Assembly (NCBI GenBank): GCA_008632985.1
Contig: QPGO01000073.1
Location: 1 to 64,000, forward strand
Reading direction: 5' to 3'
Length of the DNA: 64,000 nt
Source: Psammoneis japonica
Taxonomy: Eukaryota
Under the pieces are notes generated by a model, which had not been told where the DNA came from, searched no databases, and was given only the letters and a program-made list of their open reading frames with translations. The position numbers and the translations under genes were made by a program. Of the stretch, positions 1 to 64,000 are shown piece by piece. Within the stretch, counting starts at the first letter, position 1. Each line of letters starts with the position of its first letter.

Positions 1-137
1 CATGGCGCGTGATGGCTTGATTCGCACAATCCACAATGCGAACGCACGATCGATTTGAGGCGATCCAAATGCGAACGAATGGGGATTTGGCAAGATTCCC
101 CATTCGCACGATCCCACTTTCTCTGCTCTAAACCAGC

Positions 138-2778
138 TCACAAAGCCACAAATGGCGCAAAATCACAAAGGGCGCAAAATCACAAAGGGCGCACAATGTC
201 GGCAAAGGGTGCAAAATCACAAAGGGCGCAAAATGTCGGCAAAGGGTGCAAAATCACAAAGGTTGCAAAATCACAAAGGGCGCAAAATCACAAAGGGCAC
301 AAAATGTCGGCAAAGGGTGCAAAATCACAAAGGGCACAAAATGACAAATGGCGCCAAATTTAAAAGAGTGCAAAATGGCGGCAAATGGTGCAAAACCACA
401 AACGGCACAAAATCACAAAGGGTGCAAAATCACAAAGGGTGCAAAATGGCGGCAAAGGGTGCAAAATGACAAATGGCGCAAAATGACAAATGGCGCAAAA
501 TCACAAAGGGTGCAAAATGGCGGCAAAGGGTGCAAAATCACAAAGGGCTTGAGATGGCCAAGGGCACAAATTCACAAAGGGTGCAAAGTGGCGGCAAAGG
601 GCGCAAAATCACAAAGGGCGCAAAATGTCGGCAAAGGGTGCAAAATCACAAAGGGTGCAAAATCACAAAGGGCGCAAAATCACAAAGGGCGCAAAATTTT
701 GGCAAAGGGCACAAAATGACAAATGGCGCAAAATCACAAATGGCGCAAAATCACAAAGGGTGCAAAATGGCGGCAAAGGGTGCAAAATCACAAAGGGCTT
801 GAGATGGCCAAGGGCGCAAATTCACAAAGGGTGCAAAATGGCGGCAAAGGGTGCAAAATCACAAAAGGCGCAAAATCACAAAGGGCGCAAAATGTCGGCA
901 AAGGGTGCAAAATCACAAAGGGCACAAAATGACAAATGGCGCCAAATTTAAAAGGGTGCAAGATGGTGGCAAATGGCGCAAAACCACAAACGGCACAAAA
1001 TCACAAAGGGTGCAAAATGGCAGCAAAGGGTGCAAAATGACAAATGGCGCAAAATCACAAATGGCGCAAAATCACAAAGGGTGCAAAGTGGCGGCAAAGG
1101 GTGCAAAATCACAAAGGGCTTGAGATGGCCAAGGGCGCAAATTCACAAAGGGTGCAAAATGGCGGCAAAGGGTGCAAAATCACAAAATGCGCAAAATCAC
1201 AAAGGGCGCAAAATGTCAGCAAAGGGTGCAAAATCACAAAGGGCACAAAATGACAAATGGTGCCAAATTTAAAAGAGTGCAAAATGGTGGCAAATGGCGC
1301 AAAGCCACAAATGGCACAAAATCACAAAGGGTGCAAAATCACAAAGGGTGCAAAATGGCAGCAAAGGGTGCAAAATCACAAAGGGTGCAAAACCACAAAG
1401 GGCGCAAAATTTTGGCAAAGGGTGCAAAATCACAAAGGGCGCAAAATGACAAAGGGCGCGAAATGGCCAAGAGCCAAAAACAACAAAGGGCACAAAATGG
1501 CCAAGGGCTCAAAATCACAAAGGGCACAAAATGGCGGCAAAGGGCGCAAAATCACAAAGGGTGCAAAATGGCAGCTGAGGGTGCAAAATCACAAAGGGCA
1601 CAAAATGGCCAAGGGCTCAATGAATGCCACAAAGGGCGCAAAACGGCCAAGTGCTCAAAATGCTTCAAAGGGCACAAAATGGCCAAGGGTGCAAAATGGC
1701 AGCAAGGGCGCAAAATTGCAAAGGGCACAAAATCACAAAGGGCACGAAATGGCCAAGAGCCAAAAACAACAAAGGGTGCAAAATGGCCAAGGGCTCAAAA
1801 TCACAAAGCTTGCAAAATGGCGGCAAAGGGCGCAAAATCACAAAGGGCGCAAAATCACAAAGGGCACACAATGTCGGCAAAGGGTGCAAAATCACAAAGG
1901 GTGCAAAATCACAAAGGGCGCAAAATGTCGGCAAAGGGTGCAAAATCACAAAGGGTGCAAAATCACAAAGGGTGCAAAATCACAAAGGGCGCAAAATCAC
2001 AAAGGGCGCAAAATTTTGGCAAAGGGTGCAAAATCACAAAGGGTGCAAAATCACAAATGGCTCAAAATCACAAATGGCACAAAATCACAAAGGGTGCAAA
2101 ATGGCGGCAAAGGGTGCAAAATCACAAAGGGCTTGAGATGGCCAAGGGCGCAAATTCACAAAGGGTGCAAATTGGCGGCAAAGGGTGCAAAATCACAAAA
2201 GGCGCAAAATCACAAAGGGCGCAAAATGTCGGCAAAGGGTGCAAAGTCACAAAGGGCACAAAATGACAAATGGCGCCAAATTTAAAAGGGTGCAAAATGG
2301 TGGCAAATGGCGCAAAACCACAAACGGCACAACATCACAAAGGGCGCAAAATCACAAAGGGTGCAAAATGGTGGCAAAGGGTGCAAAATGACAAGTGGCA
2401 CAAAATGACAAATGGCGCAAAATCACAAAGGGTGCAAAATGGCAGCAAAGGGTGCAAAATCACAAAGGGCTTGAGATGGCCAAGGGCGCAAATTCACAAA
2501 GGGTGCAAAGTGGCGGCAAAGGGTGCAAAATCACAAAAGGTGCAAAATCACAAAGGGCACAAAATGTCGGCAAAGGGTGCAAAATCACAAAGGGCACAAA
2601 ATGACAAATGGCGCCAAATTTAAAAGGGTGCAAAATGGTGGCAAATGGCGCAAAACCACAAACGGCACAAAATCACAAAGGGTGCAAAATCACAAAGGGT
2701 GCAAAATCACAAAGGGTGCAAAATGTCGGCAAAGGGTGCAAAATCACAAAGGGTGCAAAGTGGCAGCAAATGGCACAA
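138..2778 (+). repeat. Satellite array of 17-bp (GGGTGCAAAATCACAAA) and 20-bp (GGGTGCAAAATGGCGGCAAA) monomers with a ~320-340-bp higher-order unit
   Basis: Monomers are directly visible. Marker GCCAAATTTAAAA recurs near 352, 941, 1262, 2274 and 2612; GGGCTTGAGATGGCCAAGGG recurs near 545, 795, 1116, 2129 and 2467. Confidence 0.95.
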
Positions 2779-2779
2779 A

Positions 2780-4090
2780 CTCATCATTTGGCTGAGCATG
2801 CAGCCACTGTTCCTGCATCATTTCCTCCACTTGTGTGGCAGCAGAGCCAAGTTTCAAGAGAAAAGTCACGTCTTTGTTGGGCAAAATGTTGGCTCCAAAG
2901 TCAATGAAATGCAGGCTTTGTTCTGCATTGTTGACTGCATCAGCTGCTGTTGCACCCACCTCAATGCACGAGATGTGCTCGCCACTGCCACTGTGCGATT
3001 TCTTAGCCCCCACTGCTTGTGCAGTGTGGATGCAGTTCTCCTTCAAATCCTTTGCGGCTGCCAGCAAATCAGAGGTGGGAAATTGCCCCTGCAATCAAAC
3101 CCCGTTTCCACGTGATTCCAAATGCCCTCTGCCACCCTCCAACCCTCGTCCTCTGACGCAATCTTGGTCAAAACCTTGAACACAGCAGAAAAGTGAAATT
3201 GCACAAAAAATCCCCTGATTTTGTTGTGAGAACCCAGCCTTTTCATTCTTTTGTTGCTGTTGCTGCGCTTGCTTTCAGGTGCTTCAAATGGGGAAAAATC
3301 TGACAGCTGCTTTCAGACAATTCTCTGCCAAATTTTTTTGTTGTTCTGTTGGTTCACCGCCTTTGTCTTCAGGAGGAAAAACAGGTTTGCAGTGTTTTCT
3401 GGCATGGCTGAGGCAAACATGCAGAACCACAATCAGCTCGTCTGTGAAGCAAGGCTTGTCTGGAATGCAGTGATGGCTGACATGGTGAAGACAGATGAAG
3501 ATGTTGACTCCAGCATGAGCAGTCTTGACAATGCCCAATTGAATGTGTGGCAGGTCAGACAGAGGAACCTGCTTTGGAGCCAAGCCCCTGACACAAACTG
3601 GCAAGTCTCCGGGCTCTCCATGGACAGCAAAATGACCTTTGCTGTTGACCTTCATCCCATCTGTGAGGGAACTCAAATGCAACTCTGCATGAACACCTTT
3701 GCAAAGCACCTGCATGAACTTGTCGGTGTCAATGCTTGCACCACAGATGGAATCTGCATCTTTGTGTAAAAAAATGATGTCACCATCTCTCAATTTTCTG
3801 TGTGGAAACAGCTCGGTGACAGTGTCGGTCTCCTTGTCTGCAGTGATTGTCCAACACTCTGGCAGTTTGATTGGACCGCCTTCCAGGCATTTGCCTTCTG
3901 CAGCCATTTGTTCAAATGCAAGCTGCTTTGCCTCCTCATCATTTGAAGCAGAGCAGATCATTTGATGCAAATTTTTCATGGTGGTGACATGCCCACACTT
4001 TTGGATCATGGACATGACAAGATCGCAGTGGGTTGGTTCGTCCATCTTGAAACAGGAGGCAGCGCCAAATCGATGCGGGACCACGTCCAT
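2780..4090 (-). pseudogene. Decayed ORF of unknown function, truncated by the satellite
   Basis: Protein-like frames 3284..4090 and 2744..3094 (SIDTDKF, LSDLPHIQLG, FIDFGANI), Tyr-free and Cys/His-rich. No family assigned. Confidence 0.4.
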
Positions 4091-4835
4091 TTGTCAAATG
4101 GGTGTGTCCAGTTTCTGGTTGGCTGAGTTGACATGAAAAAAATCAGCAGCCAGCAGGTGCCATGAAATCAATGCGATCCCACATCGATTTTGCAAAAGAG
4201 GTTGTGGGCTTGTCTCAGGGGACATTTTCATTGCGTTGAGTTGGAGAGGATGTCAGTCATGCAGCAAAGCAAACCAGCGCGTTGCTCAATGGAAAAGCAA
4301 TGACCTGTGCATTTGTTGATGAACAAGCAAAATCACAAACACACACTCATGTGGGTTGCGTCCACCACACGGGAAAAAGGCAACAAACACGAACAAAACA
4401 TGAACAAAACAATGAAAACAAAACACAAAAAGAAGACACGACACCATGAATGTGCCGAGCTTGTTGCTCCCAGCACAAGATGATCCCTCTGCGGCAACTG
4501 TCGTCACGCAGCAACAGGCACAGCTGTGAAAACTCACTGCTTGGGGGAGGACAGTGTGGGCTGGGTGTTTGTGGATGCCTTGCCTCATGAGTTTCAACGA
4601 AACAAGGAAGATGGGGGCACTGACAACAAAATCTGTGACTGGTGGAAGGAGGAGGATTGCCAAGGCTTTTGTCTGTGGTTCAACAAGAAGTGGCTGGCCA
4701 AGGGCAAAAATCCCAAACTAAAATGGCAAGCATGTGTTGACCCCCAGTTCCTGGCTCCATTGTTGAAGTTCACGACCATGCGCCTCTGCACCCGGTTTTG
4801 AAAATCGTCTGTCTGATGTTGCGTGTCATGCGAGA

Positions 4836-5230
4836 GATGCGTTCCAGCCCTGGGTGGGAGCTCGCAGCACTGACGTGTGACAACAACAATTTTTGTCATC
4901 CGTCGCATGTTTCGCACGTAGATTTCCACACACGACATTTAAAAAAATTGTCCAGACTCGCTGTTTTGCAAAGCCCCAGACGTTTCATGTGACAAATTTG
5001 TAGAAACAACAATGCGCCAGTTGCATTCTTCAATGTCTGAAGAATGTGACTGGCCAAGCAAAAAATGATGCACTTCAATCATGTGCGAGTTTGTGCGTTC
5101 GCAAAATTGCCTCATTTTCTGTTGGCGATCATTGGCGATTTAATTGCCGCACAACTTTGCTGCGGAGCTCGCACGTAGAAGTCTGCGGGCCCAATGTCCC
5201 ACGGATTCCCACCTGCATCTGGAACGCGTC
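4836..5230. mobile_element. MITE, GAC...GTC family, subtype A
   Basis: Ends GATGCGTTCCAG / CTGGAACGCGTC; TSD GAGA at 4832-4835 and 5231-5234; near-identical to 11097-11492. Confidence 0.9.
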
Positions 5231-7149
5231 GAGATGGAGATGATGCCGTCTCCATTTCGCGTGGTCTGTCCAGCACCATGTTTGTTTGGAAAAATTGACA
5301 CGTGCCTGCGCCAATCATGTGCCGGCATGATGATGTCTGTCTGACACAGCGTGTTGTGCAAAACAGAGATGACGCCTTCTCCATTTCGCACCTGCATGAC
5401 AAGACTTGCCAAACAACAATTTGACATTTTTTCCCTTGTGCAACCCACAGCAAACAGGCACTGAGATTCCACAAAGACGTCAGCCACAACAGCAGGGAAA
5501 TGATGAAAGACCCAATCGGCAAAGAACGTGCAATTGGAAATTTGGTGGGAACCTTGATGTTGAGAGAGATGGGCAGTCCAGGGTGTGTGGCAACAGCGCA
5601 CAACAAAATCTCACCAATTGACAAAGAGTTGACAGTGGAGCAGGCGCACACCATTTTCAGGGTCATTTGTGGCAAAGTGATCGTGAAGAACACAACAGTG
5701 CCAAAGAATCTGATGGGGGGTGTGAAGCCACTTTTCTGCGCAAGCACCCACTGGCAACCCCTGTGTGTGTTTCTGTGCGTGCTCTCGCACTGATGTCGCC
5801 CTTTTCAGACGGCGTTTTGCTGAGTCCCCTGTCAACCTTTTGGCCCCTTCTGCCATTGGCACACCCTTTCATCTCCATGATGTGCAACAATTTTCAGTGG
5901 AAACAACTGGCATCAACACTTTGTGGTTCGTGCGCTTGTTGTCTTGTTTGGCAATTTTTTGCGGATTCAGCGCGATTTCTGCACAGAATCCAGTGCAAGT
6001 TCTGTGCGCTTCAGAAACACATGCCGACAGTCATTGCATCTCCGATGCGATCAACTTCCATCCTTGCCCAAAAGCCCCCAACAATTTCTTTTGCTCCTGC
6101 TGGCCACTCAAGTTCTTCACCCCATGTGGTGAAAGTGCTGTCCCTGTTGTGGTGCCTGCGAGTGTTTGCATGGACAAACCATCGGCATCATCTGATGACC
6201 GTCCATTTGCTGCACAGATCGGCTTTTCTACGCAAGATTCAGCATCAACTCTACGTGAGAATGACATTTCTTCCAACGACCTTCTCGTCACATCACCAAG
6301 ACTTCCTGCTTCATCCTTGCAAGTCACGAACATCCCCTTTTCTGCTTGCTGGCCCACCAAGATCACTGTTCCGAGCAGTGAGCTGCACATTGTTGAGTTG
6401 GTTTGTGCAATTGTGAAATTCAACCAGTCTTTGTTGAAGACATGATTCTCCCTCAGAGGCAAAGATTTTCTCTCAGAGCATGCGCTGACTTTGAATTCTC
6501 TGCTTGACTTGATTGTCCTTTGCTGTGGTGGTTTGGGTGCCTTGCATCCTCTCCGAAAGAAAGCAATGGTCTCATTCTGGTGCAATTTTTCCTTGACCTT
6601 TTGTCGCTGGTGCGCATCGCTGCAAAGCGGCGCGTTGACCGACTGATCGCACGACATTCTGCCTCACTCTCCTTGCAGGGTGTGCTGGAAGTGTGGGTTG
6701 GCCGGCGCCGGTGTTGCTGGGCAAAGGTGCAATGGCACTTGAAATTGGGTTTTGGTTTTTTTTTTTGATGGGGGGTGTGAAATCAGATGGTGGATGCTTC
6801 AAGAAATTGAAGCCACCGTTGCGTCCCATGTCGAAAGGTGTCCCCTGCAAATTGGATGAAATCACCAACGAAGATTGGGAAAAACTGAAGAACAAACAAA
6901 AGAGTGAAAAAAAGGGAGCAGACATGGGAGATCACTTCAACAGGGTCAGCGCAAATGTCAGTCCGGTGGCCATCTCTCTGTTTGCTGGGGTGGCCAGTGC
7001 AAGAAACTGCGATGTTGCAGCCATGTGTCCTCTCAGTCAACCAGATGTCGACCAAAGGCATGCCAACAATGAAAAGATCTGAAACCCAGATTTCAACCCG
7101 CTGGTGCCTGTCTCCGAAAAGAGCTGTGTGGGGACTTTGCAGAGCGCGC

Positions 7150-8672
7150 ATGTCGGCAAAGGGTGCAAAATCACAAAGGACACAAAATCACAAAGGGCGC
7201 AAAATCACAAATGGTGCAAAATGGCGGCAAAGGGTGCAAAATCACAAAGGGTGCAAAATCACAAAGGGCACAAAATGGCGGCAAAGGGTGCAAAATCACA
7301 AAGGGCACAAAATGGCCAAGGGTGCAAAATCACAAAAAGTGCAAAACGGCCAAGTGCTCAATGCTTCAAAGGGCACAAAATGGCCAAGGGTGCAAAATGG
7401 CAGCAAAGGGTGCAAAATCACAAAGGGCGCAAAATCACAAAGGGCACAAAATGGCCAAGAGCTAAAAACAACAAAGGGTGCAAAATGGCCAAGGGCTCAA
7501 AATCACAAAGGGTGCAAAATGGCGGCAAAGGGCACAAATCACAAAGGGCGCAAAATCACAAAGGGTGCAAAACCACAAAGGGCGCAAAATGTTGGCAAAG
7601 GGTGCAAAGTCACAAAGGGTGCAAAATCACAAAGGGTGCAAAATCACAAAGGGCGCAAAATTTCCGCAAAGGGTGCAAAATCACAAAGGGCGCAAAGACG
7701 TGCTCCAGTCCCAGGTGATGCACAAAACGACATCAGATTTTGAGCACAGTTCATGCATCTTTTAGTGCGCGCAGCATTTCAGCACAAAATGCTCAGATGG
7801 TTGACTTTCACAGGCTTCTGGAGTGTGAACATTTGAACAGTTTTTTGTGGGGTGCTCAAATCCTCATGGGACATGTGTCACAAACTTCCTCAGCAGACTC
7901 ACTGCTGATTGTGCATCAGCAGATTTACGCTGAGATTTTTTTGCAGGTGGAAAACCTGCCAAGTGACATCGTAGAAAGACACACTTGGGTGACATCCACA
8001 TGACGGCAACATTTTCACCGAAAATCATCCGTTGTGTTGCGAGTCTTTCAGCGCAATGAAAAACACAGACAGCACAATGACGACGACATTGCAACACTCA
8101 CACGTGTCTTGTCAGTGTTGCAAAACATTTGTGTTTGTACAAATCCACACTTTTGGTGGTGAAAGTTCGATCGCAAGTTGGGGACCGCGCAAAAATCGCA
8201 AAAATGTTGTTTTTGTGCACGATTTGGTTCACGTGCGGCTGGAACACGTCCAAAATGACAAATGGCGCAATGTCACAAAGGGTGCAAAATAGCGGCAAAG
8301 GGTGTAAAATCACAAAGGGCACAAAATCACAAAGGGCGCAAAATGTCGGCAAAGGGTGCAAAATCACAAAGGGTGCAAAATGACAAGTGGCGCAAAACCA
8401 CAAATGGCACAAAATTTTGGCAAAGGGTGCAAAATCACAAAGGGCGCAAAATGACAAAGGGCGCAAAATCACAAAGGGCACAAAATGGCGGCAAAGGGTG
8501 CAAAATCACAAAGGGCACAAAATGGCCAAGGGCGCAAGATGGCCAAGTGCTCAAAATCACAAAGGACACAAAGTGGTGGCCAAGGGTGCAAAATCACAAA
8601 GGGCACAAAATGTCCAAAGCTGCAAAATCACAAAGGGTGCAAAATCACAAAGGACACAAAATGACCAAGGGC
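7150..8672 (+). repeat. Second block of the 17/20-bp satellite, same orientation, split by a MITE
   Basis: Same monomers as 138-2778, present at 7150-7696 and 8251-8672. Confidence 0.93.
7697..8250. mobile_element. MITE, GAC...GTC family, subtype K, inserted in the satellite
   Basis: Ends GACGTGCTCCAG / CTGGAACACGTC; TSD CAAA on both sides. Confidence 0.85.
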
Positions 8673-8957
8673 TTGGGTGAGTTGGTGCAGCGCGGATGCT
8701 TTTGTGATGGAGAAAGTTTGTGAAATCCTCAAAGTTGTTGTTGTGTGAGTTTGAGGATGAGTTTCCTGTGCATGGGAATGGTTTGAAATGAAATGAATGA
8801 CAAGTTGTGACAGGTTCACAACTGGGCAAAATTGTGGAATTGAGAAAGTGATTGTTGCACAAATGGAGCCATTTTGAAAGACAAATGTTTGATGCATTGA
8901 ACAGAGTTGCAAGCAAGATGCATGTGCGGCGCTTGCAGATGAAATGAATGTGCTTTT

Positions 8958-9445
8958 GACGTGCCTCAGCTCTGGGTGGGACGTCGCACTGCTGAACTGT
9001 GACATGGTTGTTTTTCATCATCCGCCTTTTGTCATGAAAAATTGTTCCACACTGCCTGTTTTGCGGGGGTGGGACGTTGCACTGCTGAGCTGTGACATGA
9101 TTGTTTTTCATCATCTGTCGCATGTTTTGCACGTGCATTTCCACGTGTTTTGTCATAAAAAATTGCTCCACACTGCCTGTTTTGCAAAGCCAAAGGCTTT
9201 CTGTTGTCTGCATTTGTGGCAATGGAAATGCACTGGGCGAGCTCTTTGACAACTGAAGAATGCACCTGGACATGCTGCAAAGAATGTGCTTCAAGTGTGG
9301 AGGAGGAGACACATTTGCAAAATTGTCTCTTTTTTGTTGGCGATCATTTGCATGTCCATTTCTCAACAATTTTGGTGCAGAGCTCACACGCAGAATTCTG
9401 CGGACCCAATGTCACAAATGGTCCCACCCAGGACTGGAGCCCATC
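8958..9445. mobile_element. MITE, GAC...GTC family, subtype F, with an internal ~90-bp duplication
   Basis: Ends GACGTGCCTCAG...GGTGGGA / TCCCACC...CTGGAGCCCATC; TSD TTTT; first ~90 bp repeated from ~9068. Confidence 0.8.
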
Positions 9446-10718
9446 TTTTTTTTGGCTTTTGGATGGCAAGCGGACATGTGAAAATTCAATGCAGTTGAAA
9501 TGAAAATGAATTTTTCTGATTTTTGCAACGGGAGATTGACGCAGGAACAAACAAGAAGGGTTGCATGACAGACACCAGCAACTGCGTGGCAGAGTGAGGC
9601 CCACCATGAAGAATTGTTGGAAAGGATCCATCTGCTCCAATGGAGAAGAAATCCAAATCTGCACAAGCACTCTGACCTGGGCGTGTGTTGTCATGCCAAA
9701 ATCCAATGAGCACGAAACTGGAATGACCACATTTGTCTGTGGTGGAAAGAGTGGTGTGCAAAACTTGCCCCTGGATTGCCAGTTGATGACCTGCTTGCAA
9801 AGAACAATGGACAAAAACCGTTCTTGTGGCCTTCTTTGACAGCTGGACTGTCCATGAAACTTTTGAAGATCCACAAGCATTTGCTCCAAAGAGTCAGCTT
9901 GAAATGCTCTCCACCAACTCCAGCACCATTGTTGCCATGAATGTGCTCAATTGCACTGTCATGGGCAAAGTTGTCATCATCAGTCAAGAGAAACATTTTC
10001 ATTGCACATGGCTGCAGAGATGCCAGGTGGGTTGCAAACTGTGTTGCAAGCAAGAGAAGCAAGCAATGTGGCCTTGCAAGATGGCTCCCGACAGCTTGTG
10101 CAGATGCCACACATGACAATGCCCAATGGCCCAGGCACTTGGACAGGAGGAGGAGGAACATGGGCTGCATGCTGCCTCTGTTCTGGATGGAACATCAGAG
10201 AGGCAAAATAGGGTGTGCAAGTTGTGGGGCATTGTTGCCCACCTTGCGATTCTTGGCTTGCTCTTTCATTTGTTGGGAGCACACCTCTCTCTGACTGAAG
10301 TGCAGGTTTGCTCATTGGCGCTCCACATTTGTCATTCATTTCCACCCTTGCTCACTCATTTTTGACACGATCATTGCCCCATGACCCAAAATTGTTGCTT
10401 TCCACATTCCCACCTGAAACAAGACAAAACTGCGCTGGACCGGCACATGCATGTTCTGCTCTCAGCAACTCCATCAAATTTTCGTGCTCTTTGTCACCAT
10501 TGAGGGATGTCATTGAAGTTTTCCATTGAAATTGTTGCGTGCGATGCTTTCATGTTGCACGTCAACACATCATGTGCCTGTGCAGCAAAAACAGTGATCA
10601 CAACACAAACTCTCACCTTGTTCTCAGCCGGTCAATTGTGCTGCAATCAGATTTGTCCTTCCTGCACCATCTCCATGGAATTTCTGCCCTGTGAACTCAT
10701 TGCCTGGCTGGATGAAAA

Positions 10719-10902
10719 TGAGTGAATGCTGCCATGACAGCTGAGAATTGGGTGCAAGACAAGATGGAGTGTTGAACAGCATCAACAGGTTCTAGAGTTG
10801 TGAGATGTTGCGCTGCTGGGGCCACTGAACAAGCGACAGTGGACCAATCGCCAACAGTGCATAAACTGCCTGCATTTGTGACAGCATGTCAGCATTTGTT
10901 CA
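10719..10902 (-). repeat. 3' LTR of copia 1
   Basis: Same length as and colinear with 20294-20477; TG...CA ends; adjacent polypurine tract at 10903-10910. Confidence 0.9.
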
Positions 10903-11044
10903 GCCCCCTCGAACTGACACCAGCTCCGCTCGGGTCAGATCGACAGACAAATGCCACCTGATGCTGCCCTGTTCCAGGGCAGCAGTTGTGTTTTGGTGGT
11001 GGGAAAAGCCGCACCTGCACGGCAAACCCGTTCGGTTTGTCCCC

Positions 11045-14000
11045 TTTTGGGACTTGCCACAGGATGTGACTCATGATTTCCCGGAGCTTTGGTCCAGACG
11101 CGTTCCAGCCCTGGGTGGGAGCTCGCAGTGCTGACGTGTGACAACAACAATTTTTGTCATCCGTCGCATGTTTCGTGCACAGATTTCCACGTGTGACATT
11201 TAAAAAAAATTGTCCAGACTCGCTGTTTTGCGAAGCCCCAGACGTTTTACATGACAAATTTATGGAAACAACAATGCGCCAGTTACATTCTTCAATGTCT
11301 GAAGAATGTAACTTGCCAAGTAAAAAATGATCTGCTTCAATCATGTGCGAGTTTGTGCGTTCGCAAAATTGCCTCATTTTCTGTTGGCGATCATTGACAT
11401 TTTAATTGCCGCGTGATTTTACTGTGGAGCTCGCATGCAGAAGTCTGCGGGCCCAATGTCACACGGATTCCCACCTGCATCTGGAACGCGTCTCCAGGCA
11501 ACAACTCAGTCAGCACGTCCGCCAGATTCGTGCGCCCATCTTCCCAAGCAATGCGCGCCATTCCAGCGGCTTGTGCCTCACGAGTCCTGTGACAGGCAAT
11601 TGCATTGTGCTTCTTCTTCAAAGTGGACTCTGGTTTAGTTGAGTTCTTGAAGACAGCTTCATTGTTGCAGAAAATGTCAGTGGCCCCATCCATGGGGATT
11701 CCGAGCATCTGAAGCTTGCAGCGCAAGGCTTCAATTTGCTCCACTGCAGTCTTCACAGCCACGAACTCCGACCCAAAAGTGGAGGACTCTACGGCATTCT
11801 GCCGCTTGGAGTGACACATGATGGGTGCTCGTTGGATGAACATCAGGGTCCCAGTGTGGGACCTGCGCATCACACGGCATCCGGCGTGATCAGCATCGAC
11901 AAAGCAAGCAGTGGTCATGCTGTTCCCGCATGCTTCCAGCATGTTTGGCGGCATTGGTTCAGCCGCACCAGGGCAACATTCTTCCCAATCACACTTGGCA
12001 AAATGACTCTCGTCAAAGACAGGCTCAGTGTCATCGAACACTGGTGCAGACTCAGAGTGAGCCTTCAAGTGTGCAAAGATGTGGAGCACCTCGTCCAGGT
12101 GTCCAACTCGTGGTGCTGCCAAGCAGGAGGACATGAGCGAGACAGCGACAAAAATGTCCATGCGCCCCAGCTCAACTGCCCATCGTAGCACACCAACAAG
12201 GCCTTGGTGGCAGTTGGCCGTTCTGGCATTCAACTCAGGTGAGCCATCCAGTTCAGGCCCACATCCCAAGCTCAATGGCATCAACACCTTCGTCAGAAGG
12301 CACCTGTCAGTTTTCTTGAGCTCCAGCTCAACATCAGCTGATGCCCTTTTGACACACAAAGGTCAGAGGACATGGCCCAGCATGTCTTGCCATCCGAGTC
12401 AGACAACTGGTGCTTTCTGATCTGGGTGCCTGAGCGCTCTTCCGGCTCGCAGACACTTCCGTCCTTGAGCGTGTGCCCAGAGCTCATGTAATCCATGACC
12501 TTCTGAGGTTCATGGGAGACGCACAACAAGTCGTCCATGCAAACAAGTGCATGTTCCCAGCACTTGAAGCCATCCGGCTTAACTGCAGCTTGCATCCAAA
12601 CGTCTGGGTCAGCCTTGCAAGACTCGAACCCAGCATCACGCAAAGTTGCTGCCATGTGTTCTCTAAATCTTGCACCTGAAGACTTGAGACCACACAAGGC
12701 TCGGACAATGATTGCCGGCCTTCCTTTGTTGTGCTTCCCAAATTCCAGGCCAGCAGCAGCACAACACTTCTCCTTGGTGTGTGCATTCAAACAGGCATTC
12801 TGAACGTCGGCACTCAGGACCTCCAGGTTGTTGAGGGCTGCCATGGTGAATGCCATCCTAACACTGTCACGTGAAACCATGCTGGAACAAGTTGATTCTT
12901 TAGGTGGATCGGTCTGATGGCCTCCGGCCACGAACCTCACTTTACATTGGTTTGGTGCTCTTGATGTCAAAGATCACATGACAATCAACATGTTTGTGCC
13001 CGACCGGAACAGTGTCGTCATCGCGGAATTCGAGTGCAGGCATGACGTCATGCATTTCCCTCTTGATGGCCTTGAACCAGAAGTCAGTCCCCATTCTGTT
13101 GTCTGTTTCCATGGCTTCCTCAACAGAATTCAGGAGTTCAATTCTGAGCTGATGCGCGCACATTTCCAGCAACGCGACTTGACTTTCTTTAAGATCCTTG
13201 ACCTGTGATGCAAGACGTCTTGGACCAACCAGTTAAAAGCCGGTTCACTGGCTGCCTTGTTCGCCACAGCGTGCTCAGCAACCTTGACTGGACTGGATTC
13301 CTTCAAATCCTTGAGGGGAACCCAGGATGTGGTCCCATCCTTCCATTTGACTTGTGGGTCCCAACCTGCGGTCGTCCTCCCAGGAGCACGCCTGCCAGTC
13401 TCAGTCGTCATGCACCCGTTGTCAGCCTTTACAGCGCGGGCATCACTTTGGTGATCGACTGTTTCCTTCATGATTTGGCAGGCATTGCCTTCAGAGTCTG
13501 TCTGAGCAAATAGATTCTCTGCAATTTTGCCAGCAGCACAGGAGTCAGTGGATCCATCAGGGAATTCCACGTCATGTGTCCTTGAGTCTGGGACAGAGTT
13601 GTTGTTCCTGGTGCCAATGGGAACCCCGTCACTGTCCCGTTTGCATGCAACAACCCTGGCATGGGTCAGCTCACCTCCACATGGTGACATGACTTGAGCT
13701 GTGAGGCACTCGTCAAGCCCCTCCGGGGTGCACTCATCAGCTTCTGGTTTGGAAGCGTCGGGTTCCATGGGTTCAACAGCATTGCCCCATTTGTCCATGA
13801 AGTCATCAGGGAGTTCAGGGAAGTCAGCATTGGTGCCCTGTTCCAGGATGTCAAGTCATTCGATCAAGACCTGATCGACTGACACAAGATCCGCTTTGAT
13901 CGCCGGAGTTTCAAGGTCATCCTCCGGCATGGCCCACACATCTTTCCGAATGATGGGTCTGCCTGATTCGGGCAGGATGACAAATGCCATGTCGTCAGCG

Positions 14001-17000
14001 CAGTTGCAGTTGTTGGCTGCTCTGAGCCAATGGCCAATGCACTTCTTCTCATGTGGGAACTCTGCCACAGGCATGCAACAGTGGACAGGTTGATGCCAAT
14101 CAAAGAGAGAGAGGGATGAGATGTCAGGTGTTGAGCCTGTCACCTCCTCTTCTGGGACTCATCCTCCCACATCCAACATGCCAGTTGCAATCATGCGTCG
14201 GATGTCACATGTCCATTTGGCACTGCAGGACCAAAGTCACCTGTGAGTGCCAGTCCAGCACAGAGTCACGCAGACTCTTTTCTTCAACTCACAAATGGAT
14301 GCCTCGGCTGGGTTCTGCCAGAGGCTGTGTGGGGTGGACACCTCCTGGTGTGTCCTGTGTTCCTTGCAAATGTCCTTGGTCTGGCCTTCTGCCATTTCCG
14401 GCATGCCATCCAACACAAGGACTTGCGGCATGCCAACATCATGTGCAAATGACATGACGGCGTTTGGGTGGTCCTTTTTCTTTTCCAAGGATGGAACCCA
14501 TCATGCCCTCTTCCGTTGGCAAATGCACTTCCTCCCATCTCGCCACGCATCGATTTGACCTTCGAAAACATCTGGTCAGAGTAGAAGCATCCCTTGACAG
14601 CAGGGAACTTAAGCCACGGGGCTTTCTTTTGAACTTTCCGTTTGAATGGTGTGCAGACATTGTGGACCCCTGCCTGGGTTGCCACTCTAAGGGTGTTCTC
14701 AGTGGCCGTCAGACCAACGTCCCACCTCTAGAGAGTGTCTCGGGTGTGACAGTCGATGCACGACTCAAGGCTGACAGCGCATGCTCCCGTTTCTGCTCGG
14801 CACAATCCGGGTGGACATCCAGGTCACACGGGTCGTGCAGCCCGTCTCCCTCAACCACCCACCGCAGCACACCAACAAGGCCTTGACAGCAGTCAGCCGT
14901 TTTGGCATTCAACTCAGGTGAGCCATCCAGTTCAGGCCCACATCCCGAGCTCAAGGGCGTCGACACCTTCGTCGGAAGATGCCTGTCAGTTTTCTTGCAC
15001 TCTAATTCAACGTCAGCCAATGCTCTTTTGACACAAAGGTCAGAGGACACAGCCCAGCGTGTCTCACCATCTGAGTCAGACAGCTGGCACTTTCTGATCT
15101 GGGCGCCTGAGCACTCTTCTGGCTCGCAGACGCTTCCGTCCTTGAGCGTGCACCTGGAGCTCACACAATCCATGACCTTCTGAGGTTCATGGGAGACGCA
15201 CAACCAGTCATCCACGTAGACAAGCACATGTTCCCAGCACTTGAAGCCATCCGGCTTAACCGCAGCCCGCATCCAGACATCCGGGTCAGCCTTGCAAGAC
15301 TCAAACCCAGCGTCATGCAGAGCAGCTGCCACATGTTCCCTAAATCTTGCGCCTGAAGATTTGAGACAATGCAAGGCCCGGACAATGATCACCGGCCTTC
15401 CTTTGTTCTGCTTCCCAAATTCCAGGCCAGCAGTGGTGTGACACTTTTCCTTGGTGTGTGCATTCAAGCAGGCATTCTGAACGTCAGCACTCAGGACCTC
15501 CAGGTCATTCAGAGCTGCCACAGTGAATGCCATCCCAACGCTGTCACGCGACACCACGCTGGAACATGTCGATTCCTCAGGCAGATTGGTTTGATGGCCT
15601 CCAGCCACGAACCTTGCTTTGCGTTGGAGAGTGCTCTTGATGTCAAAGATCACATGACAGTCAATGTGTTTGCACCCGACCGGTGCAGCATCGTCATCGC
15701 GGAATTCAAATGCAGGCATGACGTTGCGCATTTCCTTCTTGATGGCTTTGAACCAGAAGTCGGTCCCCGTTCTGTCATCCATCTCCATGGCTTCCTCAAC
15801 AGATTTTGGGAGTTCAATTCCGAACTTGTGCATGCGTTTCCAGTGACGTGACTTGACTTTCTTCAGGATCCTTGACCTGCGGTGCAAGACGTCTTGGACC
15901 CACCAGTTGAAGGCTGGTTCACTGGCTGCTTTGTTTGCTGCAGCGTGCTCAGCAACCTCGACTGGGTTGGACTCCTTCAAATCCTTGAGAGGAACCCAGG
16001 ATGCAGTCCCATCCTTCCATTCGACCTGCAGGTCCCAGCCTGCTGTTGTCCTCCTGGGAGCACGCCTGCCAGTCTCAGTCATCATGCACCCATCATCGGC
16101 CGTCACAGCACGGCATCACGTCGGTGATTGACTGTTTCCTTCATGATCTGGCAGGCATTCCCTTCAGAGTCGATCTGAGCGAACAGGTTCTCTGCAATTA
16201 CGTTGGCAGCACAGGAATCAGTGGATCCGTCAGGGAATTCCACATCGTGTGCTCTCGAGTCCAGGACAGGGTTGTCGTTCCCAGTGCCAACAGGAACCCC
16301 GTCGCCATCTTGCTTGCGTGCAATGACCCCAGCATGAGTCAGCTCGCCTCCACGTGGCAACATGACTTGAGCTGTGAGACATTCATCTGGCCCTTCCGGG
16401 GTGCACTCATCAGTTTCCGGTTTGGAAGCGTCGGGTTCCACGGGTTCAATGGCATCGTCCCATTCATCCATGAAGTCGTCAGGGAGTTCAGGGAAGTCAG
16501 CACTGGCATCCTTTTCCAGGATGCTGAGCCGTTCGATCAAAGCTTGATCGACCGATGCAAGTTCCGTCTGGATCGCCGGAGTTTTAAGGTCATCCTCCGG
16601 CATGGCCCACACATCCTTCCAAATGATGGGTTTGCCTGATTCGGGCAAAATGATGAATGCCATGTCATCAGTGCAGTTGTCAGCTGCTCTGAGCCAACGG
16701 CCAATGCACTTCTTTTGTGTGGGAACTCCGCCACAGGCATGTGGCAACAAACAGGTTGACACCGGTCAAAGAGAGAGAGAGGGAAGAGATTTCGGGTGTC
16801 GAACCCGTCACCTCCTCTTCTGGGACTTGTCCTCCCATGTCCGATGTGCTGGTCGCAATCATGCAACGGATGTCACACATCCATTTGGTGCTGCAGGACC
16901 AAAGTCGCCTGTGAGCGCCAGTCCGGCGCAGAGTCACACGGACTCTTTTCTTCAACTCACGAATGGATGCCTCGGCCAGGTTCTGCCAGGGGCTGCAAGG

Positions 17001-19747
17001 GGTGGACACCTCCTGGTGCATCCTGCATTCCTTGCAGATCTCCTTGGTCTGGCCTTCCACCATTTCTGGCGCGCCATCCGACACAAGGACCTGCGGCACG
17101 CCAACATCATGTGTGGATGACATGATGGCGTCCGGGTGGTCCTGTTTCCTCTTCCAAGGATGGAACCATCACACCCTCTTCCGTTGGCAAATGCGCTTCC
17201 TCCTGTCTCGCCATGTGTCGATTTGACCTTTGAAAACATTTGGTCGGAGTAGAGTTGTCCCTTGGTTGCAGGGAACTTGAGCCAAGGGGCTTTCTTCCAG
17301 ACTTTCCGTTTGGATGGTGTGCAGACATTGCGGACCCCTGCCTGGGTCGTCACTCTGTGGGCATTCTCAGTGGCCGTCAGGCCAATGTTCCACCTTTTAG
17401 AGAGTGTCTCGGGCGTGACAGTTGATGCACGACTCGAGGTCGACAGTGCATGCACCCGTTTCCGCTCGGCACAATCCGGGTGGACATCCAGGTCATGCCA
17501 GTCATGCAGCCCGTCTCCCTCAGTGTCGTTGTGGGAGACATTTGCCTGAGCAACCAGGTGGTGATACAATGAATCATCGTCATTGGCATCCATGATGACA
17601 TTGTCATCGTGACAGGACGTTTGGCATGAAAGAATGGAGGCAACACACCTGGTCGCATTCATCATCGCCGACCGTCCATCCGACTTTGCTGATCCTTGGC
17701 GCACACCAGCACATGCATGCGCTTCCTCCTTTTGCGCCAGGGCATCAGCAGAAGGCTCCCATCTCAGGGGTGATGTGAGTTCCAGCCGGGGGAGGTTCTC
17801 CAGATCCTCCTTTGTCAGCTTGTGTGAATCAAAGACTGAAGCAACACCTCGCAGTTTCGCAATGGGATCCTGATCTTTGAGTCAGGGAAAGAAATGGAGT
17901 GTGTGCCAGTCGGATCAAACTGGTGAGGGGTGTCGTGGACAATCAGCCCATTCGCTCGCAGTTGGTTGGGGCACAGGAGGGTGTTGGTCATCTTGTCCCC
18001 GAAAAACATGGCCTCGTGGACTGGGAGCAGGTGTGGTTGTCCATCAGTTGGATCAACCCACACGGCAGCAGCCGTGCAAATGGGAATGTTTTCCATTGGT
18101 GCGCGCTCTTCGGAGCAGGGGTGAACCACGACAGTTCTGTCGATGTCAGAGCACATCACAAAATTGGACCCAACAGCACACGTGTCAGCGTGCGAGTCCA
18201 AATCAGTGGTGGCTTTGTCATCTGAATTTCCAGCAGATGACAAAGAGACATGTGCATCATTTAAAAATTGCCTGGACAAATGAACAGTGCCAGCAGGTGT
18301 GGCAACAATCGGTTCTACACCTGCCAGTGCTGGCGCAACTGTTCATTCCTCCTTCTGAGGTTTCTCATGCGCACTGCGTCCGAACTGGGTACCTGCATTG
18401 GCGGCAGGTTTGTCAGGCTCTTTGGAGTCTTTCGGTGCATCAGCAGGTTGAGAAGTGGGCTCGGCAACAGCCACTTTCTTTGCACACGAGTTTAGCCTCC
18501 GAGGACGCAGCAGCAGCTTTGCGTTTCTTCTCAGCCTTCTTGGCATCGCGGAGCTTTTGGACTTGCTCTCATTCGGGACCGTCAAGAGCACTCCACTCTT
18601 CGACAGGACAATGGCCTGCCCGGATTCTGGGCTTGTCCTTTTTAGGTTGGTGCTTCCCACCAGGGTCAGTGCGCCAATTGTTGCGGCATTGGATGGATGC
18701 AACCCCGCGAGCATCAGCATTGCGGTTCTTGGCATTCTTGACCAGAGTTTTCACATGCTGCTGGCATGCCTCAAAGTCCGCTAGCTTCGTTGGGTCTCCA
18801 TCCACTGCGCTCTTGCCAGTTTCCAACCTGGGGTCGGAGATGCCCTTCAGAAAGTCAGAGACCTTCTTGGTCTTGGCTGCTGGTTCGTCAAGCTCAGACA
18901 AGTCGTTGTGAGCCTTTTGATGATGCTGAATGTGCTGGTCAAATGTAAATCGACCCCATCCGGTGTGCTTTGCAGCAGCAATCTGTGCATGAGCACGGTT
19001 CTTTCAGGCAGTGGCAGCAGCCGATCCTTCCGCCTGCCTCTCAAGTGTGAAGAAGGCAGCACGACCATCGCGATTGCGATTGGAAGGTTTGACAAAAGCC
19101 CATCCGGGCCCCCCTGTCACCAACTTCTTCAAGAGGTCATGCAGGCGTTGCCTGTCCTGTGCATGCTGAGCTCCTGCAAGATGGGCAGCAGCAACAAGGT
19201 CCTCGTCAATGGCAGTGCAGGCAGCAGCCAACATCGCAGCGGTGACTTCTTCATGTTCCCCAACCAGGCAGACAAGGGGCACTCCGGCAACGGCACTGCG
19301 GTGGTGACGCAGTTCGGTCTCCAATGGCTCCTGGAAGGTGGGCCAGTCATGTGGGTTCTTGAGTTCCACGGCGGTTTTGGCAGCCAATTCGTCATCCGAG
19401 TCGGCGGACTTGAATTGCTCCAGTTCCGTCAGACGTGCCGTCCATGTCCCAATGACGTCGCCAGCGAAGAGAGCAGCGGTCGGCTCTTGATTCTGAGCTC
19501 TGCGGCAGTCAATCCATGCGCGCAGTGCCTTGAGCTTGCGATTTGCCAGGTGGGGAAAGCGGACTTGGGGGGCAGCGGCGGCATCCACGCTTTTCATGAT
19601 GCCCTTGGTCATGTCGGCAATTTCCATCAAAGGAACCTGTTCCAGGTCCTTGATCGCAGCAAAGCCTTGGCGGGCCATGCAGGCACACGTCTGTGCATTG
19701 CACCCACAATGCGCAAGACAGGCGGCAAAGGCTGCGGCAGCGGCCAT
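11045..19747 (-). pseudogene. Copia 1 gag-pol, frameshifted and hypermutated
   Basis: Gag ~19747-18340, protease ~18250-17850, two integrase/RT copies, RNase H ending LLPG|PKLREIMSHILW across the MITE; many frameshifts. Confidence 0.9.
11097..11492. mobile_element. MITE, GAC...GTC family, subtype A, inserted in the copia 1 RNase H end
   Basis: Perfect GACGCGTTCCAG / CTGGAACGCGTC ends; TSD TCCA; removing it rejoins the RNase H protein. Confidence 0.95.
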
Positions 19748-20293
19748 GGTGCATCAGCAGTTGTTCACGTTTCGACACGTGAGCATCCACTTGTGTGAGT
19801 GGAGGAAAGTGAGAAAAATGTGTGGTTCTCGTGCCGATTTGGCGGTTTCCACTTGGCGAACCCGCGAGCAGGCGGTGTCACCCCCAAGCAACAATGTCCA
19901 ACAGACATGCATCCACATGTGCAGTGTCCAAACAATTTGACAACGTACATTGATTGATGAAATGCACGTGATCAAATGACAGACCTCAACACACAAATCA
20001 TTGTGTTGTCTTTGTCACGAATGTTCACACATCTCAGCCACCACATTCCATCCACGTGATCAAACATTTTGCATGCTAACGTCATGTCTAACGGATCACA
20101 GCTCTGGTCTCCAAGAGCATGTTGTTCACATCCATGAATGTTGACACACACAAAGGACTCAGCGATTGCGCGAGCAACCATGGGACCAACATGGTGCTTG
20201 CTGCAAAAATCGATCGATCGCAATGATGCCGTCGCACCGTTCGCGATGCCCATTCCAGGCGATGAACATCACAGCGTGTTGGCTCTGACAAAG

Positions 20294-20477
20294 TGAACAA
20301 ATGCCACCATGACAGCCAAGAGTTGGGTGCAAGACAAGACAGAGTGTTGAACAGCATCAACAGGTTCTAGAATTGTGAGATGTCACGCTGCTGGGGCCAC
20401 TGAACAAGCGACAGTGGACCAATCGCCAATGGCACACAAACTGCCCACATTCGTGACAGCACATCAGCATTTGTTCA
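20294..20477 (-). repeat. 5' LTR of copia 1
   Basis: Terminal inverted repeat TGAACAAATG...CATTTGTTCA; flanked by GGCTCTGACAAAG (PBS-like). Confidence 0.9.
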
Positions 20478-20519
20478 AAAACAAGAAAAAGGCGCGCCGG
20501 CCCAACCCAAATCAAACAG

Positions 20520-20690
20520 GAACTGCTGCAATGCACTTGTTTTTTGTTCCCCTCCCTGAGGCCTTTTGGTCGTTCTTTCCCACTGAACTGCCCTCATTTC
20601 CCAGGAATTCCCCAAAAGGGCAAGGCAACTCCCCCTTGCCCTTGCCATTTTTGGGAATCCCCAATTGGGTGAAACCAAACTGAGCTGTTG
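20520..20690. repeat. Dispersed ~170-200-bp repeat; second copy at ~47445-47637
   Basis: Both copies share TTTTTGTTCCCCTCCCTGAG...CCCTCATTTCCCAGG...GGGCAAGGCAA...GGGAATCCCCAA...CAAACTGAGCTGTTG. Confidence 0.75.
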
Positions 20691-20796
20691 GCGTGCCATT
20701 GACAGGACAGGACAAGTTCTCCGCCCACCTTGGGCACTCCGTTGGCTGGTCTCTTGCTCTTGCAGACATTGACGTTCACCAAGAAAGATCGCCAGA

Positions 20797-23700
20797 CGAG
20801 CAAATCCCGATGCAGTCATGTGAGATGACATCACACCTTAAACCCAAGAGCCGATTGCATCGTGTGAGATTGTGTGGGAAAGAACAACAGCCAAACCGCG
20901 CACGTCAGCCCTGGACCAGGGGCTGACCGCTCCATTCAGATTTGCTTGGTCCCCGCGAAATGGCAGTCACAACGCCGATTCGTCTAAATGTAGAACATCC
21001 TCTCAAAGAGAGGCAAACACAAAAACCCAAATTCAAACCACCAGCTGTGCTGGCTTGGGAGGCCAAAACACGTGGGCACGAACCGCAGGTGCCTGGCCTT
21101 GGAGTCGGGACGCTGCCAAAAAACACAAGAACAAAGCTTCCAGCGCCGCTCGCCCGTCACCAACTTCGTGAACAAATCCGCCAAGTTTGTGTCCGTGTCC
21201 TCCTTTCCAACACAAATGACACCAGCTGCTGCCGCCTCACGAACCACATGACAGTCAATGGCATTGTGCTTCTTGTGCAGTGCAGATTCCGGGACACTGA
21301 CATTCTTCACCATGCCGCGGTTGTCGCAAAATGTGTTGGCAGGGCCTTCGATCGGTGCTCCAAACATGCGAAGCTTGCAACGCAAAGCAACAATCAACTC
21401 CTCACAAATTTGCATCGCAACCAACTCGCTGCCAAATGTTGCTGACTCCACTGTGTTCTGCCGCTTGCCAAACCAAATGATCGGAGCATTGTTCACAAAT
21501 GTCAAGATCCCGCTGTGTGACCTGCGAGTGACGACATTCCCCGCATGGCTGGCATCAATGAATCCAGACATGTTTGCCGGGTTGCCACGGGGCTTGGGCA
21601 TCCGTGGCGGCAACTCCTCCTCAATGTCCCCATGGAACTCCGTCCAATCCGCAGCAGAATTGAAAACAGATTCATCAATCTCAGGCATCTTCGGATCAAA
21701 ACCAATGCAACCGACGTTCAAATGCTTCTTCACACACGCAAACACATGACACAATGCTTCGAGGTGCCCTTTCCTTGGGTTGGCCTGGCACTGAGAGAGA
21801 ATGGAAACTTCATGCAAGATGTCGACGCGCCCCAGTTCAATCGCCCAGTGACAATGCCAATCAGCTGCAAATGTCCATCCACCAAATTGGGTCCCAATTC
21901 ATCTGCACAACCCGGCTTGAACTTGGAAGGCAATGGATCCTTGGCATTGCTCTTCAAGACTGCGCCATCTCTGTCCTCTTCCAATGGACCTTCCACCATC
22001 TTGATCGCCGACTTGACACATGATTTCGGTGAGCTTGCCCAAATGGTGCGCCCATCTTTGGTCTGAACCTTCTCGACGTCGGCTCCAAGGCATGATGCCG
22101 GCTCTCCTTTGCTCCCAGGTTTGACAGCAAACGATTCACCTGTGCTCTTGACGACAGACTTTCCTTGATGAGAAATGATTAGAATGTCATCAACATGCAC
22201 GAGCAGCATTTCATGACACTCGTGCCCATCGTCGCAAGTCGCTGCACGAATGCACACGTCGGGATCCGCCTTCGTAGATTCGAAACCCATGCCCCGCAAA
22301 GCCGAAGCCAACGCGGACCTCCATGAGCATCCTGAACTCTTCAAACCACACAGCGCTCGGGTCACAATTGGTGCCTTGCCTTGATGCTCCCCGCATTCCT
22401 TGCCACCTTTGAACCAAATCTTTTCCGCACACGGGGCATTTGGGCACGCGTTCTCTAGGTCGACAGCCGTGACATCCACTCCATTCAAAGCTGCCAACAG
22501 AAATCCCAACCGCACGCTGTCCCTCGAAACGACACTTGAACATGTGATCGATGATGGTGTCTCCGCAGTGTGACCTCCTGCAACAAATCTGGCCTTCCCA
22601 GTGAAATCCATCTTGACGTCAAACACCAAATGGCAACTGATCTCCTGGTGACCTCGCAAAGTTGCACTCTTGCCTTCCCGGACGACTTGAGGGGTTTCAG
22701 CTTCGTGTTTGTGCCACGAGACCTTGACCTCACTCATCTCCTTGTTTGATTGCACAAGCCCAATGGTCTGTCCCCGTTTCCTGGTCAATCTTCAAAGCAT
22801 CTTCTGCAGACTTGGGCAAACGCATGCGATGCATTCCAGCCCTGGGCGGGACTCCGTGTGACATTGGGCCCGCAGAATTCTGTGTGCGAGCTCCGCAGTG
22901 CAAGAATTTAACAAATGGATGTGTTTGTCTTCAACATCAAACAAACGGCCAAGTTTGTGGTGCAATTGTGCCTCTTGCCACTCGACATTTTTGCAAATGC
23001 GTCTGCCCCACGTGATTCTTAAGACATTGTAGAATCGCGCTGCAACAAAAAATGTCAAAAGTTTTTGGACGGATCGCTCAATGAGTGCACCGTAAAATGA
23101 CACAAAATGTCAAAAAAATCACGCAGAAATCTACATGCGCGACATACGACGAGATTCAAAAAACTGTTGATGTCACAGTTCAGCAGCACGAGGTCCCACC
23201 TAGACCTGGAGCACGTCATGCCGAACTTGTGGGCAGTGCGCCAACATTTCTTCTTAACCTTTGAAATGATCCGACTCCGCTTGCGCAATGCGCGTGTGAC
23301 CCACCAAGCAAAAGCTGGTTCTTCGGTCAACCTGTTTGCAACAGCATGCTCAGCAACTTCAATTGGGTTAGATTCCTTTAGATCCTTGAGCTTCACCCAT
23401 GACAAGCTGCCATCTTTCCATGCGACCAGCAACTTCCATCCTTTCGCAGTTGTCTTCTTGTGTTCCTTCCCCTTCCTGGGTCGGCATCGCTTTGCCAGTC
23501 TTCTCGTGGTCCTGCATCCTGCAAGATAGAATGTTGGTTGCCTTTGCTGTCAACTTGAGCAAACATGTTCTCCGCAATTGCATTGGTGTCAAACAATGGA
23601 CTCTGATGTCGGGTCCCAATCAGTTGCCCATCCTGGCCCCGTGCTCGTTTTGCTGTGACTCCTCGTCGCTCAGCGTTGGTCCCAAATTCAAACACAAGCT

Positions 23701-26700
23701 CCATTCCCAGATGTTGGTCGATGGCCTCTTCGTCATCGTCCTTGGGTCGTTCTCCTGGCAACAACATGTCCCCGCATTCCTCATCGGTTGGTGTCACACC
23801 ACCTTCATGTTCCACTCCGGGGTTGCCGTCGGCACTGCTTCATCGCCTTGCAAAACGAAGTTCGTGTCCTCCAATCGTGTCTCCAGTTGTTCGTTGAATT
23901 TGTCGACTTTCACATGAATGTCCGGTTGCACCATGTCAGCCTGTGTTGCGTGCTTGACTGAAGTCTTCAAAACTGTCTTCCCAGATTCCACGACAATCCA
24001 ATGGCACATGTCCGATCCGACATTGTGGGAAACACCTAGCCACTGTCCAAGTCTCCTCGGGTCATCTGTTGCATTCGGTTTGTCGGGCCTGTCCCACCAC
24101 CAGACCATGTCACAGAAACCAAAATCCAAGTGCTTGCCTGTTTCGGGTGTCTGACCAGCCACCTCTTCATGCCCAGTCCTCTTGTCGCGACCTCTTGCCA
24201 TGCGAGATGCCAGCTCCGATTCACACACAAGACCAAAATCCCACAGTCATTTTGGTGCCTTTTTCTTTGTCATGCGCAGACACCAACGCTTGGCCAGGAA
24301 CCCAATCTCTCTTTCTGCAGCATGATTCTGATTCTTGCAACCTTGTTCCGTCGTCCCAAGTTGGATCCTCATTCGACGTGCATGCTTGACAAAGTCGGCA
24401 TTTCGTCTGGTAAACTCTCCAGCTCCATCCAACATGAGATGTTCGGCGCACCCACGTCATCTGCAAAATCAACAAGAGACAGACCTGCCTCCGACCTTGT
24501 GGTCATTGGCACAACCTTTGCAAATTTGCCCTGAGCACAAACATTGGCACAAGTGTTGCCGAGCAAAGACTTCACCTCAGATGTCAACGTGTCCACAAAC
24601 CATGTCCCTTTTGGTCGCTTCCAGTGCAAGTCCAGGTGGTCGACCCCAACTCTCCTTGACATTGGTCGAGTCGCCGTCCGCACGCCACGTTGTGTGGTTG
24701 CATTGATGGTGTCCTCAGCCGTTTCCAAGCCGACGTTCCACTTTTGTGCCAGCTCTTCAGCGTCGATCTTGGAGTGACAGTCCTTGCTGCGTGGCTCCTT
24801 GACAGATCTTGCCTTCTCATCCACGTCAGACCTGTGCATGCAAGCTGCGTTGACTGAACTGATGAGCCTGTCACAGAAGGTTTGAAGGTGATGAACTGGA
24901 GACAATCAGGTTAGTTCAGTTTCAACCTCGCCCCATTGGACTGCTTGAGACTCAGCCCTGTCGCTCATCATTTCTGAAATTTGTTCCTGTTGCATGCCAG
25001 ATGTCATTGATCGGATGGCGCGCATTTCAGATTGCTCCCGTGTGCGCTGTGGCAAACCCATGTCGACTTCTGTTGGTTCCCATGCATCTCCTGTCAGTGG
25101 CATGACTGGCAAGTTCTTCTCCTCCCAATCCGTCGGAATGCGAGACTTGAAAGATGCGATTGTCCCCGTGGAATTGAAAGGGATGAAAGCCTCATCAGCT
25201 TTGACTCCAAACCCATTTCGAGCATGCAGGGGTTGTCATGTGCAGGTGTGTTGTGTGCTGCAATTGATTGGGACTCAACAGTGAATGCTGCATGTCAGTG
25301 CCAAACCACAACATTTGGTCTCCGACCAGCAAATGCTCGCGACTCGTCTCCGGATCCGTCCATGCCGTGCAACAACGCGCCACAGGGACCTGTCTAATCG
25401 GCTCACAAGAATCTAGAAACGGGTGCACTTCACAGATTTTGTTTGACAATTCCACAAGTTTCCAGTTGGCTCCAGCACAACAAGCATCCGCATGGGTGTC
25501 ACATTCATTCCTCGCCATGAAACCGGGTGTCGTCACATTCGTTGTCGCGGGCGGTCAGCGACACGCCTTTTCATCATCTTTTCTTGTAAATGAAACATTG
25601 GGTGGGGTCCAGTTAACAACACAATGAGCAACATGAATGCAAATGACATGTGCACCAGATGCGCCAATGCTCCCGCAGCTGAAACCACCCCAATCAGTCA
25701 AGCATGGCCTTGACAGGCTCCTCGACCGAAAGCACGCCCATTCCTGCCACCACAATCACGGTCAGCTCTGCGACCGCGGCCGCCGCCTTGACCTTGTTGC
25801 TGCTCTTGGCCTTGACGATCTTGGACCTGAGCTTTGGCTGCCTGCCTGTTGTCTCCGTCGCATCCACCTCTTCCTGTGGCACCTCCGTGGCCGCCGCGAC
25901 CATGCATCCTTTCACGAGCTTGAAAGACGCAATTGAGGCCTCCGTCAAAGTGCAACCTTTCCCATTCCTGGTCGGCAAAGTTCCTCACAGGATCTGACAC
26001 ATCCACTCCATTGATCATGGTTGCATGATCTCCACCTCTTCCATGTTGTCCACCGCGTCCCCCGCCATGGCCGAATCTTCCCCCACGTCCACGACCACCG
26101 TGATGGAAACCACGGCCACCGCCACCACCTCGGCTAACCTGAGAGATCTTGCATTTCGTGTGACGCCGGGCTTCCAACTGAGCACCTGCATGCAAACGAG
26201 AGACTTCGGATGAGAAACAAGCACATGCCCCCGCGAAGTCGCGAGGGTGCTGGTTGCCAATGACGGCCGCAGCCACCACAAGACGAGCATCATCCGACTT
26301 GACACCCTTTTGAAGGATCTCAACCTTCTGCCGAGCGGATGCACGTTCATCTGGGATCTCATCCAAGGCAGCAAAGGCACTGGCAAGTTTCTCCGTGAAC
26401 TTCTCAAATGCAAGTGCTGCTTCCTTCTTGCGGAACAGTGTTTCGACATTGGCCTTCGCCAGATGAACCCGCTTGCTCAATTCTCCTTCTCCATTGCAAT
26501 GATCAACCCATGCCCAGAATGCTGCGCACCCATTTTCAGTTGCATCACATGGTTCAATCCAAGCCCATCCAGCCGCATCAATCAAACATTCCTTTGACAC
26601 ACAGTGAACACGACAATTGTCCACATCAAATGCATCTCTGGCGAGTGGTGGTTGACACATGCGTTGTTCCTGAGTGTCCGCAAATGCAGCCGGTGCAGGC

Positions 26701-27742
26701 ATCCTCATCACGACATGTTTCAATGGCCTTCAGTGAGCCAAGTTTCTGCGCCAATGGATTCAAGAAGGCATCCTCGCACACGTCGAAATCATCCGTCTTG
26801 AATTTGGCAAGGTCACTGACTGTTGCAGTTGACTCCGTAAATTCCTTTTCAACATGCCTGCCGTCCCCAGCTGCTGCCATGGCTGCATTGTTAAAGTTCC
26901 CCACGACCAGCGGTTGATTCCTTTTCGTCAAATCCCTTGACCACCATGCCAACGCCTGCAAGTTCTTAATTTGAATTGTTCCCAGAATCACACGACCATC
27001 TTCATAGAAAACAAGCCTCGCCCCAGCGTTCTGGTCAACCACACCGCAAACCTGCAAAACTGCATCTGCGTCGGCCGCCGCGGCCAAAGCCGCAAGTGCC
27101 ACTGCAGGTGCCGCTGCCATCCTGTGAAAGAAATTAGAGGCAAAAACCCATGCAATGGGTTGCGATTGAGTGTGAGTGTGCACGGTGCAGGAGGCCACAC
27201 TGACCGGTGTTGTGATGATGGGTTCACTCAGCCAACCGACTTTGGGGTGATCAGTCCCGTGTCGTTTTCGTCGTGAGCACATGCTCGGGCATGCCACCCA
27301 ATGCCACAGTCGCCACACACCCATTGCCAACATGGAGACATTGACTGTCGTGCGAGTGTTTTCCATTGCAAGCTGTTTCCTTGGTTGATGTGTGCGACAC
27401 AGATCATGCGCTGCACGCAACAACCTCCTTTCGACGCCATGCGTGCGACTCAGCACATTTTCTACAGCTGCTCGTTCCATGCACACATTCACAACAAACA
27501 ACCATTCACGACGAGTTGTTCCCTTGTCCTTTTCCATCAGCGTCAATGGCTCTGACAAAGTGAACAAATCCCAATGCAGTGGCGTGAGATGACATTGTGT
27601 CTCAAGCCTGAGAGCGGCAGTGACAAACAAAGCAAACCCCACTCCGATTGTGTCATGTGAGATTGCGCGGGAAAGAACAACAGCCAAACCGTGCGCATCA
27701 GCCCCGGACCAGGGACTGACCGCTCCATTTAGATTTGCTCGC
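20797..27742 (-). mobile_element. Ty1/copia LTR retrotransposon 2 (CoDi-like), decayed
   Basis: 3' LTR 20797-20997 with PPT GAGAGGA; 5' LTR 27561-~27742 truncated; PBS-like 27548-27560; gag ~27120-25700 with RGG-rich tail; protease DTHAD; integrase; RT (KARFVAGG, HVDD); RNase H (DASHAG, NLADLFTK). Confidence 0.93.
22828..23217. mobile_element. MITE, GAC...GTC family, subtype C, inserted in copia 2 pol
   Basis: Ends GATGCATTCCAG / CTGGAGCACGTC; TSD ATGC; interrupts HKFGM|RLPKS. Confidence 0.92.
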
Positions 27743-28744
27743 AGACACATTCCCCACAGGCGCAAGATCTGGATCTGACAATTCTTTGGCTGACAAAGAA
27801 GACTCCATTTGTTCTGCAGAGATGGATGGCACACGGAATCCTCTTCGGAGGTGATGCCCTTCACGGGGGATGACAAGTTTTCCGATGATCTTTTTGATGA
27901 CAGCGGCCATTGCAACAACACTGACAAAAGCAACGATGATGCCAAAAGCACCTGTGTTTCCTCTGGAAAATCTGCTCATGCCAAGAAATGTGGCGCATCA
28001 TGTCCTTTTTTCCACTCATTCCTCATCTGCCGCGCGCTGTTTTCTGATCCGTTTTTGTTCAATTTTGACAGCATTGAAGACTGGCAAAGATGCAGCTGCC
28101 CTCACAAGTGGCAATGGGGAACACCACATTGCCAAAAGTTGTTTCTGCAGGACAACAGAAATGCAGCACAGGAGGAAGCTTTTGGCTCCTGGCCCCGACT
28201 TCCTGGTGCTGCCTCATTTGTGGCACAATCCTGAGAAGGGATTGTGTCACTTTTTTGAGCAATGCCTTGCCATCAATGACGTTGCAGGCCTCTCTCTTGG
28301 CTGCAACTGATTCATCAGGGAGCACTCTGGCCCCACTCATTTGCACAAGGATGATTTGTCCCATGTCGTCATCCAGAAAAAAATTTGTCAGATGATGGTT
28401 GTCCATGGGAGCCTGTGTCATTGAGATCCAAGGGCAACCTGATGCAGGATGCATTGGTGTTTCCTGCGTTGGTTGTGCTGAATCTTTGGTTGTCCCTTGC
28501 AACAACCCCAACATTCAACATTTGTCACATCTTGGATGTTCATGGGTGTGCACATCTGGCCATTGTGGCAAGCTGTCAAACCAGATTCAACCATTTTTTC
28601 CACATGGTCGCCAAGCACTCGGATGACTTTTCAGGAGTGCGCCAGAGTTGGCTGCTCTGACACATTTCTGTCATGCCATCAATTTGTTTGCCTCAGCAAC
28701 TGGCAACATTGGAGTCACCCCACACATGATGAACCCAAGCGGGG

Positions 28745-29133
28745 GACGCGTTCCAGGTCTGGGTGGGACCTTGCACTGCTGAACTGTGACGTCGACAGTT
28801 TTTTGAATCGTGTCGCATGTCGCGCACGCACATTTCTGCGTGATTTTGGCAAAATTTTGTGTCATTTTGCAGTGCAATTGTCAGGCAATCCATTCAACAA
28901 CCTTCAATGTTTTTTTCTTCTACGCCATTCTCGAGTGTCTTAAGAATGGCATGGGGCAGGCGTGTTGTCCAAAACTTTGAGTGCGAACAGAGACACATGT
29001 GCTGCAAACTTGGCCATTTGTTTCACGTCAAAGACAAACATGTCCATTGACCAGAGCATGAACTGCAGAGCTTGCAAGTGGAACTCCATGGGGCAAATGT
29101 CACAAAAAATCCCACCTGGGGCTGGAACCCGTC
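28745..29133. mobile_element. MITE, GAC...GTC family, subtype C
   Basis: Ends GACGCGTTCCAG / CTGGAACCCGTC; TSD GGGG. Confidence 0.9.
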
Positions 29134-29324
29134 GGGGGCAACTTCATCTGGGCACAATGCACCAATCATGATGAAATTGCAAGCAACGACGAGGACCATC
29201 TTGCCAATGATGCAATGGGCCAGCTGCAAAACCAGTGAGGTTTGAAACCATGAAAAATGCCAACAAAAATGAGTGAAAATCACTGTGACAAGTTGTGAGG
29301 TCACCACTGTGCTGTGGCCTCTGA

Positions 29325-32185
29325 TGAGCAAGGCGCTTGAACAAAGAGTGCGCTGTTTTTGTCAATGATGTTGCGGCATTCTTGCGGCTGTCATTCATGC
29401 CAAGCAAGCCTGCCTTGTCACAAGAAAGCAGCTTCATCTCCTGTTCTCCACACATTTTTGCCCTCAATTGAGGGCAACGGGTTCCAGATGTGGGTGGGAC
29501 TCCGTGTGACATTGGCCCCATGGAATTCCACATGCAAACTCCACAGCAAATCTCCAACAGAAAATGAGGCAATTTTGTGAGCGCACAAACTCACCCATGA
29601 CATGAGCACAACATTTGTTGCTTGACCAGGTGCACTCTTCAGACATTGAAGAATGCACCTGGTGCATTTGTGTTCCCATGATTTTGTCAATTGAAACTTC
29701 TGGGGTTTTGCAAAACAGCAAGTCTGGAACAGTTTTTTGGAAGATGACGTGCAGAAATGTGCGCGCAAAACATGCGATGGATGACAAAAAATGTTGTGTC
29801 ACACATCAGTGCTGCAAGGCCCCACCCAGGGCTGGAATGCATTGGGCATTCACCCTCAGCTGAGGGTGTTCACCCTTGATTGAGGGTGCCACCCTTCATT
29901 GAATGCACCCCATGATCAAATTGAGGTCGACGCATGATCTGGGATTTGAGCGTGCCATGATCTGCATCCAAGGGAGGTGTTTTGCCTTTGCGCTGGCTTG
30001 TCTTTGCTTTGGCTTGATTCAAGATCAAAGGGACGGGCTGCCAACCTGACGTGCGTGGCAATTGTTGTGAAGTTCTGCAAATCCCATGGGGTCTGAGCTG
30101 AAACAATGTCTTGGCAACAGCAAGGCACTTGAACAAAGAAGGGGCTGTTTTCATCAATGACGTTGCGGCATTGCGGCTGTCATTTGCACAGCTTGTTCTC
30201 CTGTTCTCCACACCTTTTTTCCCTCAATTGAGGGTGCTCACTCTCAATTGAGGGTGTTCAGCCTTGATTGAGGGTGCACACCCTTGATTGAGGGCACCCC
30301 ATGATCAAATTGAGGGCCGCGCATGATTTGAGATTTGAGCATGCCACGATCTGTGTCCAGCGGAGGTGTTTTGTCTTTGCGTCTGTTTGAATCAAGATCA
30401 AGGGGATGGGCTGCCAAGCAGACAAGCATGGAAATTGTTGGAAAGTTCTGCGCATGCCGTGGGGTCTGAGCTGAAACAAAATCTTGGCAACAGCAAGGTG
30501 CTTGAACAAAGAGTGTGTTGTTTTTGTCGCCCTTCATTGAGGGCACACCATGATCAAATTGAGGGCGGCGCATGATTTGAGATTTAAGCGTGCCAAGATC
30601 TGCATCTGCAGGAGGTGCTTTGACTTTGCAGCTGTTTGAATCAAGATCAAGGGGAAGGGCTGCCAACCTGACATGCACGGCAATTGTTGGAATGCTCCAC
30701 GCATCCCGCAGGGTCTTGGCTGAAACAAAATCTTGGCAACAGCAAGGCGCTTGAACAAAGAGTGTGTTGTTTTTGTCAATGACATTGTGGTGCTGTGGCT
30801 GTCATTCGTGCCAAACAAGTCTGCCTCATCACAAGAAAGCAGCTTCATCTCCTGTTCTCCTCACATTTTTGCCCTCAGTTGAGGGTGCTCACCCTCAATG
30901 GAGGGCACCCCATGATCAAATTGTGGGCGGTGCATGATTTTAGATTTGAGCAGGCCACGATTTGCATCCAAGGGAGGTGTTTTGTCTTTGCATCTCTGTT
31001 TGAATCAAGATCAAGGGGGCGGGCTGCCCAGCGGACATGCGCGGCGATTGTTGGAAAGATCGGCTCATGCCATGGGGTCTGTGGTGAAACAAAATCTCAG
31101 CAAAAGCAAGGTGCTTGAACAAAGAGTGTGCTGCTTTTGTCAATGATGTTGCGGCGTTGCAGCTGTCATTCATGCCAAACAAGCCCACCTCATTGCAAGA
31201 AAGCAGCTTTGTCTCCTGTTCTCCAGACCTGTTTGCCAACAGTTGAGGGTGCTCACCCTAAATTGAGGGTGCCCACCCTTGATTGAGGGTGCCCACCCTG
31301 AATTGAGCACACCCCATGATCAAATTAAAGGCTGTGCATGATTTGAGATTTGAGCATGCCACAATCTGCGTCCGAGGGAGGTGTTCTTGCATCTGTTTGA
31401 ATCAAGATCAAGTGGATGGGCTGCCAAGCAGACGTGCACTGCAATCATTGGAAAGCTCTGTGCATGCCGCAGGGTCTGAGCTGAAACAAAATCTTGGCAA
31501 CAGCAAGGCACTTGAACAAAGAGTGTGTTGTTTTTGTCAATGATGTTGCACCATTGCAGCTGTCATCAATGCCAAACAAGCCTGCCTCATCACAACAGCG
31601 CAGCTTCTCCTGTTCTCCACACCTTTTTGCCCTCAGTTTGAGGGCACTCACCTGCAACAGCAAGGTGCTTGAACAAAGAGTGTGCTGTTTTTGTCAATGA
31701 TGTTGCGGCATTGCAGCTGTCATTCATGCCAAACAAGCCCGCCTCATCACAAGAGTGCAGATTCATCTCCTGATCTCCACACCTTTTTGCCCTCAGTTGA
31801 GGGTGCTCACCCTCAATTGAGGGTGCTCACCCTCAACTGAGGGCGATCACCCTTGATTGAGGGCACCCCATGATCAAATTGAGGGCGGCGCATGATTTGA
31901 GATTTGAGTGTGCCACGATCTGCATCTGAGGGAGGCATTTTTTCTTTGCATCTGTTTGAGTCAAGATCAAGGAGATGGGCTTCCAACCTGACATGCACAG
32001 TGATTGTTGGAAAGCTCTGCGCATCCCATGGGGTCTGAGCTGGAACAAAATCTTGGCAACAGCAAGGTGCTTGAACAAAGAGTGTGCTGTTTTTGTCAAT
32101 GATGTTGTGGCATTGCGGCTGTCATTCATGCCAAACAAGCCCACCTCATCACAAGAAAGCAGCTTGTTCTCCTGTTCTCCACACA
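29325..32185. repeat. Tandem array of about eight ~370-400-bp units (two truncated) carrying CCCTCAATTGAGGG palindromes
   Basis: Marker CTTGAACAAAGA recurs near 29337, 30128, 30501, 30750, 31114, 31511, 31668 and 32070. Confidence 0.9.
29476..29843. mobile_element. MITE, GAC...GTC family, subtype A in reverse orientation, inserted in the tandem array
   Basis: Degenerate ends AACGGGTTCCAG / CTGGAATGCATT; TSD GGGC. Confidence 0.85.
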
Positions 32186-34096
32186 AGCAAGAGCTCCACA
32201 AAGAGCACAATGTCCCTCGTGAATCCTGTGACCCCAACCCCAACCCCCGCTCTTGTTCTGGACTGCAAACATCCAAACTCCACGGCTTTTTTCACTTTCT
32301 CTTTTACATCTGTCAGCATGGAAATGCGAGCAACTTTTTTTGCAGGTTTTGCGAAGCACTCCCAAAGATTCTTTTGAAACAACCCACCAAAAATGCAAGT
32401 CAACAGCAGGACCGGCTTGACCTTGACATGACAAATTGTCACTGTGAGGACCTTGTTGCCAGGGAGTCAGAGAAGCATTTGCTTGAGACAGGTTGGCTCA
32501 ATGAACAAGAACAAGAAGATGCAGCACCTGGGCCCCAACCCTCGAAGCATGGATGCACAGACCCATGCACTGGATTCAAACCTCATGAGTCTGTGATGAC
32601 GGCCACTTGGGCAACCAACTCTGAACTCACTTGGTCAGTCAAACATGGAGATAAAAAGCTGCTGTTCCCTTTCCATCCATTTGATCCAGGGAATTGTGGA
32701 AACAAGTGGGTGTCTGCTCTGCTTCACCAGGTGGAGCAAAATGAAGCATTCCCTGCAGAGGTGGTGAACTTTCACTTTGGATGTGACCTTCCCGGCACAG
32801 ATGAAGATGATCAAGGCATTCTGTGATGCCACCCCAACTTCCACTTGCATCCGTGGGGATGCAGGAGTTGGCACAACTGGGCCATGGACACTTGGGATGA
32901 AAACAAAACCAGCTGCTCAGTTGCAGCACATGTGTTGTTGTGGGCGATGTTTGAAAATGCAGCCATGGGACAGAAATGCACCGTTTGTGCAGGAAAAAGA
33001 TTCTCTCCTCTCCTTTTTTGTTGGTGATGAAACAGAAATGAAAATGAGAGCAGTTGATGCAAGGGACACACTGTCCACCACCTTTGTTCTTCCATCAACG
33101 CAATTGCCTCAAGATCCATTCCCCAGCAGTTTGGAGGACACTGCCTGCTTTGTTGCAATTCCTCCAAGATTTGAATGGTGCAACATGTGACAATTTCTTT
33201 GACAGAAGAACACCACAATTACAAACATCTTGAGGAGCGCTGGTGATGAAACAAGATGGCACACACCAATCCCACAGCATTCCCAACACACTGATCCTGT
33301 GGCAATCTCAACTTCCTGATTCATTGCAGTGTCAAAATGAGATGATGTGCGCTGATCCCACAGCATTCCCAACACACTGATCCCATCTCAACCACTCAGC
33401 TCATTGCAGCAACAACTGCCTCATCCATTGCAGTGCCATGCATGGGTCAAACTTGTCCAGCTGCAAAGAGCCTGCCGATGACAATGATTTGCTGCTGTCA
33501 TTGAATTGTTGTTCAATGGACAGCAAATCACATTTGGTGAATGTTGCTTTGCAATCAATTTTGTCAGGTGAGGAATCCAACAGAGACATTGTGTTGACCA
33601 CAACCAAATCTGTGTCATCCAAAGCTTCATTGCCATTTGGACCAACAACTGACACATCCTTTTTGTTGTCAAAAACCACATTCTCATTGTGTTCAGAGAC
33701 TTGGTTGTTGGCACTCTTGTCACTGCATTCACTCTTTGCTTCAGACTTTGACAACTCCGTTGCTGCAGCATGGGAAAGTTGCACGCACGAGGCTGCTTTG
33801 TCACACAGAGACTGCAGCAGGGGTGTTGTGTTGCTCCCTCAATGCTTGTTGCAGCTGGGGTGAGGCAGGCATCCAAGACAGTTTGCTTTGAGTTCATCAG
33901 CAACAAACTCACTGAGCTCAGATTTTCCAATTCCTTTTTCCAAAGATGCTCCAAGTGCAACAAAACGTTGGATGGGTTGCAGCATTTCAAAAGTGCTTTT
34001 GTGCATCCACTCCACACTGCCTGCACAATTTCCCTGTGTCATCTTTCTGCAAATGAAACTTTTGGTGTGATGCACTTCCTTCGTGGTTCGACTGCA

Positions 34097-34476
34097 GACG
34101 GGCTCCAGTCCCAGGTGGGACTTTTTGTGACATTGGGCCCGCACGCTCCACAGCAAAATTGTCAAGCAATGGATGCATGAATGATTGCCAACAGAAAAAG
34201 AGGCAATTTGTGGGTGCATCTCCTCCTCCACACTTGAGGTGCATTCTTTACAATGCACCCGGGTGTGTTCTTCAGACATTGAAGAATGCACCCAGTGCAT
34301 TTTTGTTGTCACAATGTGGACAACAGAAAGCCTTTGGCTTTGCAAAACAGGCAATGTGGAACAACATTTTACAATGGAACACGCAGAAATGTGTGTGTGA
34401 AACATCCAAAGGATGACAAAAAACAGTTGTGTCACAGTTCAGCAGTGCGAGGTCCCACCTGGAGCTGGAGCCCGTC
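34097..34476. mobile_element. MITE, GAC...GTC family, subtype F
   Basis: Ends GACGGGCTCCAG / CTGGAGCCCGTC; TSD pair TGCA / TACA. Confidence 0.88.
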
Positions 34477-36000
34477 TACACCTGACCTCTGTGTTGCCAA
34501 CACCACTGCAGAGTGGAAAAGGTGATGCGTCAGCCAGAACAAAGCCTCTGCTCTTGGAAGAGTCGAGCATCCGGATTTTGTTGTGGAGTCTCTCCACTCA
34601 CAAATCAACTGTGTTGTTCTTTGGACTCCATGGCAGACCACCTTTGATCTCCGAGAAAGCCTCGGAATCCACATCCTCAAGAGGACCCGAATTTCCATTG
34701 ATCACATCAAAGTCACCTGCCAGTGTTTTCACTGCAAACCAAAGCTGGTCTGTCCCTTTGAACATGGATTCTCTCTTGCCTGCAGACAATTTGTTCATCA
34801 CCTTTTCTGGCAGCAACCACCCCTCACTGCAGGACAAACAGTGGCTGGATTGATGTGGCCAAGAAACAAGTCATCACAATCCACGCCAAAATCCTTTTTC
34901 AATGTTGGTTTTCCAACAGAGAATGGAGGCAAGGTGGCAGGAGACTCCACCAGAACAACCAAATTTGTTTCACCCGGTGACTTGCCAACAACACATTGTT
35001 TGCCATCTGTGTGGATTCAATCATTGGCGCTTTCTGTGATTTGTTGGATGGCCACACACACTTGAGTTCTTTGTGTGTGTCTTTGAGGAAATTCTCCAAA
35101 ACATTGGCATCAAGAGCAGAGCCAAGCAAGGAGAGTTTGCCGGTGCCTTCCATTGTCAGCACTGCTCAGTGGTGGTCTCTACAAAATGTTGAAGAATGCG
35201 CAACATGTGCCAACGTTGGGCATTGAAACCAAACGGGCCTCCAGAGCAGAGAGTTCCAAGTGAGATTCATCATCCCAGGCAGACTGCTTGTTCTCAATTG
35301 TCGCTGATGCGGCAAAACTTAGAACTCATTTCAAATCTCATTGAGATCTTAAAAAGCAACCAGACAAGTCACTTGATGAGATCTGTGGCTCCTGCTGTGC
35401 AACAACTCGGGACATGCCTGGGAGTGACTGGGACCCAAATTGACGCTGTTGTCACATTGCTGCGGCAGGCTGAAAGCAGGCAACATGTTCAGCAATCTGT
35501 GCAAATTGAACGAATGCTTTTGGTCAACTGGGGCAATGTCCTGCACAAAGAATGGCGTTCCTTGTGAACCAGGGGCCAACTGACAATGGTTTCCATTGGC
35601 TCTGTGGTGGGCAAACTGTCAACTGGCTGCACCTGGCTGTCTTCCTGCAAGAAAGACCAGGCCACAAATCACCAATCAACAAGAAATGCAGCAGCTGCTT
35701 GGCCTCTCTTGAGCTCCTTTGTGGATCATTTCTCTGCAATGCCAACCTGCTTTTTGGCTTGATTCTCTCCATGGAATCATGCACGTCAATGAGTGAAAAG
35801 GGACCGCGCTCTTGTGCAGGCATGTCAATCTGTCCCCTGCGTCCTGGCTGGCTGGGATGAGGTCCTTCCATTGGCAATGCTGGGATGTCAGCAGCGGTGC
35901 ACCATCCTTTGGAATTCTCAAACAGCCAAGCATTTGTGAAGCAGCAAAAACATGATGTGACCAGACGACGGACTGGAAAATCCCCCAATTCTTGTCCTTC

Positions 36001-39000
36001 TGCACTGTGCTCGAAGAACGAGTGCAAACGAAAGTAGAACAGTGTACGAAAAGTGGAAATCATGAGACCAGATTTTGCTCTGTGATTTTTGGTTTCTCCG
36101 AATGAGTTCTCAATGGCCTGAAGCTTCTGCACTGCTTCTGCAGACAAAAGGCCTTTCGGAGAACACAATCGTGACAACAGACAGTCCGAGTGCGATTGCT
36201 TTTGACACATGAGATGTCAGCATCGTCTGTCAATCGCATTTGCGATTTTCGACTTCCGACCAACTCTGTGTGATCGTTCTGTCCTTCGCACGCATCCACG
36301 ACTGTGGCACGATTGACATGCAAACAACACACAATCATGTGTGTGTGTGTGACAGTCGCATGCTGCACTCGCCTCCCTAATTGCACATTAGAGTCATTTG
36401 TCAAGTGGATTGTTCGACGGATGTTGACAGTGTCAATGATGTCTCCACGTTCACTGCACTGTGCCATTGGCAATGACTGTTGTCGTTTTGTACAGGCCAT
36501 GTGGGGCCGTTCCAATTTCCGAATGTCTTGTGAGAGTGACATCGTTTGTTTCTCACTTTGTGTGTGTGTGTGTGTGGCATTGCGTCGAGTGTTCTCGTTG
36601 ACGTTTTTTGTTGACATGAACACAAGGACCAACTGTCCTGCAGTGTTTTTCATGACATCGATTGCACCTGGCATTGTGCCCAGCACTCAATGCACGCTCT
36701 TTTAACCATTGTGGCATTCACTTCACTTGTGGAGTTCATGTGGTTCTGGCTGGCTAACTTTGTGTGTGCCACACTGCTCTGCTGCACTTCCACGTGTTGC
36801 AAGCAATTGACGATGGTCAAGGACATTTTCCAACCATTTTGTCTTGACAATCCTGGGATGGTTGTGGACTCCTTTGTGGATTTCTTTGTTGCTTCAACCA
36901 TCTTTCCTTTGGATTTTGATCGTCATTTGGACATTTCTTTTTGACATGCCGGCAACATTTTGTCATTCCGAAGGCACTGCTTTTGTGCACTGTTCGGACA
37001 AATGTCCATTTTTGTGTTTTGTTTCTGAATCTTTGGCACATCTCGTGTGACGTCATTTATGTCTTGCCTCGTACATCGTACATTGCAATCGTGCGGGTGC
37101 TGTGAGATTGTCTTTTGCCAATGTGAAGCAGGTGCGTGCAATGTGCGCCAATCTGTCACTGATTTTTTCTTTAACCGTCCCTGAGTGAGGCGATTTTTTC
37201 CTTGTGACATGAGCATTTTTGATCTCGCTCGCCTCCACGAAAAGTGTTCGTATGACATGTCGCGTCCGACAATTTGGAGGAAATGTCTTTGTCCCGTTTT
37301 GTTCAGCATCGAGAACTTTGCAGTTCAACGGAAAGACATTGTCGCAGGATTTTGGTGGGACCTTTTCAGCCAACTCTTCTGTGCTGAGGTTTTCCACAGG
37401 TTCTATTTTTTTGCAGCAAGTCGGCTGATCGCTCTTGCGACGACGTTTGCCTTGCCCTCGATGTGTTTTATTTTGGGGCTAGAATTCTGCACTCTAAGTC
37501 GTCAACGCATGACTCTGTCCATTGTGTGTTGTGAACCGCATGCACAATGATCTGTTGGCCAAACAGCACATTCCAGGAATTGTTGAGTGTTTCCACTGTG
37601 GACAGAAGTTCTTTTTCCGTTGTGACTTGAACATTGCAATGCCGTGTTTGATGGTGACATGGTTTTTGATGTGATGCGCTCCACATTTTCGGAGACTTTT
37701 CGTTCTGCACTTGTCCTTTTGCCGTTTGACCTTTGTTGAGGTGGATTTGGCTGGAAATGTGCAGGAGATCATTGAGACTGCATGTCTTTGTGGTGGCAAC
37801 ATGTGTCGACAAGCTGTCATAATTTTCTTTGCGTTTTGCTCAATGTTGCGATTGCCGGAATCGCCTCCATTTTCTTTGCAATCGGATGTGTGCCGTTGCG
37901 CATGGAAGTCTTGACAACATTTTTCAAGTCAAGCAGTGAAGGACTTTTGTTTGTTGACCTTCAAAGCGACTGTTCCAGTCGTGTGAATGCCATTTCAAGT
38001 TTTTCTTGTGCAGGTGACATTTTGAAGTTACTTTCTGTCAGGTACAAACGTTCATTCATGGTCGTTCTGACAACTTTAAACCTGTCATGAGTTCGCTCAT
38101 GTGTTGCACGAAAATGTCTGGGGCTCTGCAGATTCTCATTGGAAGTCCACAGCACTCAATTTCCCCCACGGCAACATTCTGAGGTGAGCACAACGTGTGC
38201 TTTTTTTGATTTTACATTGTGGTGTTCCATGTTTGAATCGCAACTTCATTTTTAAATCTTCAATCTTTCACAATTGGCCAAATTCCTTTCAAATGGACGC
38301 CTCCAAAGACTGTGACAGGAGAAGGTTCTCGCACGTCGCGTAATCGCGTCAGATTTTTCACGGTGAGATCCACTGGTTCTTCCCATTCATTTGTCCAACG
38401 AACTTTTTCAAAAGGATTTTAAACCTCACAAGAAGGAGACTGAGTGGTTCATCTTCTTTTGGTTCAGATGCATTGCTGCAGCTGTCACTTGATTAGAGTC
38501 GACGGCGTGACAATGTGAGTCGAGAACCATCGGTCTCGTTGTTAACTCTGTTCACTGTGTGATGTTTTTCAATGTGATCGGCACTCAGCTGGAACATTTT
38601 TGCATCGAAGAGTGCATCAACATTCTTCACAGGGTAATTGCTTCACCCCCATTTGATTTCTTCAATTGCGCAGTCTAGTGTGATTGCAAGACTGGACATC
38701 AATTCGCGTCCCATGATCATGTCATTCGACCTTGAAGGGCATTTGGTGTCATTGACACACACTGTTTGAATGTCAGCAAGTCTTAAATTCGCGCAGTGAG
38801 AACTGAATTCGGTGTTTGCTGTCAGTCGTAAAGAGCTCACCCTTGGTTTCCCAAGTTTTTTGGTGGCGGACATCTTGGTTCTCAACTTTCGCACGATTTT
38901 GCGTAAAATCATGGGCTGACGATGTTCTTCATCGAGAGAACACGCAGAAGCTTGTTTTTTGCTTTTCTCAGAGAAGTGATCACATAGACAGCGAGGGTGG

Positions 39001-40636
39001 GACTCGCACAACACACTGTGATGCTTTTTCTGGGTTTCCAGACGTCCTGCAACGCGTTGTGCTCCTTGAGCGGTGTGAATTTTTGATCGGACTCGATCGG
39101 GTCAATTTTTCTAAATTGACAGTTTTGTTCGTCAAGCATTTTAGAGTCTTAATTTTTGCTCTTGTTTTTACGTTCCTTTGTCGAGGAACTCGCTTCAATT
39201 GTTTTTGTGAACTGCCTGGTTCATGGTTCAGTTCAATTCCTCTTTCACAGAGGCATTTCTGCTCTCGTCACGTTCGCGTGCGATTGCCATTTAGAGCGTC
39301 GTATTTTTGGGTCTCTTTTAGAGCCACCCTTGCACTCTTTCGCCAACTCATTTTCAGAATGGCTTCAATCCGTGATGTGGGCATTCTTCTTTCAAAGATT
39401 GGACCTTTTGTTCACTTTGGATTGTGGTGGCACCACACAGGAGACCATTTTTGGAACCAAAATTGGAGCCTTTTTGATTGTGGAATCAACTGCACTGTCA
39501 GAGCCCGGGTTGATGTGTTTTTTTTGTCACAGACGTCCTTGCCGACCTCTGGACGACTCAAACCTCAATCAGCTCGTCAAGGGTGTGATCCAGCAGTTCA
39601 ATGTTTTGGACAGTGGGCTGATGCTGCCATCCTTGCGGTGCGAGTGACAGCTGACAAATCAGCGCTCGGTTTCCCGCTAGATTCGACTTAGAATCCATCT
39701 GAGGGTCGTGTGGACTCTCATCGTTGACCTCTTGGGTCTGTCAGAGGCTTTCTTGCTGTTGAGCGGCTCTGGTTTCTTCAGGTCGTCTCGAAAATAATTT
39801 CCCTGATTCTGAAGTGCATTTCCTCGGAGGACATGAGTTGTGAGACGCTTGAGGCACTTTCCAACGATTCCCTCTTGCTCCTTGGACTCGAGGATCATCG
39901 ACTCGGTCTCAAAAAACTCCCCAACAGTCTCTCCTTGCATGGCAGACGCATTTCTCGGATCTGATCGACTCGGAACTTGCACTCTCTGCAACCATGACTT
40001 GGTGTAGATTTTTTGACAATGCAGTGCACTTGAGAGCCCTTGATCCTTGGGTGCTTGGAGCAGACCGCATTGGAGCGAATCCTCTTGTTTGGCAGACGAA
40101 AAACAGCGTTCCATCTTGAGGCACTGCTCGGCTTGAGCTTCTTCCGCTCGGAAATCGATTCCAGCAGAACTGATGCGATTCGTTCCTGTTCACAGAAGAA
40201 TTTGCAAAGGCACATTAGTTGAAATTTTCATTTTCCGTGCTTTTTACCTTCTGTGGTGTGTGTGCACAATGCACCATGCTCAAAGAACGAGTGCAAACGA
40301 AAGCAGAACAGTGCACGAAAAGTGGAAATTATGAGATTAGATTTTGCTCTGTGATTTTTGGTTTCTCCGAATGAGTTCTCAATGGCCTAAAGCTTCTGCA
40401 CTGCTTCTACAGACAAAAGGCCTTTCGGAGAATGCAATTGTGACAACAGATGGTCCGAGTGCGATTGCTTTTGACACACAAGATGTCAGCATCGTCTGTC
40501 GATCGTATTTGCGATTTTCGACTTCCGATCAACTCTGTGTGATCGTTCTGTCCTTCGCACGCATCCACGACTGTGGCACGATTGACATGTGAACAACATG
40601 TGATCATGTGCATGCACACAACAGTCGCACACTGCA
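36001..40636 (-). mobile_element. Ty3/gypsy LTR retrotransposon, degenerate and internally shortened
   Basis: 367-bp LTRs at 36001-36367 and 40270-40636; TSD CTTC; PPT GGAGGCGAG; protease-like DMIMGRELM (~38710), RT remnant LPM...PDIF (~38130) and RNase H TTEKELLSTVETL (~37600) in gypsy order. Confidence 0.9.
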
Positions 40637-41666
40637 CTTCTTTGGACAAGCAGTGTTGGCACTGCTGCAAGTTTTGTCCATGACGATGGCAATTCATGCA
40701 GTTCCTTTCACATGGGACAAGTGAATTGATCAGTTCCTGAGTTGTCCCAAAGTCTGTGTGGTGGCAGACAATGTTCTTTTCCAACAAAAGCATGTGCTGC
40801 GGGTCCTCTGGCAACAAAGTCTGAACATGCATCAAATCTGCAAGTGTGCAATCAACTTCAATGGGGTTTGGAAACCTCGCCTTGATTGTCAAACAACAAC
40901 TCTTGTCATTTGTTGCATTGACAAACAGCAAGCACGGAACACCTGTTGTTTGTGTTGTTGTTTGTGCAGAAGTCAAATGCATCACTGTCAGCCAACCAAT
41001 TGGTGTGTGCTGCACCAACTGCAATGAAAATTGCTGCTTGTTGTGATCTTGCTCAAATCTTGTTAAGAACAAGATTGTCAGTTTTTTTGTGCAGACAATT
41101 GCCAAATCATTGATTGATTCTTGACAAGAGATGAACAACATGACAAGATTTGTCAATTGTTCATGAATGAACAACAATCAACAAAGCCACCTGTGCAACT
41201 AAAACTTGGTGCAAAACTGTCCTGAGCCAATGATGCAAGCAATGTGTCACCCAAAAATGCATCTGCACCTTGTGTCAATGTTGGTGCAGCAGCTGACAAC
41301 AGAAGAGCAGCCATGGACAAAAGCAGTCAGGGTGAGACTGCTGCCTTTTTGCACTTTTTAGATGACAATCTTGACGTTCTGAGCCCAAACAATGGCAATG
41401 TGTCCCTTGGTTTGTTGTCACCCTCACCACATTGAGAGAGGAAAAAACAACCACAAGAAGCTGCTTGCCCCACCAAGCAATGTTCATCTGTTTGAAGAAG
41501 GTGTCAACAACACCTCTGACATTCGGAGTTTGGAAAGTCTGCCAAAAATCACCGCTTCCCAACAAAAGGATGGATCCAAAACCAAGGAACTGTTTGGCTG
41601 TTTCTTGGATGAACCCCTTCAACCATTCATCCTGAAACAGCAGAGCACTGTGAGGAGACTGTCACC

Positions 41667-43450
41667 ATGAAGAGCAACCATGTGTTCTTTGCTCAGAGCA
41701 ACCAGGAATGGGAGCCAGACAAACCACTTGTCATTGACAATGCAACTTTGGCAAAGACATTTGAGGTGGGCTTTGGGAGGTGTTGGTTGGCACTTTGTGT
41801 GCCTCCTCTGTCTGTTTGTGAGGAAGCATTCAAATGTCACAAGATTGATGATGTGACATTGAGGGAAACAAGAGATGGTCTTTTGGAATTGACAAAGAAT
41901 GAGGCAAATTTGAGAGATGGAAAGGAACTTTTCACAAAGGGGCGCAAGGCCGCCAAAACGTCCAGGAAATGCCAAGTCCATTTCAGCAACCAGAGCAATC
42001 CCAGGTTGAGTGGGCCAGCTGCACACACCCCCAAAAACACAGACATGGGAAGGTTTGGATCTGTCAAGCTTGTCCAGAAGTGCTCAGAAGCAAAGGAGAA
42101 GGAAGTGAGCAAGAACACAAGATCTGTCATCAGCTCTTTGGTCAAGGTGAGTCTGGACACATTCTGCTTGTTCGACATCTTTTCTCCATCTGGAGAGCTG
42201 ATGAACAAGCAGAGTTGTTGGTGGGAAACCACAAGGAGACTCCATGAAAGGGCAAAACAGTTTCCAAATGTGGATGCAAAAGATTGCTTGCCAGAAGATG
42301 AGATGCCGCACAGTGGCCTCACGGTTGGAAGCGGGTGTTGCGGCAGTGCAGCTGGCATTCACATCAACAACAATGCCTCAATGCGTTGGAATGGTTTGCC
42401 AAATTTCCATTGCAACCTCACAGACAATCCCAGCATTGCTCTCCTTGCACATGTGCCAGTCAAGAAGGGTGTGTTGAAGCCAGTCTTGGCTCTGCAATGT
42501 GCCAAGACCATGACTTGCTTTTGTGCTGGATCGCTGCATCACAGAGCGGTGCATGTGGGAACGTGCACAACTCATCTGAGCCAATTGTTTGAAGGAGCAG
42601 GAGAAGCAAAAAAAAACGCGTTCCAGGTCCAGGTGGGACCTCGCACTGCTGAACTGTGACATCAACATTTTTTTGAATCACGTCGCATGTCGCGCACGCA
42701 GATTTCTACGTGATTTTTTCGACATTTTGTGTCATTTTACGGTGCATTTGTTGAGCGATCCGTCCAACAACTTTTGACATTTGTTGTTGCAGTGCGATTC
42801 TATGATGTCTTAAGAATTGCATGGGGCAGGTGCGTTTGCAAAAACCTCGAGTGGCAAGAGGCACAATTGCACCACAAACTTGGCCGTTCATTTGATGTTG
42901 AAGATGAGTGTGTCCATCAATTAAATTCTTGCACTGCGGAGCTCGCACGTGGAATTCCACGGGCCAAATGTCACACGGAGTCCCACCTGGGGCTGGAACG
43001 CATCACAAGTTGCCAACAGCACAGCCAGAGTGGACGGAAAAGTGTGACAAAAGCCACCCGCATCTGTTTCTGGCATGGCGCACCAAGCAGAACTTGCCAT
43101 TGGTGCATGAGACAGAGGTGGTTTGTCAAAAAAGCAGCAAGGAACCTCATCTCTTTATGATGAAGATTGGCGGCAGACCAAATCAAATTGCCAACAACAG
43201 GAATGAATGGAAGGATCTGATGAGTGCAGGCAGAGACAAGGGTTGCATCCATCCATGCAAAAAGTTGGACAAAATGGAACCTTGTCATGATTTTGGAGAG
43301 ACACGCAGAATTTACGAAATTGGGCATCCACAGGAAAGCAAGCAGATCTTTGTCCTCAACAAATCAGGTCAACACATCATTGTTCAAATTGAAGTGGACT
43401 GCTGCACAAAAAAAGTCAAGTTCCTGCAGGCATGTCAGCAGCAAATGCTG
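41667..43450 (+). pseudogene. Decayed 2OG-Fe(II) dioxygenase, TET/JBP-like (tentative), interrupted by a MITE
   Basis: PHSGLTVG...GIHIN (HxD if ATCAAC was ATCGAC) at 42360-42368; FCAGSLHH second His at 42540; PHLFLAWRTKQNL at ~43058-43096 resembles the RxSxVxY strand. Recognised by eye only. Confidence 0.45.
42615..43004. mobile_element. MITE, GAC...GTC family, subtype C
   Basis: Ends AACGCGTTCCAG / CTGGAACGCATC; imperfect TSD AAAA / ACAA; internal match to 22828, 28745 and 45035. Confidence 0.88.
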
Positions 43451-45650
43451 AGTCAACAGCTTTGTTGGCTGCACCATCACCCACCACCATCTCTTCATCA
43501 CCCTCCTCCATCTCTTCATCAATTGCAGGAATGTCGTTGGTGCCCATCACAGATTCGTTGTGAACAGGAGGCAAGAGATCAACTTGCTCTCCATCCCTGG
43601 GTTGGGTGTGACCAGCTCCTTCATTGTTTGTCATAAAATCAAGAGCTGGTGCTGTGGGCATGTCCATTGCTGGGGACACAGTTCCGGGCATGTGGGCGAA
43701 GCCCAGCACATTGGGTTGCTCCCCATCTGAATGAGCAGTGGATGGACAACATGCCAGCTCAAACCTGGAGCTGGGGGCACTGGCTTCAATCGGAGCACCA
43801 CCATTCAATGACCTGTTGGAGGATGGGACAACATCATGGCGCCACATGAAATTTTTGATGTCTTGGGCAACACTCTTCTACTTGGATTTTGTCAAAGGGG
43901 CATTGGCTGCAAAGTGTTTGCGCCAGTTTGCACATTCTTGAACAGGGTTCTCATCAGCTGGCTGACTGCTTTTGGGAGCCGGTGGCACCTCATCCATGTT
44001 TGGTCAATGGAAACTTGGCCATGATCAATTGCACAAGTGCCTCCTGAACAATGCTGGGCATGCAGTGGATGACAGTCCGTCCCTGATTCTCAGTGCAGAA
44101 TTTGGTGGCAACCTTGTTGTGGCTCTGCTCCTGGTTCTTCACTGCTGTGTGTGCATGACACATGCACGCAGTGGCAGCACAGGGGAGAAAGAGATCAACC
44201 CACAAAGAGGGAACCCTTCATCCAAAGTGGCAGGCTGCATGTGGATGGACTGCATCACAACAATGAGCTGCGGCAAGATTTTGTTCAATCACATTGCCTG
44301 GAGCACTGTCGTTGGAGCCAACTTGGCACTTGATGAATGTGCTGTCCAGCAGGTCAGGAAACACAGCGCTGCCTGCCTTTGGTGGAAGGAGGCAATCAGC
44401 CTGCAAGCAGAGGAAAGAAGCAAAGGCATCTTGTTCTTGGTTCATGAAATTCAGGGCTGAGGGGCCAACCTTTTCCCAAAACTTTTGACGGACATTGGCA
44501 GCGCTGCACTTGTGAATTGACTTGTCCTTGTCTTTTGGCAAGAAGACCTGTTCCCAAACCATCTTTGCAAAGGGACATTCAGAGTGAACACCACCATCCA
44601 GCAGTGACTGCATGTTCATGCTGTTTGCAATCTCTTGTTTTGATGTGAAACCAAGAGAGAACAGCAGTGCTCCACCCACCTGAAGTTGCTTGCCTCATTG
44701 ACAAGGTCCGTCTCCAGAGTTGTCATTTCTCCAGTGTGAAGGGTCTTTTTCTGAACAGGCAGAGAGACTCTGTGGTTTTGTTGGCTTGGGTGACATTTTC
44801 TGACAGTCAGCTGCCCTTGTCTGAGTTTCTTTCAACAGCTTTTCATTTTGGTTTTTGCAAAGTCCGTGCACTCACCAAACAAAATGCAGCCACATTTTGT
44901 GCTCCTCGAGCATCAAATTTTTGGGGTCAATCTGGCAGGTGGCGCACTGCTCAGAGGCCTGAAGCAGTTTGGGAGTTTTGCAAGAAGGGGTTGCATCATG
45001 TTGCCAAAGAAATGCAAGATCTTGTGGTGGAATTGACGTGTTCCAGCCCCAGGTGGGACTCTGTGTGACATTGGGCCCGCAGAATTCTGCGTGCGAGCTC
45101 CGCAGTGTGAGAATTTAATTGATGGACACAATTGTCTTCATCATCAAAACAATGGCCAAGTTTGTGGTGCAATTGTGCCTCTTGCCACTCGACGTTTTTG
45201 CAAATGCACCTGCCCTGCGCGATTCTCAAGACATTGTAGAATCGCGCTGCAACAAAAAATGTCAAAAGTTTTTGGATGGATCGCTCAACAAGTGTGCCGC
45301 AAAATGACACAAAACATCAAAAAATCACGTAGAATTCTACGTGCGCAACATGCGACGAGATTCAAAAAACTGTCGATGTCACAGTTCAGTGGTGCGAGGT
45401 CCCACCCAGACCTGGAACGCGTCAATTGCAGGAGAGTCCACAACTCCATCCATCTCTTGGGAGAGAGAGGAAGGAGCGGCAGCAGCTTCAGTTGCTGGGT
45501 TGTCAGATGACGGATCTTCAGAAACAGAGGGAGGCTGTTGATGCAAGCTGGTCCTCCTTGTGGCTTGTGCAGGAGCAATGGGACCACCCCGTCCTGCACG
45601 GCCAGCACCACAACCATGGCCACGGCCACCTGGTTGGGTCATCTTGTGCC
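43420..45650 (-). pseudogene. Decayed ORF of unknown function, convergent with the dioxygenase-like ORF
   Basis: Successive protein-like frames (RGG-like start, 44218..44679, 43990..44205, acidic tail 43416..43847), interrupted by the MITE at 45035. Confidence 0.35.
45035..45423. mobile_element. MITE, GAC...GTC family, subtype C
   Basis: Ends GACGTGTTCCAG / CTGGAACGCGTC; TSD AATT. Confidence 0.93.
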
Positions 45651-48229
45651 ATTTCTTTGGTGGCGTGGTCAACAAACACACCAAATGGCAACATGTGTGG
45701 ATGGAAGAGTTGGCTGCTGGGAGCAGAGAAAAAAATTGGGGAAGTTTCATTCTTGACAAAAGAGCACACCAATGAGATGCAATGTCAAATGACAAGAAAA
45801 TGTAAAAACAGGTGCAAGGTGACAAGAGCAAAGGCATCACATGAAAGAACAAAATCGACGATATTGTGGCATGCTTGAGTCTTTCAAAACATTCAAAACT
45901 TTGCAAAGTTGGGCAAAACACTGTGTTTTAAAACATGAGTGCAACTCAAACAAGGACAGCAAATGAAGTGGATGGACGGATGTGATCAAAATTCTGGCCA
46001 AAAACAAGGAGTGTGGTCTGTCCTCACACCACAGAGAACAAGATGATGAGAGAGACACTGGCGGGTTGAGGAAGCGGAGTGGCAGAGAGAAAGGAGAAAA
46101 AGTGTGGGACATGAGGCATGAGACAGGGGGGAGCATGAGCTGGGAGCACGCAAGGCCAACACACTTGCACTTTCAAAAAACTTTGCACACAATGCACGAA
46201 GGCATTGTGATGATGCAGCAAGTGGCTGAGCACAGAGGGGATGATGCAGGTGTGGGACACAAGGCATGAGACAGAAAGAGAGTGAGCTGGGGCAAACAAG
46301 GTGCGCAAACTGACACTTTTGACTTGCGCTTGCAAAAAACTGCACAGGCGTTGCATGCACATGTTGTGACCATGCAAAAGGTGGGCCAAGAAGAGTGTGC
46401 GGGGACAAGGGAGGCAAAAAGGTGAGCAGCATCAGTGTGACAAGCCATTTGAACATTGAAGAAAAGCAAAACTCCAAAGATCATTCACACGCTGTCTTCT
46501 CAGGTGTCAGGCAACGTGGTGGGTGAGAACAGGGGAGGGGGCGAAAGTTGGATCACGGCCAAAATGAAGCACTTCTGAATGCAGCCAATGGAGAGATGGC
46601 AATTGCAAGGGAGGGACCAAGGGCAGGACAAAATGGAGTGGTTGCTGTGGAGGACAAGAGGGAACTCACAAGGGGAGAGAGAAAGAATGTGAACAAGGAA
46701 GAGGAAACAAAAAAGCGTCTTCAGGTGGAGAAATGAGATTTTAGAACCAACACGAATCAAGCTCAAATGGAAAAACAGACACAGCATTGTGAAGTCATTG
46801 TCAACACCAATGAGCATTGTTGCTGTGTTCTGAACAGTGTGAGAAAATTGCAGCAAATTGACACTTGACAAGAAAGAGTCATTGAAAAAAAAAGGCTGCA
46901 TTGAGTGTCATTTCCCACTTGGAAGGTTCTTTTAATTGCCAACAAAATCCAAAATCAGCGGTCAGTCAGTCATTGTCAAGATTGTGTTTGTGACAAGGCT
47001 GATTGGTTTTGAGTGCCAAATCCCACTTGGAATGTTGAAACAGTTGTCAAACTGCATTTGTGCAGTGTTGATGAACCCTTGTCAAGAGAGCGGGACTTTC
47101 AAGGAGAAAGATTGGATTCTGAACAAGAGCAACAATGTTTTCCAGACAAAACACATGTCAGATTGAGTGGCCATGCTTGTTCTTTCCTTTGACCCATCTC
47201 ATTTTCAGAGCACAGTGTGTCATGCATTCTTCTTGTGTCAAGTGGTCACAAACAAAGGACAAGGCAAAAACAGAGCCGCACATGAGCAACATTGACATGG
47301 CAGATTTGACGGCAAAGTTTCTTCTTTTCTTGCTCTGCCACAAGGGGCTGCTTTGTGTTGACATGTTGATGCATTCATTGTCGTGCATCGTGTCTCATCA
47401 CGTCGCCGTTGGTCATCATGAGGACAAAAGCACACCCACTCAACTGCAATTGCTGCATGTTGGAACATTCCATTTGTTTTTGTTCCCCTCCCCTGAGCCC
47501 TTTCATGCGTTCCTTCTGGCAAAATTGCCCTCATTTCACCCTCATTTCCCAGGTTTTCCCCAAAGGGCAAGGCAATTCCCCCTCACCCTGGCCATTTTGG
47601 GGAATCCCCAAATGGGCAAAATCAAACTGAGCTGTTGAAATGACCACCACAGAACTGGCCACATGGGACATGCATGAGCCCTGCATGTTGCGGTCCTCCC
47701 GTTGGCAGCAGAGACAACTGATTGTGTCACCTGGCACTTTTGAATGCTCCTGGTGACAAAGTGACCAGTTGAAGGTTGAAGGGCAGCAGGTTTTTCAGTT
47801 TTTTTTTTCTTGATCTTGTTTTTGCACAGCTGAGTCATCAGAGCGCACATTGCAGTGATCCAGACCACCTTTCTCACAGCAATTTTTTTGGTCGGTTGCA
47901 GCACAAAATTCTGTTGTTTCAAACCTTGACAGTTGTGCAGCTGGCAATGACATGTCAACCATGACAGATGAACATTTTTTTTGCTGTGGAAACAGCCCCC
48001 CCTCCCCATGAGGAAAACGTGTTTTGCTGTGAAACAGGGGCGCATTTTCCCCATGAGAACACCCACCCTCCATCCCTGCAAAACCTGCAAATTAAAGTCA
48101 TTTTCATTGCAGCACAAACATTCCATTTTGTTGTTTGCATTTAAATTTGATGGTGCTGATGGAGACCACACCACAGAGTTTGCAGCAGCTGCTGCAGCTC
48201 TTGTTTTCTTGAAGTGCTGCTGCCAGCAG

Positions 48230-48640
48230 CCACCTTGTTCATTGCCAAAAAAGTGCAAAATGCATCGTGAGAGTGCAGTGTGGCTGAGCTGACACCACCA
48301 ACAGGAACGGCAACACAGACTTGCTGGTGCATCCAGCACCGCTGATTCTGGAGCAGGCAAGTTTGTGGCAGGAACTGCTGCTCCATTGTTTGAGGTGCCG
48401 CTGCTCTGCTCCACCTCATTCATTGCCAAAAAGAGCAGAGCATGTTGTGAGAGTGCAACACAGATGAACCAACATGACCCATGGGAATGGCAACATGGGC
48501 TCACCAGTGCATCCAACTCTGCTGGCTCTGGAGCAGGCAAGTTTTTGGCCAAAGTGCTGTTGCTCTGATCCACCTTGTTCATTGCTGAACAGCACAGAGC
48601 ACATTGTGAGAGTGCGACACTTGATGGTGCATCAGTGCAT
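48230..48640. repeat. Degenerate tandem repeat, about 2.5 units of 160-180 bp
   Basis: CACCTTGTTCATTGC...GTGAGAGTGC recurs at ~48231, 48412 and 48571; CTGGAGCAGGCAAGTTT occurs twice. Confidence 0.7.
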
Positions 48641-48779
48641 CTGGCGCCACTGACTCCGGAGCAACACAGATGCCGGTGCATGGTGCAAGACGTTGAGCAC
48701 CCAGCTCCGCCCCTCTGCAACTCAAAGAAAGCACAGAAAAAAAGCATGCAAGCAAGCAAAAAACATCTTGAGTGCCACA

Positions 48780-49545
48780 AAATGCACTTGCTGGAATGGC
48801 TGTGGGAACAGGCACCGCCTGCATGTGTGCCACACTCTGCACAAGGCACTGCGTGAATGGCAAAGTCACATGGCAATGACCAAGTTTGCCCCACACCTCC
48901 CATGCTGCAGACAGTTCATCGATGACATGTTTAGAGCATGGACCAGAAACAGCAGAGAGACTTGGGAAGCCTTTGAAAACAAGCCCAACAACTCAGGCAA
49001 CCTCCAATGGGTTGTGCCTCCCCACTCTCTGCCTCTGCAGTCTTTCTGGATCTGGGTGCGAAAATTGGAAAAGACGGATGCAACGTAAGTGAACATGTCA
49101 AAAACCAACAAAGCGCTTTTTGTGCATGCTTTTTTTGAAGAGTGTCATGTGTGGCAAAGAACTTGTCATGCGTGTGATTCTGAGAGCTGCAGGGACAAGC
49201 ACCGCCTGCAGTCTTTCTGGATCTGGATGCAGAAATTGGAGAGGACGGATGTGTTGTTGGCAAATGCATCAAAAACCAATGAACCTTTTTTTGCACACAC
49301 CTTGTTTGAAGAGTGTCATTTGTGGCAACTCACAATGATTCTGGATGCAAAACTCTGACATGCACAATTGCACCAATGCTGCAGAAAAGCAAGTTTGTGA
49401 CATGTGTGCACACAACAAAACACCAGCAGCTCAGCATTCTGGATGCGGCAGATTCTTGACAGCACACTCGTGATCACAAAACTCAAGCTTTGCCCAAATC
49501 AAAACCCATCTTGACCAACCAGAAGGACAGCAGGTTTCGCCATGT
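48780..49545 (+). mobile_element. Penelope-like retroelement RT fragment with a ~170-bp tandem duplication
   Basis: GMAVGTGTACMCATLC (cf. GxAMGT..ACMYATLY), LPCCRQFIDDMF (cf. YYxRFIDD); VFLDL thumb region duplicated at ~49035 and ~49205. Confidence 0.65.
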
Positions 49546-52500
49546 GTTGAGCTGCTGTCATTGGCCAATGGGGCAGCAGACTTGCAACCACACACAGGAT
49601 CCACATGAAACACAACAGCGCACACTCTCATTTTTCAAATTTTGGGGAGAGGGTGCACTGTCATGAAGTGTGCAGAAAATGGCACATGCAAAAAATGTGC
49701 TGAAAATGCCACAGACCAACGGGCTGCACAAATCTGGGAAACACAAAGAAAAATGAAGGTGGGTCACATGCGTGCATGAAGTGCTGCACGTGCAGCAGAC
49801 TGCACATGCGCAAAGACACACGCAAGTGAGCGAGGAGGACAAAGTTAAAACCAAGACCAAACTGATCACAATTGAAAGGAAACCAAACCACGCACCACAA
49901 AAAACAGATTTCAATCCCAACTGAATTAAACACTGCACGCATTTGATTGAAGCTTGTGCAAGAAAAGTTGATGAGTCATCAGATGTGATGCACAAAACAG
50001 CTGCATTTTGTTGAGCACTTTTGCCGGCATTTTTTAAACTCCGCTTGTCAACAATTTTGGCAACGCACATTAAAAAATTTACAAAGGAAAGTGGAGGCCA
50101 CTGCATTGCAGCCTCTGATGATCATGGAGTCAAGAACATCTGCAAACCATGTCCTTCATTTGGACATTTTGTGTTCGTCAAAATTTTCATCAGATTTGAA
50201 AATGTCTGGACCACGTGTGGCCACAAGTTTGGCAGATTTGGCAGAGCCAGGCTCCTTGGATGATGCTTCCTTCCGGTGCAACCAAACTTGACCCTGTGTT
50301 TGTCTCCATGGTCAACAGCCACCAACCCATCATGCTTCACATTGGACTCTCCCTTCAACACAATGAAAAGCAGGATTGAGAGTGGGAGCACATGCACAAA
50401 GACTGCCAAAGTGAGCTTTGCACAATGCACTTGCTTGTCCGGCAACAGAAATTCAATGCGGACATGGGAGCCTGTCTTGGGATTGCCCCAGGTGGTTTTG
50501 TTGGCAAACTTGTGCCAGTTTTGCCTCAAATCATCTGCAAGGTAAAAGTTGCCGGTGGAGTGGTGAAGCAGATGCTCCACACCTTTGGCATTGTTGAGGA
50601 TGTGAAGGCATGAGATGTGTGCAACAACTTCCTCTGAGGTGACAGCGCGTCACTCAGATGGGTCAAATTGTTGATGGAGCATGGACTTGTCCAGCCACGA
50701 CATGTTGTTGGGGTTGTTTGGAGGAAAGGCAAGCAATGGCGCTTGTGCAAAAACACCCGTGTTGGAGAGAGACCCTTTCGAGAGAGAACCTTTGGAGGGG
50801 CGAGGGCGGGATCCACGGATTCCGACAAGGGGGACGTTGGCGGTGAGGGCCCGGTGTGCCTCCCTGGATGACAACACATTGCCGGAAACCAAGGGAGGTG
50901 CCTGTTTTGCGCGTGAAATGGATTTGGTCTTCTTGCAGAGGGTGGTCAAAGAAGGCTTCATTGGAGAGAAAGAAATGGAGAAGACAAGACATCCTTGAGA
51001 AAACCAGTGCTGCGCAGCAGAGTTGCACGCGGGAGGAAACACTTGCCAGCATCATGCAAACAGGCTCCATTTTTGCAAACCCTTCTTGTTTTGTGCTTGG
51101 TTTTCATTTTGCACACCCATTTTTTGTTGTCACCAAAACAGCTGGCCCTCTGATCATGCATTCGGTGGCACAGCATTGTGAGCTGTTTGGAGTGCCTGGG
51201 TCATGTGTCAGGTTGCTCCTTTGGACAACGCTTCCCAAATTCATGCTGTGACATGGCATCGATTTTTGCTTTGCACACCTCCCAGGTGGCAACGGCATCT
51301 CACCTGCCATTTTCACCATGTCCTTGATGTCACAGAGTTTGTCTCCAAGAAAACCCTTGACTTTTTCCTCCTCAGAACCAACTTCATTCAACTGGCACAT
51401 GACAAGAGAGCTGTTGACAAAAATGCACCACTCCTTTTGGGTGGTGACTTCACAAATGATCTGCATAAAAAAAACCAGCCCCTGTCCTTTGGTTTGCATT
51501 GGACATGGCACACAACTGTTTTGACAACAAAGCGCGCACCGTGGAGGTCTTGTGCTTGGTCGTCAATCAGATTTTGGAGGCTTTTGTGAAGCAAAAAATG
51601 GAAGCAAGGCTTGCCTGACACAGCATCATCAAGGTCCTCACTGGCAATTGTCTGGTGCACGTGCTCCATCATTGCTTTTGTGTTTCCAAATTTTGACAGT
51701 GCAGGATGTGTTCACCTTTGTTCTGGCGGGGTTTCTTCAACATGCCCAACCACGAGTCATGACACAGGGCCAAACATCGGGACATGCGAGAGTTTTCCTG
51801 ACAATGTTGTTTGCACAGATGGCTTCAGTGATGCAGGGAACATGACAAAGCTTGGGCTTGTGGCAAAGAAAGGGAAGTGCAAGGAATTCTGAAGAGGGCG
51901 ACCAATTCGTTCTCTCCACAAACTGCTTTTTGGATGCAAGCATGGCAATTGTGCTCTTGAGCTTGGGCCCAAAAAGCTCCATTCTGAAACCGTCAATGAA
52001 ACATTTTGTCGTCAAAATTGAAATCATCAGGAAAGACTCATGTGCTGATGGGGTGAAATTGTTGACCGCCATGGCCAGCAATCAGTTGGCACAGCTCATG
52101 CAGAAAGTGCGTGAACCACAACAGCGCACGCTCTGGTCAAACTGATTTTGGGAAGAGGGTGTGCAATGTCATGAAATGCATGGAAAATGGCTCATGCAGA
52201 AAAAGCACTGGAAATGTGGTGGAGAATTGTGCACAGAATTCTGGGAAAAAGTGAGATGCAAAGAGGAAGTGCACACATGGAGATGACTGGGGTGCAGACA
52301 TGATGCCAGGACACATGGTGACACTCAAACGGGGTTTAAAAAGCAAAAACCGAGTTGAAATGTAAAGTGTCAAAAGCAAAGACAGTCAATTGTCACACAG
52401 CTTCATTTCTGCATCACAAAAACTTTGGAAATTCAATGTGCTTTGGGGCACACAGTTGGCGCAAACAGATGACAAATGTTTCACCATGAGACATGCAAAC

Positions 52501-52589
52501 ATCTTGCATTGTTAAAATGCCAACCAGGTTTGAACATCACATTTAAAAGAGCAAGAAAACCAAAATTCAATGTCAAAATGCATGTCAGC

Positions 52590-53802
52590 GACAGTGACAA
52601 CCACCACATTGCAGCCTCTGATTTTCAAGCACAGTGTGTTGTTTGACATGGACATGCACGCTCCACTGAAAATTCCAACTGTGTTGCTCTCCTTTGCAAA
52701 AGTGGTTGTGCAAATTCAGGCAGGCCGTCCTGCCATCCTGACTGCATTGAGAGCCTTCTTGACACAAGCTCAGCACAAATGCTCCCATGTGATTGATGGC
52801 ATGTTGTCCCAAACCTTGATGTTGTTGGCGACAAAGGTCTCCTCAGGCTGAGGATTGTCTCTGGTGGTGAAATGTGCTGCTTGTGCAATCATCTTGGCAC
52901 AGGCATTGGTGCAGTTGGTGGTGTCATCATCTGCTTCTGGTGGCGCCACTGCCTGGTTCTCGTGGATGGCACACACAAGCAGGATGTGGGTTTCCCGCGG
53001 CATGCCTGAGAGTGCTCTTTGAGCAACTCCGTTGTCTTGAGCCAGCCCTTCTTGATGAGAGCAGGTGGGGTCTCTGGACTTTTGCAGGCAGGCTTGGCTG
53101 TCCACAGGTGGTTGAGACCTCTGACGCAGTTCAAAGCAATCTCAGTTGCACACAGCATGTGCGAGATGTGCTCGTGGTGACGAGCGGCAAAAGCTGCAAG
53201 CTTGAGGTTCGTCTCAGCTTGCAGTGATGTGGCCATGCATGGATTGGCATCGCCATCTGCGTTGTCCCCTCCTGGGTGATGTGTGACCTTGCTTGAGGCC
53301 CAGACCTTGTGGTTGTCAAGGTGGCACAATTCCTTGATGGGAGTCCTTGATTCTCTGTTCAGCAACAAGTGCCTCGGCTGCTGGGTTGGTGAAGCCCAGC
53401 CTGGCTGCAGCAGGTGGCTCCCACAGCTGCAAGGTTCATCACCATTGTCAATGGACACAAGTGACAAAAGGACTCCTGTTCTTACAAATTGTGTGGATGT
53501 CACACAAAAAGTGAGTGAAGTGTGCGATCTTTGCACCACTCATTTGCAATTGCATGTGCTCCGTCAGCTCATTTGATCAACCCAAAGACAGCATTCTGTG
53601 TTTTGCTCATGCAAGGTCCAGTGTCTGCGCAAGACAGGGACACAAGCAGCTTCTTGTGTTTGGCACACACAATCATGTGCCAATGCGCACTCGTCATGAA
53701 TGACACATTCATTCTCCCTGATCTGCTTGACCATCACCAGCGAGGCATCACTTGACACAACACACAGGTGACCACACTGCATTTGCATGTTCAGATCGGA
53801 TG

Positions 53803-53854
<52 letters not shown>

Positions 53855-54320
53855 GCTCACTTGGCAATTTCAAATTGCTCAAGCGTTTGCCTCCAAGACA
53901 ATGTGGGAATGGAGAAATGACATCTCAAATCCATCGAGACTGCGCTCTGTGTCTGCGTGAGTGTGCTTGTCAGACACATCACAATGGTCGACACTGCAGT
54001 TGTCAATGAGTTTTAAATTCAGACTGGTTTTGGGAGCAGCGTGCTCATCAAGCACGGACACCGCAGATTTTTTCTGGTCATCCCTGACTTTCATGGAACA
54101 TTCTCCGGGGCGTTGCGCGGCACATTCGCGAGCAAGGGCATCAGAAGGTTCGTCGTTTCTTGTGACGATTGCTCTGACAAAGTGAGTGAAACACCCTGTG
54201 GTCGCGTGCTCCAGGGGTTAGACTAAAAGAAAAGCTGTAACATCGTGACACTATTTCCTAAAAGTGAGAGTTATCCTGAAACTCCAACTTGGCGCACTGT
54301 CGCCAAAGATAAAGCACATA
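52590..54320 (-). mobile_element. 5' fragment of a third copia-like element (LTR, PBS, UTR, gag)
   Basis: Same PBS-like GCTCTGACAAAG at 54171-54182 followed by TG; gag-like frames SLQAETNLKLAAF and FVANNIKVWD...DGRTACLNLHNHF; right boundary uncertain. Confidence 0.6.
53801..53853. repeat. (TG)n microsatellite, about 26 units
   Basis: Directly visible, with one CG interruption. Confidence 0.95.
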
Positions 54321-54465
54321 AAACCATTATTTAGAGTTCGCGCTTCCGTCCGTCCGCACAAACCACAATTTTTCCCGACCACGCAGGGATCGAGAATCGA
54401 GAAATCATTTCATCTTCTTTGCGTCGAAGCCTGGACTGTCTACGTTTTCCTCGAAATGTTGAACA

Positions 54466-56003
54466 ATGAAAAAACCCTTGAATCCCTCGGAAAAAGCGGC
54501 GCTTGACGCCGAGGTGGTTATTGTGGGGGCTGGAATCAGTGGCGTGTGTGCTGCCATTGACTTGTTGCGACAGGGTTGCACCTCGTTCATCGTACTGGAG
54601 GCCCACCCAGATACACCGGGTGGCACATGGCGACAGAATACGTATCCCGGAGTGGCAGTGGATATCATGGTGGTCTCTTATTGCTTTTCTTTCGAGACAG
54701 ATTATCCCTGGTCCCAACAGTATGCCCCCGGAGCTGAAATTTTGTCTTACATTCGTCATTGCATTACAAAGTACGGCATCGACAAGTACATTCGCTACGG
54801 ATCACGTGTCCAAAGTTGCAAATTGCATCCAAATGAAAACCAGTGGGCGATACACCTTTCCAATGGCGGCGTTCTTCACTCTCGACATGTAATATCGGCC
54901 ACTGGGATATTAGCCACACCCAAGTTCCCGTTGATTGCTGGAATGGAAGAGTTTCAGGGCAAGACGATGCACACGGCCCATTGGGATCATGGCTACGATC
55001 TCCGAGGCAAACGCGTCGGCATTGTCGGCACAGGTGCCTCTTCGGTCCAGGTTTGCCCCTCCATTGCGCCCATAGTGGAACATTTGTACGTGTTTCAACG
55101 GACACCCATCTGGGTGTGCCCCGGACCCAACTGGAGTCTCCACCCAAACAGTCCTCAGCGCCGCTTTTGGTTTTGCAGAAAGATTTTGTGGTTCGTGAAC
55201 GAACTGGCGTTTGAAGTTATAACTTTTGTCATTACCAACTATAAATACCTCGGCTGGTTAGTCCGATTGGTCCAGCAACTGCTACGATTGTACATGAAAT
55301 TTCAAGTCAGAGACAAAGCGGTTGCTGAAAAGTTAATTCCTAGTTACACGCTCGGATGTAAGCGACCTACTGTCAACAACGAATACCTTCCAATGTTCAA
55401 CCGGGACAACGTGTCGCTCGTCACACACGAGATCAGCAAAGTTTGCACCGATGGAATCGTCACAATGGACAACAACAAACTACACAAGCTAGATGTTATC
55501 ATCTGGGCCACCGGTTTCCGAACCACCGAAAAACACAACATGCCCAGTTTCAAAGTGTTCGGAAGGGACAATGTTGAACTTGGACAGTTCTGGGAAAAGA
55601 ACAGGAAACAAGCATATGCTGGTGTTGCCGTACCGGGCTTTCCAAATTTCTTCTTGACGGCTGGTCCTTACTCGGGAGGTTTCAATTGGTACCCATGGTA
55701 GAAGCACACGTGTCTCTCATTAGTCACTGTATCAAGCAATGCACGGGTGACATTACAGCGGTGGAAGTGAAACCGAAAGCACATCAGCACTACATGCAGT
55801 ATATGTGGTCTCGAGCTAAGGGATGCGTTTGGGTCAGCACGTCATGCGCTGGATCGAACAGCTATTATCTCGATGGTCATGGAGACGCGTCTTTACCGAT
55901 TCCGCAGACTCCGTGGTGGAGGTACCGTTGGATCGACCGAGGACCGGCTAAGGACGGGTTTTTTTACTCGTCTTGTTCTGGCACTAGCACTACTTCACGC
56001 TAA
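54466..56003 (+). CDS. Flavin-containing / Baeyer-Villiger-type monooxygenase, intronless, with a 1-nt frameshift near 55695
   Basis: GAGISG, GGTW, BVMO fingerprint FQGKTMHTAHWD, GTGASS, GCKR, WATGF, FPNFF; C-terminus continues in frame 55686..56003 (MVEAH...SNSYYLD). Confidence 0.9.
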
Positions 56004-56514
56004 CTGCAGTCAACTGAGACCGGTTAATCAGACCCAAGGAGAACTAAACCTAAACTCAGATGTCATAATTTTTCGTATAGTACATACTACACCACGCGGA
56101 GTAGAGAAAACACGTACAGTGCGAGTTATTTTACCGTTAGGGAAGCGGAAAACAAACATTATAGACGAGCCTCGCCTAATTGCCAAGCACTAGAGCTTGC
56201 TCAATTTCAGTGGTTTTGATTTTCTATCTGCTGAAGATATAACTCACGAGGATGGAAATGAACGGCAAGCTCGTAGCACAACGCAATCACCAATACTCTT
56301 CGCTCCATTTAAGTGAATCCTTGTCTACTGTATTCTTGTCAAAAGAATTATTGACATTTAGAGTGCTAGTAATTGGGATCCTTATGTCTACTTGTGCAAA
56401 TGAGCTGGGAATGAAACTTCTTCACATTGTGATGGTTCTGTTCGGTAGGTGGAGTCGTTCTCACCAAGGATGTTCTAGAAAGCCGATGAGGAGTAGCTTC
56501 TTGAATCTGTTCAT

Positions 56515-57618
56515 TTAAGCAAGCACCCACGGCTTAAGGGCTGCGCGACCGTTCTCCTGGATGTCAGCTGAGTCCGTGTATGTCTCGACGGCCTTGGCAA
56601 CTGCAGTGAATCCTCCAGCCTTTGCAACCTCTGGCACATACTCAGTCCAGTTACAGATATTGGCAAAGGCATAGCATCCACGAGACTGAATCTCCTCCGA
56701 ATCGGCATATGCCTGCATCGCGGTGGCAATAGTGATGAGTCCTCCACAGGCGACAACGCGTTCTGCGTTGTCCTTATTCTCGTGGATAAGGTTACCGAGT
56801 CCGGCAATGCCATACTCTTGCACAAGCTCGTCGCCCTTGTGCTCATTCATGCTGGCGACAGTACTCTCGACGCCGCCAAGTTCACCCTTCATGTTGCGGG
56901 CATCTGCGTCCATAGAGAGCGTCTTGAGCGCGCGGCAAGCCTGTCTCTGAATGCCAACGTTGGCTCGGAACTTCTTCAGTTTGCGAATGATGGTGAGTGG
57001 GCCACCAATCTGATAAACTTTGTTCCGGTTTTGTTCCTCAGCGCACAAATCGGCAAGGTCGCTCAAACCCTTCTCCACCTTTTCTTCCTCGCCGCTAGGC
57101 AAATCTTCCATCATGATTTCAATGATTCGGGCCTTTCCGTCTTGCTGAGGTGGAGTAGCAGTTTCTTCCTCTTGCACAGGCTCAGCTTCATCTGCAGGCT
57201 CGGATTCTAGTTCGGCTTCTGTGGGCTCAGCCGCTTCCGTCGGTTCAGCTTCTTCAGCTTCCACTGGCGTTGCCTCTTCCGTTGGCTCGGCTTCAGCTGG
57301 CTCAGCCTCTTCCGTCGGTTCAGCAACTTCGGGAGAAGCTTCTTCCGTTGGCTCGGCTTCTTCGGGAGTAGGCTCCTCAGCGGGTTCGAGTGTAGGCTCT
57401 TCGACAGCCTCCACTTGTTCTTCTGCAGGAGCTTCTGTCTCTTCCGTAGGTTCGGCATCCTCGGTTTCGGATGGCTCTTCTACTTCAACAACTTCGGTCC
57501 CGTCGTCATTCTCAGCAACGGTCTCGACAATAACTTCCTCCTTGGTCACTGGAGTAATTTCACTTGTGACGGAGCCGCTGTCGCACACAACAGTTTCTTC
57601 AGGTTCGAGGGGAGACAT
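56515..57618 (-). CDS. Armadillo-repeat protein with an acidic E/A/P/T repeat N-terminus
   Basis: Intact ORF with normal TpA and Tyr; EEAEPT repeats then ARM-like helices (IQRQACRAL, VQEYGIAGLGNL, IQSRGCYAFANI); first ATG at 57618. Confidence 0.85.
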   Translation of the reverse strand: MSPLEPEETVVCDSGSVTSEITPVTKEEVIVETVAENDDGTEVVEVEEPSETEDAEPTEETEAPAEEQVEAVEEPTLEPAEEPTPEEAEPTEEASPEVAEPTEEAEPAEAEPTEEATPVEAEEAEPTEAAEPTEAELESEPADEAEPVQEEETATPPQQDGKARIIEIMMEDLPSGEEEKVEKGLSDLADLCAEEQNRNKVYQIGGPLTIIRKLKKFRANVGIQRQACRALKTLSMDADARNMKGELGGVESTVASMNEHKGDELVQEYGIAGLGNLIHENKDNAERVVACGGLITIATAMQAYADSEEIQSRGCYAFANICNWTEYVPEVAKAGGFTAVAKAVETYTDSADIQENGRAALKPWVLA

Positions 57619-57739
57619 GGTGTTTTGGTAACGAGTAGTGGAACAGCCGATGATCGAGATGCAACGGATCGAATTGTGAGGCAAGAAAAGGGGTGAGAGA
57701 TGATGAGAGATGACGGAAGGAAGATTTTTGAAATTTTGA

Positions 57740-57867
57740 TGACGTCGACCGTATCTGACGTTGCGATCATTTCACTTCATCACATACATAGAAAGATAAA
57801 TGACATACTAACTGTAGCAGCGGTGCTGACGTCGATCTCGCTTTCTTCGTTCGATAGTCTGACGTCA
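57740..57867. promoter_or_regulatory. Cluster of four TGACGT (CRE/bZIP-type) motifs upstream of the ARM gene
   Basis: TGACGT at 57740, 57756, 57827 and 57860; the last is the full palindrome TGACGTCA. Confidence 0.4.
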
Positions 57868-58377
57868 CAAGTTTTCTCAAAGGAAATTCGCGCGATTGCG
57901 TCCCATCACGCATCACGCGGGAAATGACGAACAAGCAGCAACAGCAACACGCCAAAAATGCGAGGAGTCGCAATCGCCATGACAGATGATGATGGTCATG
58001 ACAGTCCACATGCGCACGACACACGAAAGCATGGAGCAGCCTTGTCCCCTTCCGAATGACCGCAACCCATTCAGAGCACACACTCGTGGTGGACACCAGC
58101 GCAAGCACCTGAAAGCCCGCCCCCAGCAGCTTCAAACCACTCTCAGCTTGGCCTTTCTTTGCAGTTTTTCAAGAGCCTGTCCCAGGTGAAAGTCGTTTCA
58201 AGAACCCCTGCATGGGCAAGTTCTCAAAGCTTTTGAAAAGCAGCTGCTGAGGAGAGCTGTCTGCCTGTGCCCCCCCATTTGCTCCTTTGTGGGCAACAGC
58301 ACAAACAAACACGTGCCTTTGAACCCAGCACTTGAGACACTTTTGCAGGCACTGAGAAACAGTGACAAGTTTTGCCA

Positions 58378-58794
58378 GATGTGTTCCAGCCCCAAGTGAC
58401 ACACAAAATGACAACCCGTTTTGAGCGTGCCAATCATGCGCGTCTCATGCACACAGTGTTTTCACAACAAAAGCCAGTGTGGATGGCACTCAAGTCCTCA
58501 CAAAATGCTGTGCATCATGAATTCCCTTCGCAGACTCAAGACTGGTTGCATGACAGCACCTTTTGCACATCAAGTCCCTTGCTGGCAGAGTGCCTGCTGC
58601 TGCTGCGGAAAAATGTCGCAAGCAGTTTTGTTTTGTGTTGACACCCAAACATTGAATCTGTGCAAATCTTCAACATTTTTGCCAAAAATCATCAACAAAA
58701 AACACAGACAGCACAAAGCAATGATGTTGCAATGCTGGTGCAAGTCTTGTTGGCATTGCACAATTTGGCTCATGTGCAGCCAGATGAGCACATT
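58378..58794. mobile_element. MITE, GAC...GTC family, subtype K, heavily decayed
   Basis: Both ends align with 7697-8250; TSD pair GCCA / GCTG. Confidence 0.7.
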
Positions 58795-59095
58795 GCTGGC
58801 ATTGTCAAAGCTGTTGCAAACAAATTTTCAGACAGACCCTGTCAAAGCCAAAGAAGGGTGGCAGGTTGCTGTTGGATGTCAGTGCAAACAAGGTGCAGAA
58901 AGCAAGCCTGAGCAAAAACAGGTGGACAAAAAAGCTTTGTTTTGTTCCTTGTGGGTTGAAAGCTGGTGACAAGCATGTTGCGCACAAAGAAAATTGTTGC
59001 TGGATGACCTTGCCAGGTCCATCCAATCAGAAAAAATTCTTGGGTTCATCTGTTTTGGAGGCACTGCTTCAAGAGCCTTTGTGCAAGTGCAGCCC

Positions 59096-59467
59096 GACGT
59101 GCTCTGGCTCTGGGTGGGACCTTGCACTGCTGCACACTGTGATGCCAAGAGTTTTTTTTGTCACGTCGCATGTCACACATGCAGATGGCTGCGTGTGACA
59201 TTCCACAAAATTGTTTCATGCTCTGCATTTTGCAAAGCCAAAGGCTTTCTGTTTTCAACATTTGTGAGAGCGAAAATGTGCCAGCCAGGTGCGTTCTTTG
59301 ATGTCTGTGGAGAGCGCACCCGGGCAAACTGTCAATGATGTGCTTCAAGTGTGAAGGACGAGATGCATTCGTAAAATTGCCTCCTGTTCCATTGGTGATC
59401 ATTCACATTTTCAAATTCTGCTGGCCCAATGTCGCACGGAGTCCCACCTGGGTCTCTGGAGCCCGTC
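59096..59467. mobile_element. MITE, GAC...GTC family, subtype F
   Basis: Ends GACGTGCTCTGG / CTGGAGCCCGTC; TSD GCCC. Confidence 0.85.
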
Positions 59468-60014
59468 GCCCTTGCCACGCGGTGGAGAGTTGCTGTGCAA
59501 ACACCAACAGAATGCTGCTGCAGGTGATGGAAATGCTAAAAACAAAGAGCAAGATTGGCTGACTGCATCACCAAAAATGTTGTGGCACTCGGGCAAATGT
59601 TCGAGATTTGTGTCCGCAGGCATTTGTTCGGGTGACGCCACAGGACTGAGCTGCGCAAGATTTTTGATTGCGCTGTTGTGAGCACCCAACTGGCATGCAG
59701 TGGTGCTGTTGTGCTTGGTAATCTGGATCAACTCTGTTCACACTAGGGCTCTCTACTTTGGCTAGAGCAGCTCCAGTGACCAGCTGGAGAGAAGAGCCGC
59801 GACTCGCAGCTCATGCGCACCTGCCGCGGCACCACCCACAGCATTCAGACCTTCGTCCGTTTCTCCCTCGCGCGACACTCACGCATTCGTATCTTTTTTT
59901 TCGGATGAGAACTCCCTCCAAAAGAACGCATCACACGCATCACATCACACATCATCACATCATCAACCTCTCATTCTTGTGAAGGTGTCAATCGAAAATA
60001 TACAGAAGAAGATC

Positions 60015-63000
60015 ATGTGGGGGACATCACCAAAGTCGAAGGATGGCGGGCCAAACGAAGATACGCCACTTCTAGCTGAGAGTAGTAGTGCTGGCTCGAC
60101 TGGTAAGAAGAACTGGATCAAACTCCGTGGTGCCACCAAGGCCGGAATAGCTTTTCGGCGTACGGCTCGTACCCGTGCAGCACGTCGAGCTACCATTGCT
60201 CGTAGTCACGCTCGTGAAAGCGTACGCGGATCCGTTGCGTTTCCTTTCTTTGCCTCTGCAGAAGATGATGATGTAGAGACGGGAGATGAGGAGGGTGGGA
60301 GCATCAAGTCTTCTTCTCGTACAACGAAGGATCTGATTGAACCGTCAGAGGCCTTGGTGCCACTGACACAGGGAGGTCGATCTGCCGCTCTCGTAAAGAG
60401 CATTCCGGCCTTTACTCCATACAGACGCATGGCTAGGCATAGATCCTTTCATCTCTTTTGGACCAATGAGTTTAGGCATTGGTGGAAGGCGAGTTCTTAT
60501 CTTATGAAATGTGAATTGATATGGATCTTGCTATGTGATATGTGATTCTTACACTCTCCTCGCAGTCGTCGCGTCTATTGGTCCGTCTCGGGGGACTCGA
60601 TACCCATGCTCGAGATCCCATAGTGTGGTACAAGATGACCAACATAAACCCGATTCGATTCAAATCTTTGAAAAAGATGTACAAGTTGGTGAAGCGGTTG
60701 GGTCAGGGAGGTCCTATGCGCTGGTTTCTAGATCGTGTGCACCCTTTTACTCGAAGTCTGCGTATTTTGGTTGCAGCGTGGCGTTGGATTGAGTCTGCTC
60801 GTAAGTTTTGATTCGCTCATATCTTGAGTCAATAATTTTCGTTTCAATGGCCTAATTCGCTTGTACATTGATGCGACATGCTTTATTCTACCTTTCTCTT
60901 CCAAACTCCAGCCTGCAGGAGGCTGGAAGTCGGAATCGAAGAAGCAATGGTACGTCTGCATTTGTGGGTTGTGTTTCCAATCAATGATTCTGGTTCCCAT
61001 TCAAAATTTCTCAATCATTTGTATCTCGATGCTGTACGCTTTGTTTCGTAACAGGCCTTTATCGGCAATCGAGTGTCGCGTATGATTGCTCGACTCGTCG
61101 TGGATTCCGCCGTTACCATGGGCATTATCCCCTCGTCGCATTATCTCTGGAAGCGGCAGCACTTTCCCATTGAGTGGTGGTTCCCAGCCGTGTGCTGCAT
61201 CATTATGGGTATTTTCCGTGCCATTTCGCCCTATGGCGCCTCGTTTCAAGGATCTCGCGTGGGACGTGTTCTTACACGCTCCTTCTTCAAAAACGCGTAC
61301 CACCGCTGGCTTCCGATCCAACGCATTCAAGACCTTAACTTGGAATGCGACGATTGCCAAGAAGGTGATGAAGTCTCCGAGAACGCCGATTTGGCGAGGC
61401 TTGGAAAGAAGGTTGCCAAGGCTCTTGGCAAAGCCCAGAAGCTTGGGCTTGATGGCTTTGAAGGACAGAACGAAGAGCTCGCCAACGAGGGATTTTATCA
61501 AGTGGGCTCCGGCTCGGGTGGCTATGCAGTCTACGAGTGCCACAGGAAGGTTTCCGATAACGTTGATGAAGACAGCCACACCATCTTGCTTCATGTCACG
61601 CCTTATGGGCCATCGTTGTTGGACGTTATGCCTCGCTATCTCGTGCTGGAGTTTGAGGATTCACAAGATCGCCGTGGTGTATGGTCGGAAAAACTCGCAT
61701 CTCTCCGACGCCAAGGTCCTTCGGTGGTGGAGGGCTATGCTTATCAGGGTGCCTTTTTTAGCCCTCATCACTTTGCAGAGATGAAAGAAACATATGACAA
61801 ACAGCTTCTAGCCTACGATATGGCATGCAAGGCCATGGCAAAGAAAGAGTCTCAAAGAGCTGGTCCTCCGACCGATCTTCCGACTCTAAAGGAGTTTCTT
61901 GCTGACGGGAAGATCCCGCGGAAGAAGAAGAAGAATATGCGGGAATACCGCATCATGCAGAAGAACGTGGGCAAGGTGGCTCGGAAGCTCAAATCCATGA
62001 TGTCCACAGGCAAGGATGGATGTACGGCGCCGAATGGTGTAATCCTGTACTTCGAGGGTCTCGATTGTTCGGGTAAATCAAGCACCGGCGGTTTGATTCA
62101 ACAAGCACTCGCAGATGCAGGGTTTGAAGTTTCAATGGAGCAGTACAATAGGCCGCCCACGGAAGAGCAGAAGCGACACGAATGGATGTGGCGATTTGCA
62201 TTACCCAAGACGGAAGCGGGGAGTGACGAAGATGGCGATGACTGTACCGGTCATCGCCACCGAGCTGTTGTTTGGGACCGCGGCCCCGCTGGTGACTTTG
62301 TCTACGGCGCTCTGACGACGGCACCGGAATCGGTAAAGCGTGAGCGATGTAAGTCGGACTCATTCCTATCTATCGCGATGCAACTGTGCCCTTGGGGTAT
62401 TAAAGACTCGCTTTCTTACCAACACCCCGCCTCTCTTTGCACACTACACAGACCGCGAGTTCATGGAGTTCGACGCGGAATGTTTCAGGAACAACATTCT
62501 TTTCATCAAGTTGATGTTTGTAACAAACCGGGACTCCATTGCCAGCACCCTAGGAAAGCGTCTCGCGCAGAGAATGATGGTCAAGGATCTTCGCACGTGG
62601 TTAAAGGCTAGTCACGGTGGCGAATTGGCCAACACTGACGTTCCCATGGAGGGTCTGGACTTTATCGACATGCACATTGATCCAACCGATGTACGTACGA
62701 TTGTTACTCCTGTCAATGCCAATATTTTGTATTTTGCTGCGTGTCTGATATTGCTGACTTGATTTTCCTACCGTTTCGTTTGAAAGTTTGTTGCATTCAA
62801 CATGTACCAGAAAAATCTTCACAAGTTCGTCAACTTTGCGCTCAATACAGACACGGAGTCCAACCCGTGGATTGTGGTGAATACTAGCGATCGTTTCTCG
62901 GCGCGGAAGCAACTGCTACGAGTGTTTGAAGCCCAGCTCAATGCTTACGCAAGTGCTAAACGGGCAGGAATGAGTAGATGCTTTGGCCTGCTTCCGCCCG

Positions 63001-63251
63001 CGGCGGAGGAGTCTGGTACGGTGACTCACGAAACTCCTGGTATCACGGAAGCAGAAATGATTGAGAGAAAGATCAAGAAGGGTCTGTCGATGGGCACGGT
63101 TCTAGCGCTCACAGGTCTCTTGCTTCTTGTGTTTTACTATTGTGAGAATACAGTCTTCTTTGAAAACGCGACGAGATTCTTTGAACACCTCAACGGGCCT
63201 TCTGATACCGAGTCGCAAGATAGCACGCCCGGGTTGGAAGTGGATGGATAA
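60015..63251 (+). CDS. Polyphosphate kinase 2 (PPK2) family protein with hydrophobic segments; six exons
   Basis: Exons 60015-60488, 60566-60800, 60912-60949, 61055-62348, 62452-62690 and 62787-63251 splice in frame; PPK2 motifs FEGLDCSGKS, PPTEEQKRHEWMWRF, WDRG; hydrophobic VLALTGLLLLVFYY near the C-terminus. Confidence 0.82.
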
Positions 63252-63836
63252 GATTTCTTTGGGTGGTTTATGCGTTGCTTGCTTTGTTTGAGGGGAAGTC
63301 AATCCCATGATCCCCCCTCTGTGTTTACCAAGCATTTGGAGTGATTTTTGTTTTGAAATTTGTGGTGGCTCATGCTCTGTACGAAGGAAACGGTTGCCTC
63401 ATAGCGGCCCCTTTTGTAATGTACACAGCAAGAAATCTCTAAGCCTCGGTTGTGTAGTGTAATGTCTGTACCAGTGTGTTTATAATGAAACGGTGATGTT
63501 CTTTAATCGGCACGCTCCCTCTCTCTAGCCCCAGTAGTAGAGGTGATTAAGCTGCAACACTATTGCAGCGCCGCCGCGACTGCTCCCCACACCTACACGA
63601 TTCTTGAAATGCCGTCCTACCTATCATCATTCTTCAGAATACAGCGACACTATTAAGGTGCGATAGTTGCTTTTTTAAAAATACGGCACCATCTCTAGAG
63701 AGAGAGGTGAGTTAGATTCAAAGGTATTTCACTATCTCCTCGACTGCTCTCTAGAAAAGCTCGTAGGCCACAAACACCACGCCAATGATATCTTTTGAAA
63801 TCTTTGAAACAACACATGTTGATTTACTCCTGTTTC

Positions 63837-64000
63837 TTAGCAACAATCACCAGCGCCAGTGGAAATTGTTGACGATTGTTGATGCCGCAAGTCAATTGGA
63901 TCTTGCTCTGGTGGAATAAATAACTGTGGCTGCATTCGCTTCCTCTTTTCCTCCTGTACTAGCGCAAGACTTGCCGCTTGATAAAACGCTTCTTCCACGT
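63837..64000 (-). CDS. 3' end of a Rab GTPase (Rab7-like), partial
   Basis: My translation VEEAFYQAASLALVQEE...IDL...GAGDCC-stop: post-G5 VEEAF helix and terminal CC prenylation motif; not in the ORF track. Confidence 0.7.
   Translation of the reverse strand, partial: VEEAFYQAASLALVQEEKRKRMQPQLFIPPEQDPIDLRHQQSSTISTGAGDCC

Follow-up and report, generated by a model that had tools for sequence, protein, structure and literature searches.

Why should the dinucleotide TA be nearly absent from some 54 kb of repeats when the neighbouring single-copy genes are spared from its loss? The window, the whole 64,000-nt stretch of diatom DNA analysed here, allowed us to approach this question from its dinucleotide composition, its mobile elements and their intact relatives.

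A sharply bounded block without TA

TA counts, 2-kb bins and TA positions delimited a main repeat block (1..54218) that is depleted in TA, enriched in TG and CA, and poor in CpG. It holds 207 TA per 54,215 bp, and the TA observed/expected ratio (o/e) is 0.01–0.18 in 27 of 27 two-kb bins (positions 1–54,000). About nine-tenths of the TA has gone, to TG or CA, leaving an o/e of ~0.06. Across the depleted bins, TG o/e was 1.17–2.16 and CA o/e 1.42–1.97, while AA, TT and AT were not depleted when dinucleotide counts were compared with the genic baseline. The final sparse TA lies at 54,014 and dense TA begins at 54,219, which fits the end at 54,215 proposed by an earlier, sequence-only reading of this DNA. 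These data confirm that the near-absence of TA described there is real and that its limits are sharp. That reading had also called the repeats A/T-rich, which is incorrect (block GC 0.45–0.55 in 2-kb bins). The least-mutated part of the block, 36001..40000 (TA o/e 0.12–0.18, CpG o/e 0.82–0.84), is possibly a younger insertion.

The gene-bearing flanks have TA o/e of 0.56 (54,001–58,000) and 0.61–0.65 (60,001–64,000). A flavin monooxygenase gene of the FMO/Baeyer-Villiger type (54463..55698, plus strand; Pfam FMO-like, E 6.7e-15), with top homologues 58–60% identical and the named ones all bacterial, is normal in TA and CpG, as is a gene for an ARM-repeat protein (56518..57771, minus strand; Pfam ARM_ARMC5 and ARM_LRRK2). 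Beyond them, TA positions revealed a second depleted island between two genes (57856..59718), which the earlier reading, correct for the main block, had left outside its limits. It consists of 1,517 bp devoid of TA (57,856–59,371), followed by a remainder with just 2 TA up to 59,718, and has a high-copy core at ~58,426–59,328 (word depth up to ~5,200), where single-copy contigs stop at 58,425 and resume at 59,329. The gene that follows is a spliced, PPK2/thymidylate-kinase-like host gene (59948..62690, plus strand), recovered by joining X2 contigs across GT..AG gaps of 77–111 nt; its exon at 61,055–62,347 shares 73% identity with a protein of Attheya sp. and 52–53% with proteins of Cyclotella and Thalassiosira, which marks the window as diatom DNA.

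Repeats within the block

Tandem Repeats Finder identified a satellite whose basic unit is 17 nt long, with higher-order periods of 71 and 196 nt (147..2759), more satellite arrays at 7,157–7,696 and 8,251–8,672, and a tandem repeat with 249- and 364-nt periods (29880..32184; TA o/e 0.02–0.03). Word depth marked a very high-copy dispersed repeat at 44668..46001 (summed depth ~34,000–71,000, where single-copy DNA of run X1 stands at ~56). A copia pol remnant on the minus strand, duplicated in tandem in situ (12171..17522), was delineated by self-blastn as copies at 12,171–14,853 and 14,850–17,522 with 84.5% identity, and by Pfam RVT_2 at 12,296–12,973 and 14,712–16,115. A third copia remnant (20900..25512, minus strand; RVT_2 at 21,733–22,791), to whose end at 25,512 tblastn coverage by intact copia polyproteins extends, carries HVDD (22,186–22,197, minus strand), RALCGLK, TCSSVV and EHAVAN.

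All the Tyr-loss motifs quoted in the earlier reading were located in the window, which has RALCGLK twice and RALHCLK once, along with NACL, TCSSVV, EHAVAN and IACHR; the catalytic YVDD is lost from two of the three copia copies. The further claim that every class of repeat is affected stood for copia and the 17-nt satellite. Of the window's 314 stop-to-stop ORFs of at least 90 aa, 300 were scanned with Pfam; 18 long ORFs were scanned under relaxed settings, and one homology search was added. Pfam placed RVT_2 (copia) in three ORFs, and none of these scans gave evidence for gypsy, Penelope or MITE elements.

Intact relatives polarise the change

Among the 1,125 codons assessed (tblastn coverage), 41 intact copia polyproteins agree on Tyr at 60, bearing out the earlier view that the ancestral residue was Tyr, and hence TA. 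At these codons the window has C 28, H 19, W (TGG) 5, Y 3, F 3, R 1 and M 1, whereas the remaining 19 residue classes are 58–100% retained relative to the same proteins. First-position A>G replacements were preceded by T in 14 of 19 cases, compared with 2 of 131 retained codons, and 10 of the 12 second-position T>C replacements had A next. At the DNA level, 166 TA of TA-normal relatives could be aligned to the window; 2% remain TA, 58 read CA and 48 read TG, against 36–72% kept for the other dinucleotides. Comparison with intact relatives, at both protein and DNA level, thus supports the direction TA>TG/CA, that is, A:T>G:C at TpA, and agrees with the previously suggested T:A>C:G mutator acting on both strands.

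Could the elements instead have been TA-poor from the start, because of their native composition or because TA was selected against, without any directional mutation? One relative favours this: among 80 related copia loci from metagenomes, the public contig L066 has a TA o/e of 0.14 yet keeps 8 of 21 consensus Tyr. Across the 80 loci, however, TA o/e has a median of 0.67 (range 0.14–0.87; at least 0.48 in 78 of them) and the loci retain a median of 88% of consensus Tyr, so that the relatives are not equally TA-poor with Cys or His at these sites. The window keeps 3 of 60 Tyr, YVDD is lost in two of three copies, and satellites and intergenic flanks are depleted too. These polarised comparisons contradict native TA poverty, to which we give almost no credence.

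Sister copies are hit independently and in place

The tandem copia copies differ most often, among double differences, by CA against TG (70); there are a further 108 differences between CG and TG or CA and 14 between TA and TG or CA, together with 93 other transitions in ~2,690 aligned positions. One copy reads CMDD (12,530–12,541, minus strand) where the homologous site of its sister is an intact YVDD (15,207–15,218, minus strand), and outcomes vary likewise across copies (YVDD, CMDD or HVDD; RALCGLK or RALHCLK). The order of TG and CA outcomes forms 34 runs, with 35 expected. The sister copies were hit independently after duplication in situ, and strand choice was random, with outcomes unclustered.

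These observations bear on the idea that a retrotransposon RNA or cDNA intermediate is hyper-edited by an ADAR-like enzyme and the edited copies then inserted. ADAR does favour a 5' U (bioRxiv 10.64898/2026.01.13.699255, in the part available), and sense-strand TGN slightly exceeds CAY at Tyr codons (33 versus 19). But TA is just as absent from satellites and from non-coding repeats of no assigned class, both strands are affected, with His appearing besides Cys, tandem copies diverged independently in situ at the same sites, flanking DNA is included in the TA-free zone and outcomes show no strand clustering. Contradicted by the satellites and the tandem duplicate, editing before integration is very unlikely. 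Since satellites are not transcribed, both strands are hit and outcomes are unclustered, the process appears to act on chromosomal DNA.

An artefact, in which a modified base at TA is miscalled as G or C by the sequencer or polisher, or the assembly is in error, might produce a similar picture; the sequencing platform of the assembly and of run X1 is not on record, and runs X1–X3 stem from a single sample and are possibly the data on which the assembly was built. Contigs built of exact 31-letter words from the DNA run X1, at single-copy depth (47–59x), nevertheless agree with the assembly in TA-poor stretches (differences 1 per 1,057 bp, 1 per 479 and 2 per 493). Of the 40 best-supported differences between reads and assembly, 2 restore TA, a number compatible with the scarcity of remaining TA, and 19 are of the CpG type. 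Moreover, homologous sites of sister copies read variously TG, CA and TA, unlike a systematic miscall, and the unrelated L066 and two public proteins with 0–0.4% Tyr carry the same signature. We regard an artefact as highly improbable.

CpG decay accompanies TA loss

CpG o/e is 0.20–0.85 in TA-depleted DNA against ~1.0 in genes (2-kb bins), so part of the TG and CA excess is a product of CpG decay and not derived from TA. Relative to the genic baseline, deficits of 1,942 TA and 1,611 CG balance the TG+CA surplus of 3,791 (TG +1,967, CA +1,824); CpG decay accounts for ~1,600 of the ~3,800 excess and also for R>Q/C/H/W changes. In 40 units of the 17-nt satellite, the sole strongly variable column is CG/TG (10 CG, 29 TG, 1 CA). 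TC and GA are just mildly low in the repeats, and CC and GG show no matching gain.

Per kb, TA o/e and CpG o/e are correlated across the block (Spearman 0.59). TA and CG positions show, at one locus, that the TA-free zone extends into the flank beyond the CpG-poor zone: at 53863..54218, where CpG density is normal and an X1 contig of single-copy depth begins (53,863), there is 1 TA per 356 bp, as opposed to 1 per 26 bp in genes. In the contigs of 31-letter words, much of the depleted DNA now has a depth equal or close to that of single-copy sequence. Given this, the entry of the zone into flanks, and the single-copy main target described for Bigelowiella natans in the available part of the preprint cited above, the trigger by homology or duplication that had been envisaged is not supported.

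The co-occurrence of the two losses could reflect a passive bias of heterochromatin that hits TpA with no dedicated system, for instance if late-replicating, methylated DNA were copied by an error-prone polymerase or poorly served by mismatch repair. To our knowledge no enzyme is known, TA loss is broadly co-extensive with the CpG-poor domain, hits are unclustered and random in strand, and the correlation would be expected if both losses accumulate over time. Yet some nine-tenths of TA were lost against the 93 other transitions between sister copies, which puts the TA rate, by our estimate, about two orders of magnitude above background; AA, TT and AT are untouched; and the flanking bases exert a 40-fold effect. 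The B. natans process, moreover, was on in just 11 of 15 lines, which its authors, in the part of the preprint available, read as regulation (10.64898/2026.01.13.699255). We consider a passive bias rather unlikely.

Flank preference and proposed mechanism

The flank effect is seen in the ratio TA/(TG+CA), which falls from 0.063 in TTAA, where TA survives best, to 0.0016 in ATAT, where it survives worst (~40-fold; chi-square 266, p = 4e-52, against 20,746 TA in 78 normal relatives). The target preference is ATA > GTA > CTA > TTA, with the −2 base in the order A>G>C>T or, equivalently, the +1 base T>C>G>A. ADAR prefers a 3' G and ADAT contexts are those of the tRNA anticodon; the observed order appears to match neither. 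Because TpA is palindromic, attack on A and attack on T are indistinguishable by sequence.

In this diatom nuclear DNA, the repeats (the satellite, what is left of three copia elements, and dispersed repeats of no assigned class) have undergone context-specific TA>TG/CA mutation, and we consider it probable, on balance, that the process is of the B. natans kind and works by deamination in silenced chromatin. A:T>G:C transitions on either strand converted 5'-TA-3' to TG or CA, one site at a time and on the chromosome, while decay of methylated CpG proceeded in parallel and yielded the same two products. The guide may be a silent, cytosine-methylated chromatin state and not present-day sequence similarity, as suggested, at one locus, by the co-located CpG decay and the wider TA-free zone. 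As for chemistry, our leading guess is that an enzyme deaminates adenines that follow a T, giving inosine that is read as G; the candidates are a TadA/ADAT2-like enzyme or some other deaminase able to work on DNA. Mobile DNA would be permanently inactivated, with catalytic YVDD converted to CMDD or HVDD and TAA and TAG stops erased; the defence function proposed in the earlier reading is a putative one.

The alternative that we take most seriously, although it is unlikely and much less probable than deamination, is oxidation of the TpA thymine in silenced repeats, by a TET/JBP-type dioxygenase, to 5-hydroxymethyl- or 5-formyl-uracil, with T>C becoming fixed through mispairing or faulty repair. 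It presumes that T>C can arise from oxidised thymine at rates as high as these. The palindromic target is equally compatible with oxidation, and TA loss here coincides with CpG decay. Dinoflagellates, which like diatoms belong to the SAR group, make 5hmU by TET/JBP, mostly on repeats, where it helps silence transposons and overlaps 5mC, with T preferentially replaced in TA and TC (PMC11572971, in the part available). Against oxidation, that preference includes TC, whereas here TC and GA are mildly low without a CC or GG gain, and the source text available yielded no report of 5hmU in diatoms.

Comparison with known systems

Like fungal RIP, the process introduces permanent, dinucleotide-specific transitions into both strands of repeats or mobile elements, destroys their coding capacity and may spill over into adjoining DNA. 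RIP runs the opposite way, as the sequence-only reading had recognised: it changes C:G>T:A, mostly CpA>TpA, creating TA and stops, whereas here TA and TAA/TAG are erased. RIP also requires duplicated sequence and a premeiotic stage, while the process in B. natans acts on a single-copy target. Decay of methylated CpG by 5mC deamination in silenced transposons affects the same DNA with the same TG and CA products, but it cannot remove TA or turn Tyr into Cys or His, and its zone is narrower. Animal ADAR/APOBEC hypermutation likewise disables mobile elements by deaminase editing, ADAR with a preference for 5' U; ADAR, however, acts on dsRNA and leaves strand-clustered A>G, and APOBEC causes C>T/G>A. 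Dinoflagellate 5hmU (PMC11572971) shares the aim at transposons, a SAR-group host, the 5mC overlap and the preference for T in TA. It also prefers TC, however, and the part available describes it as a mark for epigenetic silencing and not as a mutator.

The closest counterpart is B. natans, in whose mutation-accumulation lines Mettrop et al. (bioRxiv 10.64898/2026.01.13.699255, a 2026 preprint, not peer-reviewed) measured exactly such a spectrum, so that the earlier impression that no system of this kind had been characterised no longer holds. According to the part of the preprint available, hypermutation there is TpA-only, both-strand A:T>G:C; in two viral inserts, A>G and T>C made up 230 of 231 mutations, and each of the 230 lay at TpA. 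The main targets were a virophage and a giant-virus insert present in single copy, and TpA in them was about halved (Rho 0.45); TpA-poor CDS were enriched in RT and DDE domains, and an ADAT2-like adenine deaminase was proposed. Both cases share TpA-only A>G/T>C changes giving TpG or CpA according to strand, local blocks of foreign or silent DNA, and a lasting footprint in which TpA is low and CpA+TpG is high. They differ in that B. natans is a chlorarachniophyte (Rhizaria) and the present host a diatom (Stramenopiles), and in that the rate was measured directly there whereas here we read a footprint alone. The TpA hypermutation here would thus be the same in kind as one just described and reported once before, in a distantly related alga. 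What is new here is that the host is a diatom; that the targets are transposons and satellites, brought near saturation (o/e ~0.06); that there is a flank preference; and that the TA-free zone exceeds the CpG-poor zone. In the available part of the preprint there is no mention of a flank preference other than TpA itself, of a link to CpG decay or of spreading into flanks.

Extent and composition of the TA-depleted DNA

We counted 520 TA dinucleotides across the window, compared with ~4,100 predicted from its base composition (observed/expected ratio, o/e, 0.126). Across 1-54,000, the TA o/e was 0.01-0.18 in each of the 27 two-kb bins, with 2-25 TA per bin, and 1-54,215 contained 207 TA in total, which bears out the near-absence of TA over ~54 kb noticed in the sequence-only reading. 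The right limit of this block is sharp: the final isolated TA lies at 54,014, and dense TA begins at 54,219. In the bins of 54,001-58,000 and 60,001-64,000 the TA o/e was 0.56-0.65, and in bin 58,001-60,000 it was 0.06, marking an island with a 1,517-bp run free of TA (57,856-59,371) followed by two TA as far as 59,718. As in the process described in the chlorarachniophyte B. natans (see below), foreign or silent DNA is depleted in local blocks, and the host genes between the limits of these blocks, at 0.56-0.65, are spared.

The depleted bins were enriched in TG (o/e 1.17-2.16) and CA (1.42-1.97) and had a CpG o/e of 0.20-0.85, compared with ~1.0 in genic bins. Measured against the genic baseline, the repeats lacked 1,942 TA and 1,611 CG and carried 1,967 additional TG and 1,824 additional CA; this composition is explained by two flows into TG/CA, one from TA and one from CG. 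AA, TT and AT were not depleted, which excludes GC-biased gene conversion and general GC-biased processes. The repeats had earlier been called A/T-rich; with a GC content of 0.45-0.55, they are not.

The overall CpG o/e was 0.51 in the repeats vs 0.99 at baseline, and the deficit is matched by a TpG/CpA excess, the pattern of methyl-CpG decay. Such decay is present, and accounts for part of the TG/CA excess and for none of the TA loss. Within the block, the per-kb TA and CpG o/e were correlated (rho 0.59). That the TA loss reflects a passive heterochromatin bias is, in our view, quite improbable. Mismatch-repair bias, with an MBD4/Vsr-type T:G glycosylase fixing T>C changes, was considered as a link to methylation and rejected, since the T on which such enzymes act precedes G rather than A. 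Repressive 5mC patterns do occur in diatoms, according to a recent study (PMC12344493, MBE 2025), and the CpG decay in the window fits them.

Repeats and genes in the window

Tandem Repeats Finder placed a 17-nt-unit satellite at 147-2,759, 7,157-7,696 and 8,251-8,672, in which 20-nt variants interrupt the array and build 71- and 196-nt higher-order periods, and a tandem repeat with 249/364-nt periods near 30-32 kb. Self-comparison revealed an in-situ tandem duplication of a copia element on the minus strand (12,171-14,853 vs 14,850-17,522, 84.5% identity; hereafter, the sister copies). A third copia copy (20,900-25,512, minus strand) was only ~50% identical to this pair in an attempted DNA alignment. 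Three ORFs, all on the minus strand, encode the copia reverse transcriptase (Pfam RVT_2), the sole transposon domain that Pfam detected in 300 of the 314 ORFs of at least 90 aa, a set that leaves out 14 ORFs of 59.4-63.4 kb. The gypsy, Penelope and MITE classes proposed from the sequence alone were left unconfirmed: neither Pfam with relaxed settings on 18 long ORFs nor a homology search with the 457-aa ORF at 47,545-48,915 (minus strand) added any transposon domain to RVT_2. Rfam yielded no matches at gathering thresholds, and we found no notable internal repeats in 43.5-47.5 kb.

The window contains 96 stop-to-stop ORFs of at least 150 aa, the longest of 468 aa. With TAA and TAG erased, TGA is the only stop remaining in any frame of 1-54,000, and long spurious ORFs consequently run through dead repeats, where they can mislead gene callers. 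The interval 36,001-40,000 stands apart: more TA persists there than elsewhere in the block (o/e 0.12-0.18), CpG is near normal (0.82-0.84) and the AT skew is strong (-0.24). It may be a younger insertion caught partway through the process.

In the right-hand part of the window lie ordinary genes: an intron-less one for an FMO/Baeyer-Villiger-type monooxygenase (54,463-55,698, plus strand), one for an ARM-repeat protein, and a PPK2-like gene that is spliced. The PPK2-like gene places the host among the diatoms, since its main exon shares 73% identity with a protein of Attheya sp. and 52-53% with proteins of Cyclotella and Thalassiosira, and its named matches are all from diatoms. The monooxygenase had 58-60% identity to its best matches, of which the few named ones were all bacterial (Longimicrobiales, Acidobacteriota, 'CzcO'), with no closer eukaryotic match among those listed; judging by these similarities, the gene may be of bacterial origin.

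TA was converted to TG and CA

To polarize the changes, we relied on the tyrosine codons of copia proteins. A total of 10,862 homologues matched the 468-aa copia ORF, and Tyr made up 3-5% of the best intact proteins among them. At 12 columns with a Tyr consensus among 27 intact homologues, the window reads Cys seven times, His three times, and Trp and Tyr once each. We extended this analysis by searching all three copia copies with 41 intact polyproteins (tblastn; 1,125 codons assessed). Sixty codons had a Tyr consensus, and these now encode Cys (28), His (19), Trp (5), Tyr (3), Phe (3), Arg (1) and Met (1), the codons being TGT (17), CAT (13), TGC (11), CAC (6), TGG (5) and TAC (3). Changes were thus almost exclusively A>G or T>C (52 of the 60 being Cys, His or Trp by TGG), as in B. 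natans, and all other residue classes were retained at 58-100%. Arg had given way to Gln six times, Cys three times, His twice and Trp once, the pattern that CpG decay leaves.

The changes were also confined to TpA, with either strand affected, another feature of the B. natans process. First-position A>G replacements were preceded by T in 14 of 19 cases, compared with 2 of 131 retained codons, an association that crosses codon borders, and 10 of the 12 T>C replacements (ATA>ACA, CTA>CCA, TTA>TCA, GTA>GCA) were followed by A. At the DNA level, in 12 alignments from nine loci, some covering the same window stretch, only 2% of the 166 TA of TA-normal relatives were kept (58 became CA and 48 TG), and other dinucleotides were kept at 36-72%. 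The direction originally proposed, from TA to TG/CA, therefore holds, and all the motifs quoted in its favor were recovered, the catalytic site reading YVDD, CMDD and HVDD in the three copies. Intact relatives might themselves have been equally TA-poor. Across 80 copia relatives from metagenomes, the median TA o/e was 0.67 (range 0.14-0.87), CpG 0.92 and TG+CA 1.15, and a median of 88% of consensus Tyr was kept, showing that they are not.

The same signature was also present elsewhere in public data. A copia element on an unrelated metagenome-type contig (L066, 1-6400), sharing at best 76% identity over 164 bp with the window, had a TA o/e of 0.14, CpG of 0.27 and TG+CA of 1.54, and kept 8 of 21 Tyr. 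Among the best 150 protein matches, three contained less than 1.5% Tyr; in two of these (the public proteins P0169 and P0202, with 0-0.4% Tyr), Cys and His were also raised.

Reads agree with the TA-poor assembly

Sequencing reads could have shown TA where the assembly has TG or CA. Contigs built from exact 31-letter words of a DNA run (X1; ~47-59x) differed from TA-poor window DNA at 1 position in 1,057 bp, 1 in 479 and 2 in 493, excluding a consensus or polishing quirk; X1 and two further runs (X2, X3) come from one sample, perhaps the assembly's own data, with no platform on record, and their agreement is not an independent confirmation. Among the 40 best-supported differences between these same-sample reads and the assembly, 19 were CpG<>TpG/CpA and only two restored a TA. 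One X1 contig of single-copy depth, at 52,550-53,795, had 22 differences in 1,246 positions, mostly CpG<>TpG/CpA, and represents either a second haplotype or a close paralogue. The spliced contigs of X2 covered the genes and next to none of the TA-poor DNA, a gap that is not evidence of silence. From the tiny run X3 came nothing but short sequences of 40-154 letters, all at 45,170-45,423, on the highest-copy repeat of the window; this unlabelled run could represent a library of the small-RNA type, directed at repeats.

Changes arose in situ, on both strands and site by site

The sister copies differ by 355 transitions and 39 transversions. Their commonest class of difference was the CA<>TG double (70), alongside 108 CG<>TG/CA, 14 TA<>TG/CA and 93 other transitions; 49 CG and four TA were common to both copies. 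From the CG figures we estimate that about half of the CpG sites mutated in each copy, so that by the same arithmetic ~30 of the 70 doubles would derive from CpG and the remainder need TA ancestors. Along the 70 double sites, TG and CA outcomes formed 34 runs (35 expected), indicating that long single-strand editing tracts are absent. The earlier suggestion of a mutator acting on both strands is supported by these intermingled outcomes. Editing of retrotransposon RNA or cDNA is ruled out as the main cause by the in-situ duplicates, the unclustered outcomes and the TA-free satellites. ADAR-type editing, expected in clusters, on the transcribed strand only and in elements with an RNA stage, likewise disagrees with changes that are unclustered, affect both strands and include satellites and in-situ duplicates. 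The satellite columns carry no information on TA polarity, their sole strongly variable site being a CpG/TpG position (CG 10, TG 29 and CA 1 among 40 units of 17 nt).

The TA sites that survived were not a random set. Compared with 20,746 TA in 78 normal relatives, TTAA was 4.7-fold enriched and ATAT 20-fold depleted (chi-square 266, p = 4e-52), an effect unchanged when 36-41 kb was omitted. The ratio TA/(TG+CA) fell from 0.063 at TTAA to 0.0016 at ATAT, and was fitted, in our own analysis of small counts, by an additive one-flank model with a -2 base preference of A>G>C>T (~19:7:3:1) or, equally, by the complementary +1 base.

Loss of TA also reaches farther than loss of CpG. CpG density recovers at ~53,884, and within the island CpG is scarce over ~58,118-59,160; the TA-free zone extends to 54,218 and over 57,856-59,718, and is thus ~260-560 bp wider per side, overlapping contigs of single-copy depth (53,863-58,425 and 59,329-63,127). 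We read this as TA loss spreading beyond its targets, and the flanks could instead be very old repeat ends. As for a duplication trigger of the kind that operates in fungal RIP, every affected stretch is, or once was, repetitive. Nearly all TA is nonetheless gone from DNA whose word depth is now that of single-copy sequence or close to it, and the loss runs on beyond the high-copy cores.

A candidate TpA-directed defence

The sequence-only reading named no characterised system of this kind; TpA hypermutation in B. natans is, however, described in a 2026 preprint (Mettrop et al., bioRxiv 10.64898/2026.01.13.699255). Of the 302 nuclear mutations reported there from mutation-accumulation lines, 231 fell in integrated giant-virus and virophage regions, and 230 of these 231 were A>G or T>C changes, each of them at a TpA site. 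The rate in these regions was ~6e-7 per site per generation, within the de novo range of ~1e-7 to 1e-6 that typifies the process, and mutations of this kind arose in only 11 of 15 lines. The B. natans genome contains 124 clusters of 1-kb windows poor in TpA and rich in CpA+TpG, and its TpA-poor CDS are enriched for RT and DDE domains. An ADAT2-like deaminase is put forward there as the candidate enzyme, unproven. Diatoms, stramenopiles and satellites go unmentioned in its abstract, Results and Discussion, and searches of the Creative-Commons PMC and bioRxiv literature turned up no description of such a footprint from the repeats of a diatom.

We consider it fairly probable that a targeted, chromatin-directed TpA editor acts on these repeats, and it would most likely do so by adenine deamination. 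Thymine oxidation would be an unlikely chemistry, for which dinoflagellates offer a parallel: there, a TET/JBP enzyme produces 5hmU, most of which is on repeats and which overlaps 5mC, and thymine is replaced preferentially in TA and TC (PMC11572971, PNAS 2024). Apart from this and the passive bias considered above, the remaining rivals, even jointly, have very little probability. A homology trigger of the RIP type, a defence role and the enzyme itself are all hypothetical.

More tentatively, and with rather less confidence than in the editor itself, diatoms and chlorarachniophytes might have in common a TpA-specific DNA base-editing defence, which would therefore probably be old and widespread in SAR. 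Brought to silent chromatin that carries cytosine methylation, an adenine deaminase or a thymine oxidase would permanently disable any silenced DNA (transposons, satellites or viral inserts). It would work site by site in the order ATA>GTA>CTA>TTA, spread past its targets by a few hundred bases and be a main shaper of repeat composition in these algae.

The diatom footprint suggests that the process is no quirk of one alga and could occur widely in phytoplankton that are ecologically dominant. The footprint also offers testable handles, namely a flank preference comparable with mutation-accumulation data and a co-location with cytosine methylation, and genome editing works in diatoms, making knock-outs of candidate deaminases or dioxygenases feasible. 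A natural enzyme that turns A:T into G:C in double-stranded chromosomal DNA would also be of interest for base editing.

An A:T>G:C mutagenic defence at TpA would be the mirror image of fungal RIP, which converts C:G to T:A and enriches TpA, whereas in the window TA is lost. Unknown before the chlorarachniophyte preprint, a process of this kind has thus been described once, in a different SAR lineage. There, it targets viral inserts; in the diatom window, by contrast, its footprint lies on transposons and satellites and is near saturation.

What the first reader, a model, noticed from the sequence alone, without database searches (positions are those of the whole stretch)
36001..40636. Gypsy LTR twins fix the direction and show mutation after insertion
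LTRs are identical at insertion. Here each keeps TA where the other lost it. Left AAGTAGAAC and GTGTACG match right AAGCAGAAC and GTGCACG. Right ATTATGAGATTAG, GCCTAAAG, TTCTACAG and TCGTATT match left ATCATGAGACCAG, GCCTGAAG, TTCTGCAG and TCGCATT. The ends read TGCA...TGCA rather than TGTA...TACA. Changes arose in chromosomal DNA, which argues against RNA editing before reverse transcription. LTR-divergence dating would be inflated.
Basis: partly seen in the sequence, partly recalled or inferred. Interest (0 to 1): 0.78.

Follow-up and report, generated by a model that had tools for sequence, protein, structure and literature searches.

The report
TA-erasing mutation in diatom retrotransposon
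The two end repeats of a recently inserted jumping gene in a diatom differ almost only because TA pairs were rewritten to TG or CA after it landed, the footprint of a DNA-editing process so far published only for one unrelated alga, and it makes young transposons look far older than they are.

Summary
The LTR pair is real: 367 bp each, 4-bp target duplication CTTC, 36 differences, all transitions. 31 lie at sites that are TA in sister copies. The pair alone cannot fix direction; the family does. In 40 target-duplication-matched pairs, 662 of 761 differences lie at TA sites and only 3 are transversions. TA-rich copies are nearly identical to each other, and other CA/TG sites almost never become TA. 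So TA→TG/CA, on both strands, after insertion. An empty allele exists in one public run, so the insertion is polymorphic. LTR dating is inflated about 20- to 200-fold. TAY is hit about twice as often as TAR. 45 of 58 off-target A→G changes lie within 2 bases of a converted TA on the same strand. Conversion comes in patches of about 0.6-2 kb with raised CpG decay. Best explanation: a chromatin-directed DNA adenosine deaminase (inferred, about 55%). The same signature is published for Bigelowiella natans; my searches found none for diatoms. The scan found the process and the TAY rule before on other DNA of this genome; I saw no note on the bystander clusters.

The parts
35997..36000 (.). Left copy of 4-bp target-site duplication (CTTC)
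   Evidence: 39 of 40 pairs have a 4-bp duplication, 1 has 5 bp
36001..36367 (-). 3' LTR, 367 bp, TGCA ends; keeps 2 TA; 16 post-insertion TA conversions not shared with its twin
36368..36381 (-). Polypurine tract next to the 3' LTR (inferred from position and purine content)
   Evidence: sequence
36796..39073 (-). Broken pol remnants in the order protease-like region, RT (about 38245-37658), RNase H (about 37665-37299), integrase zinc-finger region and partial core; frameshifts, stops and deletions
   Evidence: tblastn to the open pol frame of relative L110, whose Pfam order is RVT_1, RT_RNaseH, Integrase_H2C2, rve; no Pfam hit in the window's own frames read with X at stops, RT_RNaseH hit in TA-rich sister L051
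39104..40302 (-). Broken gag-like remnant
   Evidence: tblastn to the 411-aa first frame of L110, E 3e-35; that frame has no Pfam hit, so 'gag' rests on position
40249..40269 (-). Sequence at the primer-binding position; does not begin TGG; a GTATAC palindrome of TA-rich copies is converted here
   Evidence: no match to the LTR for self-priming found
40270..40636 (-). 5' LTR, 367 bp, TGCA ends; keeps 5 TA; 14 post-insertion TA conversions not shared with its twin
   Evidence: a contig of run X1 joins 40570-40666 with no other letters
40637..40640 (.). Right copy of target-site duplication (CTTC)
   Evidence: an empty allele joins 35996 to 40637 in run X1

Best explanation
A young, non-autonomous Ty3/Gypsy element inserted into already TA-depleted diatom DNA and was then hypermutated in place: A:T→G:C at TpA, on either strand. 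SHOWN: direction, timing after insertion, both strands, TpA specificity, preference TAY > TAG > TAA, same-strand bystander changes within 2 bases, kilobase patches, raised CpG decay in hit patches without raised transversions. INFERRED: the agent is an adenosine deaminase acting on DNA (TadA/ADAT-type fold) that is brought to silenced, CG-methylated transposon chromatin, opens a few bases of one strand, turns the A of TA into inosine (copied as G) and sometimes hits a neighbouring A. Once one strand is changed the site is no longer TA, so CG is almost never reached. The effect is to cripple transposon proteins by missense change (Tyr→His/Cys, Ile→Thr/Val/Met) without creating stops in sense codons.
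For: Direction: the four most TA-rich LTRs differ by 3-14 bases, while LTRs with 8 or fewer TA mostly differ by 20-57; TA-site cells are TA 1284, TG 637, CA 623, CG 19 of 2720; 43 other CA/TG columns show TA in 5 of 3440 cells; TA sites of outgroup L110 read TA 59 / CA 8 in sister L051 but TA 12 / TG 33 / CA 20 in the window. After insertion: 142 CA/TG and 360 TA/CA-or-TG twin states in 40 pairs; a second family gives 202 of 240 twin differences of the TA/CA/TG kinds, 6 transversions. Both strands: 335 CA, 309 TG. Specificity against natural copy L051 over 22 copies: A>G 0.263 after T, 0.017 after C, 0.008 after A, 0.006 after G. Next base: 297 of 891 for C/T against 67 of 397 for A/G, twins only (p 6e-10); an engineered TadA shows YAY > YAR (PMC12528748, passages). 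Bystanders: 45 of 58 off-context A>G lie within 2 nt of a converted TA on the same strand, 7 on the opposite, 1 intact, 5 with no TA near, though only 39 of 161 columns are near a TA; internal data agree at -2 (95/1083 vs 12/1225), +1 and +2. CpG decay 105/2232 in hit patches vs 16/1446 in spared ones (p 3e-10); transversions 0.001 vs 0.0025. Same proposal made for B. natans (10.64898/2026.01.13.699255).
Against: No enzyme is identified. The searches show only housekeeping candidates: one ADAT2, one TadA with an N-terminal extension, a dCMP deaminase in two records, one deaminase-oxygenase fusion, two A_deamin genes; no expanded family or chromatin-domain fusion was seen among 5 and 4 matches. 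An endonuclease V gene is present, which may repair inosine (recalled). Sequence cannot tell a change of the A from a change of the paired T. C before A is hit about 15 times less than T before A, stricter than the YA preference of engineered TadA. No long same-strand runs: coordination is seen at 2 nt (76 of 107, null 0.50) but not from 3 nt on. Methylation was not measured; it is inferred from CpG decay. Flank TA content predicts LTR conversion only weakly (rho -0.26, p 0.02; within-element test p 0.55).
Confidence: 0.55

Rival explanations
1. Thymine-centred chemistry: a TET/JBP-like or other enzyme modifies the T of TpA in silenced DNA, and the product pairs with G or is mis-repaired, giving T→C.
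For: Gives the same TA→CA/TG pattern and the same clusters seen from the other strand (logic).
Against: No PF12851 match in the genome, but the control rang nowhere, so the search is uninformative. The context read on the A strand (T before, pyrimidine after) matches a known deaminase family; I know no thymine enzyme with an RTA rule (recalled).
Confidence: 0.17
2. Error-prone patch synthesis (polymerase eta type) during repair in methylated repeats.
For: Pol eta mutates A in WA motifs, TA→TG included (PMC7884765, passages); short same-strand clusters and the link to CpG decay would fit repair patches.
Against: WA includes AA, but A after A is hit at 0.008 (0.004 away from TA) against 0.263 after T; transversions are not raised in hit patches.
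Confidence: 0.1
3. Editing of the cDNA during reverse transcription or before integration, not of the chromosome.
For: Twin differences alone do not exclude edits made on unintegrated DNA; APOBEC3 acts at this stage (recalled).
Against: No strand bias (335 vs 309); flanks and non-retroviral DNA carry the same mark: a satellite at 1-3000 has TA at 0.01-0.04 of expected, a tandem duplicate near 12-17 kb differs by 146 CA/TG changes (it lies in a Copia, so not fully independent), and B. natans mutates integrated DNA during growth.
Confidence: 0.07
4. Opposite direction (RIP-like CA/TG→TA gain in some copies) or CpG decay from CG ancestors.
For: TA/CA and TA/TG pairs, and CA/TG doublets, are formally compatible. 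CpG decay is real: 37 C>T among 761 twin differences.
Against: TA-rich copies share the same TA sites and are nearly identical; other CA/TG columns stay put (5 of 3440); true CG columns keep CG in most LTRs and CG is 19 of 2720 cells at TA sites; outgroup agrees.
Confidence: 0.02
5. Assembly artefact: LTR pairs stitched from different copies.
For: One record pair (L037/L083) differs mainly beside a run of N, which looks like a gap-filling error.
Against: No N in the window or the 40 elements; target duplications match in 40 of 40; a contig of run X1 joins the converted right LTR end to its flank with no other letters. The left junction was not shown among the listed contigs. The TA-specific spectrum would remain in any case.
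Confidence: 0.04

Closest known systems
TpA hypermutation of integrated NCLDV and virophage DNA in Bigelowiella natans (Mettrop et al., bioRxiv 10.64898/2026.01.13.699255; read: abstract, introduction, results, discussion, conclusion = parts 1-3 of 5, plus passages; supplements not seen)
   Same: A:T→G:C transitions at TpA giving TpG or CpA, on both strands, confined to foreign DNA, deaminase proposed, enzyme unproven.
   Different: Different supergroup (diatom vs chlorarachniophyte). There measured in lines, mainly in two viral regions, one shown to be single-copy, all 230 GC-biased changes at TpA; here multi-copy transposons, near saturation, patches within single elements, about 8% bystander changes. 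The main text has no 'diatom', 'LTR' or 'neighbo'.
Repeat-induced point mutation (RIP) of fungi (recalled; described in passing in the B. natans preprint)
   Same: Repeat-directed, transition-only, dinucleotide-specific hypermutation that inactivates transposons and distorts their dating.
   Different: RIP is C→T and creates TA and stop codons; this removes TA and leaves long open frames with missense changes. Dependence on pairing or on sex was not tested here.
TadA/ADAT adenosine deaminases, incl. engineered DNA editors (PMC12528748, passages)
   Same: A→G, pyrimidine before the A, YAY > YAR, bystander edits close by.
   Different: Natural TadA/ADAT act on tRNA; here C before A is hit about 15-fold less than T; no protein link shown.
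ADAR editing of retroelement RNA (optimal motif UAG; PMC10661471, passages)
   Same: A→G with U/T before the A.
   Different: Here G after the A is disfavoured, both strands are hit equally and twins differ.
Ty3/Gypsy LTR retrotransposons
   Same: LTRs with TG...CA ends, target duplication, polypurine tract, RT-RNase H-integrase order.
   Different: This family is non-autonomous: no frame of 250 aa or more on the sense strand in any of 41 copies examined.

Membership tests
B. natans-type TpA hypermutation | A:T→G:C transitions dominate | tested here: met
   662 TA-site transitions + 58 off-context A>G of 761 twin differences; 3 transversions
B. natans-type TpA hypermutation | Changes fall on TpA, giving TpG and CpA on both strands | tested here: met
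   662 of 720 A>G-type differences at TA sites; 335 CA, 309 TG; most of the rest lie beside a converted TA. Not as exclusive as reported for B. natans.
B. natans-type TpA hypermutation | Confined to foreign DNA; genes spared | tested here: met
   TA 0.0-0.19 of expected at 1-54 kb, 0.33-0.75 in gene-bearing kilobases at 54-58 and 60-64 kb (genes). One window only.
B. natans-type TpA hypermutation | Rate about 1000-fold above background, in a subset of lines | not testable with these tools
   Needs mutation accumulation; relative excess is 20- to 200-fold in divergence, near saturation
B. natans-type TpA hypermutation | Same enzyme (ADAT2 proposed) | tested here: inconclusive
   One ordinary ADAT2 gene with diatom homologues; presence is expected in any eukaryote
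Fungal RIP | C:G→T:A, gain of TpA | tested here: not met
ADAR RNA editing | One strand only, identical in both LTRs, UAG preferred | tested here: not met
Polymerase eta signature | Both TA and AA are hotspots | tested here: not met
   0.263 vs 0.008
Ty3/Gypsy | LTRs with target duplication | tested here: met
Ty3/Gypsy | RT, RNase H, integrase in this order | tested here: met
   By homology to L110; no Pfam hit in the window's own frames
Ty3/Gypsy | Placement in an RT phylogeny | not tested
   No tree built
Ty3/Gypsy | tRNA primer-binding site or self-priming sequence | tested here: inconclusive
   No TGG start; no exact 8-12 nt self-priming match in the LTR; tRNA ends not compared

The most novel reading that the evidence does not exclude
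Diatoms run a natural DNA adenine editor as genome defence, an A-to-G mirror of RIP: a deaminase steered to silenced transposon chromatin that works in a bubble of about 5 bases with a TAY rule, converts most TA sites of a new insertion before any ordinary mutation accumulates, and is shared with chlorarachniophytes as an old eukaryotic system. It would be a native double-stranded-genome adenine editor.
Probability: 0.4. Interest if true: 0.9.

Novelty: new variant of a known kind. Interest (0 to 1): 0.72.

Why it matters
It extends a process published for one rhizarian alga to diatoms and to ordinary transposons, and gives the enzyme a fingerprint (TpA, pyrimidine next, same-strand bystanders within 2 bases) against which candidates can be screened. 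A natural DNA adenine deaminase would be of direct interest for base editing. It also matters for dating: over 40 pairs the LTR distance is 0.055, but 0.0028 without the A→G changes and 0.0003 without CpG decay as well. A recent comparative preprint dates diatom LTR elements from sequence identity with a constant P. tricornutum rate, and its text has no 'dinucleotide' or 'hypermut' (10.1101/2025.10.24.684338, passages); in species with this process such ages would be far too old. Whether those species have it was not tested here.

Tried and rejected
TGTA→TGCA ends: rejected. An early impression that 3' LTRs are always hit more than 5' LTRs vanished with more copies: totals 333 vs 311 events; it came from the search query. 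L037 vs L083 as alleles differing at TA sites: rejected, 17 of 19 listed differences sit in the LTR beside a run of N. One LTR pair without a target duplication (L039_1) was dropped before all pair counts: 40 of 41 kept. Long same-strand runs: none beyond 2 nt. Spreading from flanks: weak or absent. The spared RNase H region in 9 of 10 copies of the second family is not counted as evidence, because these copies were found by their RNase H score; likewise L069-L078 were found with a TA-rich internal query. Tyr counts against L110 were too few to use (6-7 positions a copy). A homologue search in the wrong frame found nothing. PF12851 search uninformative. No RNA holder listed. Paper searches: diatom + transposable elements + TpA + mutation (5 papers, none relevant by listing); diatom + dinucleotide + repeat-induced point mutation (1, Tetrahymena); diatom genome/TA dinucleotide/depletion/repeats, 3 of 4 terms (162, 25 listed, none relevant by listing); TpA + hypermutation + diatom (0); diatom + A-to-G + transposable element + hypermutation (0). 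The library lacks most subscription journals, and bioRxiv supplements could not be seen.
Full report
Setting. The window is G000:C73:1-64000. The host is a diatom: named relatives of its ADAT2 include Skeletonema and Thalassiosira proteins. From 1 to 54 kb TA stands at 0.0-0.19 of expectation; in gene-bearing kilobases at 54-58 and 60-64 kb it is 0.33-0.75.

The observation. The two 367-bp repeats align without gaps and differ at 36 positions, all transitions. They are flanked by CTTC on both sides. 31 differences fall in the 68 columns that are TA sites in sister LTRs: 12 TG/CA doublets and 7 single TA-versus-CA/TG sites. Three are CpG decay and two are T>C outside TA (p 3e-18).

The element. 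It lies on the minus strand, 4636 bp. Its frames are broken and give no Pfam hit, but they match in order the two open frames of a relative with 80% similar LTRs (L110), whose pol has RVT_1, RT_RNaseH, Integrase_H2C2 and rve in Gypsy order. None of 41 copies has a sense frame of 250 aa, including copies whose LTRs differ by 1-3 bases, so the family spread as a non-autonomous form (inference). In run X1 a contig joins 35996 to 40637 (depth 43) and another joins the right LTR to its flank (depth 35), so empty and filled alleles coexist. X1 may be the source sample and is not independent support.

Direction. The pair alone cannot give it. I took LTR matches from two searches that each scored 40 of about 470 candidates and an internal search that scored 40 of 245, so this is a sample, chosen by likeness to one TA-poor LTR, one TA-rich LTR and one TA-rich internal stretch. 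It yielded 41 LTR pairs; 40 with matching target duplications were kept. The four most TA-rich LTRs differ by 3-14 bases, TA-poor ones mostly by 20-57. At 34 TA sites the 80 LTRs read TA 1284, TG 637, CA 623, CG 19. At 43 other CA/TG columns TA appears in 5 of 3440 cells. Where the outgroup L110 has TA, sister L051 mostly has TA and the window mostly TG or CA. RNase H motifs show the same: KYIEG in L057 reads KHIEG in the window. The direction is TA→TG/CA.

Timing and dating. Twins differ at 761 of 14680 positions: 662 at TA sites, 58 in CG columns, 41 elsewhere; 3 are transversions. Of the 99 outside TA sites, 58 are A>G, 37 CpG C>T, 1 other C>T and 3 transversions. Events private to one twin are 335 CA and 309 TG. 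Some pairs have one LTR untouched and the other nearly saturated (30 vs 5 TA, 4 vs 29). A second family gives the same picture in 10 of 10 pairs. K2P distance is 0.109 for the window pair and 0.055 for all pairs, against 0.0028 without A>G and 0.0003 without CpG decay as well: inflation about 20- to 200-fold. The lower figure rests on 4 differences and is rough. Gene conversion between LTRs could lower the background but would also erase TA differences.

The ends. All 80 LTRs start and end with TGCA, as do the TA-rich LTRs of the second family.

Fingerprint of the mutator. Against natural copy L051, over 22 copies, A>G is 0.263 after T, 0.017 after C, 0.008 after A and 0.006 after G (this count includes changes inherited from parent copies). 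A pyrimidine after the A doubles the rate, also in twin-only data (0.33 vs 0.17); the TAY rule was noted earlier in this scan. Off-context changes are bystanders: 45 of 58 lie within 2 nt of a TA converted on the same strand, 7 on the opposite strand. Internal data give 8.8% vs 1.0% at -2, 5.8% vs 1.2% at +1, 4.2% vs 1.4% at +2, and no strand effect at -3. In TATA runs neighbours change on the same strand in 76 of 107 cases; from 3 nt on there is no coordination. So each event touches about five bases of one strand. Conversion is patchy: autocorrelation is 0.32 at 100-300 bp and 0.02 at 600-1000 bp. Hit patches lose CpG four times faster than spared ones, with no rise in transversions or non-CpG C>T. 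The window's element is hit throughout: of L037's 276 TA sites, 46 remain TA, 110 are CA, 110 TG, none CG. Pairs of copies share the derived state at a median of 65% of sites, none above 89%, so the events are largely independent.

Mechanism. Shown: what changes, when, on which strands, in which context and in which patches. Inferred: deamination of A in DNA by a TadA/ADAT-type enzyme directed by silent chromatin (0.55). For it: A>G only, pyrimidine-A-pyrimidine context as in an engineered TadA (PMC12528748, passages), tight bystanders, and the same proposal for B. natans. Against it: no special enzyme was found, and sequence cannot separate an attack on A from one on the paired T (0.17). Polymerase eta fails on AA (0.10). 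cDNA-stage editing is unlikely given strand symmetry and the same mark in a satellite and in flanks (0.07). The remaining probability is for routes I have not named.

What is known. Mettrop et al. (bioRxiv 10.64898/2026.01.13.699255; parts 1-3 of 5 and passages read) measured TpA→TpG/CpA hypermutation in integrated viral DNA of B. natans and propose ADAT2. I found the paper through earlier notes of this scan. Five searches found no report for diatoms. The scan has noted the process many times in this genome, twice from other LTR pairs. This locus works like the B. natans system and meets its sequence criteria; shared enzyme and rate were not testable. It is not RIP.

Verdict. Real and correctly read in direction and timing, with one wrong argument. 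A new variant of a barely described kind: new lineage, transposon targets, near saturation in young insertions, and a bystander signature. Interest 0.72.

Noticed in passing
Element positions about 1200-1900 from the 3' LTR end (RT end and RNase H); L036, L038, L043, L047, L049: The same stretch of about 600-700 bp is spared while both sides are converted, in 5 of the 9 mapped copies of the larger subfamily that came from the TA-poor LTR search, and similarly in L035; their conversions are independent. It suggests a bound protein or internal promoter. Other copies that show it were selected for it and are not counted.
   Followed up: partly
L078; L037: Twins with equal, reduced TA counts (11/11, 19/20) and few differences: conversions were inherited from a parent copy, so partly edited copies can still be mobilised.
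   Followed up: partly
Flanks of 40 elements: Most insertion flanks are themselves TA-depleted: 62 of 80 have fewer than 7 TA in 300 bp, so the family lands or persists mainly in already edited DNA.
   Followed up: partly
L110 and relatives (L118-L125, L065): Heavily converted copies keep long open frames (up to 1066 aa) in which Tyr reads Cys or His, e.g. in the RT motif; open frames are no sign of function here.
   Followed up: partly
L039:5505-7847: A 781-aa frame with DUF7869 nested in the LTR element, low in Tyr (5), probably a DNA transposon that carries the same mark.
   Followed up: partly
window 1-3000: Satellite of 17- and 20-bp units with almost no TA.
   Followed up: no
window 12170-17370: Tandem duplicate of about 2.67 kb in a Copia-type region (RVT_2 at 14712-16115), 84% identical; differences are mainly CA/TG (146) and CpG decay (100), an older stage of the process.
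   Followed up: partly
   Followed up: no
L094 (G000:C79): A 491-aa frame joining a zinc deaminase domain to what looks like a 2-oxoglutarate oxygenase domain (second domain judged by eye).
   Followed up: no
window 40249-40269: No TGG-type primer site after the 5' LTR; TA-rich copies have a GTATAC palindrome there. Priming mode unknown.
   Followed up: partly

Follow-up and report, generated by a model that had tools for sequence, protein, structure and literature searches.

A probable insertion-split relic of a TET/JBP-like dioxygenase gene in TpA-erased DNA of Psammoneis japonica

The 64-kb stretch of Psammoneis japonica DNA analyzed here (the window) has lost nearly all its TAA and TAG triplets, and long open frames are common in it for this reason. 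Such DNA raises the question of whether any given frame is a gene at all. A sequence-only reading had singled out two neighboring plus-strand frames, at 41613-42656 (348 aa, ORF1) and 42908-43633 (242 aa, ORF2), as the remnant of a TET/JBP-like dioxygenase lying inside mobile DNA. We asked whether these frames constitute a real gene, which enzyme it would have specified and how it came to lie where it does. At a probability of roughly 0.85, the region 41625-43207 is what remains of a dead gene, split by an insertion, for a TET/JBP-like Fe(II)/2-oxoglutarate (2OG) dioxygenase belonging to a family that has so far gone unnamed.

One gene in two parts around an inserted element

ORF1 and ORF2 are the two halves of one decayed gene, which flank an inserted element of 390 nt. 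The first part of the gene (41625..42614, plus strand, within the frame 41613-42656) comprises the N-terminal region together with the greater part of the oxygenase core, and the second (43010..43207, plus strand, within the frame 42908-43633) specifies the strand with the co-substrate arginine and the C-terminal helices. The conceptual translation of the first part contains MPHSGLTVG..GIHINNN followed by CFCAGSLHHRAVH, and that past the insertion contains PHLFLAWRTKQNLP; hence, the frames and the motif strings are found, in their unrestored form, at the positions that had been claimed for them. The same reading had begun the protein at the ATG at 41667. This is indeed the first ATG, with no in-frame ATG before 41625, but homology to the relatives described below begins upstream of it, at 41625. 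The gene in the window is intronless, and no second copy of it was found in the 64 kb either with a family hidden Markov model (HMM) run on six-frame pieces or by repeat comparison.

The interrupting segment (42615..43004) is a non-coding, MITE-like inverted-repeat element, as judged from its copies and its termini, GACGCGTTCCAGG..CCTGGAACGCGTC. An alignment of six copies with their flanks places a 4-bp target-site duplication on either side of it, AAAA on the left (42611..42614) and ACAA on the right (43005..43008). At least five other copies of the element lie within the window, each with a 4-bp duplication of its own: the six aligned copies show GCAT, AATT, GGGG, TCCA, GAGA and, for the copy in the gene, AAAA/ACAA. 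The copies at 22825-23216 and 45034-45422 share 87-88% identity with the element in the gene, and one at 28746-29128 (28745-29133 by its wider bounds) shares 76%. The element family as a whole spans ~390-400 nt, with termini of the form GACGCGTTCC..GGAACGCGTC, and has further copies at 11097-11497 and 4836-5235; its members vary at TA/TG sites (e.g. TCTACGT versus TCTGCGT), as if TpA hypermutation hits them too.

The proposal that a MITE interrupts the gene is thereby borne out by the inverted termini, the duplication and the copies elsewhere in the window. The accompanying proposal of a 1-nt shift in an A-run on joining the two halves also holds: excision of 394 nt, i.e. the element plus one duplication, leaves the frames 1 nt apart beside an A-run, the second part being out of frame with the first by that single nucleotide. 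The element has a CG observed/expected ratio of 1.03 and retains five TA dinucleotides, as against a CG ratio of 0.21-0.26 in the gene, and is therefore younger than the gene, having been inserted after most of the decay.

Relatives, predicted fold and the candidate active site

A phmmer (HMMER) search with ORF1 against 1.84 billion cluster representatives recovered 20 matches at E<=1e-3, the best of them with an E-value of 2.4e-11 over residues 55-331. One of the 20, P0013, is a false match to a repeat protein (DUF7507). The other 19 are true relatives and align to ORF1 over almost its full length, and ORF2 from 43010 takes up the alignment where ORF1 ends (PTAQPEW...HLFLAWRTKQNLP versus LQPEWW...RFFLATYTRSSLP). 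We also built a local family HMM from 27 database proteins, leaving out the window sequence. Its match to ORF1 (E 1.3e-41, positions 4-314) is circular, since the proteins in the HMM had been picked using ORF1, but its match to ORF2 (E 3.3e-5, positions 309-377) is free of this circularity; among all other six-frame pieces of the window of at least 30 aa, none scored below E 0.02. By blastp, the second part of the gene matches residues 327-393 of one relative, P0003, with an E-value of 5.9e-7.

The sole name borne by these relatives in their source databases is "hypothetical protein". Pfam returned no match at E<=10 for ORF1, ORF2 or the frame of the MITE, all unrestored (0/3), and detected neither Tet_JBP (PF12851) nor any other 2OG oxygenase domain at E<=1 in any of the 20 ORF1 matches. 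Searches against PDB sequences yielded weak and irrelevant matches only for the two frames (phmmer), and IP3 receptors only, at E>=0.65, for the family profile. In a word-indexed protein search limited to near lengths, ORF1 recovered no relative and the family profile recovered five; at longer lengths the profile recovered none, so that a fused form was not seen, which is weak evidence. The ESM Atlas gave best scores of 0.77 for the ORF1 core and 0.79 for P0003, both below lead level. PHROGs gave no relevant match for nine relatives and ORF1, and the IMG/VR viral contigs contained no relative of the family. A search of sequencing runs matched one DNA run, possibly the source itself, with no RNA run among the matches listed.

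The affinities of the family are seen instead in the predicted structure of P0003, an intact relative of 421 aa with a normal tyrosine content. Modeled from a 22-row alignment, it folds into a double-stranded beta-helix (pLDDT 86.1, pTM 0.87). In a Foldseek search of the PDB with this model, all 18 matches listed to rank 25 are TET2, CMD1, CcTet or NgTET1, the best TET-class match having an E-value of 2.2e-6 and FTO coming next at 8.9e-4. VIA-align against 48,161 representative chains likewise placed NgTET1 (Z 13.9), CcTet (13.6), TET2 (11.9) and CMD1 (10.8) at the top, followed by a generic 2OG oxygenase (10.6) and FTO (10.4), with NgTET1 aligned to the model over 213 of the 266 residues of NgTET1. 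In the viral library BFVD, ranks 1 and 5 are proteins named as JBP1/TET oxygenase domain proteins. The model of ORF1 itself is poor (pLDDT 64), and none of its Foldseek matches reached E<=0.001; CcTet nonetheless fills all ten of the top rows, the best at E 4.1e-3. Judged by the modeled fold, then, the family is TET/JBP-like and falls outside the Pfam Tet_JBP family. The identification of a TET/JBP-like 2OG-Fe(II) enzyme made from the letters alone is thus upheld to the extent that the beta-helix model is nearest to the TET class, but it finds no counterpart in a 2OG-Fe(II) or Tet_JBP profile match.

Alignment of the relatives reveals a set of strongly conserved polar positions (numbered as in P0003): H245 is kept in 19/19 relatives, D247 in 18/19, N250 in 16/19, D260 in 20/20, H262 in 19/20, the distal histidine H306 in 18/18, H310 in 17/18 and R347 in 14/16. 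In the P0003 model, H245 is at the end of a strand, H306 is at the start of another and R347 begins the strand 347-353; two helices, spanning ~40 residues, intervene between the distal histidine and the arginine strand. Assigning the metal ligands from the alignment and secondary structure, we infer that the H-x-D motif and the distal histidine form the iron triad and that the arginine contacts the co-substrate, each in the usual placement on the beta-helix. The H-x-D, distal histidine and arginine layout that had been read into the window sequence is, accordingly, one that the intact relatives keep. The same layout on beta-helix strands is common to the family and to the best structural matches of the model, namely NgTET1 (5cg8), CcTet (7vpn), human TET2 (9hxv, 7ne6) and Chlamydomonas CMD1 (7cy4). 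Identity with these solved TET-class enzymes is only 9-13%, with no sequence-profile match, and the family is distinguished from them by the two-helix segment before the arginine strand and by an additional D-x-H motif and second histidine. These additional residues are near-invariant, with the D-x-H at 260-262 of P0003 and the second histidine (310) four residues past the distal one; they could constitute a second metal site or even be the true ligands.

In the window copy, several of these positions have changed. An H-I-N (42360..42368, plus strand) aligns with the H-x-D of the relatives, an N-F-H (42402..42410, plus strand) with their D-x-H, and, in the distal histidine strand (42540..42554, plus strand; placed by the alignment and the P0003 model), an H-R-A-V-H with their H-G-S-V-H, the glycine being present in 15/18 relatives. 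Past the insertion, a CAT codon for histidine (43061..43063, plus strand) occupies the site of the arginine found in 14/16 relatives. The asparagine codon of the H-I-N, AAC, is preceded by a C and fits a CpG-to-CpA change, and a change from CGT to CAT at the arginine site fits CpG decay as well. All three replacements, Asp to Asn, Gly to Arg and Arg to His, come after a C in this way, and such CpG-decay changes at conserved residues suggest that the locus was once cytosine-methylated.

Loss of TA is equally evident in the gene. Its first part has no TA in 1,002 nt (CG observed/expected 0.21) and its second part has two in 442 nt; ORF1 has no tyrosine whatsoever. There are ten alignment columns that are mostly tyrosine in the relatives with normal tyrosine content, and at the seven where the window has a residue, it is Cys or His in four, Phe in two, Arg in one and Tyr in none. 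The individual restorations proposed earlier met with mixed success. Asn to Asp, Cys/His to Tyr in YFYAGSLYH and His to Arg all agree with the relatives, but PHSG should not become PYSG, histidine being the residue in 15/18 relatives. The broader expectation that restoring TA and CG would improve the fit to the family was not realized: 49/132 TA and 50/157 CG reversals improved it as against 138/417 control transitions (p 0.40 and 0.84), in what is a weak test, given that hypermutated proteins went into the HMM and that the majority of the CA/TG sites are ancestral. The window copy is dead and without function now.

How secure is the assignment? If the frames were a chance product of DNA devoid of TA and consequently of TAA and TAG stops, long frames would be unremarkable, and the window does have 42 frames of at least 200 aa spread over all six reading frames, among which ORF2 taken alone is not unusual. 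However, at 0.027 stops per codon only ~0.2 frames of at least 348 codons are expected per window, and the E-value of 2.4e-11 in a search of 1.84 billion proteins and the collinear match of ORF2 both speak against chance, which we regard as a practically negligible explanation. A closer competitor is that the family comprises generic 2OG-Fe(II) oxygenases, such as AlkB/FTO-like repair enzymes or protein hydroxylases, whose likeness to TET comes via the shared beta-helix core. The Z-scores of AlkB-family enzymes, FTO and prolyl hydroxylases (8.5-10.6) do come close below that of CMD1, and the lack of a Tet_JBP profile match in the window frames and the 20 relatives points the same way. But the top four of the 48,161 chains are all TET-class, NgTET1 aligns over most of its own length, the TET class leads by more than 100-fold in Foldseek E-value and JBP1/TET-named proteins come first in the viral library, leaving the generic alternative improbable.

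A TpA-erased, repeat-rich setting and a possible carrier

The gene lies in DNA from which TpA has been all but removed. In the 8-kb blocks of the first 48 kb, the TA observed/expected ratio is 0.04-0.09 and that of CA and TG is 1.5-1.8; in 1-kb steps, the TA-erased block extends over 1-54 kb with ratios of 0.00-0.20. In the region of the gene, CA reaches 1.80 and TG 1.64. TA returns to 0.49-0.75 at 54-57 kb, where recognizable host genes sit: a frame for an FMO-like monooxygenase (54463-55698, plus strand, E 6.7e-15) and an ARM-repeat frame (56518-57771, minus strand), both of near-normal TA content, mark the edge of the block at ~54 kb. A second TA-erased island follows at 58-60 kb.

The only recognizable mobile genes in the window are fragments of Copia-type reverse transcriptases at 12-23 kb. 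No Pfam match to a transposase or helicase was obtained among the 96 window frames of at least 150 aa, nor among 94 of the 107 listed frames of 70-149 aa at ~35-52 kb, the remaining 13 having been omitted as overlapping the gene or the MITE copies. Thus, of the earlier statement that the gene is inside the mobile DNA, the TpA-erased, repeat-rich setting stands, but no transposase accompanies it in the interval 35-52 kb.

Several other features of the window are worth recording. The Copia-type RVT_2 fragments at 12354-17071 on the minus strand (E 1e-8 to 7e-11) include a ~2.67-kb tandem duplication of 83-87% identity. Just upstream of the gene, two 369-nt direct repeats of 90% identity (36001-36369 and 40270-40638) lie 4.27 kb apart, and the DNA between them, in which Pfam has no match, has TA (0.10-0.20) and CG (0.66-0.91) ratios above those of its flanks; the pair at 36001-40638 may be a younger LTR-type insertion. 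A satellite-like array at 61-2300 consists of 88 overlapping repeat copies with spacings of 17, 37, 54 and 71 nt and an AT skew of 0.565. Tandem repeats with units of ~250-400 nt (families D2-D6) and internal CCCTCAATTGAGGG palindromes occupy 29383-32230. Within the TpA-erased DNA there is also a 457-aa minus-strand frame (47545-48915) for which neither Pfam nor the PDB yielded a match.

Members of the family encountered elsewhere show comparable decay. Six of the 20 database relatives are nearly free of tyrosine, and the TA observed/expected ratio of seven metagenome loci is 0.03-0.05 in three, 0.24 in one and 0.57-0.66 in the other three; diverse copies of the gene have therefore undergone the same hypermutation. 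In three of the seven loci (L001 and L007, which are near-identical, and L003, at ~45%), a frame is found convergent to the TET-like gene. These decayed frames, on the minus strand at 423-3453 of L007, 589-1395 of L001 and 656-1261 of L003, have weak similarity to PIF1 helicases and UvrD_C_2: PIF1 helicases account for 10/12 rows (E 0.14-0.97), UvrD_C_2 is matched at E 0.025, the top row, with an E-value of 0.02, bears the name AAA family ATPase, and the frame carries a P-loop of the GPAGAGK type. Such a PIF1-like neighbor hints at a possible Helitron-like carrier. An HMM of this neighbor found nothing in the window at E<=1. Among the neighboring frames of the metagenome loci, the only other Pfam matches at E<=0.01 were two that resemble chance, and a PDB search with the second frame of L005 recovered no relative.

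These observations bear on whether the locus could be a regular gene of the host that degenerated where it stood and was never mobile cargo. In keeping with such an origin, the window shows neither a transposase nor a helicase nor terminal repeats at the borders of the gene, and a second copy is lacking in the 64 kb. Yet the gene sits in a 54-kb TpA-erased block together with Copia fragments and MITEs, and the host genes at 54-57.8 kb have retained TA ratios of 0.49-0.75; hypermutated copies recur among the database relatives and the metagenome loci; a weakly PIF1-like helicase gene adjoins the family gene in three of seven loci, two of these being near-identical; and the gene is intronless. 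Decay of a resident host gene is hence doubtful as an explanation, although it deserves to be kept in mind, and carriage of the gene as cargo of mobile DNA is likely but unproven.

The history that best accommodates these features is of a TET/JBP-like gene that mobile DNA probably brought in. Thereafter, CpG decay and the hypermutation of TpA to CpA/TpG would have removed its TA dinucleotides and tyrosine codons and put Asn for Asp, His for Arg and Arg for Gly at catalytic positions. Later, the younger 390-nt inverted-repeat element would have split it; a 1-nt frameshift also lies at the junction. As for the intact relatives, the P0003 model suggests that they most likely bind iron through the H-x-D and the distal histidine and 2-oxoglutarate through the arginine on the next strand, and their most likely activity would be the oxidation of a methylated pyrimidine in DNA.

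Parallels in other systems and what the family may mean

TET/JBP dioxygenases are encoded by fungal transposons according to Kojima 2025 (PMC12730594), an account that also describes very distant TET-like proteins detectable only by structure-aware methods. What the fungal cases described there share with the window is a TET-like gene in repeat DNA; the differences are that the host here is not a fungus, that no carrier transposon has been delimited and that the decay is of TpA and CpG rather than of the RIP type. In the red alga Bostrychia, Plavaka transposons are reported to carry PAG3, a putative 2OG-oxygenase accessory gene (10.1101/2025.02.11.637652). As characterized in that preprint, it too is an algal mobile-element gene whose 2OG-oxygenase domain is missed by standard domain scans, but it has an N-terminal ParB-like domain and adjoins a DDE transposase, neither of which was found here. 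A third parallel is the dinoflagellate TET/JBP thymidine hydroxylase, reported to make 5hmU on repeats (PMC11572971). It resembles the family in being a protist enzyme of the TET/JBP type tied to transposon control. As presented in that report, however, it is encoded by the host and flags transposons to be silenced, whereas the gene in the window lies within silenced, mutated DNA.

The decay itself also has a precedent. In Bigelowiella natans, foreign DNA undergoes TpA-to-CpA/TpG hypermutation (Mettrop et al., bioRxiv 10.64898/2026.01.13.699255), and the signature reported there is shared by the window, with its TA ratio of 0.00-0.20 over 1-54 kb and CA/TG of 1.6-1.8. Those authors propose an adenosine deaminase as the agent, and the Results of their preprint carry no mention of a TET-like gene. 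In a non-exhaustive search of the literature, we found neither this family nor a TET-like gene in TpA-erased DNA.

Could intact members of the family themselves oxidize thymine at TpA and so be the enzyme behind the TpA-to-CpA/TpG change, in place of an adenosine deaminase? The 5hmU or 5-formyluracil that results from thymine oxidation can mispair with G, and members of the family do occur in TpA-erased DNA (6/20 relatives and 3/7 environmental loci). Nevertheless, such a location does not link the family to the TpA process, because any mobile gene residing in a host of this kind would be found there, and we consider the idea very improbable. Two functions had been floated for the gene in the sequence-only reading, one as an anti-silencing factor of a transposon and the other as a relative of the TpA mutator; neither is supported by anything tested here.

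What is new is that an unannotated family, TET-like at the level of the fold, joins the DNA-base oxygenases of protist repeat DNA. That a trace of it was picked out from the letters of this window indicates that the relic of a real enzyme can be recovered from heavily mutated DNA by reading without tools. The cytosine methylation of the locus suggested by the CpG decay fits the idea that such genes act in a conflict between mobile DNA and host methylation. With the window copy being dead, the value of the find lies in the intact relatives such as P0003, which are open to expression and assay; their assay would also probe a thymine oxidase as a possible basis of TpA hypermutation.

Follow-up and report, generated by a model that had tools for sequence, protein, structure and literature searches.

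The intergenic interval at 57856-59718 of the 64,000-nucleotide stretch of DNA analyzed here (the window) is probably a patch of transposon-type DNA that has been saturated by TpA-to-TpG/CpA hypermutation acting at the DNA level, with a slower decay of CpG in its core. An exact count over the 1863 bp of this island finds just two TA dinucleotides, at 59372 and 59537, which agrees with the initial annotation that the only TAs of 57870-59715 lie near these two positions. The nearest TAs outside bound the island at 57855 on the left and 59719 on the right. The genic flanks (54000-57855 plus 59719-64000) served as the reference and contain 3.83 TA per 100 bp, a density that predicts 70.6 TA rather than two in the 1846 bp of 57870-59715 (Poisson P(≤2) = 5.5e-28). 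The ratios of observed to expected dinucleotides (O/E) in the island are 0.02 for TA, 1.72 for CA, 1.87 for TG and 0.48 for CG, and the G+C content is 0.493 both in the island and in the flanks, with mononucleotide content likewise identical. The TA depletion is real and striking. It is accompanied by near-equal totals of CA (207) and TG (206), and the balance relative to genic O/E (TA -69, CG -56, CA +65, TG +87) roughly closes, with losses of 125 against gains of 152.

Inspection of 100-bp bins reveals that TA drops from 4 to 0 between the bins at 57800 and 57900 as CA+TG rises from 11 to 22, and that TA returns from 0 to 4 at bin 59700. The maximum-likelihood change points fall at 57856 (2-log-unit support 57816-57912) and 59719 (59663-59999), such that the edges are resolved to about ±50 bp and the TA-depleting process stops within about 50-100 bp. 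A TA-free island with sharp edges had been described at ~100-bp resolution, and the bins and change points bear this out at ~100 bp or better. Moreover, six non-coding stretches beside genes (2249 bp in total) hold 111 TA, at 2.4-6.8 per 100 bp, so non-coding DNA within the window is not TA-free in general. The flanking genes and promoters are TA-normal, as first reported, both in their overall density and in this gene-adjacent DNA. Because the island matches its surroundings in mononucleotides and G+C and the adjacent non-coding DNA retains TA, the earlier statement that no regional composition effect is at work also holds.

A far larger TA-depleted block, with 206 TA, fills the left of the window, and the island is its small outlying counterpart (Table 1). 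TA-poor DNA in the window includes copia, MITE and satellite sequences. The block has 104 stop-to-stop ORFs of at least 140 aa, four of which overlap satellite arrays and were left out; a Pfam scan of the other 100 gave only three matches, all to RVT_2.

Table 1 Positions of the TA-depleted regions, their component features and the neighboring genes.
Feature	Position	Strand	Description
Block with island-like signature	1..54218	.	TA O/E 0.06, CA 1.69, TG 1.66, CG 0.52
Copia retrotransposon remnants	11469..25506 (11469-18258, 21116-25506)	-	Conserved Tyr changed to Cys/His
369-bp direct repeat pair, LTR-like	36001..40638 (36001-36369 and 40270-40638)	+	36 differences
Left neighbor, armadillo-repeat protein gene	56515..57618	-	First ATG 57618, TA-normal
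TA-free island	57856..59718	.	2 TA against ~71 expected, CA/TG excess, CpG halved, G+C unchanged
Island left part	57856..58100	.	0 TA, CpG O/E 1.10 (normal), no contig pile-up or copy in window
Island core	58101..59095	.	0 TA, CpG O/E 0.20, CA+TG O/E 1.83
Lone MITE-end-like motif	58383..58402	+	3 mismatches to MITE terminal inverted repeat
Complete MITE, 372 bp	59096..59467	+	Terminal inverted repeats, 4-bp target duplication GCCC, 1 TA
Residual TA	59372..59373	.	TAAA context
Island right part	59468..59718	.	1 TA, CpG O/E 0.55, no contig pile-up
Residual TA	59537..59538	.	TAAA context
Right neighbor, ORF and upstream stretch	59719..60545	+	First ATG 60015, TA-normal, no family match

What is the island made of? 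The best explanation is a patch of transposon-type DNA comprising one intact MITE, a piece of a second, related MITE and ~1 kb of unrecognizable DNA. Two MITEs had been proposed in the initial annotation, of which one is indeed complete, whereas the second reduces to a lone end-like motif and short stretches of contig pile-up; a partner end for this motif was looked for on both sides and not found. The complete copy is short and non-coding (no Pfam match), with inverted ends, a target duplication (GCCC at 59092-59095 and 59468-59471) and many copies. A search with the end motif returned 20 matches against 0.01 expected, and nine further full copies lie in the window; perfect 4-bp target duplications accompany eight of the ten MITEs, and one of the two imperfect duplications differs by TG versus TA. 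Contigs assembled from a public sequencing run form a large pile-up over 59106-59456, inside the MITE, and in the core they pile up at 58287-58520, 58638-58758 and 58989-59105, with the bins between at the single-copy figure. Contig joints hinting at other copies that skip 58424-58662 were set aside, as their sides of only 20-28 letters are too weak. A metagenome scan with the MITE end motif gave 21 loci, each a single 20-mer match and mostly on G+C-rich contigs, with no related MITE; only one locus (L009) extends beyond the 20-mer, to 31-34 bases.

The MITE is highly repeated, and another ~1 kb, about half of the island (57856-58286, 58521-58637, 58755-58988 and 59457-59718), is just as TA-free. 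This half shows no pile-up among the run contigs at ≥80% likeness, a threshold that decayed repeats could escape; it lacks copies elsewhere in the window as well as protein homologues, and its transposon origin is unproven. The earlier view that the process follows repeats is thus only partly supported. It fits the MITE inside the island, and for this other DNA either the process spreads past recognizable repeats, it acts on a chromatin domain, or the repeats here have decayed beyond recognition. A decayed ORF had also been noted within the island. However, its longest stop-to-stop frame, 185 aa, is what dinucleotide-preserving shuffles produce (mean 190 aa, with 135 of 300 reaching 185), and none of its 11 ORFs matches Pfam at E≤1. 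Both TAA and TAG need TA, and for this reason long frames arise by chance and the decayed ORF is withdrawn as a chance product. No Rfam match was found in 57000-60500 at E≤0.1, no similarity was detected between the island and four intact copia polyproteins, and in a test for a single element the outer edges gave no inverted or direct repeat that scored above shuffled sequence. Nor is the island similar to five flanking ORF products, and its origin as a degraded copy of a neighboring gene was rejected accordingly.

The direction of the change is indicated by the copia remnants. Three reverse-transcriptase remnants were aligned with 40 intact homologues, and conserved columns were defined as those with Tyr in ≥80% of the homologues. 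The 37 cells at these columns comprise 1 Tyr, 21 Cys (TAY to TGY), 8 His (TAY to CAY) and 7 other residues; in contrast, 59-87% of cells are kept at other conserved residues with ≥30 cells. Two of the three copies carry HVDD and CMDD in place of the YVDD motif. Among 149 copia homologue proteins retrieved, the Tyr content has a median of 3.6% and a minimum of 2.6%, so none of these is a hypermutated copy, and the window copies contain 0-0.4%. In the tandem copia pair, 74 CA/TG double swaps are counted against 12 in the R-Y control. These sequence comparisons show loss of TA with gain of both TG and CA, and the replacement of Tyr by Cys or His, which accounts for 29 of the 37 cells, together with the differences within the LTR-like pair described below, supports a directed process.

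One could instead suppose that these families were always TA-poor or that TA is selected against. Every copy seen in the window is TA-poor, as this would predict, but the intact copia relatives are Tyr-normal, sister MITEs keep TA where others carry TG or CA, and a loose-end consensus built from other genomic copies contains TA. At 18 positions where TA is kept in sister copies, the island MITE has TG at 7 and CA at 6 (13 of 18). Moreover, sites that are CA in one copy and TG in another require independent mutation, and intrinsic composition or selection is on these grounds highly improbable.

When does the change occur? The two 369-bp repeats are presumably the LTRs of one element, identical at insertion, and the flanks of the copies differ. 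All 36 mismatches between them are transitions, and 34 fall in swaps among TA, TG, CA and CG (Y-R). By site class, 12 are CA versus TG, 7 are TA versus CA/TG and 3 are CG versus CA/TG; CG is kept in both copies at 18 sites and TA at none. The few CpG changes imply that the 12 discordant CA/TG sites descend from TA. The pattern of this pair shows that TA loss happens independently in each copy, after insertion, and the MITE data show that DNA transposons are affected as well as retrotransposons.

This timing bears on whether the edits were made in RNA, by an ADAR-like or tRNA-deaminase-derived enzyme that converts A to I in retrotransposon transcripts, with subsequent fixation by reverse transcription. 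ADAR hyper-editing and fungal A-to-I mRNA editing both produce A-to-G changes with T/U before the edited base, and this U-before-A preference, which the preprint on Bigelowiella natans also notes (10.64898/2026.01.13.699255), matches the pattern seen here. Copia elements are among the targets, and their Tyr codons show more coding-strand A-to-G (Cys, 21) than T-to-C (His, 8). These enzymes act on RNA, however, whereas the window shows changes in DNA transposons, on both strands and in independently diverged repeat pairs. If only elements that pass through RNA were edited, and before integration, then MITEs, which move as DNA, would be spared; instead they are equally depleted, and the members of the LTR-like pair diverged independently. 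TG and CA are also near-equal in the island, and the change extends to ~1 kb of DNA that is not repeated and to the target duplication of a MITE. We consider an RNA-level origin very hard to credit.

How does TA loss relate to the loss of CpG? Decay of 5-methylcytosine at CpG co-occurs with it (CpG O/E 0.20 in the core and 0.52 in the block) and yields the same products, TG and CA, and methylation is presumably the cause of CpG decay in the window. Such decay cannot remove TA, and it is much slower and covers a narrower zone than TA loss. Counts from the 369-bp pair give an estimated conversion of about 0.87 per TA and about 0.07 per CpG, and in this younger element CpG decay lags behind TA conversion in completeness by a factor of roughly 25.

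These data also address an explanation that we regard as unlikely but deserving of weight, namely that TA loss is not a dedicated editing defense and is instead the by-product of a silencing mark on TpA, such as adenine N6 modification or oxidized thymine, that mispairs or deaminates. TA and CpG loss share domains, silencing marks classically leave CpG decay behind as a side effect, and the TA step is symmetric like CpG. In addition, the wider context bias at the residual TAs (TTAA at 3.5 times expectation, ATAN at 0.1-0.4 times) fits a sequence-specific modifying enzyme. Against this, the younger LTR-like element lost TA far more completely than CpG, and the TA-free zone covers the 245 bp of the island's left part where CpG is intact (O/E 1.10); together these mean that the mark would need mutagenicity far above that of 5-methylcytosine. 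Furthermore, bursts of mutation in B. natans occurred in only 11 of 15 lines (10.64898/2026.01.13.699255), which reads as induced activity.

A further alternative is a sequencing or assembly artefact, in which modified bases at TpA are systematically miscalled; neither the assembly nor the run has a recorded sequencing platform. Where the island is unique, the run contigs match it over 1426, 296 and 467 bases with 0-1 differences, which speaks against an isolated assembly error, even if run and assembly may share one sample. TG and CA outcomes are moreover site-specific and differ between copies, and the coding changes obey the genetic code. We find an artefact scarcely credible. Among the contigs of this one run, the unique parts showed no TA/TG/CA polymorphism.

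Our favored reading is hypermutation of DNA, and the mechanism that we propose is an A:T-to-G:C transition at the palindromic TA step, with CpG-to-TpG/CpA decay acting more slowly in the island core. The agent would be a DNA-acting deaminase of the adenine in TpA, by analogy with the proposal for B. natans; since TA reads identically on both strands, the sequence does not distinguish adenine-side from thymine-side chemistry. Targeting may depend on a silenced chromatin domain seeded by transposon insertions and not on sequence repeats as such. The effect is an irreversible scrambling of encoded content, including every Tyr codon, the stops TAA and TAG and any TATA-like motif. What is seen could be an old signature left by a process that is now extinct.

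Where the process stops may be set by genes. The two neighboring genes appear to point away from each other. The left one, for which a homologue search gave no match at E≤1e-5, keeps 9 TA in the 237 bp upstream (57619-57855), and 7 TA lie in 59719-60014 upstream of the right-hand ORF, which is presumably a gene with the orientation and start suggested by ORF length. The block ends at change point 54219, upstream of a monooxygenase gene whose best matches are bacterial-type proteins (58-60% identity). All three edges in the window thus lie 238-296 bp upstream of a start codon (54219 to 54466, 247 bp; 57856 to 57618, 238 bp; 59719 to 60015, 296 bp), and on this basis we infer that promoter-proximal active chromatin may hold the process off, an idea drawn from three edges of which the right-hand one uses a start predicted from the ORF. 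Four gene regions in the window are TA-normal. A PPK2-like ORF is also among the ORFs of the window, and a protein-atlas search with it yielded no informative taxonomy.

To our knowledge, in-place hypermutation of mobile DNA was known before the 2026 preprint essentially from fungal RIP. In ascomycetes, RIP converts CpA to TpA, which creates TA and lowers G+C. The likeness lies in an irreversible in-place transition hypermutation of mobile or repeated DNA, with a sharp dinucleotide context and sharp edges, that can affect unique DNA beside repeats. However, RIP is the mirror image of the process in the window, where TA gives way to CA and TG at constant G+C; C:G-to-T:A change would raise TpA and lower G+C, and the island instead has a TA O/E of 0.02 at a G+C of 0.493 inside and out. 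RIP is also triggered by sequence duplication, and the island combines the highly repeated MITE with ~1 kb for which the run contigs and the window gave no copy at ≥80% likeness, a level that decayed repeats may fall below.

The closest parallel is found in an alga. In mutation-accumulation lines of B. natans, two integrated viral regions gained 231 new mutations, of which 230 were A-to-G or T-to-C changes, all 230 on TpA; the targets were inserts of a giant virus (186 kb) and a virophage (25 kb), TpA-poor coding sequences were enriched in DDE and reverse-transcriptase domains, and the authors named an ADAT2-like protein as candidate enzyme (Mettrop et al., bioRxiv 10.64898/2026.01.13.699255). 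The preprint gives the identical substitution, TpA to TpG/CpA only, foreign or mobile DNA affected with a normal spectrum in ordinary genes, and TpA-poor clusters rich in CpA+TpG (10.64898/2026.01.13.699255). In the window, A:T likewise became G:C at TpA to give TpG/CpA, and mobile DNA is TA-poor with normal genes, ~1 kb of the island being of uncertain origin. The targets differ, being viral inserts in B. natans and copia, MITEs, satellites and the 1.86-kb patch here. Depletion in B. natans is mild (Rho TpA 0.45 in the giant-virus region) with ongoing mutation, whereas the window is saturated (O/E 0.02-0.06) and presents only the footprint. CpG decay alongside TA loss, the TTAA-sparing bias and edges ~240-300 bp before start codons are features of the window that the accessible text does not report for B. 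natans. The organism of the window is probably a different one, since the relatives of its copia elements come from a diatom; an origin in B. natans itself would make the window a further instance, not a new lineage. Its long intron-poor ORFs are unlike B. natans genes. A full-text literature search for TpA loss in transposons of diatoms or other organisms found only the B. natans preprint. The window is thus a probable new instance of the TpA hypermutation just described, with the enzyme and the targeting signal conjectural.

We put forward tentatively, as somewhat short of an even chance, the broader hypothesis of a saturating, domain-targeted, TpA-erasing DNA editing defense in another algal lineage, probably a diatom, with no relationship to Bigelowiella. 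It would mirror fungal RIP, run >10-fold faster than methyl-CpG decay, convert ATA/TAT readily while sparing TTAA, and be halted ~240-300 bp before active genes, as measured upstream from their start codons. The preprint caught TpA-specific mutation in one alga where long-term depletion is only mild (10.64898/2026.01.13.699255), and the window displays the end state, with TA almost abolished over tens of kilobases and in a 1.86-kb intergenic patch. It offers testable additions, in that the process acts on DNA after insertion, hits DNA transposons, proceeds far faster than CpG decay, leaves a context-biased residue and spares gene-proximal DNA to within about 100 bp. Were a second lineage to be confirmed, irreversible editing of mobile DNA would be a widespread eukaryotic strategy, neither a fungal specialty nor a one-species curiosity. 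Small islands with unique flanks are natural sites for finding the boundary determinant (chromatin marks, small RNAs or transcription) and also suit the capture of new mutations by resequencing. For annotation, TA-free DNA yields long spurious ORFs that lack Tyr and have an excess of Cys and His.

The exact count of TA dinucleotides in 57870-59715 confirms the two that the initial annotation had seen by eye, at 59372 and 59537, where ~71 would be expected (Poisson P of two or fewer = 5.5e-28); the TA density of the flanking gene-bearing DNA (54000-57855 and 59719-64000) is 3.83 per 100 bp, and the closest TAs outside this island lie at 57855 and 59719. The edges are indeed sharp: between the 100-bp bins at 57800 and 57900 TA falls from 4 to 0 and CA+TG rises from 11 to 22, TA returns at 59700, and likelihood change points are placed at 57856 (support 57816-57912) and 59719 (support 59663-59999). 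The earlier statement that this is not a regional composition effect also stands, since G+C is 0.493 both inside and outside the island and mononucleotide content is alike, which makes the effect one of dinucleotides and not a compositional domain. The observed/expected ratios (O/E) in the island are 0.02 for TA, 1.72 for CA, 1.87 for TG and 0.48 for CG. Measured against genic O/E, losses of 69 TA and 56 CG are roughly balanced by gains of 65 CA and 87 TG, and the two conversions, which shift G+C in opposite directions, cancel out. A sequencing or assembly artefact is unlikely, because contigs from a public sequencing run, possibly of the assembly's own sample, match the island's unique parts with 0-1 differences, and because the amino-acid changes described below are consistent with the genetic code. 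The only two differences from these contigs in the unique parts, at 58080 and 58607, are both CG versus CA, one each way.

The island is the small outlier of a phenomenon whose main body is a 54-kb block to the left of the monooxygenase gene. Window positions 1-54218 carry the same signature, with 206 TA in 53.9 kb (O/E 0.06) and O/E of 1.69 for CA, 1.66 for TG and 0.52 for CG. A stop-to-stop scan of this block found 104 ORFs of at least 140 aa, and Pfam matches were returned for only 3 of the 100 scanned, all RVT_2. TA-normal DNA in the window is limited to 54219-57855 and 59719-64000. Is TA simply kept there by coding selection? The adjoining non-coding DNA argues that it is not, because it keeps TA as well: six non-coding stretches beside genes (2249 bp in total) hold 111 TA, at 2.4-6.8 per 100 bp. 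At least up to a few hundred bases from genes, then, non-coding DNA is not inherently TA-free. The 17-bp satellite arrays are as TA-free as their surroundings.

Features of the window and of the TA-free island
Feature	Position	Strand	Remarks
17-bp satellite arrays	147-2759, 7157-7696, 8251-8672		higher-order periods 54, 71, 196 bp
MITE family, ten copies	nine in 4836-45423, plus 59096-59467		~370-490 bp, terminal inverted repeats ~25 bp
copia retrotransposon remnants (RVT_2)	11469-18258 and 21116-25506	minus	mapped by tblastn
Tandem copia duplication	12171-14853 and 14850-17522		2.7-kb segment, 84.7% identity
Direct repeat pair, LTR-like	36001-36369 and 40270-40638		369 bp, 4.27 kb apart
Flavin monooxygenase-like gene (Baeyer-Villiger-type/CzcO-like)	54466-56003		within TA-normal 54219-57855
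Armadillo-repeat gene		minus	TA-normal stretch
Anonymous island DNA	57856-58286, 58521-58637, 58755-58988, 59457-59718		~1 kb
MITE-end-like motif	58383-58402
Complete MITE	59096-59467		372 bp, terminal inverted repeats, target duplication GCCC
ORF without family match	start 60015		TA-normal stretch, putative gene start
PPK2-like ORF			TA-normal stretches

Two MITEs and a decayed ORF had been proposed as the contents of the island, and one MITE is proven. Its inverted ends recur in nine further full copies, the end motif matching 20 times in the window where chance predicts 0.01 matches, and the family's 4-bp target duplications are varied in sequence and perfect in 8 of the 10 copies. The second MITE is at best a fragment, because a search for a partner to its lone end-like motif returned none. 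The ORF does not survive: the longest frame of the island is 185 aa, the mean of dinucleotide-preserving shuffles is 190 aa, and 135 of 300 shuffles reach 185. Two of the three stop codons are impossible where TA is absent, so that long frames in the island are spurious. When run contigs were compared with 57000-60500 at a likeness of at least 80%, 634 matched; their summed word depth, which is not a copy number and shows only where many contigs resemble a stretch, rises from a baseline of ~56 to 6,245-26,853 over 59106-59456 and to 480-1,276 over 58287-58520, 58638-58754 and 58989-59105, and is 56-77 elsewhere. Over the anonymous ~1 kb no contigs pile up at this likeness, the window contains no second copy of it, Pfam and Rfam gave no match, and it resembles neither the neighbouring genes nor copia; terminal repeats are absent from the island taken as one unit. 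In the terminal GACGCG of the MITEs, CpGs have decayed to TG in some cases and to CA in others.

In which direction, and when, was TA lost? Three independent lines of evidence show that TA became TG or CA after the elements' arrival. Three translated copia remnants were aligned with 40 intact homologues from a protein collection, and columns with Tyr in at least 80% of homologues were scored. Tyr is encoded by TAY, Cys by TGY and His by CAY, and the 37 conserved-Tyr cells of the remnants contain 1 Tyr, 21 Cys, 8 His and 7 other residues; other conserved residues with at least 30 cells are retained in 59-87% of them. In two copies the catalytic YVDD motif has become HVDD and CMDD. The proposal that these families are intrinsically TA-poor is contradicted by intact copia relatives, whose Tyr content is normal (a median of 3.6% over 149 proteins), and by sister MITE copies, which retain TA. 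Across nine MITE copies, 21 dinucleotide columns have TA in at least one copy, and their 142 non-TA cells are mostly CA (50) or TG (38); of the 18 such positions that the island MITE covers, 13 are TG or CA, and in one MITE the two flanking copies of the 4-bp target duplication now disagree, one carrying TG and the other TA. Among named relatives of the copia remnants, the closest comes from the diatom Fragilaria crotonensis and belongs to the cluster of P0127, a homologue in the protein collection that is 65% identical to the remnant; a second homologue, P0213, is 57% identical.

The LTR-like repeat pair differs at 36 positions, all of them transitions and 34 in TA/TG/CA/CG swaps (CA-versus-TG at 12 sites, TA-versus-CA/TG at 7, CG-versus-CA/TG at 3), and both copies retain CG at 18 sites and TA at 0. 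Because CpG is hardly altered, the 12 discordant CA/TG sites must derive from TA converted in opposite ways. Conversion is estimated at ~0.87 per TA versus ~0.07 per CpG, and in the element that the pair spans (36001-40638) TA loss is far ahead of CpG loss. With an intermediate TA O/E of 0.10-0.20 and near-normal CpG (0.74-0.91), this element resembles a more recent insertion. One repeat copy has a (TG)n run (36342-36351) opposite a stretch of the other in which CA and TG are mixed (40611-40620), as though (TA)n had originally stood there and been converted. Long runs of His-Thr and Cys-Val in the translated ORFs of 53564-54009 indicate a (CA)n/(TG)n microsatellite, perhaps of similar origin. 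In the older tandem copia pair, differences are mostly CpG- or TpA-derived swaps, with 74 CA/TG double swaps versus 12 in a purine-pyrimidine control, and its 108 CG-versus-CA/TG sites show that CpG decay is still in progress.

Conversion of A to G is modestly commoner on the coding strand of the copia elements (Tyr to Cys 21, Tyr to His 8). On the plus strand of the copia region (11001-28000), CA (1793) exceeds TG (1531). The island, unlike the copia region, is symmetric, with 207 CA and 206 TG. This near equality, the involvement of MITEs and the independent divergence of the repeat pair contradict RNA editing fixed by reverse transcription. The best-supported mechanism is a DNA-level, TpA-specific A:T-to-G:C hypermutation aimed at silenced mobile DNA, the chemistry of which would most simply be adenine deamination to hypoxanthine. 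The serious rival is that TA decay may be a by-product of mutagenic base modification on TpA in silent chromatin; TA loss is, however, much more complete than CpG loss, which argues for something more active. The 206 residual TAs of the block are also biased when compared with the contexts that yield new TAs from CA or TG: TTAA is 3.5-fold and CTAA/TTAG 2.1-fold over expectation, ATAN/NTAT stand at 0.09-0.38 of it, and TAA/TTA types make up 145 of 206 against an expected fraction of 0.49. Both TAs of the island are TAAA. Taken over these 206 sites and under the assumed source model, the bias suggests that the preferred site extends beyond the dinucleotide.

A fundamental question is what would direct such a process. 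The initial annotation, which had it following repeats at ~100-bp resolution, was right in spirit about a local, directed process, but its claim is not borne out for about half of the island, the anonymous ~1 kb. TA is missing over more DNA than the recognisable repeats occupy, and over more than the CpG-depleted core (CpG O/E 0.20): the island's left 245 bp have no TA and normal CpG (O/E 1.10). For this reason TA loss must be faster than CpG decay or farther-reaching, and is more than a passenger of the process that depletes CpG. The three edges in the window lie at similar distances upstream of a start codon, namely 247 bp (54219 to 54466), 238 bp (57856 to 57618) and, for the third, 296 bp (59719 to 60015), and this spacing, for n = 3 with the third start predicted, fits a promoter-proximal chromatin boundary better than three unrelated insertion sites. 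We hypothesize that transposon insertions seed a silenced domain on which the process acts, and that active gene starts would halt it. Alternatively, the anonymous kilobase may be transposon DNA decayed past recognition, as two copies each losing all TA and much CpG could drop below 80% identity. The best matches of the monooxygenase gene are bacterial-type proteins at 58-60% identity, which suggests a bacterial origin, and the gene is TA-normal though it abuts the block; it follows that being of foreign origin does not by itself set the process off. Its matches with names are few and all bacterial, with no closer eukaryotic match among those listed.

A search of the literature on TpA hypermutation found a single relevant work, on mutation-accumulation lines of Bigelowiella natans (Mettrop et al., bioRxiv 10.64898/2026.01.13.699255). 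Of the 302 new nuclear point mutations in those lines, 231 lay within 186-kb giant-virus and 25-kb virophage inserts; 230 of these 231 were A-to-G or T-to-C, all 230 on TpA. Mutations of this kind affected 11 of 15 lines, the authors also reported 124 clusters of TpA-poor, CpA+TpG-rich 1-kb windows, and an ADAT2-like enzyme was named as candidate (10.64898/2026.01.13.699255). The present finding is probably a new member of the kind of hypermutation just described there, seen at saturation and at fine scale. The substitution is identical, whereas the window is at saturation (O/E 0.02-0.06 against a Rho of 0.45), its targets are copia, MITEs, satellites and a 1.86-kb patch, and accompanying CpG decay, context bias and promoter-proximal edges are features of the window. 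Fungal RIP is a functional analogue of the process in the window and its chemical mirror image. The window probably belongs to a lineage other than that of B. natans, as the diatom relative of its copia remnants suggests, although transposons can pass from one lineage to another. Gene structure points the same way: the genes of B. natans are intron-rich, whereas those of the window have long uninterrupted ORFs.
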